Assembly: GCA_038890745.1 (NCBI GenBank) | Contig: JAWAFD010000002.1 | Span: 160,001-224,000 of the forward strand | Origin: Candidatus Anstonellales archaeon | GTDB lineage: Archaea; Micrarchaeota; Micrarchaeia; Anstonellales; J096 | Direction of reading: 5' to 3' | Length of the DNA: 64,000 nt | Part shown: positions 1-64,000 of the stretch, piece after piece | Numbering within the stretch: position 1 is the first letter of the stretch | How the letters are laid out: every line of letters starts with the position of its first letter | Translations under genes and position numbers: made by a program | Notes under the pieces: model-generated | The model's database searches: none | Told to the model about the DNA's origin: nothing | The model's input: the letters and a program-made list of their open reading frames with translations, nothing else

Positions 1-225
1 TGAAAGAAGGATGTTCGTTCCTTCAGCAACAGCGGTTAGGTTTTTTGGCGGCTCTATCCCTACCAAGGTTGATGCAACAACAGCGCTTATCCCCCCAATA
101 ATAAGCAAAATTGCAATCGCAGCCAAAATCAAAAGTATTCTATTGTCTTCTCCTAAATCCGGCCTAGCCGCAGGCCCTTCTCTAATAGGTGCGCTATACT
201 CTGGCGCACTAGGAACTATATCCAT
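1..225 (-). CDS. Membrane-anchored surface protein, probable fibronectin type III domain (partial, runs off window start)
   Basis: Not in ORF track; manual translation MDIVPSAPEY...ILLILAAIAILLIIGGISAVVASTLVGIEPPKNLTAVAEGTNILLS; GGTGA SD upstream; TM helix then FN3-like PPxNLTA start. Confidence 0.6.
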   Translation of the reverse strand, partial: MDIVPSAPEYSAPIREGPAARPDLGEDNRILLILAAIAILLIIGGISAVVASTLVGIEPPKNLTAVAEGTNILLS

Positions 226-351
226 AATGCTCACCCCAAAAACTTATCATGTTATTCAATTAGTTTATGTATGGTAACATTTAAAAATCCTTCTTTTACC
301 GCTGATCGCCATAACAAAAGCTTATTAAATTGTTTTTCCCATCTCATGCAT

Positions 352-1083
352 ATGAAAGCAGAAATAAGAGATATTGAAGGGAAAAAATACCTTCTCCTTC
401 CCAGTGAAATCTCATCGCAAGAGCTAGAAATATTCAAATTAAAAGATGGTTTCTACCTCCTTACATTTCCTCTTGAACAGCCGAAGAAAGAGCCGGAAGA
501 AAAACTCTCAGAAGAGGAAAAACAGCTTCTCATAGACATATCCATGATAAGGTTTGAGCAGAGAACACTTGCGAATGTAAAGAAGATGCTTTCTAAGAAA
601 CAGCTTGACCTGCTCAAGAGTCTGATAAAAAGAGGGTACGTAAGCATTTTTAAAAAGGGGAAGTACAAGGATGTTGGCGTGCTCAATTTTACTGATGAGG
701 TTTTTGCAATGCTGAAAGAGGAGAAAAAGAAAATGCGGGAGAGCGCGGAAGCAAAAAAAGAAGAGAAGGAAAAGGCGCCGTACTCAGAAAAGCCGTTCTT
801 TATTCTTAGCAAAGATAGGCAGAATGAGATTGGCGAATTCGTCGCTAAGGGATACTTAGCAGTTATCGGAATGGACAACAAAATATATGTTGCAAGGGCA
901 AAGAATTTTTTGGCGCTTTCAAGCAAGATAAAAGAAGCGCTTAAACATGAGGAAAAAACCGTTGGTGAGATAGCAAGGGAGCTGGGCGAAGACAGCGAGG
1001 CAGTTGATGTTGTGCTGAAAATACTTTGGGCGCAAGGAGAGGTAATGGAAGCGAGAAAGGATGTTTTTGCATTGGTGGAATGA
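352..1083 (+). CDS. Hypothetical protein with C-terminal winged-helix-like segment
   Basis: Lys/Glu-rich ORF; TVGEIARELGED...VLKILWAQGEV resembles wHTH; start moved to MKAEIRD; stop overlaps next start. Confidence 0.65.
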   Translation: MKAEIRDIEGKKYLLLPSEISSQELEIFKLKDGFYLLTFPLEQPKKEPEEKLSEEEKQLLIDISMIRFEQRTLANVKKMLSKKQLDLLKSLIKRGYVSIFKKGKYKDVGVLNFTDEVFAMLKEEKKKMRESAEAKKEEKEKAPYSEKPFFILSKDRQNEIGEFVAKGYLAVIGMDNKIYVARAKNFLALSSKIKEALKHEEKTVGEIARELGEDSEAVDVVLKILWAQGEVMEARKDVFALVE

Positions 1084-2150
1084 TGATAAAGGACAGCATA
1101 CATGGTTTTATAGAGATCAGCGATGAGGAAGAAAAAATAATAGACGTGCCGGAATTCCAGAGATTAAGGCATGTGAGGCAGCTCGCGCTGGCGCATCTTG
1201 TATACCCGGGCGCAAACCACACGCGGTTTGAGCATTCGCTCGGAACGATGCATATCGCAGGAAAGATTGCGGAAAACCTTGGTTTAGATGTGAGAAAGGC
1301 TCGTCTCCTTGGGCTCCTGCATGATCTAGGCCATGTTGCTTTCTCGCACGAGTCCGAGCGGGTTCTTTTGAAATACCTTGGCTCGCATGAGGAGATTGGA
1401 AGAAAAATAATAGAAAGCAGCGAGATTGGCGAGGTTGTTTTTTCAAACTACTCAAAAAAAGAATTTTTCTCGGGGCCAGAGATGGAAATAATAGACCATG
1501 ATCTAGGTGCTGATAGGTTGGATTATCTTAACAGGGACTCATACTATACTGGTGTAGCATACGGTGTTATAGACGAGGGAAGGATAGTTTCCATGCTTTC
1601 TCTTGATAAAAAAAACAAAAAAATTTATTTGGAGAGGGGAGGGCTTGAGGCAGCGGAATCCATGCTGATAGCAAGGTTCATGATGTTTTTCACTGTGTAT
1701 TTTCACAAAACAGTTAGGATTGCTTCCGCGATGCTCCAGAGAGCAATAGAGCAGTCCATCTCATCCGGCGAGGTTGAGCCGAAAGATTTTATGTACTGTT
1801 TTGATGATGAGATGCTTTTCCGGCTATCGCAAAAAAACGAGTTTGCTAAGCGCATCCTCCAAAGGAAGCTGTATAAACTTGCCTATGAACTTCCATTTTC
1901 AGAAGAAAACATAAAGTTCGCGGAGCAATTTGAATCTAAAACTATAATCATAGATCTCCCCTACTCAGTTTATAAACTAAAAGGATTTGATGTAGATTTC
2001 GAAGGTAAGAAAAAGAAGATTGATGAGTGTTCGGTTCTTGTAAAAGACCTGAAAGAGGCCGAGAAATCAAAGCTCAAAATTTTTATTATATGTGAAGAAA
2101 GCAAAAGAAAAAAGGTTGCGGAAGAAATCGAGAAAGCTCTTAGAAAATAA
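1080..2150 (+). CDS. HD-domain phosphohydrolase (SAMHD1/YdhJ-like dNTP triphosphohydrolase)
   Basis: IKDSIHG, FQRLRHVRQL, HTRFEHSLG, LLHDLGH, ADRLDYLNRD, VYFHK motifs. Confidence 0.92.
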   Translation: MMIKDSIHGFIEISDEEEKIIDVPEFQRLRHVRQLALAHLVYPGANHTRFEHSLGTMHIAGKIAENLGLDVRKARLLGLLHDLGHVAFSHESERVLLKYLGSHEEIGRKIIESSEIGEVVFSNYSKKEFFSGPEMEIIDHDLGADRLDYLNRDSYYTGVAYGVIDEGRIVSMLSLDKKNKKIYLERGGLEAAESMLIARFMMFFTVYFHKTVRIASAMLQRAIEQSISSGEVEPKDFMYCFDDEMLFRLSQKNEFAKRILQRKLYKLAYELPFSEENIKFAEQFESKTIIIDLPYSVYKLKGFDVDFEGKKKKIDECSVLVKDLKEAEKSKLKIFIICEESKRKKVAEEIEKALRK

Positions 2151-2166
2151 TATACAAAATAAATAC

Positions 2167-2334
2167 TTATCCGATAATATAGTGCGCAACCTGTACAATA
2201 ACTATGAGCGCTACTGTAAAAATAACAACCATCTGCGGAGTAATGTCTATTCCGCCGGTCCTCGAAGTCGGGCTTGTACCTATTATTCCCGCCATTGTTG
2301 TTGGCATCTGGATGCTCTGTCTCTTCCAGCTCAT
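2167..2334 (-). CDS. secG: Preprotein translocase subunit Sec61beta/SecG (55 aa)
   Basis: MPTTMAGI...GGIDITPQMVVIFTVALIVIVQVAH: short soluble N-terminus, conserved Pro before one C-terminal TM helix; it is the C-terminal part of track ORF 2167..2799. Confidence 0.75.
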   Translation of the reverse strand: MSWKRQSIQMPTTMAGIIGTSPTSRTGGIDITPQMVVIFTVALIVIVQVAHYIIG

Positions 2335-2386
2335 GCTTTCATTTTGGAGCAAAAACATTAAAAAGGTTAGCGGGCAAAAATTCTTT

Positions 2387-3106
2387 ATGGATGTTGAGCT
2401 TGTTTTTTTAAAAGATCCTTCCAGATTGGGGCTAAAAAACCCAGTTCTTATCACAGGTTTTCCGGGTGCAGGACTTGTTGGAAGCATAGCAACAACCTTC
2501 CTTACTATGGGAAATGGGTTTGAGCTTATCGGGTATGGAAAAAGCGAAGGGTTTGCCCCTATCGCGGCTATACACGAATACAGGCCTTTACCTCCATTGA
2601 GAATCCTTGCATCAAAACAGCTAAACGCGGTTGTTCTTCTTTCAGAAATGACTATTCCGGTTTCCCTTAATTCAGCGATTGCAGAGAGAATAATGGAGCT
2701 CGCTGATAGAATAAAAGCAGGAATGGTGGTTTCGCTCGGTGGAATAACCTTAGGCGAGAAAGAGGATGTTGTGTATTTCATCGCCTCAACACCATCCATG
2801 GCAAGGCTTGCCCTTTCAAAAAAAGTTGGTGAGCCGATAAAGGAAGGCGCAACAACCGGTGTAACCGGTGTTCTTCTTTACTCCTCCTTTATAAAGGAGG
2901 TCGATACGATTGCGCTTCTTGCAGAGGCAAACCCAGACCTTAGCGATCCTAAAGCAAGCAGCAATGTTCTTAAGGCCCTTCAAAAGCTTCTTGGTGTGGA
3001 GATAGACACACGGGCACTTGATAAAGAGGCTAAAGAGATTGCAGAAGCGCTAAAAGAAAAGATTGTGAAATCCAAGGTCCCGGTAAAATCTTCAATGTAC
3101 GGATAG
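2387..3106 (+). CDS. PAC2-family proteasome assembly chaperone (PbaA/PbaB-like)
   Basis: LITGFPGAGLVGSIA, VVSLGG, TGVTGVLL, PDxxA-like motifs; C-terminal HbYX motif MYG. Confidence 0.9.
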   Translation: MDVELVFLKDPSRLGLKNPVLITGFPGAGLVGSIATTFLTMGNGFELIGYGKSEGFAPIAAIHEYRPLPPLRILASKQLNAVVLLSEMTIPVSLNSAIAERIMELADRIKAGMVVSLGGITLGEKEDVVYFIASTPSMARLALSKKVGEPIKEGATTGVTGVLLYSSFIKEVDTIALLAEANPDLSDPKASSNVLKALQKLLGVEIDTRALDKEAKEIAEALKEKIVKSKVPVKSSMYG

Positions 3107-3152
3107 GGTAGATTTTTAATCTGTTTTGTTTTCTAATTAAATTTGTTTACTC

Positions 3153-3407
3153 GCAGGGGTCGCCAAGCCCGGTCAAAGGCGCACGGTTGAGGGCCGTGTC
3201 TCTTAGTGGGTTCGTGGGTTCAAAAGCCCAGGGGGGCTTTAACTCTTTGTCATCCCCCCTGATGCGGTGAAACAAGTGCGACCCAAAAGTTTAGGAGGGT
3301 TGGGTCGCACCGAAGCCCTCCGGGTTGTTTCACCGCATCACGCTTCCACCCCCTATCTGTTTAGGATGTTTTGGAGGGTGGTTTGGCTGAAAATCCCACC
3401 CCCTGCA
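3153..3407 (+). tRNA. tRNA-Leu(GAG), intron-containing (exons 3153-3224 and 3394-3407)
   Basis: Acceptor GCAGGGG/CCCCTGC+A, D-arm GCC/GGC, anticodon stem CACGG/CCGTG around TT-GAG-GG, long variable arm; T-arm GTGGG-TTCAAA|T-CCCAC restored after splicing. Confidence 0.93.
3225..3393 (+). other. 169-nt non-canonical tRNA intron (position 59/60) with strict bulge-helix-bulge motif
   Basis: GTGGG/CCCAC helix, AAT bulge 3392-3394, central helix TTCA 3219-3222/TGAA 3388-3391, AAA bulge 3223-3225, GCC/GGC helix. Confidence 0.88.
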
Positions 3408-3413
3408 TTAGAC

Positions 3414-3760
3414 TAGGGGGTACTATTGCTTATCGCAGACCCCCTTACTCTACTACCCCCTTTCTTTTTCTAACCTCCTTGCTCCTAATAAGATAGGGGG
3501 TGGAAGAGGCAGGGGGTTTTAGAAATGCTTAAGTACCCCCTGGTCTCCCTTACTCTACTACCCCCCGAACCCAGGGGGGAAGTGTCCCCCCTAGGTTTGA
3601 GGCTCCTCCGTAACCCCCCTCATTTTTGCTCGTATAAGATAGGGGGGTAGAAGCGTGAGGGGGGAATAAGAATATGCTTAAGTCCCCCCTTGGCTCCTGA
3701 TAAGATAGGGGGTGGAAGAGGCAGGGGGTCTAAGAAATAGTTTAAGTACCCCCTGGTCTC
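3414..3760. repeat. Array of 50-70 bp G-string/hairpin repeat units in both orientations
   Basis: TAAGATAGGGGGTGGAAGAGGCAGGGGGT...TTAAGTACCCCCTGGTCTC at ~3479-3547 and 3691-3760, variant at 3626-3690; inverted copies at 3414-3461 and 3547-3566 (partial). Confidence 0.85.
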
Positions 3761-3805
3761 ATGCAAATTTAAAAATCCTTTATACCATATTTTTTTGGTG
3801 GTTTG

Positions 3806-4111
3806 ATGAAAATAGTTTTTGAGATAAGCAAGGAAAGGTTTAAGGATGCGAAGAAAATATTAGAGGAAAACCCATATGCCGAGGATAGTTTTGCGAAAGC
3901 CGGATATATCCTAAAGGAAGGAAAAGCACTTGGCGAAGATGAGAATTATTATGTTTACATTGATGCGAGCGAGGATTTCGTGGAGAAAGCAAAGGAAAAG
4001 CTAAAGGGTGTTGCGAAGCCAGCGGATAATAAAAAAGCAGAGAGAATAATAAAAAAGGTTGAGGATGAACAGAATTCAGCGGTGAGCGGATTCGGCTCCC
4101 TTTTCGGGTAA
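3806..4111 (+). CDS. Hypothetical protein
   Basis: Clean acidic/basic ORF with upstream TTTAAA box and GGTGG SD; ends SGFGSLFG. Confidence 0.75.
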   Translation: MKIVFEISKERFKDAKKILEENPYAEDSFAKAGYILKEGKALGEDENYYVYIDASEDFVEKAKEKLKGVAKPADNKKAERIIKKVEDEQNSAVSGFGSLFG

Positions 4112-4115
4112 TCGT

Positions 4116-4613
4116 ATGGATGGTGTGGAAAAAGAAAACAAAAAAATAGCGAGCCGAGGTATTCCATCCGAACTATCTTTCTACCTTCCTCCATACAACA
4201 GCCCTGAGCTCAGAAAGTTTGAGGATGAAAACGAAGCTCCTACCCGTAACTTATGGCATCTTGATGAGATTGTTAATTTTATTTTTCCAAAAAAATACCA
4301 GCAGACATATAACGAGGTCGCGCTTAAATTTCTCGAGCTGCTTGCAAGTAAGGTTGAGGTTGAGGGAAAGGATATCTCAGAATTTTTGAGGCAGAACAGC
4401 ATTTCAAAAGCAACATTCTACAATCGAGTTTTTCCAAAACTTAGAAAGTCAGGTTTGATAAAAGTTAGAAGGGAGACGATAACTGCAATAGAGAGCAAAA
4501 GGAAATACCGGCCTATGCATGTTTCACTCAGCAAAACATTCGGAAATTATCTTAATAAAATAGGTGAGAGCTGGCTCGCAATAGTGGATGATGCAAGAAC
4601 AAGAAAAAAATAG
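4116..4613 (+). CDS. Winged-helix DNA-binding protein
   Basis: ISEFLRQNSISKATFYNRVFPKLRKSGLIKVRRE = HTH plus wing; 4 bp after previous gene. Confidence 0.7.
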   Translation: MDGVEKENKKIASRGIPSELSFYLPPYNSPELRKFEDENEAPTRNLWHLDEIVNFIFPKKYQQTYNEVALKFLELLASKVEVEGKDISEFLRQNSISKATFYNRVFPKLRKSGLIKVRRETITAIESKRKYRPMHVSLSKTFGNYLNKIGESWLAIVDDARTRKK

Positions 4614-4637
4614 GAGTAAGATAAATACTAACTATAA

Positions 4638-6236
4638 TTATTCAAAATCAAAAATTTTTTCCCTTTCCTCTTCTTTCTCCCTTATGCTTTTCGCAATCCT
4701 TTTCACTTTCCTTTCTGCATTTTCCTTAGCTGCCTTCAAGCCCTTTGTTTTCTCCTTCTCCCTTAGCTTCGCTGCGAGCTGTTTACTTTCTTTTATCAGC
4801 TCCCTTATGCGTGCCTTTGATGCGGCTATTCTTTCATCAATGTCCTGCTCAACCATCGTTGCCTGCTCCATCTCTGTTTCAAGCTTTTCAGCCATCCTGT
4901 CCAGCTCTTCAAGATATTTCTGTAGATACTCAACTTCTGCGGCTTTTTTCACTTTCAGCATATCTGCCTCAGCACTTTTTATACTTGCCTCTATATCGCC
5001 CATCTTTGTTTCATAATCTTTTATATAATCATGTATAACCTTCTCAACATTTTTAAGCTTCTCAAGGTCTGCAACGAGCGATCCGACCTCCATCATCCTT
5101 TTGTCAATAACAACCTTTGCCCCTTCTATCTTTTCGCTTAGGACATACCTTATCTCATTCAATTTTACAAGAAGCTCATTTGCAGCATCCATCTCCATCA
5201 GTATTTGCGCTTCCCGCTCTTTAAGAGCCTCCAGGCTTTTTTCAAGTTCTTTTTGTTTGTCCTCTATTTTTTTCGTTTTCTTCTCCAAATCCAGAACAAT
5301 ATCCATCTGGCTTTCAAGTTCCTCTTTGGCTGCCTTAAGGTCTTTTTCAAGCGCCATCTCTACCTCCTTTATCTCATTTTTTATTTTAGTTATCTCTGCT
5401 TCTATCATCTTTACAACTGCCTTCCCCTCCTTCTTTATTCCTACAATCGCTTTTACATAAGCATCAGCTTCGCTCACCTTTTCTGGTATTGAGATGAGCT
5501 TTTCTTTGAGCGATATTATCTCCTCCTCTATTGCCATTACTTTATCTGATATGTTCTCATAAAGCGCTTCTGCTTCCTTCTGACTTTTCAGGAGCCTTGT
5601 TCGGTATATCCCCTCCTTTTCTTCTTTAAGTTTTGCAATCTCAGTTCTAAGTTTTTCAATTTCTTTGAGATAGACATCGAGCTCCTCCCTCAGAGCTTTT
5701 ATTTCCTTTTCTTCTTCAGTAGGCTCCCTCTCTACCTTTTCCTCCTCAATTTTTTCCTCCGCCTTTTCCTCCTCCACAACCTCTGGTTCAGTTGGCTCGG
5801 TTGGTGGTGCTGGCACAACAATTTTTTCTGGTTCTATTTTTGGAACAACTATCCTAACCGGTTCGATCCTTTCTACTTTCTTTTCCTCCTCTATTTTTTC
5901 TTCCTCGACTTTCTCAGCTGGCTTTGTTATTCCTTTGGCGATTTCCTCCTTTGGAACAACAATCTTTTCCTTTTTCTCTTCCATCTCAGCCATTTCAGGT
6001 TTTTCTTCAACCCTTTCCTCTGCTGTTTCAAGAAGCCATACCACATACACTTTTGTAAGTTTGTACTCGAGCTTCACAAATCCCTCTTCCTCAAGTACAT
6101 GCACCCATTTTTTCAGAGTTCTTTTATCCACGCCGGCTTCTGCTGCAAGCTCTTCCATCTCAACCCTTTTTTTCTTTGAAAGTATATTTACTATTTTATC
6201 CATTTCTGTACTTATAAGCGCATCATCAGATGGCAA
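4638..6236 (-). CDS. N-terminal wHTH, Glu/Pro-rich linker and long coiled-coil protein
   Basis: ELAAEAGVDKRTLKKWVHVLEEEGFVKLEY then ~350 aa heptad pattern; no Walker A; probable TTG start after GGTGAT SD, overlapping rpl10e. Confidence 0.8.
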   Translation of the reverse strand: MPSDDALISTEMDKIVNILSKKKRVEMEELAAEAGVDKRTLKKWVHVLEEEGFVKLEYKLTKVYVVWLLETAEERVEEKPEMAEMEEKKEKIVVPKEEIAKGITKPAEKVEEEKIEEEKKVERIEPVRIVVPKIEPEKIVVPAPPTEPTEPEVVEEEKAEEKIEEEKVEREPTEEEKEIKALREELDVYLKEIEKLRTEIAKLKEEKEGIYRTRLLKSQKEAEALYENISDKVMAIEEEIISLKEKLISIPEKVSEADAYVKAIVGIKKEGKAVVKMIEAEITKIKNEIKEVEMALEKDLKAAKEELESQMDIVLDLEKKTKKIEDKQKELEKSLEALKEREAQILMEMDAANELLVKLNEIRYVLSEKIEGAKVVIDKRMMEVGSLVADLEKLKNVEKVIHDYIKDYETKMGDIEASIKSAEADMLKVKKAAEVEYLQKYLEELDRMAEKLETEMEQATMVEQDIDERIAASKARIRELIKESKQLAAKLREKEKTKGLKAAKENAERKVKRIAKSIREKEEEREKIFDFE

Positions 6237-6759
6237 ATTTATCACCTTCTTTCACAACTATTTTGAAAGTTCCGGTGAGCTTCCTGCTCGCCCTTTTCAG
6301 TGCCTCTTTTATGAGCGGAATGTTCTCTTTGTAAGAGTACACGGTCATTATCGGCTGGCCTTTCTTAACTTTCGCAGCTTTATCCACAGGCCTTCCAAAA
6401 GAGTTTCTCATTCCCTGCTGAATTCTGTCAGCTCCTGCGCCCGCAACCATTTTGTTCTCTCTTATTATATGATGCGGGAAAACCCTTACTCTGAAGAAAT
6501 ACCTCTCCGGGATTTTTTTCTCAAGATACCCATTCGAGCTTTTCCTTGCGGCTTCGAGTGCGTTATCCCTATGGTAATACTCTTGCTCTGCTACGAGGTC
6601 TACCTGTACGTTGAAGTCATTCTGCCTTTTTCCCATCACAAAAGTGTGAATATCCTGGTGCGGAATGGCCTTTATGAAATTTTTCTTTTTTACTTTACTA
6701 TGCCTTGTCCATGGCACTTTATCTGGATCCCGTATTGTTCTTGCCGGTCTTATTCCCAT
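6226..6759 (-). CDS. rpl10e: 50S ribosomal protein uL16 (L10e)
   Basis: MGIRPAR, ALEAAR, RVFPHHIIRENKM..GAGADRIQQGMRNSFGRP signature. Confidence 0.97.
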   Translation of the reverse strand: MGIRPARTIRDPDKVPWTRHSKVKKKNFIKAIPHQDIHTFVMGKRQNDFNVQVDLVAEQEYYHRDNALEAARKSSNGYLEKKIPERYFFRVRVFPHHIIRENKMVAGAGADRIQQGMRNSFGRPVDKAAKVKKGQPIMTVYSYKENIPLIKEALKRASRKLTGTFKIVVKEGDKFAI

Positions 6760-6820
6760 ACTAGCACCTTTTTATCCATCGCCTTCCTTCTTTATTTTGT
6801 ATCAATATAATATTTAAACC

Positions 6821-7192
6821 TTACTCTGTTTCGCAGATAACAAATCCCTCAGATGTTTTCTTTATCGTAATGTTCTCTCCTTCAGCAAACGCGTTCTTTT
6901 CCATCACAACTATTCCCTTTACTGGCCTACATTCTTCTATTACAACTGCGTTCTCAAAATCAAATATACTGAAACCTTTTGATGATGCGTTGTAAACACA
7001 ATCGCCTTCGGCTTTTTCTATAGCTTTTATTTCATTTGCTCCGACGCTCGCGAAATAGCACATACCACCTCCTCCAGTATTTTCGGTTTCAACCTCGGCA
7101 CCCTTCGCAACCTTCTCAACTATCGCAACTCCTATGAGAAGAAGGACAATCGCAAAAAAAATCAAAGCAACCTGCTCGTACGCAATCTCCAT
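6821..7192 (-). CDS. Pilin-like protein (N-terminal hydrophobic helix)
   Basis: MEIAYEQVALIFFAIVLLLIGVAIV; Cys-containing small domain; last gene of pilus ATPase operon. Confidence 0.65.
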   Translation of the reverse strand: MEIAYEQVALIFFAIVLLLIGVAIVEKVAKGAEVETENTGGGGMCYFASVGANEIKAIEKAEGDCVYNASSKGFSIFDFENAVVIEECRPVKGIVVMEKNAFAEGENITIKKTSEGFVICETE

Positions 7193-7201
7193 ACAACTCC
7201 C

Positions 7202-7585
7202 TTACCGTATGATCACAGTATCATCGCTCACCCTGTACCCTATTACAATCGTTCCGCTTATCTCCCTCTCAACTTCAGTAAAGTTGAGCTTGCCGGCAGC
7301 CCTCTTTACATCGTTCACATCCGCGCCAACAACAACATAACACTCTTCAACCTCTTTTTCCGGTGTGAGCTGATGCCACCGGTTGTAGCAGCTCTGCATC
7401 AGGCCGGAAAGCCCCTCCTCCCCTATATTTCCATGTATTATTTCTACTCCTTCTTTGGTTTTGTTCTGCTCGAACTGCTCGAAGGATATTTTCGAGAAAA
7501 GGGTGTTTATCACCCCTATTATCATCGCAAGAACTATAAGCGCAATCGCAAGCCTGATTAGGCTCTCAAAAGCAAGCTCAGCCAA
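7202..7585 (-). CDS. Pilin-like protein
   Basis: MAELAFESLIRLAIALIVLAMII; C...CY motif shared with neighbours. Confidence 0.65.
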   Translation of the reverse strand: MAELAFESLIRLAIALIVLAMIIGVINTLFSKISFEQFEQNKTKEGVEIIHGNIGEEGLSGLMQSCYNRWHQLTPEKEVEECYVVVGADVNDVKRAAGKLNFTEVEREISGTIVIGYRVSDDTVIIR

Positions 7586-7979
7586 CTATCCTCACCCCTC
7601 CCTCCACCTTCTCTACTTTTATAACGCTCTTTCCATCAACGCTCGTAACATTCACCTGAAAGTTCAATCCAGCGCTTTCCAGCGCAGATCTTAGCGTTGC
7701 TTCGCTGAACCCATTTTCCTTATAAGCGACAAAACAAAGCCCGATTTCTTTTGAGTTGCAGCTTATGGCCATTGCGACAACATCCCCCTCTCCATTAACC
7801 TTTATGCTTTCCTGCTTCGGCTGGCAGGATGTTTCCCCTCCAAAAAGCCCGGCGAAAGAGGATGCCTCGCAGTACTGCTCCTCGCCCGCGCTTATTATTT
7901 TAGGTATGATGAGCAGCAGCGCCGCTAGGCTCAAAAGCGCAATCGTAATATACACAACACTCCTCAGCGCTATCTCCAT
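7578..7979 (-). CDS. Pilin-like protein
   Basis: MEIALRSVVYITIALLSLAALLLII; C...CF motif shared with neighbours. Confidence 0.65.
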   Translation of the reverse strand: MEIALRSVVYITIALLSLAALLLIIPKIISAGEEQYCEASSFAGLFGGETSCQPKQESIKVNGEGDVVAMAISCNSKEIGLCFVAYKENGFSEATLRSALESAGLNFQVNVTSVDGKSVIKVEKVEGGVRIVG

Positions 7980-8036
7980 GCTCCCACAGAATTCTTATTT
8001 TCTTTTCATTTTTAATTACAAACTTTATATTTATAT

Positions 8037-8447
8037 TCATTTTGTTTTTGTTAGCTTCTCTTTTATTTTTTCCGCGACTTTGAGAATATGGTTTAAATCC
8101 TTATACACCCTCTCAAGAATTTCTTCATCGAGCGCATGATAGCGATGTGCAACCATATTCCTAAACCCAACTGCGTTTATCATTATTTTTAAGTCTCTAT
8201 CATCAATTACCCCGATCCTTCTCATGCTCTCAAATACTTCAAAGTATGTTGAAGCATATTGAGATGGGGTTTTTGCTAAGAAGAGTTCTGCAAGTTCTAT
8301 TGTATAATTTACAACCTGAAATAATTCCATAGTTAACGCGGACGTTAAAATCTGATCAAACCTATTCTCTTTCCATTTACCATATACCTTTTTTGAGATT
8401 TCGGCGTGATATTTTATATCTTTCATTATCATATCTATTTTACTCAT
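8037..8447 (-). CDS. HEPN ribonuclease toxin (HepT/DUF86-like)
   Basis: GFRNMVAHRY = Rx4HxY motif; 4-bp overlap with upstream MNT. Confidence 0.88.
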   Translation of the reverse strand: MSKIDMIMKDIKYHAEISKKVYGKWKENRFDQILTSALTMELFQVVNYTIELAELFLAKTPSQYASTYFEVFESMRRIGVIDDRDLKIMINAVGFRNMVAHRYHALDEEILERVYKDLNHILKVAEKIKEKLTKTK

Positions 8448-8812
8448 TCTTTGGCCCCCTGAACCCGGTATAATCTTTCCATATCATGATACTCCATCAT
8501 GCTTTTTGCTATAATCTCCTGAAGTTTTTTCATGTTTCTAACAAAAACAAGCCTACCTTCTTTTATCACACTAAACTTTATCTGTGGTGGGAATTTGTTA
8601 AAGACACCAACATCGATCGTTTCATTCTTATACCCATATATTTCCAAAACATGTTCTGGGTCTGTTTTTTTAAGCACAACGGCGACGTCAACATCCGATA
8701 GAGGATGCATTTTTTTTGTTTCATATGAGCCAAAAACAAAAATGGCGAGAACATTATTTATTTTTTTGAGCCTGCTTATAATGTTTGCCAATTTTTCATC
8801 CAGCTTTTTCAT
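8444..8812 (-). CDS. Minimal nucleotidyltransferase antitoxin (MntA-like)
   Basis: FGS-x10-DVD (GSYETKKMHPLSDVD). Confidence 0.9.
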   Translation of the reverse strand: MKKLDEKLANIISRLKKINNVLAIFVFGSYETKKMHPLSDVDVAVVLKKTDPEHVLEIYGYKNETIDVGVFNKFPPQIKFSVIKEGRLVFVRNMKKLQEIIAKSMMEYHDMERLYRVQGAKE

Positions 8813-8846
8813 ACCATCACATCTCTCTTATGCTTTGAAAAGTTTA

Positions 8847-9167
8847 TTAGCTTTTCCACGCGGTCACAACAATTGTTCCGTTTTCTCTCGCTATCTTTAT
8901 ATCTGTCGCTCCATCCTCCCAGTATTTTATGCTTATTCCATTCAATTCCAAAACGGTTTTGTTCACATTACCCATTTTCCCAACATAACATTCCTTCCAT
9001 TCCCCGCTGCATTCCCTCGCAATTCTTAACACATCATCAGTGTTTACGTACTCTGTTGTCTGCAAAATTCCACCAGCTTTTGCGATAACAACAAAAATTA
9101 AAATTAGCACCGCGATCACAGCAATTGCTTCTATGAACAATGCCTCTCCGCCACCCTTTTTTGCCAT
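8847..9167 (-). CDS. Type IV pilin-like protein with class III signal peptide
   Basis: MAKKG|GGEALFIEAIAVIAVLILIFVVI; C...CY motif shared with 7202/7578 ORFs. Confidence 0.7.
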   Translation of the reverse strand: MAKKGGGEALFIEAIAVIAVLILIFVVIAKAGGILQTTEYVNTDDVLRIARECSGEWKECYVGKMGNVNKTVLELNGISIKYWEDGATDIKIARENGTIVVTAWKS

Positions 9168-9197
9168 AGCAGCAATTTGTTCCTATCTCCTTAAAAA

Positions 9198-11018
9198 CTA
9201 TATTGCAATCCCGGAGATCAGCAGATTGAGTAAAGCCCATGAGGCAATGAGCGAAACAATATACACGGTGAAGCCCACAAAGATGTTTTTTGCAATAGTG
9301 TAAGCCCTTCCAACCTCATCATACCCCTGTTTTATTCCGCTCTCAAACATCCCCAGTATTATGAGCATCTCCAAAACATAAAATCCAATGATAAACTGCA
9401 TATCAACAGATGAGAAAGCAGCACCCCCAAAGGAGAATATTCCAAACCCCTCAGCCCCGTGCGCCTTTTTGCTCATCACAATTATGAATTTTGCGATCAG
9501 GTCCCCAAATGCGACAGCCACGCCTCCTACAAGCGGCATGATGAATGTGCTCATCATGGAAACAGTGTTCGTTATTTCAGAAAGCATTTCGTTTACCCGC
9601 GCGTTGATTTCAAAGGTTCTGTCCAAATACTCTGCTGCTTTTATTGTTGATGCTGCTGTCTGCCTTGGACCTTTCTCTGCACTTTCCGAAATCACGTAAA
9701 GAATGTCCGAGATCATCACGCTAGGGTACTCCTTTATTACACCCTCCCTTCCGAATATCGCTCCCTTCAAGGTTTTTCCTTCAATCTTAATTTTCTCTAA
9801 AATTTTCCCCCACAGATCCACAGCACCCTTCCTTACTGTTCCTATCTTCCTTCCTTCCTCAACCATCATAGCGATTGCATTCTCTATCGGAATGTTCTGC
9901 CTTAGCACAACAGCCAGCTCCTTCAAGCTTGCCCTGAAATCCTTCTCCATCTCTGAGATTTTGCTCCTTATGTCCATAAGCCCATACGACCTTCCGAAAT
10001 AATATATCCCTATTGCTATCGCGGCGATGTACACGATAAATGCGCTTTCAAAAAGCCCAAAATTTAAGGCAATAACACCTAGCAAAAATGGAACAGAAAT
10101 AATGAGAAATATTGCTGTCGCCGCAATCGGGCTGAAAACATTTTCCCCAATCCTTATCCCTCCATACTTTTCCCTAATTTCTGGTGTGATATGAACGGCA
10201 AGCGTTCCTGGTCTTTTTGCCAAAACAGTAGTGACATAATAGTATGCAACAAGCGGGATGGCTAAGTTAAAAACTATGAACAAAAGCGAGGGAGGAATCT
10301 CTCTCCCAAGGAATATCCCGATAATTGGAATCATTATCAGAAGCATCATCGGAAATAGCATAAGAAAAGAGAAGATAAGCTTGACCGGGTTGGATATTGC
10401 TTCAACATACCTCTGCATCTTTTCATTCGTAGCTGAAAGCTGCAGACTTAGTCCTTTGTCTATTATATCCTCAAACCTAGCGCTCTGCTTTTCGCTTATG
10501 CTCATCTTCAAAAGCTCCAGCACTTTTATAAAAGTTTCATCTAGTTCTCTCAAAATTGAGGCGTGTTTGTCCAGCGCTCTCTCAACATTACTCTCCTCCC
10601 TCATCTCCACAGACCAGCTCACCTTCCTTAAGATATCACCCACGATTCCTTTTGCACTCTTTCCAGCAAACTTTACAGCGCCCTCTAAATTTCTGTTTAT
10701 CCTGATGTATATTGCTAAAAGTAATGATGCAAAAATTATTTCGTTCTGCGCTTCCATCACTACCTGCGTCGCTTCAACGCTTGCCTGGTTATATTTGTAA
10801 TAAAATCCAAAAACAGCAATGAGAATGGAAAGGAACGGAAACCCAAGGATGAGAAAAACAGGAAAAGAAACCACAAACGAAAATATCGCAAAAAGAACCG
10901 CTCCGTTCACAACCGCTTTAGGTTTTTTACCAATAATCCTGCACTCCCTTTCTATATTCTCTTCAAAAATAGTAAGCATCGGAGGAAGTTTTTCCCCAAT
11001 AGCATAGAAAACATCCAT
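9198..11018 (-). CDS. Type IV pilus/T2SS membrane platform protein (TadC/GspF/FlaJ-like, duplicated domain)
   Basis: Two cytoplasmic domains each followed by TM bundles; coupled to upstream ATPase. Confidence 0.82.
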   Translation of the reverse strand: MDVFYAIGEKLPPMLTIFEENIERECRIIGKKPKAVVNGAVLFAIFSFVVSFPVFLILGFPFLSILIAVFGFYYKYNQASVEATQVVMEAQNEIIFASLLLAIYIRINRNLEGAVKFAGKSAKGIVGDILRKVSWSVEMREESNVERALDKHASILRELDETFIKVLELLKMSISEKQSARFEDIIDKGLSLQLSATNEKMQRYVEAISNPVKLIFSFLMLFPMMLLIMIPIIGIFLGREIPPSLLFIVFNLAIPLVAYYYVTTVLAKRPGTLAVHITPEIREKYGGIRIGENVFSPIAATAIFLIISVPFLLGVIALNFGLFESAFIVYIAAIAIGIYYFGRSYGLMDIRSKISEMEKDFRASLKELAVVLRQNIPIENAIAMMVEEGRKIGTVRKGAVDLWGKILEKIKIEGKTLKGAIFGREGVIKEYPSVMISDILYVISESAEKGPRQTAASTIKAAEYLDRTFEINARVNEMLSEITNTVSMMSTFIMPLVGGVAVAFGDLIAKFIIVMSKKAHGAEGFGIFSFGGAAFSSVDMQFIIGFYVLEMLIILGMFESGIKQGYDEVGRAYTIAKNIFVGFTVYIVSLIASWALLNLLISGIAI

Positions 11019-13174
11019 CAATACACCCTCTTCATTTCTTCAAGGCACCATGCCTTCCATCTCTCAAATACCCTAGTTGCATCAACGCTTCCATGCTCCA
11101 CTCTTTCTTCCTCCATTATTTTGTGCAGCGCAGAATTGCTCGCTACAACAAAAGGCGCTTCGAGGATCTTTTCGTTTTTATAGCTAGCCGCAAAATCAAC
11201 AAGCGCTCTTTTAACCTTTGCCCTAAGTTTTATGTTGTCCATGATTTTTGAATAATCCGTCCACCCAGCAACCCTTTCGCCTATTGCTTTCAAAACCTCA
11301 CTCTCTCCATTCAGCAGCACGTCCGTTGGTACAAGACTGTCCTTGTCTGCATCATAAACCATTAAATCCGCAAACCCCATCTCCTCAATCGGGTCCGATT
11401 TCCAGTGCTTCCTTACCTCAGTAATTCTCGTCACCCTTCTGAGTTTTTCCAATCCATCTGGTGTTTTTATCGGATTCGCGATCACGATCAAATCTATTGC
11501 TTTAAATGATGTTGGCGGGACTTCCAGATCATTTACAACCCTGTCAAAAATCCCATATGGGCTTTCACCATGTATGGTTCCTGCAACAACATTCGCAAGC
11601 GCACCTACTCTCATAGCCTCATAAAGCGCCTTTGCTTCTTTGCTTCTCACCTCACCAACAATCAGGCATGAATCTCCGAGCCTCAACGCTGCTTTAATCC
11701 CATCCTCAGCGCTCATCTCACTTCCTTCAACGCTCAGCGCGCTCTTTACTTTGAGCGATAGGATGTCATACCCGAGCTCCTCCATTACCTTTACAGGAAG
11801 CTCGAGCGTGTCTTCTATTGTTACTATCCTGTATTTTTTCATTATCTCAAGCATGCTCGCTCCAAGGAGGGAGGTTTTTCCTGCGCTTCTAGACCCTCCA
11901 AAAAGAATGCACCTTCCATTATCTATCGCGAAGCTGAGAAGGCCTGCGGCCATTTCGTTCATCATCCCTTCCCTTACAAAAAGCGGAAATGTCCATGGTT
12001 TTTCTCTATGTTTTCTTATTGCAAACGCAAGCCCACCGGTGCTAAGCGGTTTATGAACAGAAGCAATCCTTGCACTCAGGCCCGGAATGTTTATAGTTGT
12101 ATCGAGAACAGGGTTTGCCTGGTCCAGAGGTCTACCACTCTCCAACTTAAGCTTTGTCGCCCAGTTCACAACCTCCTCAACATTCGGAATGATATTGCTG
12201 TCGCACTCCTCCCATTTCTCATGGAATATTGCTATTCCCCTTTCACCTGGATTTATGTTTACATCCTGAACATATGGGTCGTGCAGAATAGATTCTATAA
12301 CACCAAACCCGATCGTCGCCCTTGTGATAATGCTCGCTAATTTATCCGCATCCTCAACCTTCAAATTCAATTTCAGCTCCTCTATTTTTGCTATCACCCT
12401 ATCCCTTACATACTCATATATCGCTTCCCTTGCTTCTGTGCTTTCAAGTATCTCAGCTCTTGGGTCCTTTATAACCTCTTCCCTTATTTCACTCACAAGC
12501 CTGTGCTCCATGTCCCCAAGCATGATCTCCGGCGGAGTCAGGTGATAATAATATTTTATTTCATTCCCCATTTTGAATATCCTAACCTTTGCCCCATCCC
12601 TCAGCTCATACTCATCCACAAGCTTTCCATTCGCTGGAAATGTTGTTCTGAACCTAGTTAGAGAAAAAGAAGGCCTTTCTGTTGGCGAGAAAATTTGCAG
12701 GTATATCCCTCGGTCCCCTGCTTTGTATCCAACGAGCTCCTTCTGCACTTTCTTTATTATGTCTGTCTCTTCCAATCTTTGCAGGGTTGGGTCTATGAGC
12801 TCATCAATAATCCATTTTTTGCAGGAGCAGTTTCCTATCACAACCCTTTGCTTAAGCCTCTTCATGAAAACATAAACCCCTACTGGGTCGTCTGCAATCT
12901 CCCTTATTTTATTGAAAAATACTCTTATATCTTCACATGAGCAGTCCTTTGGTGGTGTCTTTCCCTTCAGCTCTGCTGAAAGAGTCTTTATCTTCCTTGC
13001 TAAGTCCTTTATCAACCGTGTATCCTCCAAACCATACTCCACAATCGTTTTTCCTTCTATGATTATTTTTGTTGCCCCAAAATCCTTTGCAATCCTATCT
13101 ACAACCTCTCCGAACAATCTGGCGTCCTTTTCTATGGTTTTTCCGCTTTCCGTTGCTTTTATTACTATCTCCAT
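11018..13174 (-). CDS. Type II/IV secretion system ATPase (TadA/VirB11/FlaI family)
   Basis: Walker A GGSRSAGKTS, TIEDTLEL, ALRLG..LIVGEVRSKEA, GTIHG motifs. Confidence 0.95.
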   Translation of the reverse strand: MEIVIKATESGKTIEKDARLFGEVVDRIAKDFGATKIIIEGKTIVEYGLEDTRLIKDLARKIKTLSAELKGKTPPKDCSCEDIRVFFNKIREIADDPVGVYVFMKRLKQRVVIGNCSCKKWIIDELIDPTLQRLEETDIIKKVQKELVGYKAGDRGIYLQIFSPTERPSFSLTRFRTTFPANGKLVDEYELRDGAKVRIFKMGNEIKYYYHLTPPEIMLGDMEHRLVSEIREEVIKDPRAEILESTEAREAIYEYVRDRVIAKIEELKLNLKVEDADKLASIITRATIGFGVIESILHDPYVQDVNINPGERGIAIFHEKWEECDSNIIPNVEEVVNWATKLKLESGRPLDQANPVLDTTINIPGLSARIASVHKPLSTGGLAFAIRKHREKPWTFPLFVREGMMNEMAAGLLSFAIDNGRCILFGGSRSAGKTSLLGASMLEIMKKYRIVTIEDTLELPVKVMEELGYDILSLKVKSALSVEGSEMSAEDGIKAALRLGDSCLIVGEVRSKEAKALYEAMRVGALANVVAGTIHGESPYGIFDRVVNDLEVPPTSFKAIDLIVIANPIKTPDGLEKLRRVTRITEVRKHWKSDPIEEMGFADLMVYDADKDSLVPTDVLLNGESEVLKAIGERVAGWTDYSKIMDNIKLRAKVKRALVDFAASYKNEKILEAPFVVASNSALHKIMEEERVEHGSVDATRVFERWKAWCLEEMKRVY

Positions 13175-13235
13175 TCCCCCACCTTTTCAAAACCACATTG
13201 TTTTAGCTATTGCAATATTTTGATGCCAACTTAAT

Positions 13236-14741
13236 TTAAATGTTTCTAAGTAAAGACAGGGCATCATTGATGTCATTCAATAAGTTTCCGTTGCTTTCTC
13301 TTGATGCGATTTCAAGAAGAGTAATGATGCGTTCTTTGGTATTTTCATCCATCTCTGAAACTTCTGTTGAGAATACATACCCGCACAGGATTCTTGGATA
13401 ATGGATGCTCGATAGTGGCACATTTTCCATAAGATTTTCAAAGAGCTTTTTTGCTTCCTTCCTTCTTTCCATATCTTTTAAAGCATACGCCATTATAGTA
13501 TTTGCCAGGACATATGTTTCATCTGTGTATACTTTGAATGGATAGGTCTCTAAGAATTTTGAGATTTCTTGGACTACAGCCCATCTTTTTTCCTTCTGTT
13601 TTCTTAGAGCCTCCATTTTGATCAAAAATATTTTGGGATTTGTTTTTATATGGTGCGGTGCTTTAGATACTACATCCTCAACATCCTTGAACCTGTTTAG
13701 CAAGTAATAAAGCGAGCAGATCGTAGTGTAAGTTACAACATCAGCAATCCTATTCTTCACAGCTTCCTCAAACACCTCCCTAGCCTCCTCTACCATTCCC
13801 CTCTTCCCATACGCATCAATCATAGTGTTATAGGTTACAACATTAGCAATCCCCTTCTTCACAGCTTCCTCAAACACCTCCCTAGCCTCCTCTACTCTTC
13901 CATTCTTCCCATACGCATCAATCATAGCAGTGTAAGTTACAACATCAGCAATCCTATTCTTCACAGCTTCCTCAAACACCTCCCTAGCCTCTTCTACTCT
14001 TCCATTCTTCCCATACGCATCAATCATAGCAGTGTAAGTTACAACATCAGCAATCCTATTCTTCACAGCTTCCTCAAACACCTCCCTAGCCTCCTCTACT
14101 CTTCCATTCTTCCCATACGCATCAATCATAGTGTTATAAGTTACAACATCAGCAATCCTATTCTTCACAGCTTCCTCAAACACCTCCCTAGCCTCCTCTA
14201 CTCTTCCATTCTTCCCATACGCATCAATCATAGCAGTGTAAGTTACAACATCAGCAATCCTATTCTTCACAGCTTCCTCAAACACCTCCCTAGCCTCCTC
14301 TACCATTCCCCTCTTCCCATACGCATCAATCATAGAATTATAGGTTACAACATCAGCAATCCTATTCTTCACAGCTTCCTCAAACACCTCCCTAGCCTCC
14401 TCTACCATTCCCCTCTTCCCATACGCATCAATCATAGAATTATAGGTTACAACATTAGCAATCCTATTCTCCACAGCTTCCTCAAACACCTCCCTAGCCA
14501 AGTCGATGTTGATTTTGCCTAAGAGTTTTATTTTGTAGGTTATTGCAAAAACATTGTTTGGATTTGATTTGAGAATCTCATCAATTTTATTCAATGCTTC
14601 ATAGATTCTGCCCTGTTTTTCAAGGTTCTTCGCTTCTCGCATGAGTCGTTTTGGGTTTTTGTTTTCATCGAGCGGGTCAGGCCACTGACCCCGACCGTGA
14701 TGGCTATGCCTTGCATTTCCTGGCTTTCTGAATCCCCTCAT
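13236..14741 (-). CDS. Pentatricopeptide-repeat (P-class-like) protein with TPR-like caps
   Basis: Seven 34-aa repeats VVTY[N/T]xMIDAYGKxGxVEEAREVFEEAVKxxIA[D/N] matching the PPR consensus; likely start MRGFRK at 14741 with a TATA-like box ~25 bp upstream. Confidence 0.92.
   Translation of the reverse strand: MRGFRKPGNARHSHHGRGQWPDPLDENKNPKRLMREAKNLEKQGRIYEALNKIDEILKSNPNNVFAITYKIKLLGKINIDLAREVFEEAVENRIANVVTYNSMIDAYGKRGMVEEAREVFEEAVKNRIADVVTYNSMIDAYGKRGMVEEAREVFEEAVKNRIADVVTYTAMIDAYGKNGRVEEAREVFEEAVKNRIADVVTYNTMIDAYGKNGRVEEAREVFEEAVKNRIADVVTYTAMIDAYGKNGRVEEAREVFEEAVKNRIADVVTYTAMIDAYGKNGRVEEAREVFEEAVKKGIANVVTYNTMIDAYGKRGMVEEAREVFEEAVKNRIADVVTYTTICSLYYLLNRFKDVEDVVSKAPHHIKTNPKIFLIKMEALRKQKEKRWAVVQEISKFLETYPFKVYTDETYVLANTIMAYALKDMERRKEAKKLFENLMENVPLSSIHYPRILCGYVFSTEVSEMDENTKERIITLLEIASRESNGNLLNDINDALSLLRNI
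13740..14453 (-). repeat. Seven tandem 102-bp near-identical repeats encoding the PPR motifs
   Basis: Unit boundaries 13740, 13842, 13944, 14046, 14148, 14250, 14352; degenerate flanking units on both sides. Confidence 0.97.
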
Positions 14742-14836
14742 GATTTTATTGTGTATAAAAATGTTTAAAAATATATATACTTTTTTCCCATTAAAAAGAT
14801 TTTTAAACACTTTCTACTACAGCAATAGGGGGAGAG

Positions 14837-15889
14837 ATGAAAATAATAAAAAACAATGTGGTTCCGTACTATTCTTCTTACGATCAGGATAGAGTACCCA
14901 TCAGCGCATGTATTGCTATGATCAGAGAAATAAGAAAAAGAGGGTATGATGTTGAGATAAGCGAAATAAGCAAAAAAGCGGTCGAGAGGATAGCATCGTG
15001 GGATAGATGGAAGTGGTACGAAGAAGCGGCCGCGTTAGGTTTTTTTTATATTCAGAAAAAAGGAGTTTTTCAAATTTACGACGAGATTTATAAGAAAATA
15101 AAAGAGCGATATAAAGAAAAAAGAAAATTTATGAATATAGTAGGTTTGTATTGGTTAAAATATTTTTATTCCAAGTCTGAGGATGGCTATATTCTAAAAC
15201 CAAGAGAGGAGGTAATCGAGATCCTGAGGTCTTTACCATGCAATGTTTATGATGATATAACAAAAAGAGTCTTTCCAGAAACAGAGAAGCAAAAAAAACT
15301 GAGAGAAATCATTGCAGAGTATCTGGCTTTGGGAAACCGATACATTCCTTTACACAAGCTTTTTGAGATGTTTGAAGCAGCTGGTTATTCTGGTTCCACC
15401 AATTCCCGTCTCCATATCCGCAAGGTTATACGCGGTATTAGTAGTAGAATTGGCACGGAAATTTTGATACTTAACAAAAATGAAGAGTTAAGGTTCTTAC
15501 TTGAAAGGGAGCTTGCTGAATACTCAAAAAAATTTGGCGCGAAAATTACAAAGAGAGAACTTATGAAGCTTTCCGAGAGAGTAGGATACTCAAGGTATAC
15601 CTTTCAAAAGGCGTCCTATACCCAGCTTAAAGCCCTCTGCCCCATGATCGGTGAAAAAATAATCCTTGTCAGCCCGGAGGTAAGACGAAAAGAAATCATC
15701 CATCTTTTTGAAACCGGGAAAATCACTCCTCAGGAAGCTGCAGAGATTCTGTCCACAATATTCCTATTCAATGAAAATAGAATGAAAATTCTTGAGTATC
15801 TGCTTGAGTATAAAAGGTTAAACCGTGCGTTTCCCCGTCATCCCACATCAATGGAAAGAAAAATAATTCATTCTGTTTTGGTGTCATAA
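14837..15889 (+). CDS. Hypothetical basic helical protein
   Basis: 350-aa ORF with GGGGAG SD, divergent from the PPR gene; no recognised motif. Confidence 0.7.
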   Translation: MKIIKNNVVPYYSSYDQDRVPISACIAMIREIRKRGYDVEISEISKKAVERIASWDRWKWYEEAAALGFFYIQKKGVFQIYDEIYKKIKERYKEKRKFMNIVGLYWLKYFYSKSEDGYILKPREEVIEILRSLPCNVYDDITKRVFPETEKQKKLREIIAEYLALGNRYIPLHKLFEMFEAAGYSGSTNSRLHIRKVIRGISSRIGTEILILNKNEELRFLLERELAEYSKKFGAKITKRELMKLSERVGYSRYTFQKASYTQLKALCPMIGEKIILVSPEVRRKEIIHLFETGKITPQEAAEILSTIFLFNENRMKILEYLLEYKRLNRAFPRHPTSMERKIIHSVLVS

Positions 15890-15943
15890 TCGGATAAGAT
15901 ATGTTTTAATATCTTTCTGCGCATAATATTGTTCGGTGAGCAA

Positions 15944-16312
15944 ATGGCCGATCTGTTTTCATCTTCGAAGAAATCAAAGTATGAAGACCCATACCTTAGT
16001 TTGAAAACAACTGTTGAACTTCTACTCGACAGGATAGCAAGCTGCGAAAAAAGGATAGAGGCGATAGATGAGAAGCAGGAGCTTGTCTTCCGTGAGCTTT
16101 CAAGGCTTTCAGAAGAAGTTGATGCTTCAAAGAGGCAGAGCGCAAGCAAGCATGATGAGCTAAACGGGAAGTTAAAAACGCTCGGCCTGGAATACGCAAA
16201 CCTAAAATCCACGATTCTGGAGCTTAAAAGGGAGCTTAACGAGAAAGCGAAAATAGATGACCTTGCGGAGATAAAAAACTATATAAGTATAAAAAAGGGT
16301 GAGAGAGAATGA
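15944..16312 (+). CDS. Coiled-coil protein
   Basis: GGTGA SD before MADLF; heptad pattern; 4-bp overlap with next gene. Confidence 0.75.
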   Translation: MADLFSSSKKSKYEDPYLSLKTTVELLLDRIASCEKRIEAIDEKQELVFRELSRLSEEVDASKRQSASKHDELNGKLKTLGLEYANLKSTILELKRELNEKAKIDDLAEIKNYISIKKGERE

Positions 16313-17349
16313 TAGAATTAATTCTTGCAGGTGTTGCGGTTATAGGTGTTGGGTATGCGCTTTATAAAATATCAGAAATAGATGCAGTTACAAAAAAGAT
16401 TGCCATGCCTGTAAATGAAATGGAGCAACTTGAAAAAAGGCTCATAAAATTAAGGGAGGACTTCAACAACCTTCTTGCTGAATACGGGGATGTAGGCCAG
16501 GTTTCCGTGAGGCTCAAGCGTCTTGAGGATAAGCAGCTGGAGATAAGCGCGGAGTTTAAGGAGTTTGATGGAAAGCTGAACTCTTTTGGGGATGAGTTTT
16601 CAAAAGTTGAGAAGATGTTCGAGAATTTTGGTGATAGGCAGGGCGAGGCAGAGGGAAGGCTCTCTGAGCTTGAGGCTGACATCGCTCAGCTCAGCCAGAT
16701 AGCAAAAAGACTCACTGCATTTGAGGAAAGCGTGATGAGGCTTGAGGCTTTCAACGCTCAGCTTTCGGACGAAGCGAAAAGAATAGACTCGGATATGAGA
16801 AACATGAAGGACAAGCTGGAAGAGATGAAATTTATAGTTGGCAGCTTGCAATCCTTTAAGAAAGAGCTGAGCGAATCCACAACAGCAATCGGGAACAAAA
16901 CCGGTGAGCTTGAGAGAAGGATGCAGAAAATAGAAGCATTCTTTGAATACGCAAAGGATATCGAGAGAAGCGTCCGGGCTATGAGTGCGAAGTTTGATGC
17001 ATTCGACAAATCAAAGAGTTTGATGTTTGACCTTCTCACAAAAACAAGGGAGGAGGTAAAGGAGATAAGCGAGCAGATGAAATCCGTGCGCGCCCCGGTT
17101 GTTTACAAGATTCTGAAAAACATAGAAAGCGATGTTTCAAAACACGAGAGGTCTGTCAATGACCTCTCCTATGAAGTTTCCCTCCTAAGGGCAAGGCTTC
17201 AGGAGATGCAGGCAAAATACTCAGAACTCGTGAGCCCTGATGCATTCCAACTGCTCACATACGAAAAAGACATCCAGCGCCTAAACAGCAGGCTTGATGA
17301 AATCCAGCAGACGCTCGCCAATATAGAAGAGGATGCGAAAGAGCTGTAA
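16309..17349 (+). CDS. Membrane-anchored long coiled-coil protein
   Basis: N-terminal TM MIELILAGVAVIGVGYALY, then ~320 aa coiled coil. Confidence 0.8.
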   Translation: MIELILAGVAVIGVGYALYKISEIDAVTKKIAMPVNEMEQLEKRLIKLREDFNNLLAEYGDVGQVSVRLKRLEDKQLEISAEFKEFDGKLNSFGDEFSKVEKMFENFGDRQGEAEGRLSELEADIAQLSQIAKRLTAFEESVMRLEAFNAQLSDEAKRIDSDMRNMKDKLEEMKFIVGSLQSFKKELSESTTAIGNKTGELERRMQKIEAFFEYAKDIERSVRAMSAKFDAFDKSKSLMFDLLTKTREEVKEISEQMKSVRAPVVYKILKNIESDVSKHERSVNDLSYEVSLLRARLQEMQAKYSELVSPDAFQLLTYEKDIQRLNSRLDEIQQTLANIEEDAKEL

Positions 17350-17364
17350 AACAAAAATAAAACA

Positions 17365-17490
17365 CTATCTCCAATTTTTTTCCTTCAGAATTTCCACAGC
17401 TCTCTTTATCTCCAAGAGCTCCTTTCTTGTGCTCTCAAGCTCTGCTTTTAATTCTTCTATCTTTTTGTTTAGGTCTTTTTTCTCCACCAT
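17365..17490 (-). CDS. Small coiled-coil protein (41 aa)
   Basis: Manual translation MVEKKDLNKKIEELKAELESTRKELLEIKRAVEILKEKNWR; 17 bp downstream of the 17508 ORF. Confidence 0.5.
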   Translation of the reverse strand: MVEKKDLNKKIEELKAELESTRKELLEIKRAVEILKEKNWR

Positions 17491-17507
17491 TCTCTCGCCT
17501 TACGTTG

Positions 17508-17834
17508 CTATTTCTTTCCTCTTTTTTTCTCAAGTTTTTCAGAGAGGATTTTGCTCACGCTTTTTAACTGGCCGTTTATCTCGCCCAACCTTTTGTTTAT
17601 CTCACTCAGCTGCTCTGCAGAGCCAATCTTCTGTTTGTCCATGAGCCTTTTTAACTCAGCCATATCTGCTTTCAGCTCGTTCTGCGTTTCTATGAGTTCT
17701 GCTTTCAGCATCTCCAGCTCACTTATTCTCTTATCATACTCCTTGAGCTTCTCAACGATCGCAAGCTCTGTAATCCTGTATATCTCATCCTTAAGCTCCT
17801 CCCCTATAAGTTTCTGTAAATCCTTGTCTGCCAT
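17508..17834 (-). CDS. Coiled-coil protein
   Basis: 108-aa heptad-rich ORF with GGGGTG SD. Confidence 0.72.
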   Translation of the reverse strand: MADKDLQKLIGEELKDEIYRITELAIVEKLKEYDKRISELEMLKAELIETQNELKADMAELKRLMDKQKIGSAEQLSEINKRLGEINGQLKSVSKILSEKLEKKRGKK

Positions 17835-17939
17835 ATTTACACCCCGTGTTAAGTTTTATAACAAAACTAATTTAAACCCTTTCCTTTGCTCTAATAGAAA
17901 AATTTATAAATCTTCAATGTAAGTTTAAAAACGATCCCC

Positions 17940-18479
17940 ATGCCAGAAGCCGGAAAGGAGTGCGAGTTATACCGGCTAATTGTTATGCGGTATAAGGAGC
18001 TAATAGAAAAAAGCGAGGATAAAACGATAACTGAAGTACGTGCTATGATTTCGCCGTACAATGAATTTATACAGAAAAAGAAAGCTGAACTTCTTTCAGA
18101 TTTCCCTTCGTATGATCCAGAAAAGGACTTTTTCTCAATTGCGCAGAAAGCAATAGAATACATAAAAGGTATAGAAAATATAGAAATGCCGGTGAAATTC
18201 TGGTTGAGTTTTGAGGAGTTGGATAGGCTTAGGGCCGGTAATGTTTACAACCAATCCATCCTTCTTGCATCCCTTTTCCGCGCTCTTGATGGAAAGGATG
18301 TTCTTGTGTACGCAACAGAAAAAGGGAATTTCTATGTTGGCTTTTCCTGGCAGGGATTAAGGTATGCCGTCAACCCGGAAAACGGAGCGATGTTCATAGG
18401 TGAGGATGTCTCAAAACTTTTTCAGGAAGACAGGCCGATGTATGCATTTTCTGATTTGGTTTTTGAATCATTTGATTAA
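17940..18479 (+). CDS. Transglutaminase-like fold protein, probably inactive
   Basis: FWLSFEEL...AGNVYNQSILLASLFRAL aligns with W..P.E.L...GDCED.A.LL.SL.RA but has no Cys. Confidence 0.55.
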   Translation: MPEAGKECELYRLIVMRYKELIEKSEDKTITEVRAMISPYNEFIQKKKAELLSDFPSYDPEKDFFSIAQKAIEYIKGIENIEMPVKFWLSFEELDRLRAGNVYNQSILLASLFRALDGKDVLVYATEKGNFYVGFSWQGLRYAVNPENGAMFIGEDVSKLFQEDRPMYAFSDLVFESFD

Positions 18480-18901
18480 AGATCTGAAAATATCTCTTCG
18501 GGCTCTTTTCTGAATTTTATTCCTTTATCGATTATGATATCTTTCCTTTTTACCGCCCTCTCAAATACTTTTTTGTATTTCTCGAAATTGTTTTTTCCTA
18601 CTAGTACAACGCCATCCTTTAAGCATTCCCAAACAATCGGGTTGTACTGCTTGAGTAAGGATTCAAATTCTTTTGTGGTGTAGCAAATCGGCTCGATAGA
18701 AGTTTTTCCCTTCCAAAAGTCCATTACAGAAGCTATTCTTTCAAAGAAATTCTGCCCAAAATCATCCGAAACGAAGAGAATGTCATAATCGCTTGAGATA
18801 AGATTGTCCCCCCTTGCCCTAGACCCAAACAAAACAGCAAAATTCAGTTTATATTTTTTATCAACTTTGTTTACGAACTCTATAATTTTTCTTTCGACCA
18901 T
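18476..18901 (-). CDS. Minimal nucleotidyltransferase (MNT)
   Basis: LFGSRARGDNLISSDYDIL. Confidence 0.9.
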   Translation of the reverse strand: MVERKIIEFVNKVDKKYKLNFAVLFGSRARGDNLISSDYDILFVSDDFGQNFFERIASVMDFWKGKTSIEPICYTTKEFESLLKQYNPIVWECLKDGVVLVGKNNFEKYKKVFERAVKRKDIIIDKGIKFRKEPEEIFSDL

Positions 18902-19257
18902 TCAAGCACCTTTTTTGCTTTTTTCAACAAATTTTTTGCGGTTTCTTCTGTGTATATCTCAAAGGGTGCCCCTCCGATCGCATCCGGGTAGCGGGATGTT
19001 ATGTAATGCGGGGTTAGGTCTCTGCATGCAAGCGATATATCCAATGGCGCATTCAATAGTTCAGCATACTCGCGGAGGTTGTGGGTCTTTGGAGGCATCT
19101 CTTTTAGTTTTTCGTATGCAACTGCTTTGAGTGCTTTTTCAGCAACCTGATGGGAAAGGAAAGAAACAAGGTCATATGCCTCCTCCTTCAAAAGTTTTTC
19201 AGCATTATGTAAATCAACCTCGGCCTGCTTTATCAGGTATTCGCTCTCCTTTCTCAT
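18880..19257 (-). CDS. HEPN domain protein (COG2250-type)
   Basis: AEVDLHNA, HQVAEKALKA, THNL, YITSRYPD motifs; overlaps MNT. Confidence 0.9.
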   Translation of the reverse strand: MRKESEYLIKQAEVDLHNAEKLLKEEAYDLVSFLSHQVAEKALKAVAYEKLKEMPPKTHNLREYAELLNAPLDISLACRDLTPHYITSRYPDAIGGAPFEIYTEETAKNLLKKAKKVLEWSKEKL

Positions 19258-19308
19258 ACTCCTTTTTCACAAAAAACAAATATAAACTTTTCCTTCGAAT
19301 TTTTGGTG

Positions 19309-20871
19309 ATGAAAAGCCTACCTCTTTTCTTGATCGGCTTTATGTTTCTTCTCCCCTCCCTGTCTGCTCAGGTTATTACAGAAGGCGGAAATGTAACAGA
19401 GGTTAATCTGAATGTTACAGAATTCCCCACGAGCCGATGGGCTGGGATTGTTGGGTGGATGAACCATTCCGCAACCCCTAATCCTGACCTTTCCATATAT
19501 GATATAAACATCCCATCATCCGGTATATACACCGCCTGGCCAGAGGGAAACTACTATGACATGCCCCTCATTGTTACACGGCTTTCTGTGAAACCAGACC
19601 CCGCGTATTTTCAAACTCCGGTTCTGAGCGATTTTCTTGAATACGGGATGTTCTGGAACTTTACTGTTTTTAACGGGTGGAGCTTTTCCATCGCAGACAG
19701 CCCGAACGCAACCCTCTGCAACCCATGTACGTATACAACATGCGAAATCCTATACCTCTCAATCCCGTGCGTATACATAAACCTTGCGCAGGATTTTCAG
19801 ATGAAGGTTTTGAAATTTAGCAATGGAACGGATGTTGAGCCAATATTCATATGCAACATCTCAAACGGAACCGGTTACAATGGAACGGTTTATGAGTTTG
19901 AGTACCTTGTTCCTGCAAAAGAGGTTTACTCATTCTACATCTATCCGCAGGAATGCAACATCACTGTTTACATAGATGGTGTGCAGACAACCGTTTTCCC
20001 AAATACAGCTAATGTTTATGACCTCCGTGCGGTTGTAAGGCACAGAAACCTTTCAATTGCCCAGAACGCAACCGTTTATTTGGTTGAAGAGAACGGGAGG
20101 AACATTCTCCTCCCCATCCTCGGTTTAGGAAAAGAATACAAAGAGGTCTCTGCGATGAAAACAAACTCAACCGGAGAGGTTAGGTACGCGGCAGCACCAA
20201 CAAGATACAACATTCCAGATTCCTATGGCTACCGAATCTATCTTCTCTCCCTAGACCCCTACTGCATCCAAAACCTCTCGATTGCCGATTACTCCTCAAT
20301 CTCTCCCCGCTACCGTTCTTCCCTCATAGACAATTCCTACTCCAGCCAAGTAAAAAGCTCTGTTCAGAATATGAACGCGCTTGCCTCCACAACAACAAAA
20401 TGGATAACCCAGCAGAAAACAAAGGAGCATTACATAAACGCAACAACCTCTGGCTATGCAAATACAAGCACCCTAAAAGTTGGTGCGCCGAACAAAATAA
20501 ACATAACCCTCCGCGATGGAGGAAATATTGTAGAAGGCGAGCTTAGGATAAGCGATAGCGATGGTTACATAATTGTTGCCCCCCTCCAGCCAGAGAAAAT
20601 TTTCTACTCAAACAACGCAACCTTCTCAACATACGAAGAGTTCACCATCATCCCTACACGCTACAACAATAACGCAAATTTCACGATAAAAGTTTTTTAC
20701 AACTACATGAATGTTGCAAATGTTACATTCACATACGATGAGCTTCTTGAAGACCCGCAGCCATCAGACCCTACCATGGACCCAGCAACCCACTCCGCTT
20801 TTTCAGCCGGCATCCAGAACATAAACATCGTTCTTATAAACATGGGACGGAGCATCTCAACCGTTCCATGA
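19309..20871 (+). CDS. Secreted surface protein: N-terminal TEGGNVT-type domain plus two repeated beta domains
   Basis: Signal peptide; ITEGGNVTEVNL..TSRWAG and YEFEYLVP..YSFYI match the 31018 protein; duplicated E/DxxG...P...PTRYN domain. Confidence 0.8.
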   Translation: MKSLPLFLIGFMFLLPSLSAQVITEGGNVTEVNLNVTEFPTSRWAGIVGWMNHSATPNPDLSIYDINIPSSGIYTAWPEGNYYDMPLIVTRLSVKPDPAYFQTPVLSDFLEYGMFWNFTVFNGWSFSIADSPNATLCNPCTYTTCEILYLSIPCVYINLAQDFQMKVLKFSNGTDVEPIFICNISNGTGYNGTVYEFEYLVPAKEVYSFYIYPQECNITVYIDGVQTTVFPNTANVYDLRAVVRHRNLSIAQNATVYLVEENGRNILLPILGLGKEYKEVSAMKTNSTGEVRYAAAPTRYNIPDSYGYRIYLLSLDPYCIQNLSIADYSSISPRYRSSLIDNSYSSQVKSSVQNMNALASTTTKWITQQKTKEHYINATTSGYANTSTLKVGAPNKINITLRDGGNIVEGELRISDSDGYIIVAPLQPEKIFYSNNATFSTYEEFTIIPTRYNNNANFTIKVFYNYMNVANVTFTYDELLEDPQPSDPTMDPATHSAFSAGIQNINIVLINMGRSISTVP

Positions 20872-20884
20872 GCAAGGTGATAAA

Positions 20885-22630
20885 ATGAAAAAATTAATTT
20901 TGTTTTTTGTTTTTCTTCTAATCACAGCCACCGCGTCTTCAAAATATTATCTTTTAGACGGTGCGGACCTTACATACACAATAAATAATGATGGAACAGT
21001 CCATGTTACAGAAAGAATAACGTATGAGCTTAATGGATGTTTCAAAGAGTTGTATCTGGAAAAACCAACCGACCTTATAATTACAAACGCGCGCGGGTAC
21101 TGCGAAAATGCGAAATGCACATTCAGAATAGATGAGCCAAGTGTCTCTATTTCCGGCTACAGAGAGCTGATTCTTTCGCTGGATTCCGGCGGATGCGACA
21201 ACAGGGTAACCGCTGTTTTTGATTACGATATCTATGCCATAAAAATTTACAAAGACACTGCTCAGTTTTACTATAAACTTTGGGGCGACCATTGGGATTC
21301 TCCAACCCCTCTAATCGCAACAATAAACCTTCCAGGACCCACCGCCCAAACAAAATATTTCGTTCATTCTTTTTCGGATTACGGTGTGGATTCCGCAGGA
21401 AGTTCTATTCAAATCTCTGCGTATCAACCCGCAAATCAATACCTTGAAATAAACCTTCTCATGCCATTGGAATGGTTTGAAGACCGCGAAAGCAGTATCT
21501 ACTACCATGATTACAAACATTCAAAATCAGATATACTAAAAATAGAGGAACAGCAAATGAATGAGCAGAAATTCTGGAAATCCATTGCTTGTTTTGTCTT
21601 TTTCTTTTCCATTCTACTTGTGCTCGTTCCGTTTTTCACCTTCCCACTCCTTTACTATTTTTTCGGAACAGAGTACTCACCGGAGCAGGTTGGGTATTCT
21701 GGGGAGTATGAGCGCGAGCCTCCCTCTCCCAATCCACCAGCAGAAGCACCGTTTTTTATAGAAGCCCAATTCTCTTCAGCATCCCTGCCCGCAACCATCA
21801 TGCACCTGATTTACAAAGGATATTTGGATATTATAGAAGATAAGACAAAAAACGATATTCTTCTTGTTCCTGGCAAAGGAAAAGGCGAACTTAAAGAGTA
21901 CGAGAAATCCCTTCTTGATTACATGCTATCAAAGATGGAAAACAAAAAGCTCAGCATGAAAAAGTTCCGCGATAGCGTTACCTCTTCCTATGCTTTTTAC
22001 GCATGGTTTGAAAAATGGAAGAGCAATGTTGAGAGAACCGTTGATATTGAAAAATACGCCGAGTACAAAGGGTATAACATTGCGAAATGGGTTTTCGGTA
22101 CATTTATTTTAATAGATATAGTTATTTTCTTTATTTCCACTTTCGTCCTTTCATCAAATCCGTTTGCGGTTGAAGCATCCATATTCCTTTCTTTTGGAGC
22201 AATGTTTGGTGGTATAGTATCATTCTTACTTGCTGCCGTCGCCGGAGGAAAGAAAATATGGTTTGGAAGATGGAAAAAGGAAGGAAGAGTTCTTAATCTG
22301 AAATGGAGCAATTTCAAAAAATATCTTAGCGATTTCACGCTGCTTAAAGAGCATCCTCCGAGTTCGGTTAAACTATGGGACTATTACATGAGCTATGCTG
22401 TTGCTTTTGGTGTTGCTGAAAAAACGCTTAAAGCAATGAAGGTTTCTGTTCCAGAAAGAGAGCTTCGCACGAGCCGGCTCTATCCACTCTACCATCAACC
22501 GGTTTATTTCAGCACCATGAGAAGCTCTTTCATACCTTCCTACTCCCCTCCCTCCCGCTCCTCAGGTGGATATGGAAGCATAGGTGGGTTTGGGGGAGGT
22601 TTTGGTGGCGGAGGCGGTGGTGCGCGGTAA
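20885..22630 (+). CDS. DUF2207 (YciQ-like) membrane protein
   Basis: INNDGTVHVTERITY, YEREPPS, LWDYYMSYAVAFGVA, Gly-rich tail GGGGGAR. Confidence 0.88.
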   Translation: MKKLILFFVFLLITATASSKYYLLDGADLTYTINNDGTVHVTERITYELNGCFKELYLEKPTDLIITNARGYCENAKCTFRIDEPSVSISGYRELILSLDSGGCDNRVTAVFDYDIYAIKIYKDTAQFYYKLWGDHWDSPTPLIATINLPGPTAQTKYFVHSFSDYGVDSAGSSIQISAYQPANQYLEINLLMPLEWFEDRESSIYYHDYKHSKSDILKIEEQQMNEQKFWKSIACFVFFFSILLVLVPFFTFPLLYYFFGTEYSPEQVGYSGEYEREPPSPNPPAEAPFFIEAQFSSASLPATIMHLIYKGYLDIIEDKTKNDILLVPGKGKGELKEYEKSLLDYMLSKMENKKLSMKKFRDSVTSSYAFYAWFEKWKSNVERTVDIEKYAEYKGYNIAKWVFGTFILIDIVIFFISTFVLSSNPFAVEASIFLSFGAMFGGIVSFLLAAVAGGKKIWFGRWKKEGRVLNLKWSNFKKYLSDFTLLKEHPPSSVKLWDYYMSYAVAFGVAEKTLKAMKVSVPERELRTSRLYPLYHQPVYFSTMRSSFIPSYSPPSRSSGGYGSIGGFGGGFGGGGGGAR

Positions 22631-22685
22631 GCGAAAGGTTTAAATCCATTTCTTTTCAATTCCCGCTAGAAATGGGGGAGAAAAT

Positions 22686-23057
22686 ATGATGAAGAAAGTA
22701 CAGTCGTTTGGACCTTTAGCATACATTGTGGGATTGGTGATAGCAATAATTGCAGGAGTAGTGCCTCTTGGTGCGAACCTTGTTGTGTGGGTAAGCCTGC
22801 TGCTTGGTTTGATCGGTATCTTTGTCGGACTGATGAACATAAGGGACAAAGAAGTGCTTCTGTTCCTTGTTGCGGCAATAGCGTTCATGATATCAGCATC
22901 GAGCCTTGCTTCAGTATTCTCAACACTTGGCGCTCAGTTCGGTGTAGACTTCCTCGGGCAAGCGATATCCCAGATACTCGCAAATGTTGTTGTGCTTACA
23001 GCACCGGCAGCAGCAGTCGTTGCGATAAAGGCACTCTACGACATTTCGAGAGAATAA
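22686..23057 (+). CDS. Small 4-TM membrane protein
   Basis: Four hydrophobic helices, GLMNIRDKE loop; own TATA-like box and T-rich terminator. Confidence 0.8.
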   Translation: MMKKVQSFGPLAYIVGLVIAIIAGVVPLGANLVVWVSLLLGLIGIFVGLMNIRDKEVLLFLVAAIAFMISASSLASVFSTLGAQFGVDFLGQAISQILANVVVLTAPAAAVVAIKALYDISRE

Positions 23058-23154
23058 TCTCCAATCCGTTTGTTTTTCTTTTTTATTTTGATCTCTTTTT
23101 CTTTTCAAAAAACAAAAACCAATTTTTATAAACTTTCCCTTCAAATTGTTAGCG

Positions 23155-24840
23155 ATGAAAAGATTGATCTTGCTTTTGTTTCTCTCATCCATAGTTTTTT
23201 CTGCTTATGGAAATATAGTTGACAATTCAAACATAATCCGCAATGTTACCTCTTCAATCTCATACAAGGTTTATGCTGATACATTTGGCGTTAACCCTGA
23301 TTTTGCGCTCATGCTCTGTGGGGCAAGCGGGTATGCGGGTGCTGTGTATTCCGCGAATGTTTCGGGCGCTCCTGTTTACATAACCATAAGCAAAAACCTG
23401 AGTGCAGGGGCAAACTCAACACTAGTCTACACCTCTCAAAATGTTAACTCAACATGCAACCGCACACCGGTTGATCAGTTTGCATTTTCTCAGTTTCAAG
23501 ACATCACCCGAACCCCAAGGGTGTATGTTTCTGCCTTTCCCGGCAGAATTCACATTCTTTACTCTTCAAGCGTAGATGGCTCAAACCCTGAATTTGCAAA
23601 GGTTAATTATTCAAACGGCTGGCTGAAGGGCGACTACTCTGTTACAAGAATTTTTGATGAGAACATCGCCCGAGTAAACGCAACGGTGAGTACGATTACT
23701 TTTGAAACAGATATGGGAACAATTACTCAGAGCGCAAGCGACCCGGAGTGGGGTCTAAACTCCTCAACCGGAAGGAGCATGTTGATTGCTTTGTGCGAGG
23801 ATGACTACGGTGATGTGTGCAGCGATGCAGTGGTAATAAACTCTTCCTCTCAATTCCCAGCACGCTTAAACCTCAACCAGCCCATAGGGGATACCTCTCA
23901 CTATGACAGATATGTTGTTGTGGATGGCTTAGGCTATCCCATATGCATCGGTGCAGACCTTTATGTTTCCATCTCCACCCCAGGCTCTCTTGGATATGGA
24001 GAATCCGGAAATGTAAGTATTACGATTACAAACATCGGAAATGTCCGGGTTACAACAGATTTCGTGATCAACCTTTCTGTTTCAGGGCCCGGAGGGCACT
24101 ACAATTATACCGAATGGACAATTACAGAAACCCTACTTCCAGGCCAGAGCACAACAAGAAACTATACTTTCTTTGCAACCGGCCAGAGTGGAACATATAC
24201 ATTTAGAACTTTTGTTGATACGACGAATGTAATAAGCGAGTGCAACGAAGGGAACAACAACGCAACCGGGACAATTACCGTTGTTCCGAGAAGAGTTCTT
24301 CATGTTAAAATAGATGACAACGAAACATACTATTTCCCTCAATGGGGATATCCTTACAATGTAACCATGTGGGTTACGGACAGCGACAACAACACCCTTA
24401 CCGGATTAACCTTCAAAATTACAGAAACAAACGGCTTAAATCCATTTGTCCCAACTCAACTCTGGAACAGCTCCGGAACAGTGGTTGGGCTTAAGAGCTA
24501 TTCCATAGGGGAATTCGGTTCAAACTCTTCTGGTTATGCCATGTTCACAATCATCCCAACCTGCAACAAGCTCTACACAACCTACATAAGCGAAAATGTG
24601 GATGTTTATGTAGGCAACTATTCCATTACTGTGAATGTATACCAAGGCGGCTCTCCTGTTCCGCTCTATTTCAACGGCTCAACAGTGTATGACCACCCAC
24701 TCTTTGTTTCAAACACCTCGTGCTCTGTTCCTCCATGGACAAACAACAAGGAGCTGGTGAATAAAGACAGGTACGTTCTTCCAATATACGACTGGCTGTA
24801 TGAAGTTTATTCAATAATGAAAAGAATAGCAAACCCGTGA
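23155..24840 (+). CDS. Secreted CARDB-domain surface protein
   Basis: Signal peptide; ADL...ITNIGN...VDTTNVISECNEGNN CARDB motif; C-terminal domain paralogous to the 19309 protein. Confidence 0.82.
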   Translation: MKRLILLLFLSSIVFSAYGNIVDNSNIIRNVTSSISYKVYADTFGVNPDFALMLCGASGYAGAVYSANVSGAPVYITISKNLSAGANSTLVYTSQNVNSTCNRTPVDQFAFSQFQDITRTPRVYVSAFPGRIHILYSSSVDGSNPEFAKVNYSNGWLKGDYSVTRIFDENIARVNATVSTITFETDMGTITQSASDPEWGLNSSTGRSMLIALCEDDYGDVCSDAVVINSSSQFPARLNLNQPIGDTSHYDRYVVVDGLGYPICIGADLYVSISTPGSLGYGESGNVSITITNIGNVRVTTDFVINLSVSGPGGHYNYTEWTITETLLPGQSTTRNYTFFATGQSGTYTFRTFVDTTNVISECNEGNNNATGTITVVPRRVLHVKIDDNETYYFPQWGYPYNVTMWVTDSDNNTLTGLTFKITETNGLNPFVPTQLWNSSGTVVGLKSYSIGEFGSNSSGYAMFTIIPTCNKLYTTYISENVDVYVGNYSITVNVYQGGSPVPLYFNGSTVYDHPLFVSNTSCSVPPWTNNKELVNKDRYVLPIYDWLYEVYSIMKRIANP

Positions 24841-24844
24841 TAGG

Positions 24845-26719
24845 ATGAAAAAAATTTTTATCCTTGCCTTGCTTTTCTGCCTTACTTTTGCCCAGTACTA
24901 CCAAGTCTATCTTGTTCTTGAGAATGAAACCATCCACTCCCTTGTTTATGATAACCCATCATTTTCTTATGCAGATAACTCCATGGAAAACCCGAACATC
25001 TATGTCCGCGTTTGCGCCCTTAATGCGAGCGAGCTTCAGAACAAATGGGTCGCGCTTGTTTACGCAGACGGAACAAACGGCCAGTACATTGAAATAGACA
25101 ACGGGCCCGTGCAAATAACCTCTGTTCCTCCAAGCTTGTGCGTTAATCTAGATGTGGACATTTCTTCTTTCAAAGCATGGTACCCATCCATCCCATTTGT
25201 GATAATTGCAGATAACAAAGCCCTTACCTCCTCGCCTACTCGATGGAAGCTTTCCCAATCTCGCGGATGGCTTGTTGGCAATTATACCATGAACGCAACC
25301 AGAATAGGAAATACTGTTTATGTTAATGTTACCGGCGCTGTTGATGATTCTTTTGCAACCTACATTGTTCCTGTTGTTGACTATCTTGTTGTTGGGACCG
25401 TTCAGAGCGATGGACTTACAACAACAGATACAAAAATAGTTAGGTTCAACCAAACAGCAACCCTTTCGCTCGGGGCTTACACAGGGAATTACACAATAAT
25501 GATAAACGGGATAGGAGGAGAATTTCCACCTTATGTAAGAATAATTTCCCCACAGCCAACAACCTACCCACCCGGCGATATTCCTTTTATTTTTACAATA
25601 ATAGAATTCGAGCCTTTGGATTCCTGCTGGTATGTTTTAGATAGCCGCGCCTACACCCTTCCTGATTGCCATGCTTCCTACATCCTTTCCGGCCTTTCTG
25701 CCGGCTCCCATTCCCTTTGCCTGTATGCAAACGACACCTCGAACAGGATAGGAAGCGACTGCGTTTCCTTCTCAATCTCAGCTCCTCCTCCTCCTCCACC
25801 ACCAGGTCCAGGAGGAATCGGAAAGCCACCCAAGCCACCTCCTCCACCCATCCCTCCTGCACCAACATTCAGAATAATTCCTGAGGAGCTTTTCCTCTAC
25901 CTTGAGCTCATCTATCCTTATGAAGCTTCGGACACTTTCTCCCTTTGCGCCGATTATGCTCTCTCCAATATTGAATGCGAAATTTCCGGTCCATACGCAG
26001 AGTATTACTCCGTGGAACTCTCATCACATTCCCTTAACAACTCCTGCATTAATGGGACTGTTTCTGTAAAATTTCCAGTTTCGATTGCGCTTGATATTGA
26101 TGAAAACGAAAACCTCCTATACTGCTATGCACAGTACGACAGCATTTCCTCTCTTGTTGCAAAGGGAAATGTGTATACTATTGTTCTAAAACCAGAGCTT
26201 GAATCCACAAACCTCTCATACTCTCTTTACATAGGTCAGGAGATAAACGCAACCCTCCCCATCACAAACATAGGAAAGGCAAACGCAACAAACATCACGG
26301 TTGAAACCTCTCCAAAATATGAAGAGTGGCTTGGTGCCTACACGATAGGGAATATAGGGGTTGGAGAAACCCATTTCCTCTCCATCCATATTAAAGTTCC
26401 AGATGACGCCCAGCCAGGAAAATACAGAATTCCGATTACTATTTCTGCAGAGAACGCGCGCGCAAAAACATATTATATAGAAATAACAGTAAAGCCAAAA
26501 CCAGAGCTTATTACTTGCGCATTTGATTTCAATCTTCTCGCTACTATCTGGCCATTAATCCTAGCAATGCTCCAGCCCATTGCTGTTTTTGAGTATTACC
26601 GGGAAGATAAAAAATGGAAGGAAAAATCCCTCCGCCTCTCCTCCCTGAATGCCCTCATCCTTCTCATTGTTTGGCTGGTTATTTTCTACTTCATTGCCTC
26701 AAAATGCCTCCCTCTCTAA
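24845..26719 (+). CDS. Membrane-anchored surface protein (Ig-like domains, poly-Pro linker, C-terminal TMs)
   Basis: Signal peptide; GSHSLCLYANDTS Ig motif; PPPPPPPGPGG linker; VPDDAQPGKY; two C-terminal hydrophobic helices. Confidence 0.82.
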   Translation: MKKIFILALLFCLTFAQYYQVYLVLENETIHSLVYDNPSFSYADNSMENPNIYVRVCALNASELQNKWVALVYADGTNGQYIEIDNGPVQITSVPPSLCVNLDVDISSFKAWYPSIPFVIIADNKALTSSPTRWKLSQSRGWLVGNYTMNATRIGNTVYVNVTGAVDDSFATYIVPVVDYLVVGTVQSDGLTTTDTKIVRFNQTATLSLGAYTGNYTIMINGIGGEFPPYVRIISPQPTTYPPGDIPFIFTIIEFEPLDSCWYVLDSRAYTLPDCHASYILSGLSAGSHSLCLYANDTSNRIGSDCVSFSISAPPPPPPPGPGGIGKPPKPPPPPIPPAPTFRIIPEELFLYLELIYPYEASDTFSLCADYALSNIECEISGPYAEYYSVELSSHSLNNSCINGTVSVKFPVSIALDIDENENLLYCYAQYDSISSLVAKGNVYTIVLKPELESTNLSYSLYIGQEINATLPITNIGKANATNITVETSPKYEEWLGAYTIGNIGVGETHFLSIHIKVPDDAQPGKYRIPITISAENARAKTYYIEITVKPKPELITCAFDFNLLATIWPLILAMLQPIAVFEYYREDKKWKEKSLRLSSLNALILLIVWLVIFYFIASKCLPL

Positions 26720-26770
26720 AGTTCTGCTAAAAGGGAAAGATTTTTATATTTTTTTCCCTATTAATTGTAC

Positions 26771-28069
26771 ATGAATTTTGAGGAGGTGAAGGAGTATCTT
26801 CTGGATTTTCAGAAAAGAGAAATGCCTGAGATGGTGGAGAGAGAGCTTAGGGTCGATGGTTCCGGAAGGATAGTTTCAATAATAGGACCAAGAAGGGCCG
26901 GTAAAACATTTTTTATGTACCAGAAAATGAAGGAGCTTATAAATTCCGGAAAGAAAAAAAGCTCCATACTTTACCTAAACTTTGAAGACCCGCGGCTTGT
27001 TGGAGTGAGTTTCAAAGACATCAAAGAGATAGTTAAATTACACTGGCAGCTTTATCCGGATTCGACGAATGAGCAATTATACATTTTTGTAGATGAACCG
27101 CAAAATGTTGAAGGATGGGAGGTTGCAGTAAGGGGGCTGCATGATGATGGTTTTGTTGTTTTTCTGAGCGGCTCAAGTTCTAAACTATTAAGCAGAGAAA
27201 TAGCAACCTCTCTACGCGGCCGGACGATCTCTTATACTCTCCTCCCATTTTCTTTTAGAGAGTTTATGAGAATGAAAAAAGTTTCTTTTGATACCAGTAG
27301 ACTTGGCTCTAAAGAAAAGGCACTGCTAAATTCCCTCTTCGAGGAATATGTCGTGTTTGGCGGGTTTCCTGAGGTTATAAAAGCAGAAAAGAAAGAAGAA
27401 AAGGAAAGAGTACTGAGCGAATACTTCGATCTGGTTGTTTACCGCGATATTGTTGAACGATACAAGGTGAAAAACACCGCGCTCGTTAAATGGTTGATAA
27501 AGTCAACTCTTTCTTCTTTTTCAAAGGAGCTTAGTATCCATAAACTTTATCTCAATTTGAGATCTCAGGGGCTAAGCTTAAGCAAGAATACGCTGTATTC
27601 ATATTTTTCGATGCTTGTAGACTCTCTTTTTGTTTTTCCAGTTTTCAGGTTTTCTTATTCAATAAGAAAAAGAGAGCTTTCTAAAGCAAAGGTTTATGCA
27701 TGCGATGTTGGGTTCACAAAGCTTGTTGAGATCTCTCCAGAAAGAGGAAGGAAAATGGAGAATATTGTTTTCTTGGAACTTATGCGAAGAAAAAAACCTT
27801 TGGAAGAGATTTTTTATTGGAAAAATCCTCAGAATAAAGAAGTCGATTTTGTCGTTAGAGAAGGAAGTAGGACAAAAAAACTCATTCAGGTTTGTTCTAA
27901 CATTAGTGATATGGAAGTGAAAAAAAGAGAGGTGGGTGCTTTAATAAAGGCATCTGAAGAGTTGAGATGCAGTGATCTATCCATCATAACCGATAGATAT
28001 ACAGGGCAAGAGAGAGTAAAAAGAAAAAAAATAAGTTTTGTTTCCCTGCCGGAGTGGTTGCTTTCATAG
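26771..28069 (+). CDS. AAA+ ATPase, AAA_14 plus DUF4143 (COG1373 family)
   Basis: GPRRAGKT, FVDEPQ, SGSSSKLL, FGGFPE, EVDFVV. Confidence 0.92.
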   Translation: MNFEEVKEYLLDFQKREMPEMVERELRVDGSGRIVSIIGPRRAGKTFFMYQKMKELINSGKKKSSILYLNFEDPRLVGVSFKDIKEIVKLHWQLYPDSTNEQLYIFVDEPQNVEGWEVAVRGLHDDGFVVFLSGSSSKLLSREIATSLRGRTISYTLLPFSFREFMRMKKVSFDTSRLGSKEKALLNSLFEEYVVFGGFPEVIKAEKKEEKERVLSEYFDLVVYRDIVERYKVKNTALVKWLIKSTLSSFSKELSIHKLYLNLRSQGLSLSKNTLYSYFSMLVDSLFVFPVFRFSYSIRKRELSKAKVYACDVGFTKLVEISPERGRKMENIVFLELMRRKKPLEEIFYWKNPQNKEVDFVVREGSRTKKLIQVCSNISDMEVKKREVGALIKASEELRCSDLSIITDRYTGQERVKRKKISFVSLPEWLLS

Positions 28070-28103
28070 TTAATCTTTTAAACAGTTCTGTACATACTTG
28101 GTT

Positions 28104-30923
28104 ATGCGGGTGGGCATGAGAATAGAATTCATCGTCCTGTCTTTACTTGTTCTTTTAGCCAGTACGTATGCTATCTCAGACTGTCAACAAATAACCGGAG
28201 AAAACCTTTCTCTTACTCTGGATAACAACATAGACGCACAGGGGAATGATTGTTTTTACATACAAGGAATAAACATAACCCTGGATTGCAGAAACTACCT
28301 TATTTATAACGCTTCCACTGCAATTTTAGTAAACAACTCCCACATGATAAATATATCCAGGTGTAAAATAGAAAATTCAACAAATGGTATCATTCTTCAA
28401 GTCCAGACCCCAACAGGCTATCCCGAATACCAAGATCAGTTAGTAAGAAGAAATACTTCGGCCATTCTAACCAGCATTACAATAAACAATGTAACAAATG
28501 GAATTCTCATGAACAGAACCCATCAGAATACGATAAGGTTCGCAAACATAAGAAATTCCCAGAATGCCATTTCCTTATTCTATTCTTATGCAAACATTAT
28601 AGAAAATTCAACAATTCAAAACAACCAGCTTGGTATTTTCATATATGATGCTGCCGCCAACGGCTCGCAGGCAAACGCAACCCCAATACTCGCAAAAGCA
28701 AAAGGTAAAGGAGTTAAAAGCGTGGACCCAGAGCCAGTAAACGACACTACTGTAATCCGAGGAAAGTACGGAAGCATAGTAAGGCACTGTACTTTTCAGA
28801 ACAATTCTATAGGAATAGTTTTGAATCAAACAGCAAACAATTCATTCTACAACAATCTATTCAACAACACCCAAAATGTTCTTTCAGATTCGTCTTCCAG
28901 CAATTTTGTTAATTACTGGAACTCTTCCTATGACTGCTCTCAAAGAAGCATAATAAACGGAATGTGCAGAGGAGGGAACTATTGGAATGATTATTATGGG
29001 TATGATGATGGAACTGGTTCTCCTCCTCATGATGTTTATTTTGATGATATTGGCGATACCCTTCTTCCATACATTCCAAACGGAGAAATTTCTGGGGATG
29101 AGCTTCCACTAACAAAAAACCTCCCACCAGATTGGGTTGCGTATTGTAGACAGATTACCCAGCCAGGAACATATACACAAAAAAGAAACATCTATGGTGT
29201 TATCTCATCCTCAAACAAGAAGTGCATAGAGGTTTTGGCTGACAACGTTACCCTCAACTGCGCCGGCTTCAACATCACAGATAACACGACCTATACAGAT
29301 AGTTATGGAATTTACATTTCAAACTACAACAATTTAACAGTTGCAAACTGTACTGTCCTTAATTACACAACCGGCTATTATGACAGAAATTCTTTCTATG
29401 GTGCCCTTTACAGAAATAACTTCTCAAACGACAGATACAATCTTTATTTTGATGTGGACACCTCGCCCTACCCAAACCAAACAGAACCATTCCTTAAAAC
29501 GATCACAACAGACAACTATGTTTATGGAAGAAAAGTATATTACTTCATCAACGGCCGAACTCCTGATGGCTACACTTGGCCTCCTCCTTATGATGCAGGA
29601 TTTGTTGCACTGGTTAATGGCCAGAATATTGTTGCAACCGGCTACGATCTATACAACAACAGTCCAGAGATGATTTTTGTAAATATCTCCAACCTTGAAA
29701 TAAAAGAGAACAAAATATGGAAATCCGGCGTTGGTGCATACGTTCTTTTCAGCGAGAATGTTTATGTAAAAAACAACAATTTCACAAACAACAGCCTATA
29801 CGAGATTTTCATTACCTACTCAAATTACACAAACATAACCAAAAACCTTTTCTACAACACTTCAGGATATTCAATACTACTTTACAGATGCGACAATAAC
29901 GATATTTTCCTAAACAATGGAACAAACTCAGGGTATCTAATTTCAGTTGCGTATGCAAACAACAGTTTAGCTCACGATAATTATGCAAACTATACGTCAG
30001 GCGGAATATGGTTCTCATATTCTACGTACAACAAAATATATTCAAATGAGCTCTGGCTTGTGTGCGGAGGGCAGGCAGTAATAGGAAGCTCAAACGTTAA
30101 TTACACTTTTGTCTTTTCTAATACCGGAAGCAGCCGATGCACATCCACACATCAATTTATATATATAGTTGGCACCAACCCGTCCCCTTCATGGGCGTAC
30201 TACGGTGAGGTATATAACAATACAATCAAAAGATATCCCGGCGGAGTTACGTGGAATTCTGGGATTCATATAAACCGGGCGGGGTATTTAGTTGTCCATG
30301 ATAATTACATTGAGGATGTACGGTATAGTGGTAATAGCGTTGGCATTCAGTTTCCATACGGAGCCGGTCATATTACTTATAACAACACAGTGATAAATGC
30401 CAGCAAATGTATGAGGGCGTTCATCTCAAATTCCGAAACATCAAACAATACGTTCCGATACTGCGATATTGGTATAACGCTTGAATTTGCTACAGGCAAT
30501 AGAATATACAATAACATGATACTGGATAGCATTACATATGGTTATGATGATTATATCAATGGCAATTGGTGGAGCCTTGGTCATATAAACTGCTCCCGTG
30601 GGCCGAATATAATCGGTGGTCCATGTTGGGGAGGAAACTTTTATGGAAACTATTCCGGATGCGATTCTAATGGCGATGGGATAGGAGAGACGTCCTATCC
30701 AATAAATGGTAGTGCTTATGCCGTAGACCCATACCCTCTTACAAACACCCCATGCAAATCTCAACCTCCACCCATTAAAGAACCAACCGAAATCAAACCC
30801 ATTCAACCATCCCCAAAGCCTCTTCCCGCTCCGTCTGAGAAGAAAGACAGAAAACAGAACTCAACCTCTATTTCTGTAAATTCTACTGAAATTTCTTTAC
30901 CAAGTTCCATCCCCATACACTAA
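28104..30923 (+). CDS. Secreted parallel beta-helix (NosD/CASH) protein
   Basis: Signal peptide; Asn-rich beta-helix repeats; GGNYWNDY and DGIGE..YPI module ends; Pro-rich tail; exact start uncertain. Confidence 0.85.
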   Translation: MRVGMRIEFIVLSLLVLLASTYAISDCQQITGENLSLTLDNNIDAQGNDCFYIQGINITLDCRNYLIYNASTAILVNNSHMINISRCKIENSTNGIILQVQTPTGYPEYQDQLVRRNTSAILTSITINNVTNGILMNRTHQNTIRFANIRNSQNAISLFYSYANIIENSTIQNNQLGIFIYDAAANGSQANATPILAKAKGKGVKSVDPEPVNDTTVIRGKYGSIVRHCTFQNNSIGIVLNQTANNSFYNNLFNNTQNVLSDSSSSNFVNYWNSSYDCSQRSIINGMCRGGNYWNDYYGYDDGTGSPPHDVYFDDIGDTLLPYIPNGEISGDELPLTKNLPPDWVAYCRQITQPGTYTQKRNIYGVISSSNKKCIEVLADNVTLNCAGFNITDNTTYTDSYGIYISNYNNLTVANCTVLNYTTGYYDRNSFYGALYRNNFSNDRYNLYFDVDTSPYPNQTEPFLKTITTDNYVYGRKVYYFINGRTPDGYTWPPPYDAGFVALVNGQNIVATGYDLYNNSPEMIFVNISNLEIKENKIWKSGVGAYVLFSENVYVKNNNFTNNSLYEIFITYSNYTNITKNLFYNTSGYSILLYRCDNNDIFLNNGTNSGYLISVAYANNSLAHDNYANYTSGGIWFSYSTYNKIYSNELWLVCGGQAVIGSSNVNYTFVFSNTGSSRCTSTHQFIYIVGTNPSPSWAYYGEVYNNTIKRYPGGVTWNSGIHINRAGYLVVHDNYIEDVRYSGNSVGIQFPYGAGHITYNNTVINASKCMRAFISNSETSNNTFRYCDIGITLEFATGNRIYNNMILDSITYGYDDYINGNWWSLGHINCSRGPNIIGGPCWGGNFYGNYSGCDSNGDGIGETSYPINGSAYAVDPYPLTNTPCKSQPPPIKEPTEIKPIQPSPKPLPAPSEKKDRKQNSTSISVNSTEISLPSSIPIH

Positions 30924-31017
30924 AATAGTTCATATTTATGTTTTTTTGTATTTTTTCGAGAGAGATTGCGCGAAACCTTTTTAAACTTTATGGTAGACAT
31001 TTCAGCAGGTGAAAAGG

Positions 31018-31722
31018 ATGAATGGAAAATATCTCTTGATAGGCTTTATGGCTCTCTTAGTCCTAGCAGGAATAGTGGCGGCCAGTACACCAATAAACGC
31101 AAGCGTTTCGGCAGGACCGCAGCAAAGATACGCAATACCACATGGTGCAGCAGGTTCTGTTACGACTGAAGGTGGAAACGTAACACAAGTAAACCTTACG
31201 GGTACGAACTCCTCTACAGAAAGATGGGCTGGCTTCTACGGAAACCTTACGGGTTCCAACTTGGTACTCGGTGACAGCTCCGGCAATGCATTCTACGCAT
31301 GGGCAGTTGGTAATCCAAACGAACTTTGGAAGGTCTACGCTTCTACCCAGAATGATGTTAACTGGGCAAACCTTGCTGCTGGTCAATGCGAAGCGGGTAC
31401 GAATGTGTACAATTGGGTGTTCAATGGTGCCTGGGCAGACAACTATACAAATACATTCACACATTCAGGAGCAGACACATTTGCAGATGCTACAATAACT
31501 GCAAACTATACATTGACCTATGAGCATAACGGTGCTGAAACTTGGCCGACATACCATCTCCAGGATGGTACAGGAACTGATGATGATGTGTGGGCAGCAA
31601 AAGTTTTAACCACTGCAACTGCATTCAATGACGCAGCAGGTGTTGTGTACCAGCTCATGGTTCCTGCAAACCCAGCGGATAACACTTACGTGACCTATTA
31701 CTTCTTCCTAGAAATAAACTAA
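31018..31722 (+). CDS. Secreted TEGGNVT-domain protein, candidate major fibre subunit
   Basis: Signal peptide; TTEGGNVTQVNL..STERWAGFYGNL...YQLMVP...YYFFLEIN; own TATA, GGTGA SD and poly-T terminator. Confidence 0.85.
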   Translation: MNGKYLLIGFMALLVLAGIVAASTPINASVSAGPQQRYAIPHGAAGSVTTEGGNVTQVNLTGTNSSTERWAGFYGNLTGSNLVLGDSSGNAFYAWAVGNPNELWKVYASTQNDVNWANLAAGQCEAGTNVYNWVFNGAWADNYTNTFTHSGADTFADATITANYTLTYEHNGAETWPTYHLQDGTGTDDDVWAAKVLTTATAFNDAAGVVYQLMVPANPADNTYVTYYFFLEIN

Positions 31723-31734
31723 TCCGAGAGCCAT

Positions 31735-31763
31735 TCTTCCTCTTTTTTCTTTTTTTCCTTCTT
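31735..31763 (+). terminator. Archaeal oligo-T terminator
   Basis: Pyrimidine run containing T6 and T7 tracts just after the stop codon. Confidence 0.6.
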
Positions 31764-31775
31764 GATGCTGCATTT

Positions 31776-31829
31776 GTCGAAAAAATGAACAAAAATATTT
31801 GAATTCTGTCCAAAATTTCGACAACTTTT
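31776..31829. repeat. 54-bp direct repeat, copy 1 (upstream of ATPase, runs into TATA box)
   Basis: GTCGAAAAAATGAACAAAAATATTTGAATTCTGTCCAAAATTTCGACAACTTTT identical to 33067-33120. Confidence 0.95.
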
Positions 31830-31855
31830 TAAACCTTTCCCCATCCAAATCTCTC

Positions 31856-33067
31856 ATGGAAAACGAACGTATTTTTGAAAAATTATCGCTTGTCTTCACA
31901 ACAAACCTTAGGATGGCAGAAAGTTTAGAGTACAAGAGATTTCTCTACCCTGTTTTAAAAAGCAAGATAGTAAAGAATAAGCTTATTCTACTTTATGGAG
32001 TAAGGGGGACGGGAAAAACAACCCTTATGCTTCAGGTTGCATCTGAACTAATGAAAGAGGGAAAAAGAGTTTTTTATTTTCCTCTTGATCATTGGGTATT
32101 CTCCCTTTCAACTTTTTATGATTTTGTTGAGTTTCTATATAAAAAAGGAATAGAATATATTTTTGTCGATGAGGTGCACAAATACCCGAATTGGGTTCAA
32201 GAGATTAAAAATATATATGATGGGTTGGATGTGAAAATTCTTGCTAGCGGCTCAAACCCCTCTTTAATAATAAAGGGAAAATATGACCTTTCTAGACGGG
32301 TAATAGATCTTCAACTCCCCCCGCTTTCTTACAGGGAGTATATCGAAATGAAAACAGGAAAAAAATACATACCGCTTACGCTTGAAAAAATAGTAAATGA
32401 ATGGGATTCTGTCCAGCGGACGTATCCATATGTTGATATTAGCGAATACATGCAGTACTCTATGCCATTTTTCCTAAGTACTGAAAGAGAGGAGTATGAA
32501 AAGAGTGTGATGAACATAGTTGAGAAAGTTGTCTATGAAGACCTTCTCTCGTATAATTTCAACACTACAACCATTCTTCATGCAAAATCGATCCTTGGGT
32601 ACATAGCTTCCAACCCTGCTGGTGAGGTTAGCATTTCTTCAATAAGTGGAAGAATTGATGGTATGAGCAAGGGTAGTGTTGGTGAAGTTCTGAAAGCATT
32701 TGAAAGTATAGGGCTTATTCATTCTGTTCCTTCTTTGGTGCATGGTAAAGGTTTGCTTAGGCCCAACAAGAAATACTATCTTTCTCCTCCGTTCAGATGG
32801 TTTATATGCAAAATGAGTGGAAGGGATTCAGATATAGGTAGCCTGAGGGAGGATTTTTTTGTTTCTCATCTTTTCAACAGGAAGGTGGAGTATCCTTCTG
32901 AGAAGGGTGAGCCTGATTTTATTGTGGATAGAAAATATGTTTTTGAGATTGGAGGAAAAACAAAGACAAAAAAGCAAATAATTGGAAAAAAGAATGCGTT
33001 TTTGGTAAAGGATGTAATGTTTTCGTATGATTCTATTCCGCTGTTTCTGTTTGGCTACCTTTATTAG
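31856..33067 (+). CDS. AAA+ ATPase (AAA_14/COG1373-like)
   Basis: GVRGTGKTT, FVDEVHKY, SGS, LREDFF, PDF...FEIGGK (PD-(D/E)xK-like tail); start moved to MENERI. Confidence 0.9.
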   Translation: MENERIFEKLSLVFTTNLRMAESLEYKRFLYPVLKSKIVKNKLILLYGVRGTGKTTLMLQVASELMKEGKRVFYFPLDHWVFSLSTFYDFVEFLYKKGIEYIFVDEVHKYPNWVQEIKNIYDGLDVKILASGSNPSLIIKGKYDLSRRVIDLQLPPLSYREYIEMKTGKKYIPLTLEKIVNEWDSVQRTYPYVDISEYMQYSMPFFLSTEREEYEKSVMNIVEKVVYEDLLSYNFNTTTILHAKSILGYIASNPAGEVSISSISGRIDGMSKGSVGEVLKAFESIGLIHSVPSLVHGKGLLRPNKKYYLSPPFRWFICKMSGRDSDIGSLREDFFVSHLFNRKVEYPSEKGEPDFIVDRKYVFEIGGKTKTKKQIIGKKNAFLVKDVMFSYDSIPLFLFGYLY

Positions 33068-33120
33068 TCGAAAAAATGAACAAAAATATTTGAATTCTGT
33101 CCAAAATTTCGACAACTTTT
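33067..33120. repeat. 54-bp direct repeat, copy 2 (begins at last base of ATPase stop codon)
   Basis: Identical to 31776-31829. Confidence 0.95.
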
Positions 33121-33199
33121 GGTATCCCGACCCTGAACGACGAAGAACAAAAGCCAACCTTTTTATACCTATCCTCGCAATTTTCCTTGGGTGTGATGC

Positions 33200-34957
33200 A
33201 TGAATGCGAAAGTGCTATTAGTTATATTAGCGTTGGTTCTGACGCTGGTTAACCCTACGCAATATGTAACCAACTCGAAGGATTGGAGGGATGTCTACCT
33301 GACCCTGCATTTTGCAGACCTTTCCGGAGAACAATCATTTTTTATCCGGAATGAGCTGCACGGAACAAAGGTTCTTCCTTACTTTATAAGCAAAAGCGAA
33401 CCGGTAGTAATAGTTGAATCAGAAACAGAACCATACGTACCAGATTACGAATCCTACCTAAGAACCCTCGGATTTAAAAATGTAACAACATTAAAGACCC
33501 AACACCCATACATTCTTCAGGAACAATTTTTAGAAATGCTAAAAAATAACAGCGTTCCTTTAACAGGTTTTGTTCTTATTGATGATGCTTATGGATATGA
33601 TGCGGTAAGCGTTGCCCAGTATGCTTTCAAATACAAAAAATGGGTTTTGTTCACAACCAAAGAAAACAGGAACAGGATTTCATCTCTTTTGGAAGCAAAC
33701 CCTGGCTATTCCATTCTTTTCTACGGACACATGCGAAGAGAAATCGCAGATACCCTTTCAAAATTTAATGTTGAAAAAATAGACAACCAGAGCAGGTTCA
33801 AAAATAATATGGAGCTTGCGGAAAGGATGGTTAAGACAATAAATAGCCAGCAGATTCTTCTTACAAGCGGCGAGTACATAGAGCACGAGATCATGACCGG
33901 TGGGGATGGGAACGAAGTAATTCTTTTTGTTTCTTCAGACCGCTACCCGGAGGATATAATAAATTTCATACGAAAGCACAACATAAAATATGTTATCGTA
34001 GTTGGAAATGAGCTCATAAACACAGCAAGGGAGGTTAGGGAAGCGATGGGAGGAGAGATTACAGTAATAGCAAAGTATGGAATGGGTTTTGTGGGAGTTG
34101 CAGAACTGCAGGGCCAGATATATGCGTTGGACCTTTTCTACCTACCAAAATATCAGTTTAACCTTACTCCCATATCCGCAGTGTACAATCCTACTGCAAA
34201 AGAGCTTTACATCCGATTCAAAAACAACGGAAATGTAGGGAATTATTTCTACACTTCTGCGCCCATTGTTTTTGAGGATAGAACGATCACAACTGTAATA
34301 GATAAAGAAAACCAATACCTAGAGCCAGGTGATGAGAAGGTAATAGTCTACAGCGTGGATCTAACAGATTATATCAACAAAAAAATGTATGCACACCTTT
34401 ATACTAAATATGGTGAGTCGCCTTATGATATGATGTATTATGTGCTTGAACCGGGAGCGGTGAGACCACCGTATAAACTACCGATTCTTGTTCAAGAATT
34501 TGTTGATAATTCAGAGCTTGAGATAACAGATGGTTGGTACGATGACTTCTCAAAAGAATACATAATTCAAGTAAGCAACGTAGGTCCTGTTGATGCATAC
34601 GCTAGAGGAGAGCTTAGAAATATTATAATAGATGGTATTCCAACAACAAAAATCCAGAACGGCACGACTTTTATAAGAAAAGGAGAGACCTCTTCCATTC
34701 CAATAAAATTAGAGTTAACGGAAGAGGATAAAGAGGTCAATAAGGTTGTCCATACCGTAGTCTACTACGGTGAAAAAGAGGATACTTTGATAAAAAGAGC
34801 AGAGAAGGATATTGAGCTAAAAGGAAATCCATGCATCCCGTCCATATTGTTGATAGTACTGCTGTTGATAGCTCTTATCATCGGCTACTATGTATGGAGA
34901 AAGAGAAAGGGGCATCATAGGGCAAAGGCTCACCACGAACACGCAGAAAGTAAGTAG
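33200..34957 (+). CDS. Membrane-anchored surface protein, cell-wall-binding-repeat-2-like alpha/beta N-terminus
   Basis: Signal peptide; SRFKNN, VIVVGN motifs; Ig-like domains; C-terminal TM plus basic tail; coupled to the giant gene. Confidence 0.75.
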   Translation: MNAKVLLVILALVLTLVNPTQYVTNSKDWRDVYLTLHFADLSGEQSFFIRNELHGTKVLPYFISKSEPVVIVESETEPYVPDYESYLRTLGFKNVTTLKTQHPYILQEQFLEMLKNNSVPLTGFVLIDDAYGYDAVSVAQYAFKYKKWVLFTTKENRNRISSLLEANPGYSILFYGHMRREIADTLSKFNVEKIDNQSRFKNNMELAERMVKTINSQQILLTSGEYIEHEIMTGGDGNEVILFVSSDRYPEDIINFIRKHNIKYVIVVGNELINTAREVREAMGGEITVIAKYGMGFVGVAELQGQIYALDLFYLPKYQFNLTPISAVYNPTAKELYIRFKNNGNVGNYFYTSAPIVFEDRTITTVIDKENQYLEPGDEKVIVYSVDLTDYINKKMYAHLYTKYGESPYDMMYYVLEPGAVRPPYKLPILVQEFVDNSELEITDGWYDDFSKEYIIQVSNVGPVDAYARGELRNIIIDGIPTTKIQNGTTFIRKGETSSIPIKLELTEEDKEVNKVVHTVVYYGEKEDTLIKRAEKDIELKGNPCIPSILLIVLLLIALIIGYYVWRKRKGHHRAKAHHEHAESK

Positions 34958-37900
34958 TGGTGGAGATGAATAAAAAAACAGCTGTTGCTCTGCTTGTTGC
35001 GATTGCGCTAGTGTTTGCTCTAACCAGCGAATACTCTATTTCCATCGACCGCTCAGAGTACTATGTTGGGGAAGCAGTAAACATTACAGTTACTATGCCC
35101 CTGAAGGTTTATGCAGTAAAGCTTTACATAACGCTTCCCTCAAATGAGACTGAGGAAACCCCTGCTATAAGATGCCGTACCGGCCTATGCCTGTACCAGT
35201 ATTTCCCGGATCAACCCGGCCATTATATAGTTGGTTTGTTTGACAGAAACATTTCGGTTGAGTTTGATGTTCTGCGGAATGAGAATGAAACAGCTCCTCC
35301 CCTGATTAACATCACACCCACCCTCCCCAGACTTTCTTACTATGATGAAAGAACAAACCTTACCTTCTTCTACTATCTCATCCCAACAGAGGAGGGATAC
35401 GGAGACCTTATAATAGAAAATATCACTCCCCATCTTCCAGCTCTTGTTCTTAACAATTTCTCTCTAAATTCTTCGCTATTCATCCATGCCTATGAGCTTA
35501 ATATTTCAGAAAACCAAACCATTCTTAAAATAAAAAATTATTCCCAAAACATAAGTGAAAATATTTCTACGGAAGCAACCAACATTACAGAAAATCTTAC
35601 GGAAAACATAACCGAAAATACTAGTGAAGAAATCGCGCTGGAAATAACGGAAACAAAAAACACCACAGAAGAAAACTTTTCTGAAATCATCAACGAAAAC
35701 AACACAGGTTTAAACGAGACAGAAAATATCACTGAAAATTTAACTGAAATAGAAAGCGAGACAGAGATCAGGAATCTTTACAATGTTATTTTTGTGAATC
35801 TTTCCGGCACGAACTTTTCCTATGCAGAATACTACATTCTATTGGAATACGATACTCTTCTTTCCTGCGTCAATTTTACAAATGAAACCTGCGCGCTCTG
35901 GGAAAAAGCAAACTCCACACAAGATGGAATTTTTGCAATTCTAAACTCAACCTCAGATTTCCTCGTTGCCGGTCAGCTTAACATATCCTATCCATTAGAC
36001 ATATCCGAGAATATTTCCTTGAATGTTTCGGAAGAGAATATCTCTGAGATAAACATCACTCCTCTTGAGGACGAGGTATACAAACAGCTTGAGATTGTTT
36101 TCATAGATATGGGTTTTGATTATTATGAGGATTTTTGGACCTATGATTCTGTTGAAGAGGAGGTTCAGGAGCTTTTAATACAGAATGCATTCTTTGTTGT
36201 TTATGATGAAAAAGGAGAGGGAAGGATACCTGAATACATCATCTCTATGGTTGATGAAAAGCATGCGAATGTTGGTATTTTTAAACCCATCCAATCTGTT
36301 CCAGTCATCACATTTTATTCACTCTATTTAGATAAAGAGTTGAAAATGAGCGCCTATGATATAAACGACTCTGCGTTTGTTTTAGATACATATTATCTCT
36401 TTTATCCGTACGGCATAGTTTATGCTGAGAAAAAAGGCGAATATCTCTATTCCTGCGAAGATTTTTCCTATGACTACACATGTAGGACAGGGTTTAAAGA
36501 ACTCAACTATACGCTACAAAAGGGCAAAGCGGTATTTAACATAACAAAGGAACAAAAACTATTTTTATGGACAGAAAAACCACTTACTATTCCTGGTGGG
36601 GAACAAAACGCCACAGAGCTCCTTCCCTCTATCAATATAAACATTTCAGATACTCGTGGAAAACAAAAAAATTATACCTACGAAATTTTAGAATACACTG
36701 GAAGATATGCCTCAGTAACTTTCTATTTCTCACCAGAAGAGCGGATTCATTCTATTACGCTTTACAACCTTTCTCTAAGCGGAGAGCCTTTCATATTGTT
36801 AGATGAATTTAGTAATAGTATTCTCTTGGTTGACCTTTCTAACTCTGATTTTGATTATTCTGTTGTGATTGCAAAGGATTATGGAGGAGACCTGTACAAG
36901 TGTAAAGAGTTTGATAAAAACTACTCCTGCTCAGGTGGATGGGAAAAATGGCCTTATTTTGCATCCGGTGGATACATAGTATTTAAACTCCTTCCTGAAG
37001 ACCCGCTCTTTATTCAAACAATAAATCTATCCACAGTAACTACTCTTAACATAATTGATCCGTTCGGCAATCCTGTAAACGGCTCCTATGAGATTTTGGA
37101 CAATTCAACCGGTCTTGATGTCCAAATAAATTTCAACTCCGGCCAGGTTTTGCAACTAACTATTTATGATATCCCAGATGATGGATATTCTCACACAATA
37201 GTTGTTGGGGATACTTTTGTAAATGATTCAGAAAACAACATGACCAATACTTTTGTAATAGACCTCTCAAACATTTCCTATAATTATTCTAATGTTGTTG
37301 CGAGAAATTCTGGAGGAGATTTATATAAATGTTCCACATTTTCTTCAAACTTCTCCTGCCTTTCTTCCTGGGAGCTCTATCCATACACAAATAATGGAGT
37401 AAATCGTTCGTTTAATTTAACAGAAGGAGATCCGATGTTTGGATATGAAAAAGAAGGAAACATTTCTATTTTTGATATTACTTCATGTACTGCGATTACA
37501 ACTTCGGGCTATCACACTCTTGATAATAACTTAGTAGGGAATACAAGTAATTCGATAGGTGGCTATTATTATTGTATTGCTATAAGGGTTAGTAATGTTG
37601 AGCTTAATTGTCAGAACTACGAGATAAGAGGAAACTCTGCAGGGAGTACTGTCGGCATAATAATATACGACCCTCCCCTTGCTATCAATCCTTTAACAAA
37701 TGTTACAGTAAGGAACTGCAATGTCTTAAACTACTCAAGAAACCTTATGATAGATTCTGCTTTGACAACCGATCATTCTCAAATTACCATCCGAGATTCT
37801 AGGTTTAACCTATCTTCTGGCAATTCAATAAGAGTTGAGGATTGCGATGATTCTAATTTTACGAATTTGGTTGTTGATAGAACAAGCGATGGGGGTATAC

Positions 37901-40900
37901 TATTCCTGACCGATTCTACTAATAATAGAGTAGTAAATTTCACTGGCTACAACTCAGCAAATTTTTTCATCATGGACTACAGCGGTTCAAACAACTTTAC
38001 AAATATAACACTAAGAAACGGTGGATGGGCAGGGATATGGATAAGAGGAGTGGATAATTCAATAGTAGATGGTTTTGATATTCAAAACATAACAGAAAGC
38101 GGCGGAGTGGTATATGGTGGTATTTATGTTTCAAGTGGTGGCGATAATAATATAATAAGAAACGGAAAAATATACGATTTGGTTACCTATGGAATTCAAG
38201 TTAACGGAAGTTATAATAATACTATAACAAATGTTACAATATATAACTCTACTTCAGAAAGTGGAATATTCATTTATGAGGATACCGCAGATAACAACAA
38301 AATATACAATTCAACAATTTATAGGAATGCAGATTATGGAATATATGTAAATGGCGCAGATGACCTCCTTATATATAATACCAATATAGAAAACCATACC
38401 TCAGGATACGAGGTTTATCTTTATGCTCCAAGCAGTCTTGTTTCTGTAAGCAATATTTTAATTCAAAACAGCCGGTTTGTAAACAACAAATCCATAAATA
38501 CGATGGGAATTAATGCAATATATGGCTCCAACATTACAGTTGATAACTCAACCTTTACAGGAATTTATATTGGTGCGTATTTCAACCAATCAAATACAAT
38601 TACTATTAAAAATTCAACATTTTTGAGAAACGGAAAAGCAGGGATATTTTTTGATTCCACAACTAGCTCTTCTGTTTTGGATAACGATATAAACGATACC
38701 TATTGGACTTCTGATGACCCAGGAGGAATTTATCTAGGATTCTGCGATTGGAATTCAGTAAATTTTTACAAATTTGAAGGAGGAATAATTCTCTGCTACT
38801 CAAACTATACCCAAATTTCTTATAATTATTTAAAAGGAAATGGAACATGCACAGACAATTGTATCGCTAACCACAATGGCTGCGAAGCAGGAATTTTTAC
38901 TTACAACTCAAAACTAAACAATATTACTTATAACATTTTCAGAAACTCAGGAGACAATTACGATTCTTTATATTTCTACTCTTACGATACAAACTATTGG
39001 TATAACGATCAAAACGGCACAGACCCATTAACAGGAAACAACAATGTAAATGATGGAATAAAATTAGACAATTCAAGAGGATTTAACATTTCTCACTCTA
39101 ATTTCTCAAATAATCGTGAGTGGGGAATTTTTTTGACAAACTCTAACGATACTTACATCTACAACAATACTGCAAGTTATAATACCAATGTGGGTATTCG
39201 TTTAGCTAGCTCAGCAAACAACACAGTAATCTACAACACAGCATTTAAAAATCAACAAGGATTTAGAGTTGAACAATTAGAAGCTATTAATAATATTTTC
39301 AAAGATAATACAGCATATAGCAACTCTTACTACGGTTTCTACCTTTACTTTAGCTCCAACAACACCCTTTCCAATAACACAGCATATAGCAACTCTTACT
39401 ACGGTTTCTACCTTTACTTCAGCTCCAACAACAACACCCTTTCCAATAACACAGCATATAGCAACTCTTACTACGGTTTCTGCCTTTACTTCAGCTCCAA
39501 CAACAACATCCTCTCCAACAACACTGCATATAATAACAATATTTATGGAATTTATCTTTATCAGAATGCAGACAACAACACAATTGTCAATAACACAATA
39601 TATAACAATTCAATTTATCAACTACTTATTAATGAAACCTATCCTTCTTATGATAACAAAATATACAACAACATCTTCAACGCTTCAGCGGGCCAAGGAG
39701 TAGTCTACGATTCAGGAACAAACTATTGGAACACCTCCTATGACTGCACAGGAACAAACATAATAGGTGGAGACTGCATAGGAGGAAACTTCTACTCTAA
39801 CTACACAGGAGCTGATGATGGTTCAGGCGCAACCTATCCTCATAATATTGCAGGGGATGGAATTGGAGACAATCCAGATGACTACTATATCTATGGAGGA
39901 AGCAACATTGACTACCTTCCATTAACAAATCTTAGAACTGCATGCTTCTATGCTGATACCTCAAACACAGTCTATACTTTAACAAGAAACCTCTATGGAA
40001 ACAAATCAGACAGAATCTGCATTACAATAAATGCCTCAAACATTACTATAGATTGTAATGGCTACAATATTACAGGAACATACCCATACACAGGCTACAC
40101 AATAGGAATAGGAAACTATGACTCAAGAAACAATGTTACAATCAAGAACTGTTACATAACCAACTACACATTTGGGATATACGCAAACTTATCAAACCAA
40201 TACAACATTACAAACAACTCATTAGTAGCAAACGGAAAAGCAGGAATTTTCTTTGATTCAACCGAAAACTCCACAATCTGGGATAATGATATAAACGATA
40301 CCTATTGGACTTCTGATGACCCAGGAGGAGATTACTTCCAATTCTGCAACTGGAGTGCAGGGAATTTCTCAAGATTTGAAGGAGGAATAATTCTCTGCTC
40401 CTCAAACTATACCCAAATTTCTTATAATTATTTAAAAGGAAATGGAACATGCGGTGGTGGCGGACCTGGCTGTGGGTCTAACCACAATGGCTGCGAAGCA
40501 GGAATTTTTACTTACAACTCAAAACTCAACAATGTCACCCACAACACATTCAGAAACTCAGGAGACAATTACGATTCTTTATATTTCTACTCTTACGATA
40601 CAAACTATTGGTATAACGATCAAAATGGCACAGACCCATTAACAGGAAACAAAAATGTAAATGATGGAATAAAATTAGACCATTCAAGAGGATTTAACAT
40701 TTCTCACTCTAATTTCTCAAATAACTATGAGTGGGGAATATTCTTTACATGGTCAAATGACTCCTACATATACAACAATACTGCAAGATATTGTGTAGGC
40801 TCAGGTGGAGTTGGTATTCGTTTAGCTCGCTCAGCAAACAACACAGTAATCTACAACACAGCATTTAAAAATCAAGAGGGGTTTAGAGTTGACTACTCAG

Positions 40901-43900
40901 AAGCTATTAATAATATTCTTAAAGATAATACAGCATATAACAACTCATGGTATGGTTTCCACCTTTCCTCCAGCTCCAACAACACCCTCTCCAACAACAC
41001 TGCCTACAGCAACTCTTACTACGGTTTCCACCTTTACTTCAGCTCCAACAACACCCTCTCCAACAACACTGCATATAATAACAATATTTATGGAATTTAT
41101 CTTTATCAGAATGCAGACAACAACACAATTGTCAATAACACAATATATAACAATTCAATTTATCAACTACTTATTAATGAAACCTATCCTTCTTATGATA
41201 ACAAAATATACAACAACATCTTCAACGCTTCAGCGGGCCAAGGAGTAGTCTACGATTCAGGAACAAACTATTGGAACATTTCCTATGACTGCACAGGAAC
41301 AAACATAATAGGTGGAGACTGCATAGGAGGAAACTTCTACTCTAACTACACAGGAGTGGATGATGGTTCAGGCGCAACCTATCCTCATAATATCTATGGA
41401 GATGGGATAGGAGACAATCCAGATGACTACTATATCTATGGAGGAAGCAATGTTGACTATCTGCCATTAACGAACAACCAAACATTGTGCTTCTATGCTG
41501 ATACCTCAAACACCGTATATACTTTAACAAGAAATCTCTATGGAAACAAATCAGATGGAAACTGTATTACCATAGTTGATTGGACTACAAACATTACAAT
41601 AGACTGCAATGGGTATAATATTACTGGTTGGGGTGTAGGAAAGGGCATATTCTCTGCCTATTCAAGCCACAATACTATAAAGAACTGCAACATAAGAAAC
41701 TATACCTATGCGATGGACTTAAGGGTAGGACAAAACATTTCAGTTTTCAACAATAACATTACAAACAATACAAATGGAATTGCATTGATTGTAGACATAA
41801 AACATTCAAGGCTTTACAATAACTATTTCTATGATAACACTGGAAGCAGTTTTTACATGGTATATGGTTGCGATAATGTAAGTTTTTACAACAATACGAT
41901 TGAAAAAAGTGGTGGTTGGGCTATTTCTCTCAGGGATACTACTACAAATTCAAGAATAGAAAACAACACTATTTTTAATGGAGATAATGTTGGTATTGGT
42001 CTTTATCCCAGCGACACTCTAAACAATACAATAAAAGGAAATAGCATATATAACCAAGGTTCATATGGTATATATCTTAGTTCTGGCACTAACAATAACA
42101 CAATTTCAGATAATATTGTTTATAACACTACAAACTACCAAATTGCTATATCTTCTTCTAGCGACAACCTTATCTACAACAACATCTTCAACGCTTCAGC
42201 GGGCCAAGGAGTAGTCTACGATTCAGGAACAAACTATTGGAACATTTCCTATGACTGCACAGGAACAAACATAATAGGTGGAGACTGCATAGGAGGAAAC
42301 TTCTACTCTAACTACACAGGAGTGGATGATGGTTCAGGCGCAACCTATCCTCATAATATCTATGGAGATGGGATAGGAGACAATCCACCAAACTATTCTA
42401 TATACGGAGGAAGTAACTGGGATTATTTACCACTTACCAATAACATAACTTATGCAAGATGCTTTTATGCAAACATTTCAAACACTGTTTATACGCTATC
42501 AGGAAATCTCTATGGAAACAAATCAGACAGAATCTGCATTACAATAAATGCTTCAAACATTACAATAGATTGCAATGGATATAATATTACTGGCAACCAC
42601 TCGCTTACTGAAAACACTATAGGAATAGGAAGCTATGTTGGATGGGAAAATGTTACGATACAAGGCTGTCATGTGAGTAATTATACATACGGCGTATATG
42701 CGTATTCGTTTAATAACACGCTAATTGATGAACTGAATTCTATCAGAAATCATTTTGGAATTTACCTCAATCAAACAACGAACTCAAACATTACAAACAG
42801 CAAGATAGAAGTTTATAATGAAACCGCATGGAGTAGAGGAATCTATCTAGTAAATTCAAGCGGAATAAGAATTTCATCTTCTCATATAAACCGAACAGGT
42901 TTAACCTCTGCGCCATGGGCGATTGGAATTATGCCGTGCGCTACAAACGATACTATAATTGAAAGTTCAAACTTTACAGATAGACTAACAAGGTCTATAT
43001 TTGTAAGCATATGCAGAGAAGTCGACGGGACAGAATTCCAAGCACCGACCTATAATCTTACAATAAAAGATAATCATTTCTGGAATACAGAAACTGTTAT
43101 AGCCCTATGGGTTAATTATAACACTTCAATAATCAATAACACAATTGAGTATTACAGAGGATATGGAATTGTTTCTGGGTATTTAGGTCTGCCAGGTGAA
43201 TATTGGGATTTGCTCATAGAGAATAATACAATAAGGAACGCTACTAATTGTCTAGATGACCCATCCTACTCAGGCCATATGACCGGGATATACATAGATA
43301 CAAACAGCGGAGGATGGACGGTTAGGGGAAACAGAATAGAGTACATGCCTACATTGGGAATAGATTTGGATGGAGTTGGAGGGTATTCTTATGATATGCT
43401 TTTTGAAAATAATGTGTTCAATCATACTGGAGAGAATGATTATGGAGCGGGATGTAATCCAACTCCAAATATGGGTGGCGTTTATTTTGGAGGGATTGAA
43501 AATTCAACAGTGCAGAACAATATTGTTGAGAATTTTGGTTCATCGATTGGAATAAATTTTTGGTGGAGGGAAAACCAAAATGTTTTGGTTCAGAATAATA
43601 CTGTTTTCAATGGGAATGCAACGGGAATTGGAGGGTCTGGAACTCAGAATAACATAACAGTTCGGAATAATACTGTTAGTTTTGCCCGAGCAGGTATTGG
43701 ATTCAGTTCTACAAGCAATTCAGCTTTTTATAATAACACAGTACACGATAATACTAAAGAAGGTATCGCTATTTCAAACGGGTATAATAATACATTGCAG
43801 GACAATCTTGCCTATGCGAATATGTACGGCATTTCGTTGAACAATGTTGTTAACCATACTTTGTTGAATAACAATATGACCAACAACCGATATAACTTCT

Positions 43901-46830
43901 ATATAGAAGGTTCCAGTGTTCCACACTTTGTGCATAATATAACTACAGACAATATAGTTAGAGATACGGTTCTTGATTCTTCTGACAAATATATATATTA
44001 TTATGTCAGGAATGTGACTGGGGACGGTTTGTATGATACTACAGAGCCAATACCTACAAATGTTGGTTTTATTGGAGTTGTTAACTCATCAGATTTCTTA
44101 GTTGAAAATGTTTCCCTGCACAATAACTCCCATGGGTTGTTATCTGTTCTTGCTAACAATGTAACTGCAAATAATGCTACATTTTACTATGAATACATAG
44201 GAGCATATCTGCTTTATTCAAGTAACCATAATATAACGAACTTAAATTCTTCTTCTAATGGTGCAGGTGGATTTAGATTATACTATTCGGATAAAAATAA
44301 TATAACGGATTCAGAGATAAAAAATAATGGCTTGTTTGGCGTTGATTTAAGATACACAAACAATACAATAGTCGAAAACAATCAGATTCACAATAATTCG
44401 TACTACGGTTTTAGAGGTTATGCTTCTTCCTATAGTAATAAAATTATTAACAATACGATAGGGTCGTTCCATAATATCAGCATTTATCTAAACAATGCGC
44501 CCTATACACTTATAGAGAACAATACAATTTATGAAAGTAACATTGATGGAATACATCTATTCATGAACTCTAATTGCAACATAATCAACAATTCCATTAC
44601 TTCAAACACACAATATGGTGTTAGCATCCATTACCAGTCTTCTAATAATACAATACTCTACAATACTATAACAAATAATGGCTACTCAGGACTCTACATC
44701 TTGATATCTGTAAACAACACTATTGCAGGTAATACTATTTCTGACAACACCCAAAATGGAATATATTTATTTGGGTATGCCAATGAAAACAATATAACAA
44801 ACAATACTATCTCGGACAACTTTTTCAATGGAATAAGGATAGAAGCTGGGTGTAGCAACAACCTCATCTACAACAACATCCTCAACAATACCTATAATAC
44901 ATATGACGATGGCACTAACTATTGGAACTATTCCTACTGCCCAGGCGGGCCTAACATAATCGGTGGACAATGCATAGGTGGAAACTACTATTCTGATTAT
45001 GATGGGATAGATGATGGAAGCGGCTCCCCACCCATTCATAATATTGCAGGAGATGGAATAGGAGATAATCCGGACCAGTATGCGATAGGTGGAGGAAGCA
45101 ACATTGATTACATGCCTTTGACAAATAACCAACTAGGAATGAATTGCATGTATATAAATTCAAACACAAGCCTTCTTGCGAACTTGGTTGGAAACAAATC
45201 AGATAGGGCGTGCATTACGTTTAATGCTTCAAATATCTACTTAAACTGCTCCGGTTATAATATCACAGGAAATGTCTATGATCCTGAAAACAAAACATAC
45301 GCAATAATGACAAACGGATTTGAAAACATAAGCATAATAAACTGCCCAAACCTAACCAACTATTCTTTTGGAATATATGTTAATGGTACAAAAAATGCAA
45401 CGATAAATAATGTAACCTCTTACAAAAATACCGATAGCGGGATAGGAATAGTAGACAACAGCAGCCAGATAGAAATATCAAATACAACCCTTCCTTTCAA
45501 CACGGAAAATGGAATATTCATAAACTCCTCTTCCCAAGTGAACGTTTACTCAACAGAGATATACAACAATCCCTACTCAACCCTATTCAATGTAGGGATA
45601 TACTCTCTAAACTCTTCCAGAATTTTAATCTCAAATGCTTCAATATACAACCATAGCACCTATGGAATTTTGGCTTACGACACGTCACATATCAGCATTT
45701 CTGACTCCTACTCGATATTCAACCAAATTGCAGGAATGTATCTTAATGCAGGGAATAACCTTACGATGCAAAACAGCAACTTCTCAAACAATACAATATA
45801 CGGTATAAGACTTAATGCTTTCGAAAACATTACAGGAAACAATATCACAATACACGGAACCAGAGGGGATGAGGCATTTTTAGCAGACTATTCCTACAAT
45901 GCAACCATCTCAAACTCTTCAATAAGCTTTAACTATCTTAACGCTATACGATTATTCACTTCTGCAAATTTCACATTCAATAATATCACAGCAAACAATA
46001 ATACAAGAGGGATCTACATAAACGACTATACAAACGGAACAAGAATACTTAACTCTAACATAAGCTTCAACAGTGATAAAGGAGTGTTTTTCACACAAAC
46101 AACAGATAATAATAGAATGGAAAACAGCTATATTTGCTTCAATACCCAAAAGGATATAGATAATCAGGACGGAACAGATAACAACGGCTCATTGAACACA
46201 TGCGACACATACTATCAGTGGAAGGATGATGAACTGCCAGATGGATGCGCCATGACATGCACTTCTATATGGCATTATTTCTATGGAAATATTACTGGTT
46301 TGATTTTGCTTGGAACAAACTGGACAGAGCCAAAATTCATGTCCAACTGGACTCCTGCAATAGTGCACATGTATGTATTCCCAGAAGGAAATACAATAAG
46401 CTGGTTGGAACTTCAGGCATTAGGAAGAAAGGCAGATAATACAACAGCAAGCAATGATTTTGAAGAGGCGGACATAGCTTTGGGAATAGACCCTGCATTA
46501 GTGGATAGCATAAACAAAACATTCAGCATAGATGGAACACTTCCAATAGAGAACACGACATATAGGGTATGGGGTAGGGATATTGCAAACATTTCCATCG
46601 CAAACTCAACGGATAACAAGAATTTCAAGACAGGTATTTTGTGGGACACGAGCGATGGGGGAACAGAATTTACTTCTGCAGAGCATCAGGATTTGGTGTT
46701 TATGACAAATATTACATGGGACGGAGAAGGAAAATGGGGAACATATGATTATGAAATAAGAGTGCCTTCCCAGTTTGCCACCTATAATGGAGGAGCAGGT
46801 AGGGTTATAATTTATCTAGAGGTTCAATAA
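34957..46830 (+). CDS. Giant (3957 aa) surface protein with multiple NosD/CASH beta-helix modules and a C-terminal TEGGNVT-type domain
   Basis: Uninterrupted ORF; signal peptide; four LYKC..F...C...W domains; repeated GGNFYSNY...GDGIGDNP module ends; C-terminal FYGNITG...YDYEIRVP...IYLEVQ; no TM anchor. Confidence 0.9.
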   Translation: MVEMNKKTAVALLVAIALVFALTSEYSISIDRSEYYVGEAVNITVTMPLKVYAVKLYITLPSNETEETPAIRCRTGLCLYQYFPDQPGHYIVGLFDRNISVEFDVLRNENETAPPLINITPTLPRLSYYDERTNLTFFYYLIPTEEGYGDLIIENITPHLPALVLNNFSLNSSLFIHAYELNISENQTILKIKNYSQNISENISTEATNITENLTENITENTSEEIALEITETKNTTEENFSEIINENNTGLNETENITENLTEIESETEIRNLYNVIFVNLSGTNFSYAEYYILLEYDTLLSCVNFTNETCALWEKANSTQDGIFAILNSTSDFLVAGQLNISYPLDISENISLNVSEENISEINITPLEDEVYKQLEIVFIDMGFDYYEDFWTYDSVEEEVQELLIQNAFFVVYDEKGEGRIPEYIISMVDEKHANVGIFKPIQSVPVITFYSLYLDKELKMSAYDINDSAFVLDTYYLFYPYGIVYAEKKGEYLYSCEDFSYDYTCRTGFKELNYTLQKGKAVFNITKEQKLFLWTEKPLTIPGGEQNATELLPSININISDTRGKQKNYTYEILEYTGRYASVTFYFSPEERIHSITLYNLSLSGEPFILLDEFSNSILLVDLSNSDFDYSVVIAKDYGGDLYKCKEFDKNYSCSGGWEKWPYFASGGYIVFKLLPEDPLFIQTINLSTVTTLNIIDPFGNPVNGSYEILDNSTGLDVQINFNSGQVLQLTIYDIPDDGYSHTIVVGDTFVNDSENNMTNTFVIDLSNISYNYSNVVARNSGGDLYKCSTFSSNFSCLSSWELYPYTNNGVNRSFNLTEGDPMFGYEKEGNISIFDITSCTAITTSGYHTLDNNLVGNTSNSIGGYYYCIAIRVSNVELNCQNYEIRGNSAGSTVGIIIYDPPLAINPLTNVTVRNCNVLNYSRNLMIDSALTTDHSQITIRDSRFNLSSGNSIRVEDCDDSNFTNLVVDRTSDGGILFLTDSTNNRVVNFTGYNSANFFIMDYSGSNNFTNITLRNGGWAGIWIRGVDNSIVDGFDIQNITESGGVVYGGIYVSSGGDNNIIRNGKIYDLVTYGIQVNGSYNNTITNVTIYNSTSESGIFIYEDTADNNKIYNSTIYRNADYGIYVNGADDLLIYNTNIENHTSGYEVYLYAPSSLVSVSNILIQNSRFVNNKSINTMGINAIYGSNITVDNSTFTGIYIGAYFNQSNTITIKNSTFLRNGKAGIFFDSTTSSSVLDNDINDTYWTSDDPGGIYLGFCDWNSVNFYKFEGGIILCYSNYTQISYNYLKGNGTCTDNCIANHNGCEAGIFTYNSKLNNITYNIFRNSGDNYDSLYFYSYDTNYWYNDQNGTDPLTGNNNVNDGIKLDNSRGFNISHSNFSNNREWGIFLTNSNDTYIYNNTASYNTNVGIRLASSANNTVIYNTAFKNQQGFRVEQLEAINNIFKDNTAYSNSYYGFYLYFSSNNTLSNNTAYSNSYYGFYLYFSSNNNTLSNNTAYSNSYYGFCLYFSSNNNILSNNTAYNNNIYGIYLYQNADNNTIVNNTIYNNSIYQLLINETYPSYDNKIYNNIFNASAGQGVVYDSGTNYWNTSYDCTGTNIIGGDCIGGNFYSNYTGADDGSGATYPHNIAGDGIGDNPDDYYIYGGSNIDYLPLTNLRTACFYADTSNTVYTLTRNLYGNKSDRICITINASNITIDCNGYNITGTYPYTGYTIGIGNYDSRNNVTIKNCYITNYTFGIYANLSNQYNITNNSLVANGKAGIFFDSTENSTIWDNDINDTYWTSDDPGGDYFQFCNWSAGNFSRFEGGIILCSSNYTQISYNYLKGNGTCGGGGPGCGSNHNGCEAGIFTYNSKLNNVTHNTFRNSGDNYDSLYFYSYDTNYWYNDQNGTDPLTGNKNVNDGIKLDHSRGFNISHSNFSNNYEWGIFFTWSNDSYIYNNTARYCVGSGGVGIRLARSANNTVIYNTAFKNQEGFRVDYSEAINNILKDNTAYNNSWYGFHLSSSSNNTLSNNTAYSNSYYGFHLYFSSNNTLSNNTAYNNNIYGIYLYQNADNNTIVNNTIYNNSIYQLLINETYPSYDNKIYNNIFNASAGQGVVYDSGTNYWNISYDCTGTNIIGGDCIGGNFYSNYTGVDDGSGATYPHNIYGDGIGDNPDDYYIYGGSNVDYLPLTNNQTLCFYADTSNTVYTLTRNLYGNKSDGNCITIVDWTTNITIDCNGYNITGWGVGKGIFSAYSSHNTIKNCNIRNYTYAMDLRVGQNISVFNNNITNNTNGIALIVDIKHSRLYNNYFYDNTGSSFYMVYGCDNVSFYNNTIEKSGGWAISLRDTTTNSRIENNTIFNGDNVGIGLYPSDTLNNTIKGNSIYNQGSYGIYLSSGTNNNTISDNIVYNTTNYQIAISSSSDNLIYNNIFNASAGQGVVYDSGTNYWNISYDCTGTNIIGGDCIGGNFYSNYTGVDDGSGATYPHNIYGDGIGDNPPNYSIYGGSNWDYLPLTNNITYARCFYANISNTVYTLSGNLYGNKSDRICITINASNITIDCNGYNITGNHSLTENTIGIGSYVGWENVTIQGCHVSNYTYGVYAYSFNNTLIDELNSIRNHFGIYLNQTTNSNITNSKIEVYNETAWSRGIYLVNSSGIRISSSHINRTGLTSAPWAIGIMPCATNDTIIESSNFTDRLTRSIFVSICREVDGTEFQAPTYNLTIKDNHFWNTETVIALWVNYNTSIINNTIEYYRGYGIVSGYLGLPGEYWDLLIENNTIRNATNCLDDPSYSGHMTGIYIDTNSGGWTVRGNRIEYMPTLGIDLDGVGGYSYDMLFENNVFNHTGENDYGAGCNPTPNMGGVYFGGIENSTVQNNIVENFGSSIGINFWWRENQNVLVQNNTVFNGNATGIGGSGTQNNITVRNNTVSFARAGIGFSSTSNSAFYNNTVHDNTKEGIAISNGYNNTLQDNLAYANMYGISLNNVVNHTLLNNNMTNNRYNFYIEGSSVPHFVHNITTDNIVRDTVLDSSDKYIYYYVRNVTGDGLYDTTEPIPTNVGFIGVVNSSDFLVENVSLHNNSHGLLSVLANNVTANNATFYYEYIGAYLLYSSNHNITNLNSSSNGAGGFRLYYSDKNNITDSEIKNNGLFGVDLRYTNNTIVENNQIHNNSYYGFRGYASSYSNKIINNTIGSFHNISIYLNNAPYTLIENNTIYESNIDGIHLFMNSNCNIINNSITSNTQYGVSIHYQSSNNTILYNTITNNGYSGLYILISVNNTIAGNTISDNTQNGIYLFGYANENNITNNTISDNFFNGIRIEAGCSNNLIYNNILNNTYNTYDDGTNYWNYSYCPGGPNIIGGQCIGGNYYSDYDGIDDGSGSPPIHNIAGDGIGDNPDQYAIGGGSNIDYMPLTNNQLGMNCMYINSNTSLLANLVGNKSDRACITFNASNIYLNCSGYNITGNVYDPENKTYAIMTNGFENISIINCPNLTNYSFGIYVNGTKNATINNVTSYKNTDSGIGIVDNSSQIEISNTTLPFNTENGIFINSSSQVNVYSTEIYNNPYSTLFNVGIYSLNSSRILISNASIYNHSTYGILAYDTSHISISDSYSIFNQIAGMYLNAGNNLTMQNSNFSNNTIYGIRLNAFENITGNNITIHGTRGDEAFLADYSYNATISNSSISFNYLNAIRLFTSANFTFNNITANNNTRGIYINDYTNGTRILNSNISFNSDKGVFFTQTTDNNRMENSYICFNTQKDIDNQDGTDNNGSLNTCDTYYQWKDDELPDGCAMTCTSIWHYFYGNITGLILLGTNWTEPKFMSNWTPAIVHMYVFPEGNTISWLELQALGRKADNTTASNDFEEADIALGIDPALVDSINKTFSIDGTLPIENTTYRVWGRDIANISIANSTDNKNFKTGILWDTSDGGTEFTSAEHQDLVFMTNITWDGEGKWGTYDYEIRVPSQFATYNGGAGRVIIYLEVQ
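38628..42590 (+). repeat. Recent intragenic duplications (~1.6-kb module twice, ~270-bp module end three times, 66-69 bp tandem units)
   Basis: Near-identical DNA from ~38628 and ~40230; TACAACAACATCTTCAACGCTTCAGCGGGCCAAGG at 39664, 41209, 42175; SNNTAYSNSYYGF units ~39306-39540. Confidence 0.9.
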
Positions 46831-46868
46831 ACGAAACCTTTATTATTCTTATCTCGGAATTCTTAACG

Positions 46869-49800
46869 ATGTCCATAAGGGTTTTGCGTTTTGCGTTTGC
46901 ACTATTTCTACTTTTATCTATCTTCAACGCTGTTGATCTGAGTACCTGCGGTTCTCTCTCTTCAAATACCTACTACGAAGTAACTCAAGACCTTAATACT
47001 GGAGATTCCCAGACACCATGCCTTGTTGCATACGGCGTGTCTAATGTTGTGGTAAATTTGAAAGGGTATTCTGTTAGAGGAATAAAAATACAAAACTCTG
47101 CAAATAACATTACAATAGAAAACGGTTCATTAGCTCTTCCCGGTAATTATTTCGGATCTTTTGCTTACCTTAAAATATATATCCGCGATTCTTCAAATAT
47201 TACTATAAAAAACGTTTCCCACTATGCCTATTGTACATCCCCGGGATGTAGCGGCCCGGAGATAGCCAATTCAATGAATGTTTATTTCTACGAAGTTTCC
47301 TCCACCCTTCCATCTGATGCAAGAGGAGGCAACCCAAGCGTTTTTTTTGGTATTCAAAACACAACAAACGCTACATTTGAACGGCTTAAGTATTCTTTCC
47401 CGGACTCTCTCGGCCACTGCACAGCCTTGGCTTGGACAGCGATTCTTATAGATTCTTCGGGTTCTGGTGCTAAAAAATCAAACAATATTGTGATAAAACA
47501 ATCAGAAATAACAGGTTCTTGCAATGGAATACTTTCATATACAGAAAATTTGACGCTGTATAACAATATTATAGATACATACGACGTACAGATATGGCCG
47601 AAATATTGCAATAACAACATCACGAGCAACATGGGAAAAAACTCGCTCTACCCGATTGTTTACATGGAGCACAACTCCTCCCAAACCTATTCTCCTGGGT
47701 CAGTTTCTCAGCTTATTTTCTGCAATATCTCGAATTTTCAGGTCACAGGCCCAACAGCAATATACGGAGGAATTCTTCTCGTTAACTCTTCGAACAATAC
47801 ATTTAACGGATTCTCAACAAACACGACATACACGGGAATAGTTTTTGACAGGAGCAAAGACAACAAGTTCTATAATGGTGGAATGCATAATGGAGTTTAT
47901 GGGGTTTTGTTCTATGCAACAGATGGTGTTGCGTCCACAGGCAACTCATTTGAAAATACCTCGTCCTCTAATATCACAGACCGGGTGTTTGGAGGATGCG
48001 GAGTAAGAGGAGAGTGCGTGTGCAATTTTTCAGTAAAAAACGCCTCTTTGAATGGATTCCCTGCTTGGTTTAATACAACAACAAACGGAATTACTGTTTC
48101 GAATGTAAACCTAAATGAGCTTACTTTCTGCGATGTTGAAAACTCTACAGTGAGCAATGTCAATATAACAAACGGGACTGGCTTTTGGAGCTTTTCAAGC
48201 GCAAACATCTTAGTTGAAAACTCAAACATTTCCAATGCTCATTATCATAATCTTTTCTCATACCTTGATGATAACATTACAATAAGAAACAGCGATTTAA
48301 GCTATTTCAGGGTTGATCCCTCAGCACAATGGGCATACAGCCACTCTACTATGTTTTCGCGTTCTCAAAATATCACCGTCGAAAACATAACCTCATATGA
48401 AACGAACGGTTTCGCAGTTTATATCGGAACTAATGCAAATGTTTTCAACTCAAAAATCATAAACACAAAATCTGGCGGATGCTACTACTGCAGTTTTTCC
48501 CTTGGTTTTTCAGGGACGAACGCATGGGCAGAAAACAATACCGTAATTTCAGATGAAACCAATCTCTATGGTATTGTCCTTGGGATAGCGTATAATTATT
48601 TGGGCGGAAACATAACAGCAAGGAATAATACGATAATGGGAAAATATGTCGGCATCGCATTGAGCAATCATCCAGGATATCCCCAGCCAAACAATAATAT
48701 CGTGAACATTACGAGGAATCTAATCCAAAACTCTTCCTATGGGATTATGATAAACCCGAGCACAACAAACATTACAGAAATAAGCTTCAACAGAATAGAA
48801 AATAAGATCGCATCCCGTGGAAGTACTGCATGCATGTACTCTGTCGGCTCTTCATACAGAGGAATGAATGTATCCATATTCAACAATACAATGTACAATG
48901 CAACATATGGCTACTATGCCTCGTATGGGATAAGAGACCATATATTCAATAATACGATATGCAATGTAAATACAGTTTTCTACCTCTACCACTCAACAGA
49001 AATATACATAGGAAACAATTCTATATGCGATGATATATACACCCCCATAGATATAGTGAGCGATAATTCGCAGGAGTGCGCGCATGGAGTTAATTTCACA
49101 GTAAACGAAACAAACCCAGTTTATTTCAGTAACATAGATGATGTTGTTTTTGAAAACAACGACAGCATTGCGCAGATATTCTTGTGTAATGTGAGTAGAG
49201 CGCGGGTGCAAAACATCACGATGAGAAGGGAAAATGCCCAGTATGGCGTATGGGCCGTCCTCACACGATATAGCAACATTACAGATTTTAGATGTTATAA
49301 CATGAACTCAAATGTGTATTGTGTTTATTTCAAGCATTTGGATTTTGAAAATAGAGTAAAGGATTCTATCATCGTGAACAATACATATGGCATAAGGATT
49401 TCTGAAAATTCAAACACCACGCATGTCTATAACAACACCTTTGAAAACAACACCTATTCAGTTTATTTGGAAGGATACCTAAACAATATTTCAACCAACT
49501 CTTTCAAAAACCCAAAATCTGAGGGTGTAGAAGTTTATCTTTATGCCCTAAATTCAAATAATAATACAATAAGTAATAACACATTTACACAGTTAACTAA
49601 TGGGTATGCTTTTAAGATCGTATATAAGTCAGCCTCCGGGAATGTTTTTGAGTGGAACACTGTTAATGGCCCGGGTGAATACTATAGCCCGATTTGGATA
49701 TCCGGCCAAAGTAATACATTCAGATTTAATACACTAAACGGCACAAAAACCAGCTCTGGTTTCCTAAACAGAGCAAACGGCTCTGTTTTTTACAACAACA

Positions 49801-51560
49801 CAATAGAAAACTTCAGTGTCGGAATATATAATGACTACCGGCCAGGATGGTATGCTGGGAACAATTCTCTCATATACCACAATTTCTTTAGAAATATTAC
49901 AAACTATTATGTTTGGTGGGATTCGCACCTTACAGTATTTTTAAACACTTCAGTTTCAGGGGTTGCGCAGGGGAATTATTATGACGACATTCTAGAGTAT
50001 CAAATATACGATTCTGATGATAATAGCTACTGCGACTATGGAGACCAATACCCATACGGAAACCCGCCAACTGCAAAACTTCCTGCCACCCCGCCTTGGA
50101 AGGACTATGGACCCATAATCCTAGGAGGAATATACGATCATCCTAATGGAGAGAATGAATCCGCCTATTCAGCATTCTACCTCAACAAATACATCTATGA
50201 TTTGGAAAGGCACTACACTACTTCCTTTATTCGCTATAACCACTCAACCCAAGGATTAAGACTTATGGTAAAAGGCCATTTCCATTTTGGGGACGTAAAC
50301 ATAAGCAATGCGAGCATATACACAGGTGCTTTGGAAACTGGCGGAAACTACACAGTTATAAACGCCACCTCTGCGGCGGGAATAAACGAAACCATCTCAT
50401 TTTTTGTTCCAAACTTTTTGGACCAGGGGGTTTTTGTCTGCCCGAATGCAGAATCCCCGCAGGAGCTTACTTACAACTGCGAAGGATATACCTCTTTTGA
50501 CATTACAGAATGCGAGGCAGGAACAACAAAAAATGGAATAACAGTGAATTTAATAACTTTCCTAGGTCAGGAATACTACAACATTACGCATGCTCAAAAA
50601 AGGGGAGGGGCAGGGGAGGAGATAGGTGCGAACCTTACGATATGGGACACGAGCGATAACGAGACAATTTGCCCAGGAGAAAACATTACATTTTTTGCAA
50701 ACTATTCAAACGCAACTTCTGGTGAGCCAATCCTGAATGCAGACTGCAACATAAGTTTTGAGGATGGGGTTTCTGCGATGATGTGGTACAACGACTCAAG
50801 TTTGCTTTATGAATACAACAGAAGCTTTGATAACCCAGGAATATACTACTACAATGTCACATGCAATGCGACCGATTATCCAACGAGGTTTAGAGAGGAC
50901 CATGCACAGGTTTTTATATGCGGGGTGTATCTCTATGGAGTAAATGTTACGGTTATTAACATAAGCAAGTATAATTATACTTATGAGGTAGGGAGATATC
51001 CTCTTAGGCCAGGAAATATTACGAACCTTAATATAGACATGAATGTTTCTACAGAGAAATGGGCAGGCTTCTATGGCAATATCAGCAATGGAACATACTT
51101 AGTTTTAGGGGATGCGGTAGGAAATTTTATGTATAAATGGCCATGGGGAGGGGAGGAAGGAAAGGGAAGGGTTGTGTGCACAAGCACAAACGGAAGTTTG
51201 TACTTCATCAACCTTACCGGTGCTCTTGGAAGCGAGATAGATACAGCATGGAATTTCCTTCCGAACGCGGCTGATTCTGGAACGAACACATTCAACCAGC
51301 AGTGCGACATTACTTTTGGCGCGTATACAATACAAAATGCTGCATGCAGGCCTACAGGGTATTGGAATTTCTACACCCGTGCCCTCAAAATCTATCCGTG
51401 GCTTGGTCATAAGGACCAGATGGTATTCTGCACAAACATCACCTCTGCAACAAGCTTTGTGGATACTCCAGTTGATTTTGAGCTTATCGTTCCTACAGAA
51501 TACGGAATGGGCAGCGGCCCTCCTTATGAAATATACTATTTCTATGTATCCATAGAGTAA
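46869..51560 (+). CDS. Large (1563 aa) beta-helix surface protein with C-terminal TEGGNVT-type domain
   Basis: Signal peptide; beta-helix repeats; Ig-like domain; PGNITNLNI..STEKWAGFYGNI...DFELIVP...YYFYVSIE. Confidence 0.9.
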   Translation: MSIRVLRFAFALFLLLSIFNAVDLSTCGSLSSNTYYEVTQDLNTGDSQTPCLVAYGVSNVVVNLKGYSVRGIKIQNSANNITIENGSLALPGNYFGSFAYLKIYIRDSSNITIKNVSHYAYCTSPGCSGPEIANSMNVYFYEVSSTLPSDARGGNPSVFFGIQNTTNATFERLKYSFPDSLGHCTALAWTAILIDSSGSGAKKSNNIVIKQSEITGSCNGILSYTENLTLYNNIIDTYDVQIWPKYCNNNITSNMGKNSLYPIVYMEHNSSQTYSPGSVSQLIFCNISNFQVTGPTAIYGGILLVNSSNNTFNGFSTNTTYTGIVFDRSKDNKFYNGGMHNGVYGVLFYATDGVASTGNSFENTSSSNITDRVFGGCGVRGECVCNFSVKNASLNGFPAWFNTTTNGITVSNVNLNELTFCDVENSTVSNVNITNGTGFWSFSSANILVENSNISNAHYHNLFSYLDDNITIRNSDLSYFRVDPSAQWAYSHSTMFSRSQNITVENITSYETNGFAVYIGTNANVFNSKIINTKSGGCYYCSFSLGFSGTNAWAENNTVISDETNLYGIVLGIAYNYLGGNITARNNTIMGKYVGIALSNHPGYPQPNNNIVNITRNLIQNSSYGIMINPSTTNITEISFNRIENKIASRGSTACMYSVGSSYRGMNVSIFNNTMYNATYGYYASYGIRDHIFNNTICNVNTVFYLYHSTEIYIGNNSICDDIYTPIDIVSDNSQECAHGVNFTVNETNPVYFSNIDDVVFENNDSIAQIFLCNVSRARVQNITMRRENAQYGVWAVLTRYSNITDFRCYNMNSNVYCVYFKHLDFENRVKDSIIVNNTYGIRISENSNTTHVYNNTFENNTYSVYLEGYLNNISTNSFKNPKSEGVEVYLYALNSNNNTISNNTFTQLTNGYAFKIVYKSASGNVFEWNTVNGPGEYYSPIWISGQSNTFRFNTLNGTKTSSGFLNRANGSVFYNNTIENFSVGIYNDYRPGWYAGNNSLIYHNFFRNITNYYVWWDSHLTVFLNTSVSGVAQGNYYDDILEYQIYDSDDNSYCDYGDQYPYGNPPTAKLPATPPWKDYGPIILGGIYDHPNGENESAYSAFYLNKYIYDLERHYTTSFIRYNHSTQGLRLMVKGHFHFGDVNISNASIYTGALETGGNYTVINATSAAGINETISFFVPNFLDQGVFVCPNAESPQELTYNCEGYTSFDITECEAGTTKNGITVNLITFLGQEYYNITHAQKRGGAGEEIGANLTIWDTSDNETICPGENITFFANYSNATSGEPILNADCNISFEDGVSAMMWYNDSSLLYEYNRSFDNPGIYYYNVTCNATDYPTRFREDHAQVFICGVYLYGVNVTVINISKYNYTYEVGRYPLRPGNITNLNIDMNVSTEKWAGFYGNISNGTYLVLGDAVGNFMYKWPWGGEEGKGRVVCTSTNGSLYFINLTGALGSEIDTAWNFLPNAADSGTNTFNQQCDITFGAYTIQNAACRPTGYWNFYTRALKIYPWLGHKDQMVFCTNITSATSFVDTPVDFELIVPTEYGMGSGPPYEIYYFYVSIE

Positions 51561-51600
51561 CCATAATGTTTAAAAACATATGTATACATAAAAAATAACC

Positions 51601-52461
51601 ATGAAATGGGGTAAGAAGATTGCGCTCGCTGCTGGAATTACTCTTCCTGCAATTGGTTTAGGAGCAAAAGAAGTAAAAGCAGATCCGTTTCCAGGTCAAC
51701 CCCTCCAAGTTTCACACTTGGATCAACAGGCGATGGATTATCTTTATGGATTACGCCTTCCAATGATTATAGATAGTTTAAACGAAAGAATAACCATTTA
51801 CAAGAAAATGTTACAGTCCGCCGAAAATAGATACCCTGACCTTACTTTTATTTCTCGCATCCTCTCCCAAAGTGGAGTTGCCATGGACCGCATAGGAGAC
51901 CAATCCACTTTAATAACAGGAGTAACTTCAACACCAACAACAGCAATTGTTTCAGTAATGGATATTCTAGATATAAATAGTTCTGGTGTTGTTCAAGGCG
52001 TGAAGTTAAGACCAGAATATCGCAAGAAAGCAGTTTGGCTTTTCGGAGAGACAGAGGTATGCGAATTAGAGAACGCCCTCTCCAAACTTTTCACAAATAC
52101 CATGGACGAGTACAGAGTTGATTATATAAGTCCGGGAGGGACGAGTAAGGGCCAGTCATCTTCCACTGTTCCAAAATGGTTAGATGCTCTTGATGGAAAG
52201 TATGTTTACATGCTTGTTAAAATAGTTATGTTGGTTAATGGAATTAAACCGGAAGATGTTGCTGCTTACAGTAAAGACCTTGATACTGCGTATAAAGAGA
52301 TTCTATGGTTAATGTTTCAGATCAATTGCGCGACCAAGGCAAAGAGTTTGGCAGAATGGCTATCAGAACACGGCGCTGACCCAAATATTCCATACGAAAT
52401 AAAAATGCAAAAGTATGATGAATTAAAAATATTACTTAAACAGCTGGGGATATACATCTAG
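51601..52461 (+). CDS. Hypothetical exported protein
   Basis: MKWGKKIALAAGITLPAIGLGAKEVKA signal-like N-terminus; helical body; T-rich terminator. Confidence 0.7.
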   Translation: MKWGKKIALAAGITLPAIGLGAKEVKADPFPGQPLQVSHLDQQAMDYLYGLRLPMIIDSLNERITIYKKMLQSAENRYPDLTFISRILSQSGVAMDRIGDQSTLITGVTSTPTTAIVSVMDILDINSSGVVQGVKLRPEYRKKAVWLFGETEVCELENALSKLFTNTMDEYRVDYISPGGTSKGQSSSTVPKWLDALDGKYVYMLVKIVMLVNGIKPEDVAAYSKDLDTAYKEILWLMFQINCATKAKSLAEWLSEHGADPNIPYEIKMQKYDELKILLKQLGIYI

Positions 52462-52537
52462 TTCCCTCTTTTTTCTTTTTTATCCATTCCCATAAGCTTT
52501 ATAAATATTAGAAGAGTAAGTAAATAACGGTGAAAAC

Positions 52538-55500
52538 ATGTTTGTTTTTCAGGCAGGTAAAAAAGCGCAAAAAATTAGGGAAGAGGAGATTTCGCCGAAA
52601 CAGTATGTAAAAAATTTTTTAACTACAAAAGGCGTTTCTCTTGAAGGTGCTTGGGAAGATTTTTTTAATTTTATTGAAAAAAAAGGGAAAAGTGCAGATA
52701 ATCCATACCTCGATATAATAGTTGTGCAAGGAGAAGAAAAAGCAAGTAAGCTCGCAGATGCTTTAACCATTCTTCATGATTATATTGCTCAATACTTCGG
52801 TGTAGATATCAAAATAAGCCGACAAGGAAAAGTAGTTAGTTTAGAGAGAGTTGATGTTATACCTCAAAAACCGGAAATCGCAGGTGTACCTTCAAAGCTC
52901 CCTCAAGCCCCGGCCCCGGCATATCAACCACCCCAACCCTGGGAAGAGGTTGAGAGGGCAAAGGAAGAGCTCGGAAAGAAATATCCTACTGTTGTCGAGT
53001 TCCATTCTTCGCAGGAAAAAGACTACTGGCTCGCTCAAAGAGACCCTAACAAAGAAGAGTGGGAGGTTGTAGGCCCATTTAGAAGAGAATTTGACGATAC
53101 CCTTCATGCTGAAAAGATAAGGGTTTATGCCACGAGTATGGGTAAGTATACAGCAATCTTGTGGGTTGTCCCAGACTACATTCATGCCCTCAAGTTTTAT
53201 ATTGATAATGCAAGAACCTACAATGCAAAGGACGCCTCAGCAGTGAGAGATAACTTAGGAGCGCCCGGTGGTTTTCTTGCAGCTCTTTTCAATGGTCAAG
53301 CAGATTTTTTAACTCACAAAAAAAACGGGGAACTTGTTAGGAGCTTTAAAGGTGATCCGAGAAAGTTGGCAGCATTTTTAAGCAGGGGATGGACAGGAGT
53401 GTTGTATGGTAGTGAGAAAAAGACGATATCCAAACATTCCGAAAAAATAGACGAGCTAATGAACTTTGCTAAAGGTTCATTTGATAATTTAAGAGGAGTT
53501 CTTCCAGATGATAGTTGGGTTGCTTTTAAAGTCGGTGGAGAGGCCATGGCCGAGTATGCAATTCGACTTGGTCTCATAAACGAAAAGATAAGGGATGATT
53601 ATGCGAATGCGTTTGCATTCGGAATGCTTGAGATCTCTTATTTTGAATCAGGTTTGTCACTAAAAGACTTTTTTGCTTGGTATAGAGGAGAAGATACAGG
53701 ACGCATAGATCCTGATACAGTAATAAGAAATATAATCAAGGTGAAGGAAGGAAATAAATATAGGCTTTTTTACGGTGGAGAGGAGATAACCGAACCTACA
53801 GAAATTGTTTTTAGCCCGTATAAAGATTTGATGATAACAGATAGCAGCGGTAATATGCTTGCCCATCTGCGCATTACCCATTCAAACTGGTTGTATAGGA
53901 GAAGTGCGTGGGAGGGAAATAAGGATTACAGTGAATTAATTCAGAAAGGCGTGTTTAAAACATCCGTTGACAAATGGTCCTGGCTTGGAATAGGAGTGAC
54001 CGTTATTTACCATCCAGTTAATAAAGAGATTAGTTTTGATATTGTTCCTGGGATTTCAGAAGAGGTTTGGTTGGGCGGGGTTAAACCTAAGCCAGAAGAA
54101 ATTAGACCTCCAGAGGAAAGAATGGCAAACGCTTTTAGTATAGTTGGCGATAGAGAATTTCGGATTGTTGGAACCGGATTTAAAACAAACGGAAGGATAA
54201 TAGCATATGGAGAAACAGATATAAAAGATTTGAGGGATGATCCTAATTTCTCTCTTAACTATATCGCATATTCTTCTCCTCTCCCAAAACAGGAGATGTG
54301 GTTCCCCGGGTTAAGAGGAAAGAAGGAGAGGTATGTTGCGTATATTCTCCTTCCGGCTGGAGAAAGCATTCAAGACCGACTACCTTCCTGGATTAAAAAG
54401 TGTGAGAGTGGGATACAAAATGGAGCCTTTGTTTATGAGGATTACAGGTATGATCTCATTCTTACTACAAAGGACGGAAAACAGATGAACGTTCTACCGG
54501 GTGTTTCTGTAAACCTGATACAAAAGGGTCTTAAGCCAGAGTACCTCCAGTATGAAATTAATCCAGACGGTACTTATGATATTTATGTTTGCTTAAATAA
54601 AGATGGAGAGATAGTTAGACGGCCAGACCCTGAGAAAATTAGGAATAGAGAGTATTACATTGAGACAATAGCTACGGGGGTTAACACAGGAGGCTCTGAA
54701 ATTGTGAGCGCTTCGTTTGTAGATAATAAAAGAACCGGGCTTGATATATATGCGGTTGTTAAATTAGACAAGGATGGCACAGCAACCCTTCAAGACGCTG
54801 CAAGGATCGTTGGCCATGAGTTTGACTACAAATGGTTGGATGAAAAAGGATACAGAAAAGTGTATCTTGGTTCTCTTCCATCCTCCAGGGTTGTGGAAAC
54901 CGCACCCGGGGAAAAATCATACCATATTCTCCCAACAGATATTAGTTCAGACTGGCAACCCCTTCTAGTTGGAACGATTCCTCCTGAATTGATAAGAGTA
55001 AGCGCAGATGGAAAAACAGGAGAATTTACAGCAGAACTTTATCCGACTGTTGCGGTGCAGAAAGGAATAAAGAACTATTATGTAACCTACTACATGAATT
55101 ATAAGGGGAAGCCGCCTGTTTCTTTTGATTTTGCTGGCCTGCCTGTTTCTGTTGAGACGCTCGCAAGTAAAGACGCCGAAACAAGAAAAGCCGCGATAAG
55201 CCAACTTCTTTCACTCTCTCAGAATCCAATGTCTTCTACTGAAGCATCAGACTATATGGGACTTATTTCAGAAGTAGAAGGAAAATGGAGGGACAGGCTT
55301 GATGAGGAAGATAGGAAAAACTTGGCAGCAGCAAGGGCTAACTTTGAAAGATACTCTGGAATAGCAAGAGGAGGAGAGATTGCGGCGGGGGTGAGCGAGA
55401 GACTACCTACGCTTCCGGAGCCGCAGTATACACTCTCTATGAATCAACAGAGTATTACTGGACTTACCACTGCAGATATTCCTTCGCAGTGGGATAGGAT

Positions 55501-56734
55501 ATGGGGGATTCAGGATGATCAAGCAAAACTCCACCGATTTAGCGAAGCTGTTCATGCTCTTGGGGTAGGATTAATGTTAGATGTTGGGGAAGAGCGAGAA
55601 AAAGCAAAACAGTTTGGTTATGAATTTTTAAAGGCCTTCATCCCAAACCCAAAACCCTCATTTGAGGACCTTACCGAGGAGGAAAAAAATGCTATTGCTG
55701 CGATGGTTTATGGAAAAGACTATGGGCAGCTTGGCTCTGTTCAGAAAACAAATGTTGCGAAGATCTATTCATTGCTGATAAATGGGAATATAAAAGAGCT
55801 GTTCGAAACACCGGGTTTAATAGAGGCTACAAATTTAGAAGGTATAGTAGATCCGATTTCTAAGATGGAATTTCTTTCTAAAATAAATGAGAATGTTATG
55901 AGTGTGGGGGACATTATTCTTGATTGGAGAAGTGGTGGTACTGCTGCAGGCGAGCTCGGTGCTCCGACAGCCGGGTTGGCTGCAAACCTAGGTGCTTTTG
56001 TTGACTTTATAGATACAGAGTATAAACGCGGGAGATTGCAGCTTATTAAAGTTGAAGAAACAGACCCAGAAACTGGAAAGAAAGAAATACACTATGCTTA
56101 CGGTGGGCTTGATATTGCTGATAAAAGAAGGCTTGGTATAGAACCAAGACTGAGAGGAGAGATAACAGCACGTCTTCCAAGCGGCATTAAAGCAACCATA
56201 AAAGGCGGAGTTGGATACAGAGCAGAATTTGAAAAGGGTGAGCGAGGAAGAGGGAGATGGACTTCAAATGTAGGGATGGAGATTGGAGACATACGAATTC
56301 CACATACTAATGTTGTTCTTTTAATAAATGGCGATTGGGGAAAGATACCTGCTCTTCGCGGTATGGAGGAACGCACTACTGTGAGCGGAACTGCATCCTT
56401 TAATCTTTTAGTTCCCCACTCAGCAACGATAGGTTTGAGAAGAAGCGTATACACACGTGAGGGCGAGGTGGAAGAACTTTCTCCTACTGGAGTGGAAAGG
56501 ACAGGTTTTGCAGTACTTACATCCACGCTATACGAGACTCCTGAAGGTAGGAAGCTCTCATCCAATCTCTCTGCTGAGGTTGATAGATTGTCAAGGCAAG
56601 GCTGGAAGAGATGGGAGATTGGAGGGGAGTATCAGGTTGCTCCTGGTAAAACATTCTATGCGGGGATTGGACGTGTCAACACACAGCTAGGAATATATAA
56701 TACTTTTAGGATTGGTTTTCGATTGAGGATCTGA
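52538..56734 (+). CDS. Large hypothetical protein with C-terminal amphipathic beta-strand (beta-barrel-like) domain
   Basis: 1398-aa ORF, GGTGA SD, no signal peptide; last ~200 aa are alternating strands ending TFRIGFRLRI. Confidence 0.75.
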   Translation: MFVFQAGKKAQKIREEEISPKQYVKNFLTTKGVSLEGAWEDFFNFIEKKGKSADNPYLDIIVVQGEEKASKLADALTILHDYIAQYFGVDIKISRQGKVVSLERVDVIPQKPEIAGVPSKLPQAPAPAYQPPQPWEEVERAKEELGKKYPTVVEFHSSQEKDYWLAQRDPNKEEWEVVGPFRREFDDTLHAEKIRVYATSMGKYTAILWVVPDYIHALKFYIDNARTYNAKDASAVRDNLGAPGGFLAALFNGQADFLTHKKNGELVRSFKGDPRKLAAFLSRGWTGVLYGSEKKTISKHSEKIDELMNFAKGSFDNLRGVLPDDSWVAFKVGGEAMAEYAIRLGLINEKIRDDYANAFAFGMLEISYFESGLSLKDFFAWYRGEDTGRIDPDTVIRNIIKVKEGNKYRLFYGGEEITEPTEIVFSPYKDLMITDSSGNMLAHLRITHSNWLYRRSAWEGNKDYSELIQKGVFKTSVDKWSWLGIGVTVIYHPVNKEISFDIVPGISEEVWLGGVKPKPEEIRPPEERMANAFSIVGDREFRIVGTGFKTNGRIIAYGETDIKDLRDDPNFSLNYIAYSSPLPKQEMWFPGLRGKKERYVAYILLPAGESIQDRLPSWIKKCESGIQNGAFVYEDYRYDLILTTKDGKQMNVLPGVSVNLIQKGLKPEYLQYEINPDGTYDIYVCLNKDGEIVRRPDPEKIRNREYYIETIATGVNTGGSEIVSASFVDNKRTGLDIYAVVKLDKDGTATLQDAARIVGHEFDYKWLDEKGYRKVYLGSLPSSRVVETAPGEKSYHILPTDISSDWQPLLVGTIPPELIRVSADGKTGEFTAELYPTVAVQKGIKNYYVTYYMNYKGKPPVSFDFAGLPVSVETLASKDAETRKAAISQLLSLSQNPMSSTEASDYMGLISEVEGKWRDRLDEEDRKNLAAARANFERYSGIARGGEIAAGVSERLPTLPEPQYTLSMNQQSITGLTTADIPSQWDRIWGIQDDQAKLHRFSEAVHALGVGLMLDVGEEREKAKQFGYEFLKAFIPNPKPSFEDLTEEEKNAIAAMVYGKDYGQLGSVQKTNVAKIYSLLINGNIKELFETPGLIEATNLEGIVDPISKMEFLSKINENVMSVGDIILDWRSGGTAAGELGAPTAGLAANLGAFVDFIDTEYKRGRLQLIKVEETDPETGKKEIHYAYGGLDIADKRRLGIEPRLRGEITARLPSGIKATIKGGVGYRAEFEKGERGRGRWTSNVGMEIGDIRIPHTNVVLLINGDWGKIPALRGMEERTTVSGTASFNLLVPHSATIGLRRSVYTREGEVEELSPTGVERTGFAVLTSTLYETPEGRKLSSNLSAEVDRLSRQGWKRWEIGGEYQVAPGKTFYAGIGRVNTQLGIYNTFRIGFRLRI

Positions 56735-56738
56735 AAAC

Positions 56739-58538
56739 ATGAGAAATTTGCACATCTTAATATTGCTTTTTCTTCTTTTGCTTTCTCTTTCTTTTAGTTC
56801 AAAAACTTCAGATACTACAGTTTCTACATCGCTTTACAAATGCAACACTGTAGAAAGTAGTTATTCAGTAAACACAAAACTCTATTTTAAAAATGTTTTC
56901 AAGGTTTCACCAGAAAGCGGCGTCGTGGTTTTGGACCCGGGGGAGGGAGGCACGCAATCAGACTTAGGAGATAATGCCGTAATCTGTCCAGGTAAAGTTA
57001 CCCTCTCAAGCAAGGTGGATGGGGAATATGCTCATGGATCTCAATGGAGCGCAACTGTTGATGTTTTATCTGGTGATGACTCTGGCTATGCTGACTACAA
57101 TCAGGTATCGCCCGGAAGGTTTAAGTTTTCTTCAAATTTGTATCAGGACTACTACACCGCAACATGGGAATATGGCATTATTCCTGATTTCAATAGAGTA
57201 AACGAAAAGGTGAAATTTTGCTGGAAAATAAACGACTGTACAGATGATACTACAAAAGGTGGGAGCGGGGGCGCGGTTAAATCAAAAATTAAGTTTTCTG
57301 CAGGTAGTCAAACCTATGAGACACCATGGCTAGAAAGTGATTCTTCTTCTTGGACGGTTTCTCTTAGTGAAGGTTCATATGAACTAAGCTCTGTTTTGAG
57401 TATAAATGGAGCAGTAATTGGAATAGCTCGGGACAATACACAAAATGATAATTATGATAGCACACATTTTTTTGCATTTACAAAGTTGGGTTTTTGTAAT
57501 GATGACGGCGGTGCGTTCTCTACTTCCCTTCCTAAGGCCAGCATCCGCATACAAGTCCTTAACGCCAACGATGTGAGTATGGAGCTTGTCTCGCGACAAC
57601 CCGGTGATCCAGTCCCGCTTCCAACAGACATGACAATCGTGGTAAAGAATACAGGGCCCATTTCAATAAAAGTTACTTCAGCATCCATAACGCCAGGCTA
57701 TTCGATTAGAGAAATCTCAGGGTTTGGCGAAGAGATTCAAGCTGGCCATCAGCACACCATTAAGGTTCATCTTGAAGCAACCCAAACCCCTCCACCAGCG
57801 TCCGGAACGATAACTCTTAAATACCAGTCAGTTGGACCGACATGCGATGGAACAGTTAAAACAAAAGACCTTAACTTTGGAATAAGCACTGAAGTAGGAA
57901 AGCCAGACCTTTCCCCCAAAATAACCTGGCGCCTTCCCTTACCTTTCTACGAGGGTGATGCTGCTGGGATCACAATACATGACTGCAACCAACTCATTAA
58001 AGCAGGAGCGCACGACTCAACCTATTCCATCAAAACCAATGATGGCAATAATATTATAAAAGAGGAAACGGTTCGGGTTGGAGAGCTGGATGCTGGCAAA
58101 TGCCAACAGTTATATAATGGTAATGTTGTGTGTACAAAAAACATCATTGTTACGGTTTGCAGTGATGTTAAAAATGAAGTGGATGAAGGGGGCAATGAGG
58201 GTAATAATTGCATAACAGAAACGCAGGCATGCTCTGGAGCAGAAGAAGCAGGCAACTGTACCATCACTCCATCATACGCAACCTTCATCCCGCCTTCAAG
58301 CAAATACTTTAAGCTTACCTGCGGCGCTGCTTACTGCACTGAAGCAAAATGGAAGCTTGAGGATTTAGATGAGCACGTTTCTGCTTCGGTTGATAATTAT
58401 GGGGCAACGGTCTATGTTGATGCAGAGGCGCCTCCTCAAAAAGGAAGGCTCGTTGCCGATGCAAAATTGAATGAAGAAAAATACACATGTTCTTCTGTTA
58501 TAGATATTATAGAGAGCGAGTGCGAGGATTATATATAA
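56739..58538 (+). CDS. Secreted Cys-rich Ig/CARDB-domain protein
   Basis: Signal peptide; KPDL...DVKNEVDEGGNEGNNC CARDB-like motif. Confidence 0.8.
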   Translation: MRNLHILILLFLLLLSLSFSSKTSDTTVSTSLYKCNTVESSYSVNTKLYFKNVFKVSPESGVVVLDPGEGGTQSDLGDNAVICPGKVTLSSKVDGEYAHGSQWSATVDVLSGDDSGYADYNQVSPGRFKFSSNLYQDYYTATWEYGIIPDFNRVNEKVKFCWKINDCTDDTTKGGSGGAVKSKIKFSAGSQTYETPWLESDSSSWTVSLSEGSYELSSVLSINGAVIGIARDNTQNDNYDSTHFFAFTKLGFCNDDGGAFSTSLPKASIRIQVLNANDVSMELVSRQPGDPVPLPTDMTIVVKNTGPISIKVTSASITPGYSIREISGFGEEIQAGHQHTIKVHLEATQTPPPASGTITLKYQSVGPTCDGTVKTKDLNFGISTEVGKPDLSPKITWRLPLPFYEGDAAGITIHDCNQLIKAGAHDSTYSIKTNDGNNIIKEETVRVGELDAGKCQQLYNGNVVCTKNIIVTVCSDVKNEVDEGGNEGNNCITETQACSGAEEAGNCTITPSYATFIPPSSKYFKLTCGAAYCTEAKWKLEDLDEHVSASVDNYGATVYVDAEAPPQKGRLVADAKLNEEKYTCSSVIDIIESECEDYI

Positions 58539-58600
58539 GCAATTGGCATTACCAGTGAAGGGTTGGACTTTGGGCAGAAAGGGGTAAGCTTAGCGCATGA

Positions 58601-58639
58601 AAATTACTTACCAATGGTAAGTAACTTACCAGGGGTAAG
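58601..58639. repeat. 39-bp direct repeat, copy 1 (two CTTACC-N3-GGTAAG dyads, abutting TATA box)
   Basis: AAATTACTTACCAATGGTAAGTAACTTACCAGGGGTAAG identical to 59723-59761; followed by TTTTTAAA. Confidence 0.95.
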
Positions 58640-58669
58640 TTTTTAAACCTTTTGAATAACTAAAACCTT

Positions 58670-59746
58670 ATGTACTTTGACCCTGAGCCAAAGGAGAGTA
58701 GAAAGGACGTTTACAACTTTGAGCAGGAATACGATGCGTTAAAAAAGTCAATACTTGGGCGGGATAGGATAATAGTCATAAAGGGACTGAGGAGAACAGG
58801 AAAAACTACGCTGATGAAGGTTGTATACAATGAGTTAAAAGAAGCAAAATGTTTTATAGATGGTAGGGTGGTTGAGCCAAGACAGAGCGCAGTTTATTCT
58901 GCTCTTCTAAATGCCGTCGCAGGAGCAGTAACAGAGAAGTACGTGGGTGTAAAGGCAAGAGAAATAATTGAAGCGATAAGATTTGAGTTTATGGGTATTA
59001 GCCTTTCGTTAAAAAAGGAAAGAGCACTACGTTTCTTTTCGGATGTAGATAAGGTGCTAGAAAGAAAAAAAGAAACCCTGATCGTGTTTATAGATGAAGT
59101 GCAGAGAATAAATCCTGGAAATATAGATGGTATAATAGCGCATGTGTTTGAACACACAAAAAACATAAAATTTGTTCTTGCCGGTTCAGAGATAGGATTA
59201 CTGGATCAGGTTATAGGAACAGATGCTAAAAGCAGCTTATATGGTAGACCAAAAAAAATTATTCAAATACAAAAGTTAACTGAAGAACAGGCAAAGGGAT
59301 TCCTAAGAAGTGGCTTTAAGCAAGCTGGTATAAAGATGGAAGAGGATGAAATTGAGAGAGTAGTTGAGGTTCTTGATGGGGTAATAGGATGGCTTACGTT
59401 ATTTGGGTACTATGCGATTGAGGAGGGAAAGAAGACCGCACTTAAGAAGGTTATAGAAGAAGGTGCAAAAATAACTGCAGAGGAGATAGAGAATTTTTTG
59501 AGAGGGAGGGAAATCGCAAGAAGGAAATATCTTAGGATTATGGAAGGATTGGTTGCTGGGCTAAGATGGATCGAGGTGAAAAGACTTCTCGAAGCAGAAG
59601 AAGGAAAAAAAGTAAACGATAAAATGGTTTCAAAATATCTTGCAGAACTTGAGAAATATAGTTTCATAGTAAAAACAGATGGAAGGTATTTCCTTTCAGA
59701 CCCCATGATACAAAGGGGCGTGAAATTACTTACCAATGGTAAGTAA
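58670..59746 (+). CDS. Archaeal AAA ATPase (ATPase_2 family) with C-terminal winged helix
   Basis: YFDPEPK, GLRRTGKTT, FIDEVQ, AGSEIG, LYGR, DGVIGWL, YFLSDPM. Confidence 0.92.
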   Translation: MYFDPEPKESRKDVYNFEQEYDALKKSILGRDRIIVIKGLRRTGKTTLMKVVYNELKEAKCFIDGRVVEPRQSAVYSALLNAVAGAVTEKYVGVKAREIIEAIRFEFMGISLSLKKERALRFFSDVDKVLERKKETLIVFIDEVQRINPGNIDGIIAHVFEHTKNIKFVLAGSEIGLLDQVIGTDAKSSLYGRPKKIIQIQKLTEEQAKGFLRSGFKQAGIKMEEDEIERVVEVLDGVIGWLTLFGYYAIEEGKKTALKKVIEEGAKITAEEIENFLRGREIARRKYLRIMEGLVAGLRWIEVKRLLEAEEGKKVNDKMVSKYLAELEKYSFIVKTDGRYFLSDPMIQRGVKLLTNGK

Positions 59747-59761
59747 CTTACCAGGGGTAAG
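59723..59761. repeat. 39-bp direct repeat, copy 2 (encodes last codons and stop of ATPase)
   Basis: Identical to 58601-58639. Confidence 0.95.
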
Positions 59762-59775
59762 ATATAGGATACCAT

Positions 59776-60321
59776 CTACTCGCTTACGACCCCATAATAA
59801 CTTACATTCATCTTTCTTATCCCTTCAAAGGTTTCCACATCGTTTCCTTCGCATGTTATAGTAAAAATAATCTCTCCCGAACAGCCCTGCATGCTTCCAG
59901 GATGTGTGAAGAGCCCGCACCTCTCGCCATGGGTGTTCAGCCAATTTACCTTTTCCTGAATGTTGCTGGTGTTCCATGTTATTCCGTAGAATGCGTACTC
60001 TATTTTTTCACTTATGTTAAATATTCTATTCTTCACCCAAACATCCCCAACCTTCACAGAGTTTCCGTTTATTTCCGTGTAGTTTAGGTTTGAGTTTAAA
60101 AAAGAAACCGGCGAGCGATAGTAATTGCAATAGAGTAACATTCCGCTCTTTCCAATGGCATAGCTCTTATTCTGAAATTCATAAACCTCTCCTAATTCAA
60201 TCCTTCCGGCTTGCAGCTCATCCACATTCTCGTGAACAAGAAGGAGAGCCAGGAGTATGGAGGCAATGATCAGAAAAATAAAAACTATCGCAGCCGGCGC
60301 GAATCCCTTTACTTTACCCAT
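59776..60321 (-). CDS. Pilin-like protein, class III signal peptide
   Basis: MGKVKG|FAPAAIVFIFLIIASILLALLL. Confidence 0.7.
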   Translation of the reverse strand: MGKVKGFAPAAIVFIFLIIASILLALLLVHENVDELQAGRIELGEVYEFQNKSYAIGKSGMLLYCNYYRSPVSFLNSNLNYTEINGNSVKVGDVWVKNRIFNISEKIEYAFYGITWNTSNIQEKVNWLNTHGERCGLFTHPGSMQGCSGEIIFTITCEGNDVETFEGIRKMNVSYYGVVSE

Positions 60322-60695
60322 ATCACCCCATTCCCTCCATCATAAAGCTCTATCTCAAACATGATTCCATCCTTTTTCGCATTCGGAAAATAGTTTGTTT
60401 CTATGTTTATTTCTCTTTCTTTGCATAGCGTATCAACATATACCGGAGCGCCATCCAATATTATATAATTCTCCCCCTCTGCGATGCTATCTGCAATGAG
60501 CAAAAGAATGCTCCTTCCATTATAGGTTTCTTTTTTTGCTTTTTCTATGGTTTGCAGCGCACCGATGTATTTATACGAAATCTCCATCTGCTTCTCAACT
60601 GCGCTTTCCCTTTCGGCCCCAACATACATAAGGGCAGATGCCAAAACACCGAGTGCAACGATCCCCATCACTATACCTATTACATCATCCATCAT
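60309..60695 (-). CDS. Pilin-like protein (N-terminal TM)
   Basis: MMDDVIGIVMGIVALGVLASALM; overlaps both neighbours. Confidence 0.62.
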   Translation of the reverse strand: MMDDVIGIVMGIVALGVLASALMYVGAERESAVEKQMEISYKYIGALQTIEKAKKETYNGRSILLLIADSIAEGENYIILDGAPVYVDTLCKEREINIETNYFPNAKKDGIMFEIELYDGGNGVIWVK

Positions 60696-61144
60696 TCCAA
60701 CACCCTTACCTTCCCATCCTCTTTAATTACAAGGATATGGTGCGCTCCCGGCAAAAGCATTGCCTCGGTTGCGTTGCACGCTAAATTATAGCAAGTCTCC
60801 TCTTTGCATATTTTTTTTCCGCTTATGTTTATTCCACTTTCCACATAAACAGTTTCAAAAATTCTTTTTTCATTTAAGCAGACAACATCCATCGCTCCCT
60901 TAACCTTTGCTACATCCTCCCTTCCAGAATGATAACCGCCGACAGAAAACTCTTTTCCTCCATACCCTAAGAATGTCCAGTTTTTTTCTGCATTTATTTT
61001 TAAAATTTGGAGGGCGTTCAGCATCTCCCTCTGTTCCCAATATTTATCATAAGCATTTACAACTAAAACATTCGCGAAGAAGACTATTGCGGCAATAAGA
61101 AAAACAAACATTACTTTTGGAAAGATATTCAGCTGCCCCCGCAT
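60692..61144 (-). CDS. Pilin-like protein, class III signal peptide
   Basis: MRG|QLNIFPKVMFVFLIAAIVFF; GAGGA SD before 61144. Confidence 0.7.
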   Translation of the reverse strand: MRGQLNIFPKVMFVFLIAAIVFFANVLVVNAYDKYWEQREMLNALQILKINAEKNWTFLGYGGKEFSVGGYHSGREDVAKVKGAMDVVCLNEKRIFETVYVESGINISGKKICKEETCYNLACNATEAMLLPGAHHILVIKEDGKVRVLE

Positions 61145-61488
61145 GTAATCCTCTCCTTTCCAGAGCAATGGACCTCCTTCGTGAAAGTAAACTCACCGCT
61201 TGCGTTTAGTTCAAGCGGGTAGGGGAAGTAGCTCTCCTGCCCATCCACACCTGCGAAAACAACCCCTTTCCCTATAAACACCTTCCCCCCATACTCAAAA
61301 CTCGCATTGCTCCATCCTTTTTCATAACTCTCCATTATCAAAAAGCTAACCTTTTTCGCAATATCATTTGCTAAAAATTTTTTCTGCTCGTTTATCTGAA
61401 AACTTATTGCGTTCCACATTATGGCAATTACAATAAGAACAGCTACGAGAGAGCCAACATTCACTATAAAGTCGGTTGTTGCGGTCAT
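61129..61488 (-). CDS. Pilin-like protein
   Basis: MTATTDFIVNVGSLVAVLIVIAIM then amphipathic helix. Confidence 0.65.
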   Translation of the reverse strand: MTATTDFIVNVGSLVAVLIVIAIMWNAISFQINEQKKFLANDIAKKVSFLIMESYEKGWSNASFEYGGKVFIGKGVVFAGVDGQESYFPYPLELNASGEFTFTKEVHCSGKERITCGGS

Positions 61489-61892
61489 CCTACCATTCCT
61501 TTTAGGCTCACTACACCATCCTTCTTCTCAAAAATGAATGTATATTCGTTTTCCACACCGGCAGGAACAAAAAGCGAAGTTACATTTGTTCGACAGGTAA
61601 TATTTTTGCACAACTCATTCTTTCCGCTTATGCAGAACTCATCATTATACCCGGTCATAACCAATTCCCCATAAACTTTTTTCTTAAAACTAAAACTGCT
61701 TTCGTCCGGCATGGAGCAGAAGGTCTCAAGCTTTCCGGAAAGCTCATCAAACAGTCTTTTCTGCTCATTAGAAATAAAATTTTCCTTAAAGGAGCCGAAA
61801 GCGTTCCAGTATGCCATTATCACTATTGAAGCGAAAATGAAGCTTGCAAGGATCCATATCCACAAACTCGGCGCATCTCCTTTCATTGGCAT
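61485..61892 (-). CDS. Pilin-like protein, class III signal peptide
   Basis: MKG|DAPSLWIWILASFIFASIVI. Confidence 0.7.
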   Translation of the reverse strand: MPMKGDAPSLWIWILASFIFASIVIMAYWNAFGSFKENFISNEQKRLFDELSGKLETFCSMPDESSFSFKKKVYGELVMTGYNDEFCISGKNELCKNITCRTNVTSLFVPAGVENEYTFIFEKKDGVVSLKGMVG

Positions 61893-62452
61893 CTGAGCTC
61901 CCCTCTATCTGTTTGGGGGAAAGCGATCGTAAACCAATGATATGCCAAAAATTTATCATGACATTCTCCGGGGTCGAGAAGCTCATTCAGCCTTGCATTC
62001 AGCGCGCTTCCGCTTACACCCAAGCCAGAATAATAAGAGCAGACTGCCTCGCTGCATTTTTTTGCATCAACATTAGGGCATTCTACAAGGATAAAGCATG
62101 GAACCCTTTTCTCGCATGCCCCAACCCCTCCGAGAGAAACCTCTGCGAAAACAGAGCTGTCCGTATAGTCGTTTTTGTCCCCATCTCCGTTTAGGTCTAT
62201 CTCGTTGAATGAGGTGCAGAATTCCACAAGGTTTTTATTGCTCATGGATTTTTGATAGTTGCTGCATTTTGTCTCGCAATTTTGAACAATTTTCTGAACA
62301 GCCATCTTCTGCTCTTGTGTGAGCTGGATTCCCTGAAGCTTCTCGCTTTCCTGAGCCATGTATTTTGTGAATATATCAAGCACTACATAAACAACAATGA
62401 CCAAAACAAGCAGAACGAGCACAATCTCTAATGCCTTACTCTGTCCTTTCAT
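61883..62452 (-). CDS. Cys-rich type IV pilin-like protein, class III signal peptide
   Basis: MKG|QSKALEIVLVLLVLVIVV; 10 Cys; DLNGDGD Ca-loop-like motif. Confidence 0.78.
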   Translation of the reverse strand: MKGQSKALEIVLVLLVLVIVVYVVLDIFTKYMAQESEKLQGIQLTQEQKMAVQKIVQNCETKCSNYQKSMSNKNLVEFCTSFNEIDLNGDGDKNDYTDSSVFAEVSLGGVGACEKRVPCFILVECPNVDAKKCSEAVCSYYSGLGVSGSALNARLNELLDPGECHDKFLAYHWFTIAFPQTDRGELRCQ

Positions 62453-62490
62453 AAGAATCCCTCACGCTTTTATTTTTGCTGTTTGTGTTT

Positions 62491-62973
62491 TTAAACATAT
62501 TCTTTTATTTCAGCAAAAACCTTCTTTTTCGTCTCCCCCCAAAAAAGCACCCTCTTTCCAAGCCCCTTGGCTTTTTCGATATCCTCCTCGCTGGAAACAA
62601 CAACATCATTTACAAAATCAATCCCTTCAACATCCTCCCAATTTTTTATTTTTCCAACAAGGAGTTTTTTGCCATCTTTAAAATTTTGAAGAATCCTGCA
62701 TGGTAGATCCACAACAACCCTTGCCTTTACGCCGAGCAGTTTTTTTATTATCCGTTCCTCGCACGGTACCTCAACCTGAATGTTTATTATGTAAGTAAGC
62801 TTATCGTAGATATCAAAATTCTTCATCGTTTTTATATCCAGATCCTTTATGTGCAGAAGCTTTACTCCGCTTTCCTTCATTTTTTTCGCGATAGCGAGCG
62901 GGTTTCCGACAAGCCTTGGTTGCGAATAGCAAAAAAATTGCTTATCCTTAAGAAGAAAAGCAAAGGCGTTCAT
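62491..62973 (-). CDS. Truncated HisA/HisF-related TIM-barrel protein
   Basis: GNPLAIAKKMKESGVKLLHIKDLD...INIQV..KLLGVKARVVV resembles the HisA N-terminal half. Confidence 0.6.
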   Translation of the reverse strand: MNAFAFLLKDKQFFCYSQPRLVGNPLAIAKKMKESGVKLLHIKDLDIKTMKNFDIYDKLTYIINIQVEVPCEERIIKKLLGVKARVVVDLPCRILQNFKDGKKLLVGKIKNWEDVEGIDFVNDVVVSSEEDIEKAKGLGKRVLFWGETKKKVFAEIKEYV

Positions 62974-63032
62974 ACAGTAGACATCAAGCAAATATTTATA
63001 ATATTTGTTATCTATTTTTTTTGGGTGAGAAA

Positions 63033-64000
63033 TTGGCCGAAAGAGAGGTTGTAGTGGAAAAGAGAGGGGGTATGCTTACAACGATTCTTCTTGTTCTCAT
63101 CCTTATTGGACTGGTTGTTGTGGCATACTTCCTATGGAAAGGAACGGCGGTTGGGAAAGTTGTTTATCTGCCGGAAGGGGAAGCAGGAAAGATTACAGAA
63201 TCTGGTGGGAACACAGTGATAGCTGTTGATTGTTGCGGATGTTATGATGGCGGCAAAACAATCAGAGGGTATTGCGATTGCGACCTTACATTCAGGCCTG
63301 TTTGCACAGAGGGCGGAATAACGTACCTGAACCCAGCAGCAGCGCAACAAGCAGGAGCGACCGTTGTTCACTACGGAGTGTGCGAAGAAGAAAAAGAAAC
63401 ATGCACGGATACGGATGGAGGAAAGAACTACTATGAGTACGGAACAACCTATACATCAAAAGAGAGAGCTGCAGATTTCTGCGAAAAAACAACACTTGTA
63501 GAGTACTACTGCGAAGGCACTGAAATAAAGAAAGAAACATTCAAGTGCGAGTATGGATGTGAAAATGGCGCATGCGCAAGGCAGGGCTGCACAGAGACGG
63601 ATAAGGGAGATGACCCGTACACATATGGAATAGTGTATTTCGGAAACGTGAAGTATGAGGATTTCTGCGAAAAAACAATTCTCACTGAATACTATTGCGA
63701 AGGGAGTACCGTAAAAAACAAAACATACAGATGTGAAGGAATGTGCGAACGAGGCCAGTGCATTAAGCAGACATGCACAGAAACAGATAAAGGAAGGGAC
63801 TATGAGACAAAGGGACAAACAACCGGCTACCTTGATGGAGTATACGGACTGTACATAGACTACTGCACCCAGCAGACAGGAATGACAGCGCTCGTACCAT
63901 CAAGACTTGTTGAATACTACTGCGATGGAAATGTTGTGAAAAAAGAAACAGTCGAGTGCGAAGCAGGAAAGGTTTGCTCTGATGGTAAGTGCGTTAAGCA
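63033..64000 (+). CDS. Membrane-anchored Kazal-like and Cys-rich repeat surface protein (partial, runs off window end)
   Basis: Not in ORF track; open frame from TTG 63033 (GGTGA SD; alternative ATG 63072); TM; CDLTFRPVCTEGGITYLN...HYGVC; three CT[D/E]TDxG...DxC...LxEYYC...C..C..G.C repeats. Confidence 0.82.
   Translation, partial: MAEREVVVEKRGGMLTTILLVLILIGLVVVAYFLWKGTAVGKVVYLPEGEAGKITESGGNTVIAVDCCGCYDGGKTIRGYCDCDLTFRPVCTEGGITYLNPAAAQQAGATVVHYGVCEEEKETCTDTDGGKNYYEYGTTYTSKERAADFCEKTTLVEYYCEGTEIKKETFKCEYGCENGACARQGCTETDKGDDPYTYGIVYFGNVKYEDFCEKTILTEYYCEGSTVKNKTYRCEGMCERGQCIKQTCTETDKGRDYETKGQTTGYLDGVYGLYIDYCTQQTGMTALVPSRLVEYYCDGNVVKKETVECEAGKVCSDGKCVK

Follow-up and report, generated by a model that had tools for sequence, protein, structure and literature searches.

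An open reading frame for 501 aa on the minus strand (13236..14741) of the 64,000-nt stretch of an Anstonellales archaeon genome analysed here (the window) encodes, as judged by profile search and predicted fold, a PPR-type alpha-solenoid protein. The reading that we prefer, with a probability of roughly 0.55, is that this protein is a code-following reader of single-stranded RNA whose repeats are reshuffled and which is aimed at a fast-changing, probably foreign target. From the start codon onwards, all on the minus strand, the product consists of a basic N-terminal arm (residues 1-28, 14658..14741; 9 K/R/H against 3 D/E), predicted to be disordered with pLDDT below 50 at residues 1-22; a TPR-like helix pair (residues ~30-63, 14553..14654) with helices at 30-42 and 46-59 and the best Pfam TPR_2 stretch at 32-63; an N-terminal degenerate PPR (residues 64-96, 14454..14552) of 33 aa, in which the missing residue falls in the A/B turn; seven 102-bp repeats encoding 34-aa PPR motifs (13740..14453); a capping degenerate PPR (residues 335-368, 13638..13739); and a C-terminal helical domain (13239..13637) that defines the family, with the motifs EA.RK and R.LCG.VF, a generic TPR-like fold and no enzyme match.

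The initial annotation, made from the letters alone, had described seven near-identical 102-bp repeats encoding 34-aa PPR motifs, and these were recovered on the minus strand at 14453-13740. Tandem Repeats Finder reported the interval 13729-14499 with a period of 102, 7.6 copies, 94% matches, 0 indels and a score of 1311. The seven full repeats differ pairwise at 0-12 of 102 nt, with 13 variable sites, and repeats 1 and 2 are identical. Amino-acid variation is confined, as had been annotated, to positions 5, 6, 14, 16, 30, 31 and 34, and the fifth/last pairs form the same series as read before, ND ND TD ND TD TN ND. The TN pair assigned to both degenerate flanking repeats was also found, as T/N in residues 335-368 on the C-terminal side and as T68/N96 on the N-terminal side, where the register was set by alignment with 7 homologous stretches. 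V2 and K13 are present in 7/7 repeats, positions 12-13 being an invariant GK in PPR register, and the capping repeat lacks K13, a residue described as a phosphate contact (PMC13041630). The repeat is one residue shorter than that of designer PPRs, as noted initially, with the gap in the loop after helix B. Reassortment of the variable blocks held as well: NT is combined with NGR as well as with RGM, and four gametes are present at 5/28 informative site pairs.

Across the seven homogeneous archaeal arrays compared, variation at the last position is seen in 7/7 and at position 5 in 4/7 (permutation P 0.0018, with positions varying anywhere as the baseline), and the position varying most often after 34 does so in 5/7. 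The scan behind this comparison admitted only N, S, T or A as the fifth residue, and the result is therefore silent on residue identity. When positions 5 and last were masked in detection, 35/37 pairs from nine homogeneous proteins were canonical (flanking repeats included, with seeds from homogeneous arrays), versus 44/102 in 58 others. The initial annotation had named random fifth/last pairs in homologues as evidence against a code, and such pairs were thus not the rule in homogeneous arrays. In 6/6 arrays with DNA, codon 34 is polymorphic between GAY and AAY, and 56/204 codons are amino-acid-variable compared with silent variation at 15/141 silent-capable codons, which gives no clear excess per replacement site. 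Repeat identity is 0.84-0.94 within arrays and 0.57-0.80 between them, and on a tree built from 42 selected rows the homogeneous label has to change at least four times.

These data bear on an alternative that we regard as possible though rather doubtful, in which the protein would be a low-specificity RNA binder or chaperone, its repeats slipping without selection by any target and its consensus D/N and N/T/S residues being seeded from fixed array ends. In 5/5 multi-repeat relatives the first junction carries D and the last junction N; fixed ends could therefore seed D/N without selection, which weakens the permutation and codon-34 tests, and both tests treat related arrays as independent. 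The first 15 nt of the T5 block in the window array recur in the capping repeat. Asp and Asn suit a helix cap, and canonical pairs may reflect structure, as N/T/S and D/N are plain PPR consensus too. The same alternative is favoured by many relatives with 0-2 recognisable repeats and non-canonical pairs, and by the non-convergent targets and absent genomic signature described below. Against it, S5 occurs in alleles and in the gene of genome G102 and is supplied by neither array end; in four arrays an identical neighbouring block carries D in some repeats and N in others, so that the residue switches while the block is unchanged; and position 34 varies in all seven arrays, which holds for no other position.

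Comparison of alleles argues for a reader with a changing code. The protein cluster of the window gene has four members. Allele P0271 differs at 3 of its first 96 residues and carries the pairs TD ND SN N.. from its start; allele P0123 differs at 1 of its last 167 residues and ends with ..N, NN; and allele P0272 has an end like that of the window protein. In a repeat contig from metagenome run X3 codon 5 is AGT (Ser), which the window lacks, and this repeat is therefore no reshuffling artefact; X3 and P0271 are possibly not independent. Across alleles, the blocks 5-6, 14-16 and 30-34 appear in new combinations. The early proposal that recombination between repeats could rewrite specificity is thus borne out by P0271, P0123 and X3, and the code, as read from these sequences, changes within the population. 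Comparison of repeat number and order in homologues, which had been suggested as a check, revealed differences both among near-identical alleles and among relatives. P0114 and L051 have 101 N-terminal and 162 C-terminal residues in common and contain 1 and 7 different repeats, respectively. L050 equals L042 plus 408 bp at a flank identity of 99.76%, a difference that is either real or an assembly collapse, and short forms in relatives may accordingly be assembly collapses.

The PPR gene is an accessory insertion of ~1.5 kb. The segment 13250..14792 is absent between the same flanking genes in two genomes of the same genus (G001 and G002), where these genes lie ~130-145 bp apart; no target-site duplication was seen, and the last codons of the ORF with the stop (13236-13249) lie within the sequence that aligns to the empty site. 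One flanking gene, for a VirB11/FlaI-type pilus assembly ATPase (11018..13174, minus strand), adjoins the other flanking gene in both genomes and is not part of the system. The other, divergent gene (14837..15889, plus strand) encodes 350 aa without family match and was found within the genus only, among 61 genomes searched. Its product shows 36-55% identity in two other genomes of the genus, where the neighbouring ATPase shows 90%. No conserved gene neighbourhood was found among the 9 loci listed. The window also contains a pilus-like cluster at 6821-13174, consisting of the VirB11/FlaI-type ATPase, a membrane platform-like protein and several small pilin-like ORFs; two nucleotidyltransferase plus HEPN/HepT pairs of toxin-antitoxin type at 8037-8812, inside the pilin cluster, and at 18476-19257; and tandem repeats at 39305-39608 (72-bp) and 40958-41086 (69-bp) in a low-GC part. 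Rfam families and tRNAs were searched for within the 64-kb window and none was found.

The closest relative of the window gene lies in G102, a genome of another family, with 57% identity over the C-terminal domain, versus 46% for the copy that G002 carries elsewhere in its genome, and the tree places the window gene as sister to the G102 gene with support of 100/94. The two genes have in common a TATA-like box and short leader (14742..14774, minus strand; a 36-bp match at 91.7%), which is likely, from its sequence, to be the promoter of a leaderless mRNA; a TATA-like box lies ~25-30 bp above the start in 10/11 upstream stretches, two of them from the same organism. These sequence relationships indicate that the PPR gene has likely passed between lineages.

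In the mechanism that we propose, the 34-residue PPR solenoid would bind a short single-stranded RNA, one base per repeat, following the plant fifth/last code. Unequal exchange between the 102-bp units would delete, add and recombine the blocks 5-6, 14-16 and 30-34, and would so generate new readings, AGUAY... in the case of P0271. By the plant code the window allele would read (A)UUGUGAU(A) (AUUGUGAUA), a predicted site specific to this allele in which the leading A, from the N-terminal degenerate repeat aligned with homologous flanks, is of low confidence. The pair NN, present in P0123, reads U or C. TD and SD have been assigned to G and TN and SN to A (PMC5075784), N5 pairs with pyrimidines and a last D with U (PMC11094755), and the "fifth and last" rule is described as extending to other motif lengths (PMC13041630). 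Seven to nine repeats make a short site compared with the ~11 motifs reported as optimal (PMC11094755). The predicted 9-mer has 8 exact matches in the genome of the organism itself and the 7-mer has 186.

Searches for a target among the RNAs of the organism itself gave chance-level or negative results. TTGTGAT occurs 111 times in the coding strands of the genome against 117.5 expected, neither enriched nor depleted; it lies upstream of 5/873 ORFs and in none of the 20 tRNAs found in the source genome (G000), and the predicted 8-mer is absent from the 16S and 23S rRNA including their insertions. No convergence of predicted targets was detected across 8 arrays (P 0.86 and 0.51), the G102 reading in this comparison assuming that its two contig ends overlap. 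Individual candidates were rejected as well. The sarcin-ricin loop, considered as a common target, is mismatched to the window allele, and AGTAY occurs 17 times in the 23S region of the genome. A bulged opposite-strand match upstream of the gene (~14748-14756, found by eye), which might indicate autoregulation, was taken for chance because G102 has the same upstream sequence but another code. A role as an RNase P subunit was set aside, HARP being present with or without the PPR gene.

It is unlikely, therefore, that the protein is a code-following reader of a fixed RNA of its own cell, such as an mRNA leader, an rRNA insertion or a tRNA precursor. Organelle PPRs do act in this way (PMC11897456, accessible text), rRNA insertions are many in this genome, and no match to RNase P RNA was found in G000, G001, G002 or G083. 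The motif, however, is at chance level or absent where such a target would lie, the readings do not converge, and HARP occurs with or without the PPR gene, being present in 5/5 genomes tested, among them G001, where the PPR search gave no match; moreover, the code is not the same in all alleles, and the gene is missing from this site in two congeners. Both RNase P RNA and HARP were found in G094 and G102.

The weakest step in the preferred reading is the last one, that the target would be viral, mobile-element or host-cell RNA and not a fixed RNA of the organism itself. We infer a foreign target because the gene is accessory and because the sites predicted for it do not persist and show no convergence; no homologue was found in the two virus collections searched. 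The fuller version of this reading, a mobile and naturally reprogrammable RNA-recognition module of Micrarchaeota that recombination rewrites to track viral, mobile-element or host RNA, is put forward tentatively. Since the protein has no catalytic domain, it would act by covering its site, thereby blocking translation, folding or cleavage, or alternatively by recruiting a partner via the TPR-like end domain.

AlphaFold2 predicted an all-helical solenoid (mean pLDDT 84.6) with a disordered basic arm. The ten best Foldseek matches are all designer PPRs, at 39-53% identity, with cPPR-Telo1 structures first, and the solved structures closest in both sequence and fold are those of designer PPRs in complex with RNA or ssDNA. 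The top rank of cPPR-Telo1 raises an improbable alternative, that the protein reads single-stranded DNA by the same code, as designer PPRs are reported to bind ssDNA by the same rules at lower affinity (PMC13041630). The cPPR-Telo1 matches, however, are designed proteins that rank high through consensus likeness, natural PPRs bind RNA in the accessible literature, and among the 9 loci listed neither replication nor mobile-element genes recur as conserved neighbours. Residues 335-501 were predicted to be all-helical (pLDDT 96.9), and their fold search returned generic TPR folds only (best Z 14.3, rmsd 3.1, 154 aligned). The annotated lack of a catalytic domain agrees with this, the fold and Pfam comparisons containing no enzyme. 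No SMR, deaminase or metallonuclease domain was present among the Pfam matches listed for 17 aligned members, and an Atlas search returned TPR and PPR clusters and nothing beyond. Membership in the PPR-SMR, PPR-DYW and PRORP groups was rejected, as the C-terminal part is all-helical and TPR-like.

The identification as a PPR protein made initially was confirmed by profile and predicted fold: PF01535 gave 262.7 bits (cut-off 25) with an E value of 2.9e-81 and 7 stretches, the seven repeats scoring 45.7-42.7 bits each, and TIGR00756 gave 242.1 bits for the 501-aa protein (cut-off 20). The strict P-class, with its 35-residue motif, was rejected for the 34-residue motif of the window; the length excludes that class and not the PPR family, because PPR motifs span 31 to 36 residues (PMC11514114). 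A length of 34 residues also fits TPRs, whole-protein TPR scores exceed cut-offs, the protein has TPR-like ends, and a pilus ATPase gene is adjacent, all of which would suit a protein-binding TPR-like solenoid with a role in, for example, pilus assembly. This we consider very improbable: the best TPR model reached 106 bits with 0 passing stretches, most TPR models likewise having 0 and falling far below the PPR score, the code positions vary most consistently, the neighbouring genes differ between loci, and at this site the gene has been inserted.

Seven metagenome runs contain part of the stretch, and the best four, from one study labelled hot springs metagenome, were compared. In run X1 the sequence of both flanks is matched exactly (0 differences) and continues into repeat sequence, and two repeat contigs have 3.04 and 5.39x the flank depth, where seven copies predict 3.46 and 5.74. 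An array of seven copies therefore fits the contig depth; the order of the repeats comes from the assembly alone, as no run contig spans the array. X1 is possibly the source sample, and the depth ratios thus check the assembly and are not independent support. In run X4, ~11-12 copies were inferred (depth 128.5-141.5 versus flanks at 10.9-12.3), contig depth being unreliable for such counts, and one contig pair is inconsistent with a simple two-variant reading. The source genome has 989,524 bases and is 93.8% complete, and the array is its sole PPR locus. An origin of the array by misassembly or eukaryotic contamination is hardly credible: despite the identity of repeats 1 and 2, the lack of a contig across the array and the breaks of relatives' contigs within theirs, the X1 depth ratios fit, run contigs join both flanks to repeats, the 314-kb contig carries archaeal genes, contamination of the genome is 0.12%, and the PPR family is present across many Micrarchaeota records.

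The C-terminal domain has matches in 21/401 genomes of the phylum; one of the 21 is a CTP synthase-like sequence, read as false, and in a further G102 match the domain is N-terminal in its protein. The PPR profile has matches in 23/401 genomes, 14 over the cut-off. Of the loci in genomes with titles, 8/8 are from Micrarchaeota, and P0067 likewise. In the 207 sequences compared overall, with the profile search contributing the best 150 of 3999 matches, at least 135 contain the C-terminal domain, at least 105 of them distinct. Of the family repeats detected, 111/139 are 34 aa long; most members are degenerate, and 38/105 have no repeat passing the scan. The sequences thus describe a patchy Micrarchaeota family with TPR, 34-residue PPRs and a TPR-like end domain, without an enzyme. 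The rarity of such proteins was overstated in the initial annotation, as the family has ~100 distinct members and PMC11514114, in its accessible part, counts 49 archaeal and 1288 bacterial PPR entries; the accessible text of PMC11897456, by comparison, reports prokaryotic PPRs as absent. No paper on an archaeal PPR family was found in a literature search whose coverage stopped short of most subscription journals and supplements. No virus-borne homologue was detected in 50,697 phage records or in viral contigs at the sensitivity used, and a word-index search with the C-terminal domain returned 0/192 candidates though relatives exist, a sensitivity-limited result. A second Micrarchaeota group (L060, L061, L064, L065, L070, L071) encodes proteins of 270-300 aa in which the arm, the TPR and 34-aa PPR-like repeats recur but the C-terminal domain is absent.

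P-class proteins and designer cPPR and dPPR (PDB 5i9h, 5orq, 4wsl, 6een) resemble the window protein in their helix-turn-helix repeats, polar fifth and last residues, K13 and near-monotonous array. The window protein differs from them in its 34-residue length, repeats homogenised at the DNA level, natural archaeal origin, TPR-type ends and lack of an organelle. By analogy, plant RFL PPRs are the closest counterpart: as described in the accessible part of PMC5075784, they share motif gain and loss, recombination, high fifth/last variation, changing predicted targets and the lack of a nuclease. They have 15-20 motifs of 35 aa and form paralogue clusters, in contrast to the 7 motifs and one locus per genome seen here, where exchange takes place inside one gene between near-identical repeats and the gene moves between lineages.

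In TAL effectors, too, the 34-residue repeats are nearly identical, and recombination can rewrite their order. The description "TALE-like" given at first stands for the evolution of the array by repeat shuffling, and fails for the fold and the recognition residues, which differ. TAL effectors belong to a different repeat family; the window array varies at 5 and 34, and its predicted ligand is single-stranded. Membership among TAL effectors was rejected on the invariant GK at 12-13 and on the spread of the variable positions over three blocks, and a TAL repeat is absent among 25 of 36 Pfam families listed and among the fold matches listed. The window protein is therefore not a TALE.

Legionella PPR and PPR-SMR proteins and Ralstonia RipL are prokaryotic too, and are described in the accessible parts of PMC2824747, PMC3858433 and PMC3878972 as few and as transfer remnants. 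In the sequences compared here, P0006, P0032, P0080 and P0274-P0283 are bacterial-type PPRs with homogeneous 34- or 36-aa repeats, an SMR-like end and one-repeat length variants of 559/523 and 566/532 aa; one is named Legionella steelei, and the cluster to which it belongs has similar homogeneous repeats in 559- and 523-aa forms. These bacterial forms have 36-aa (or 34-aa) units and what we take, from a DLHG motif, to be an SMR-type end, the archaeal family having a TPR-like domain in that place. P0012, P0017, P0041 and P0066 are metagenome proteins whose 35-aa PPR arrays are unusually homogeneous and whose N-termini resemble transit peptides; a microbial eukaryote is their probable source.

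Among the loci examined, that in the window combines the most homogeneous long array with an allele-level code change and an empty site. If the preferred reading is true, the PPR code would be in use outside organelles, in a lineage-wide archaeal family with code residues that change between strains. One small soluble protein would then test a 34-residue code, prokaryotic reprogramming of RNA readers by repeat shuffling and a symbiont-type archaeal use. On the fuller and more tentative version of the reading, conflicts among prokaryotes would have an RNA-directed equivalent of TAL effectors. The hot-spring repeat, close to consensus, would be a ready scaffold for designed RNA binders.

The rRNA genes of the source genome are rich in insertions, with a 23S gene of 5113 bp (G000:C1:184353-189465, L092) and a 16S gene of ~2770 bp (G000:C3:13670-16436, L098). 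The inserts are 370-793 bp long, accompanied by several hairpin-like mini-inserts of 45-48 bp with a common core. The rRNA genes of G094 and G102 likewise bear ~7-13 inserts per gene, mostly of 39-54 bp; L090, L091, L095 and L096 are further loci of this insertion-rich kind. One G094 insert lies inside the sarcin-ricin loop, and the rRNA inserts may represent a family of mobile mini-introns.

Follow-up and report, generated by a model that had tools for sequence, protein, structure and literature searches.

In Enterococcus faecalis and other members of the Bacillota, passages of 10.64898/2026.10.17.759780 describe the WxL/Elr pilus as a shaft with an armless C-terminal-domain tip, an arm-only base and a TM-anchored helper. 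The same passages state that WxL is confined to Bacillota, and the main text of that source makes no mention of "DPANN", "Micrarchae" or "CWB2". Pam pili are built from Ig-like pilins, have PapD-like chaperones and, according to passages of PMC13278184, occur in CPR bacteria only. From archaea, passages of PMC12337348 report strand-donation filaments with jelly-roll subunits (Tafi/TafE, AbpA, the Saci_0406 thread and cannulae) in Halobacteriales, Archaeoglobales, Thermococcales and Thermoproteota.

Little is settled about the ways in which DPANN archaea locate and keep their hosts. Unidentified thin filaments on a DPANN cell appear in a passage of PMC11329633, a separate observation that shows no tie to the genes presented here. 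These genes lie in a 64,000-nucleotide stretch of DNA (the window) from a Candidatus Anstonellales archaeon. Judged against the passages cited above, the system that they encode would in its working be most like the WxL/Elr pilus and the CPR Pam pili.

A Secreted Domain Shared by Four Proteins

Four open reading frames of the window encode a common secreted domain of ~190-210 aa:

19309..20871, + strand: base-class protein of 520 aa with signal peptide, the domain (aa ~21-212) and then a region of ~300 aa
31018..31722, + strand: major-class subunit of 234 aa with signal peptide, arm and beta-rich core
34957..46830, + strand: tip-class giant adhesin of 3957 aa with beta-helix (NosD/Beta_helix) repeats and the core of the domain at the C-terminus, no arm
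46869..51560, + strand: decorated subunit of 1563 aa with a beta-helix passenger N-terminal to a complete domain with arm

A preliminary description of this DNA had placed one common domain in these four frames, and the frames exist at the coordinates given; pairwise and family-profile alignments confirm the domain. Mature 31018 aligns with the C-terminus of the 1563-aa protein (pairwise E 8e-17) and with the N-terminus of 19309 (E 4e-8). Its pairwise alignment with the C-terminus of the 3957-aa protein is non-significant (domain i-E 0.23), and this region aligns significantly with family profiles only (E 3.8e-9 and 1e-10). In profile-profile comparison with the major class, the tip class scores 99.8% (E 2e-27, over major residues 41-210) and the base class 99.7% (E 6e-26, residues 20-209); since the class members were chosen by the same family profile, these figures are not fully independent.

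Searches of Pfam, NCBIfam and PDB sequences returned no match for the domain, the predicted model of mature 31018 matched no solved fold, and a search of the literature, within the limits of the library used, found no description of the family. The surface system is real and conserved and lacks an existing name. At 50% identity, 1639 representatives match the domain (E<=0.001). Profile search of 201 Micrarchaeota genomes found the domain in 49; its occurrence in this set is patchy even inside genera, and two large families gave no hit (0/56 and 0/36 genomes). The closest homologues are labelled Micrarchaeota or Anstonellales, and further records bearing the domain are titled Woesearchaeota, Aenigmatarchaeota, Nanoarchaeota and Methanosarcinaceae. 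In the order to which a Methanosarcinaceae record (on a 1.1-Mb contig) belongs, 30 of 251 genomes carry it. The preliminary description had proposed a search across DPANN; relatives are found there, and the system also reaches beyond DPANN. Viral contigs and plasmids gave no hit. The source genome (989,524 bases, 93.8% complete) holds a second, paralogous set on contig C5, with a major, a partner, a TM-bearing base and a cut tip gene.

Four Classes of Domain Proteins

We split the domain proteins into classes by the start of the hit on a 230-position profile. Along this profile lie the arm segments A (24-31), A' (33-38), B (44-51) and C (52-58), followed by the core strands s1 (66-74), s2 (76-82), s3 (87-92) and s4 (98-105). 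Free majors, which are signal peptide plus domain and nothing else, start at about position 1-10. Full C-terminal fusions start at 18-32; in this decorated class, with 61 members found, the entire domain is C-terminal to passengers such as beta-helix, LamG-like, FG-GAP and others. The base class (39-47) carries the domain at the N-terminus, beginning at segment B, and the tip class (56-68) carries the core alone at the C-terminus. Three free majors (L159, L160 and L161) start at B immediately past the signal peptide; A/A' are therefore optional, and B+C can be a free N-terminus.

A TM helix follows the domain in 20 of 28 C-complete bases, compared to none of 26 tips, none of 312 majors and 2 of 61 decorated proteins. 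The remaining eight bases are of the 19309 type, with an amphipathic helix as C-terminal end.

Within the window, the arm of 31018 comprises A, A', B (nt ~31153) and C (nt ~31177), and its core runs from nt 31225 to the C-terminus. The C-terminal domain claimed for the 1563-aa protein is present, but starts earlier than had been given, at nt about 50931 with A/A' upstream. In the 3957-aa protein the domain starts at W3772 (nt about 46255-46270), and the GGNVT segment is indeed missing, as had been noted. The same segment was said to persist in 19309 in front of a degenerate body: it is kept (nt 19378), but degeneracy is confined to s2-s4, with B+C retained and A/A' absent. Also in agreement with the preliminary description, inspection of the four N-termini by eye revealed no class III leader; they look like Sec/SPI leaders, and none of the four proteins has a TM helix past its signal peptide. 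N-glycosylation sequons number 7 in 31018 and 242 in the 3957-aa adhesin.

Reciprocal Conservation of Arm and Core

Conservation was expressed as bits per column against a major-class PSSM for 312 majors, 61 decorated proteins, 26 tips and 29 bases. In this first set the bases keep the arm (B 1.08, C 1.38) and lose the core strands (s2 -0.95, s3 -1.33, s4 -0.95). Tips show the reverse: B and C are absent (occupancy 0.05-0.07) and the core strands are kept (s2 0.99, s3 0.53, s4 0.35). A second set of 20 separate loci from the order of the Methanosarcinaceae record repeats both patterns, with bases at 0.95 for B, 0.27 for C and -0.93/-1.40/-1.24 for s2-s4, and tips at 1.47/1.11/0.53 for s2-s4.

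These patterns bear on an alternative in which the domain is a self-contained handle, by which each protein singly binds the membrane protein 33200 (see below) as a display scaffold, without any chain. An arm docked on its own core would predict that arm and docking surface are kept or lost jointly; the opposite is seen, which speaks against such a handle. It would leave unexplained why, in two lineages, the loss falls on s2-s4 in TM-anchored bases that retain the arm and on the arm in tips that retain s2-s4, why proteins already anchored in the membrane (the 20 bases mentioned above) should need a handle at all, and why one major without any passenger should have promoter-like and terminator-like signals to itself.

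We also compared bases and tips with the majors of their own and of foreign loci, in tests in which kin remain partly dependent even after clustering. Base B+C is closer to the major of its own locus (23 pairs in 18 clusters, permutation p 0.0005; with 13 clusters p 0.001), and the other base segments show no such tracking (p 0.11-0.62). The second set agrees, both for B+C (17 pairs, p 0.001; 7 clusters, p 0.015) and for the other segments (p 0.23-0.41). In the first set, strands s2-s4 of the tips track the major of the same locus (18 pairs; 12 clusters, p 0.0007; range p 0.0007-0.0025), which they do not in the second (p 0.27-0.39); the C-half of the first-set tips shows no tracking (p 0.11). 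Gene conversion or a common third partner could yield the same tracking.

Predicted Structure of the Major Subunit

The AF2 monomer model of mature 31018 (145 rows, pLDDT 88.8, pTM 0.83) contains no N-terminal helix, and with neither such a helix nor a class III leader the subunit does not look like one of a type IV filament. Residues 4-45 are without any beta-bridge, though block pLDDT is 74-90, and the extreme N-terminus folds back onto its own core. In 347 sequences, two of the strongest couplings join arm B to the first core strand (profile positions 46-70, z 10.7; 48-68, z 10.0). The preliminary description had named a self-complete monomer as the outcome that would contradict a strand-donating subunit. 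The bridge-free residues 4-45 argue against such a monomer, but the placement of the N-terminus argues for it. Both this placement and the couplings, which are compatible with a hairpin, are also what a self-contained handle would show.

The couplings, all in a single register, would likewise suit a hinge-type swap with small rise. The arm exchange would then be real, but instead of a long linear fibre it would give rings, short stalks, a tube or an S-layer-like mesh in two dimensions, the rings being closed ones. The many sequons on the subunits (median 7 per major) and a sub-threshold match of the neighbouring protein 24845 to a "putative S-layer protein" model (E 0.025) point the same way. 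Against a lattice, an anchored class that only donates and an adhesin class that only accepts suit a capped polar chain and would be needless in a mesh, and the patchiness within genera is unlike that of an essential wall protein. We regard closed or planar products as quite improbable.

A CWB2-like Membrane Protein Accompanies the Domain

The most constant component of the system is not among the four domain proteins, to which the preliminary description had limited its correct list of parts:

33200..34957, + strand: constant partner of 585 aa with signal peptide, a three-repeat CWB2-like Rossmann disc, two Ig-like domains and one TM helix

In the predicted model of 33200, three Rossmann-like repeats form a CWB2 disc. 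CWB2 is below Pfam detection in 33200 alone, and partners of its family match CWB2 and CARDB (29 scanned). The family is present in 44 of the 49 domain-bearing genomes, in all 39 with a domain hit at E<=1e-28 and in one of 152 genomes without the domain, the overlap being counted from two separate lists. Of 39 loci flanked by no less than 1.5 kb on either side, 30 have a homologue inside the fetched stretch, as do 19 of 20 second-set loci, and many genomes with two majors also have two partners of this type. We consider it likely that 33200 serves in assembly or anchoring.

In Clostridioides, surface proteins are anchored by CWB2 discs, and the module binds wall polysaccharide. Among known systems, the closest to the 33200 disc are the CWB2 modules of Clostridioides difficile Cwp6, Cwp8 and SlpA (PF04122; PDB 5j72, 5j6q and 7acz), whose titles agree with this anchoring function. 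In contrast to this wall binding, the archaeal disc belongs to a TM-anchored protein tied to a putative fibre subunit. Anchoring by CWB2, the tight linkage of major and 33200 genes and the paired partners of two-major genomes all favour the idea of a handle; weighed against the reciprocal losses in bases and tips, we judge it unlikely.

A Probable Split Anchor for the Base 19309

Most 19309-class proteins of other genomes carry a TM helix, unlike 19309 itself. Downstream of 19309, the window encodes two further proteins:

23146..24840, + strand: secreted protein of 564 aa with a CARDB domain
24845..26719, + strand: Ig-like protein of 624 aa with two predicted C-terminal TM helices

23146 weakly resembles both the C-region of 19309 (E 4e-4) and the N-region of 24845 (E 6e-5). 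At the loci of TM-less bases, a 23146 homologue occurs in eight of eight cases and a 24845 homologue in seven of eight, the eighth contig being cut. 23146 is thus likely to be a linker between 19309 and the membrane, and 24845 the likely membrane anchor of a split base. The preliminary description, which had suggested a base role for 19309, had overlooked this pair.

A Proposed Polar Fibre

The system is probably a polar, membrane-anchored surface fibre built by arm donation, which would work like WxL/chaperone-usher pili. Subunits would be exported via Sec, probably N-glycosylated, and meet 33200 at the membrane as an assembly or holding factor. Each would lend its N-terminal arm B+C (the "TEGGNVTxVNL" stretch) to the docking surface of the next. 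The shaft would consist of 31018. At the far end, the 3957-aa adhesin, with a docking surface and no arm, would act as cap, and the 1563-aa protein, with both, would be built into the shaft to add an adhesin at its side. At the cell, the chain would finish with 19309, in which the arm is present and the docking strands are lost; this protein would stop growth and hold the fibre. It would itself be held via 23146 and the TM protein 24845, while in most other genomes the base would use its own TM helix. The preliminary description had assigned the same roles of shaft, tip, minor adhesin and base. Reciprocal segment loss, TM anchors of bases, tracking by the base arm, the fixed operon and the bridge-free arm of the model support them, but the modelled N-terminus on its own core does not.

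Tips and bases of WxL/Elr type, that is, a C-terminal domain without donor and an anchored donor-bearing base, are found here, with B+C as the putative donor. As far as the passages of 10.64898/2026.10.17.759780 describe it, the WxL/Elr system shares with ours a small Sec-exported major, a large adhesin with a donor-less subunit domain at the extreme C-terminus, an arm-only base, a gene for a membrane-anchored helper and beta-helix payloads; an internal adhesin that gives and takes a strand is a proposal there too. It differs in that the helper here is a CWB2-like disc before two Ig domains instead of DUF916/DUF3324. The base here is a whole eroded domain with a TM helix or a putative three-protein anchor rather than the LPxTG/sortase of those passages, and internal adhesins that carry their passenger N-terminal to the arm are common here (the 61 decorated proteins).

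The fibre could also be real and its subunit not from a separate family but strongly diverged within one of the known donor-strand families (WxL, TasA/AbpA/TafE or chaperone-usher-like). The gene logic agrees with WxL, and by language-model features the nearest named clusters are WxL proteins (0.75-0.76, 102-108/256 features), which provides a lead only. At the level of sequence, however, the WxL domain PF13731 has no match in the source genome (E<=1) or in 145 family members (E<=0.1), and DUF916/DUF3324 were found in none of 29 partner proteins (E<=0.1), which are CWB2-based. We consider such a descent very unlikely. In mechanism it overlaps with the arm-donation fibre.

With Pam pili, as portrayed in passages of PMC13278184, the system shares a small-genome episymbiont, neither outer membrane nor usher, and, to judge from its genes, a donor-strand fibre logic with tip, shaft, anchor and TM-tethered helpers; unlike in Pam, our fold search found no match to an Ig-like pilin. 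Chaperone-usher Pfams (outer-membrane usher, PapD-type chaperone) were absent from 18 window proteins and 29 partners. The archaeal filaments, in passages of PMC12337348, resemble it in being archaeal and in having secreted, beta-rich subunits of ~210 aa whose N-terminus supplies a strand for donation, here a putative one. The CWB2 partner and the set of domain-fused tip, decorated and base proteins are absent from these passages, and TafE, AbpA, the Saci_0406 thread and cannulae were not among the sequence or fold search matches of the domain.

A wider reading seems to us possible, though tentative: a hitherto undescribed adhesive pilus of DPANN and Methanosarcinales-order archaea, with a subunit fold unlike solved chains, that serves as a host-capture organelle of symbionts and combines arm donation on a CWB2-based membrane factor with giant interchangeable adhesins at the tip and along the shaft. 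The arm-donation fibre would extend the range of strand-donation pili with associated helpers to the archaea, where they would be built from another family of subunits. It would also assign CWB2 a new function, explain how anchor-less adhesins of several thousand residues remain on the cell and offer such archaea a new candidate means of attachment to other cells. Its parts can be named: the subunit of 210 aa, the short arm as candidate donor, the tip domain that only accepts, and the partner. Occurrence in an order containing methanogens and ANME may provide a more tractable host.

Surroundings of the Major Gene

The preliminary description had credited 31018 with its own promoter and terminator. 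Candidate signals for both are present, read by eye at approximate coordinates:

30970..30986, + strand: BRE/TATA-like promoter "gcgaaacc-ttttaaa", 5' of the major gene
31740..31760, + strand: T-rich terminator-like run, 3' of the major gene

A scan for sigma-70 promoters, which is ill-suited to archaea, found nothing above chance. The fraction of C-ending codons in 31018 is 0.66 compared to 0.405 genome-wide (rank 7 of 816 ORFs); because 19309 ranks 11, this bias is weak evidence. Between the major and its partner 33200, whose genes are directly adjacent at most other loci, one additional gene is found:

31772..33120, + strand: AAA_14 ATPase gene, flanked by direct repeats of 58 nt with 98% identity

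This ATPase is outside the conserved system.

The locus and its neighbouring genes

Immediately 5′ of the major subunit gene lies a gene encoding a secreted beta-helix protein of 941 aa (window 28098-30923), which contains neither the domain nor a TM helix and ends in a C-terminal tail rich in Pro and Ser. The major subunit gene is separated from the gene of its CWB2/Ig/TM partner by an insertion, an AAA_14 ATPase gene (window 31772-33120) bordered on both sides by 58-nt direct repeats with an inverted repeat inside. Further ATPase genes resembling it are found at window 26765 and next to the paralogous locus on contig C5 of the same genome (L001 14619-15899). The giant adhesin (window 34957-46830) carries an acidic linker rich in Asn, Thr and Glu close to its N-terminus, and within it stretches of several hundred residues recur almost unchanged. 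The genes downstream (window 51601-58538) show no clear family and encode the following:

286-aa protein, leader containing KK
1398-aa protein, C-terminus resembling an amphipathic beta-strand series
599-aa secreted protein, Cys-rich, CARDB-like

A second system in the same genome

A second, complete-looking system is located at G000:C5:78141-86435 (= L001 10136-18436). It comprises a major subunit, a CWB2 partner, a TM-bearing base rich in Cys, and a tip gene severed by the contig end. The codon usage of its partner differs strongly (rank 730 of 816).

Variant architectures and a divergent branch

Some base-class proteins extend beyond their TM helix as a cytoplasmic part (P0061; L043 94-2328; L110 8799-10841). 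This part of P0061 gives HerA/CedD/TraD-like ATPase matches below cut-off, which would make P0061 a possible motor-linked base.

In P0060, an N-terminal arm with the first core strand is followed by a beta-helix and a C-terminal core of the tip type; this protein is either a fusion that occurs in nature and complements itself or a chimera created by the assembly. A major-like subunit (L137 6754-7896) carries a mid-domain insertion of ~145 aa.

Six loci (L130, L131, L133-L136) form a divergent branch, of use for widening the family profile, in which the majors (~200 aa) lack the usual GGNV motif, the tips are armless and the CWB2+TM partners are shorter.
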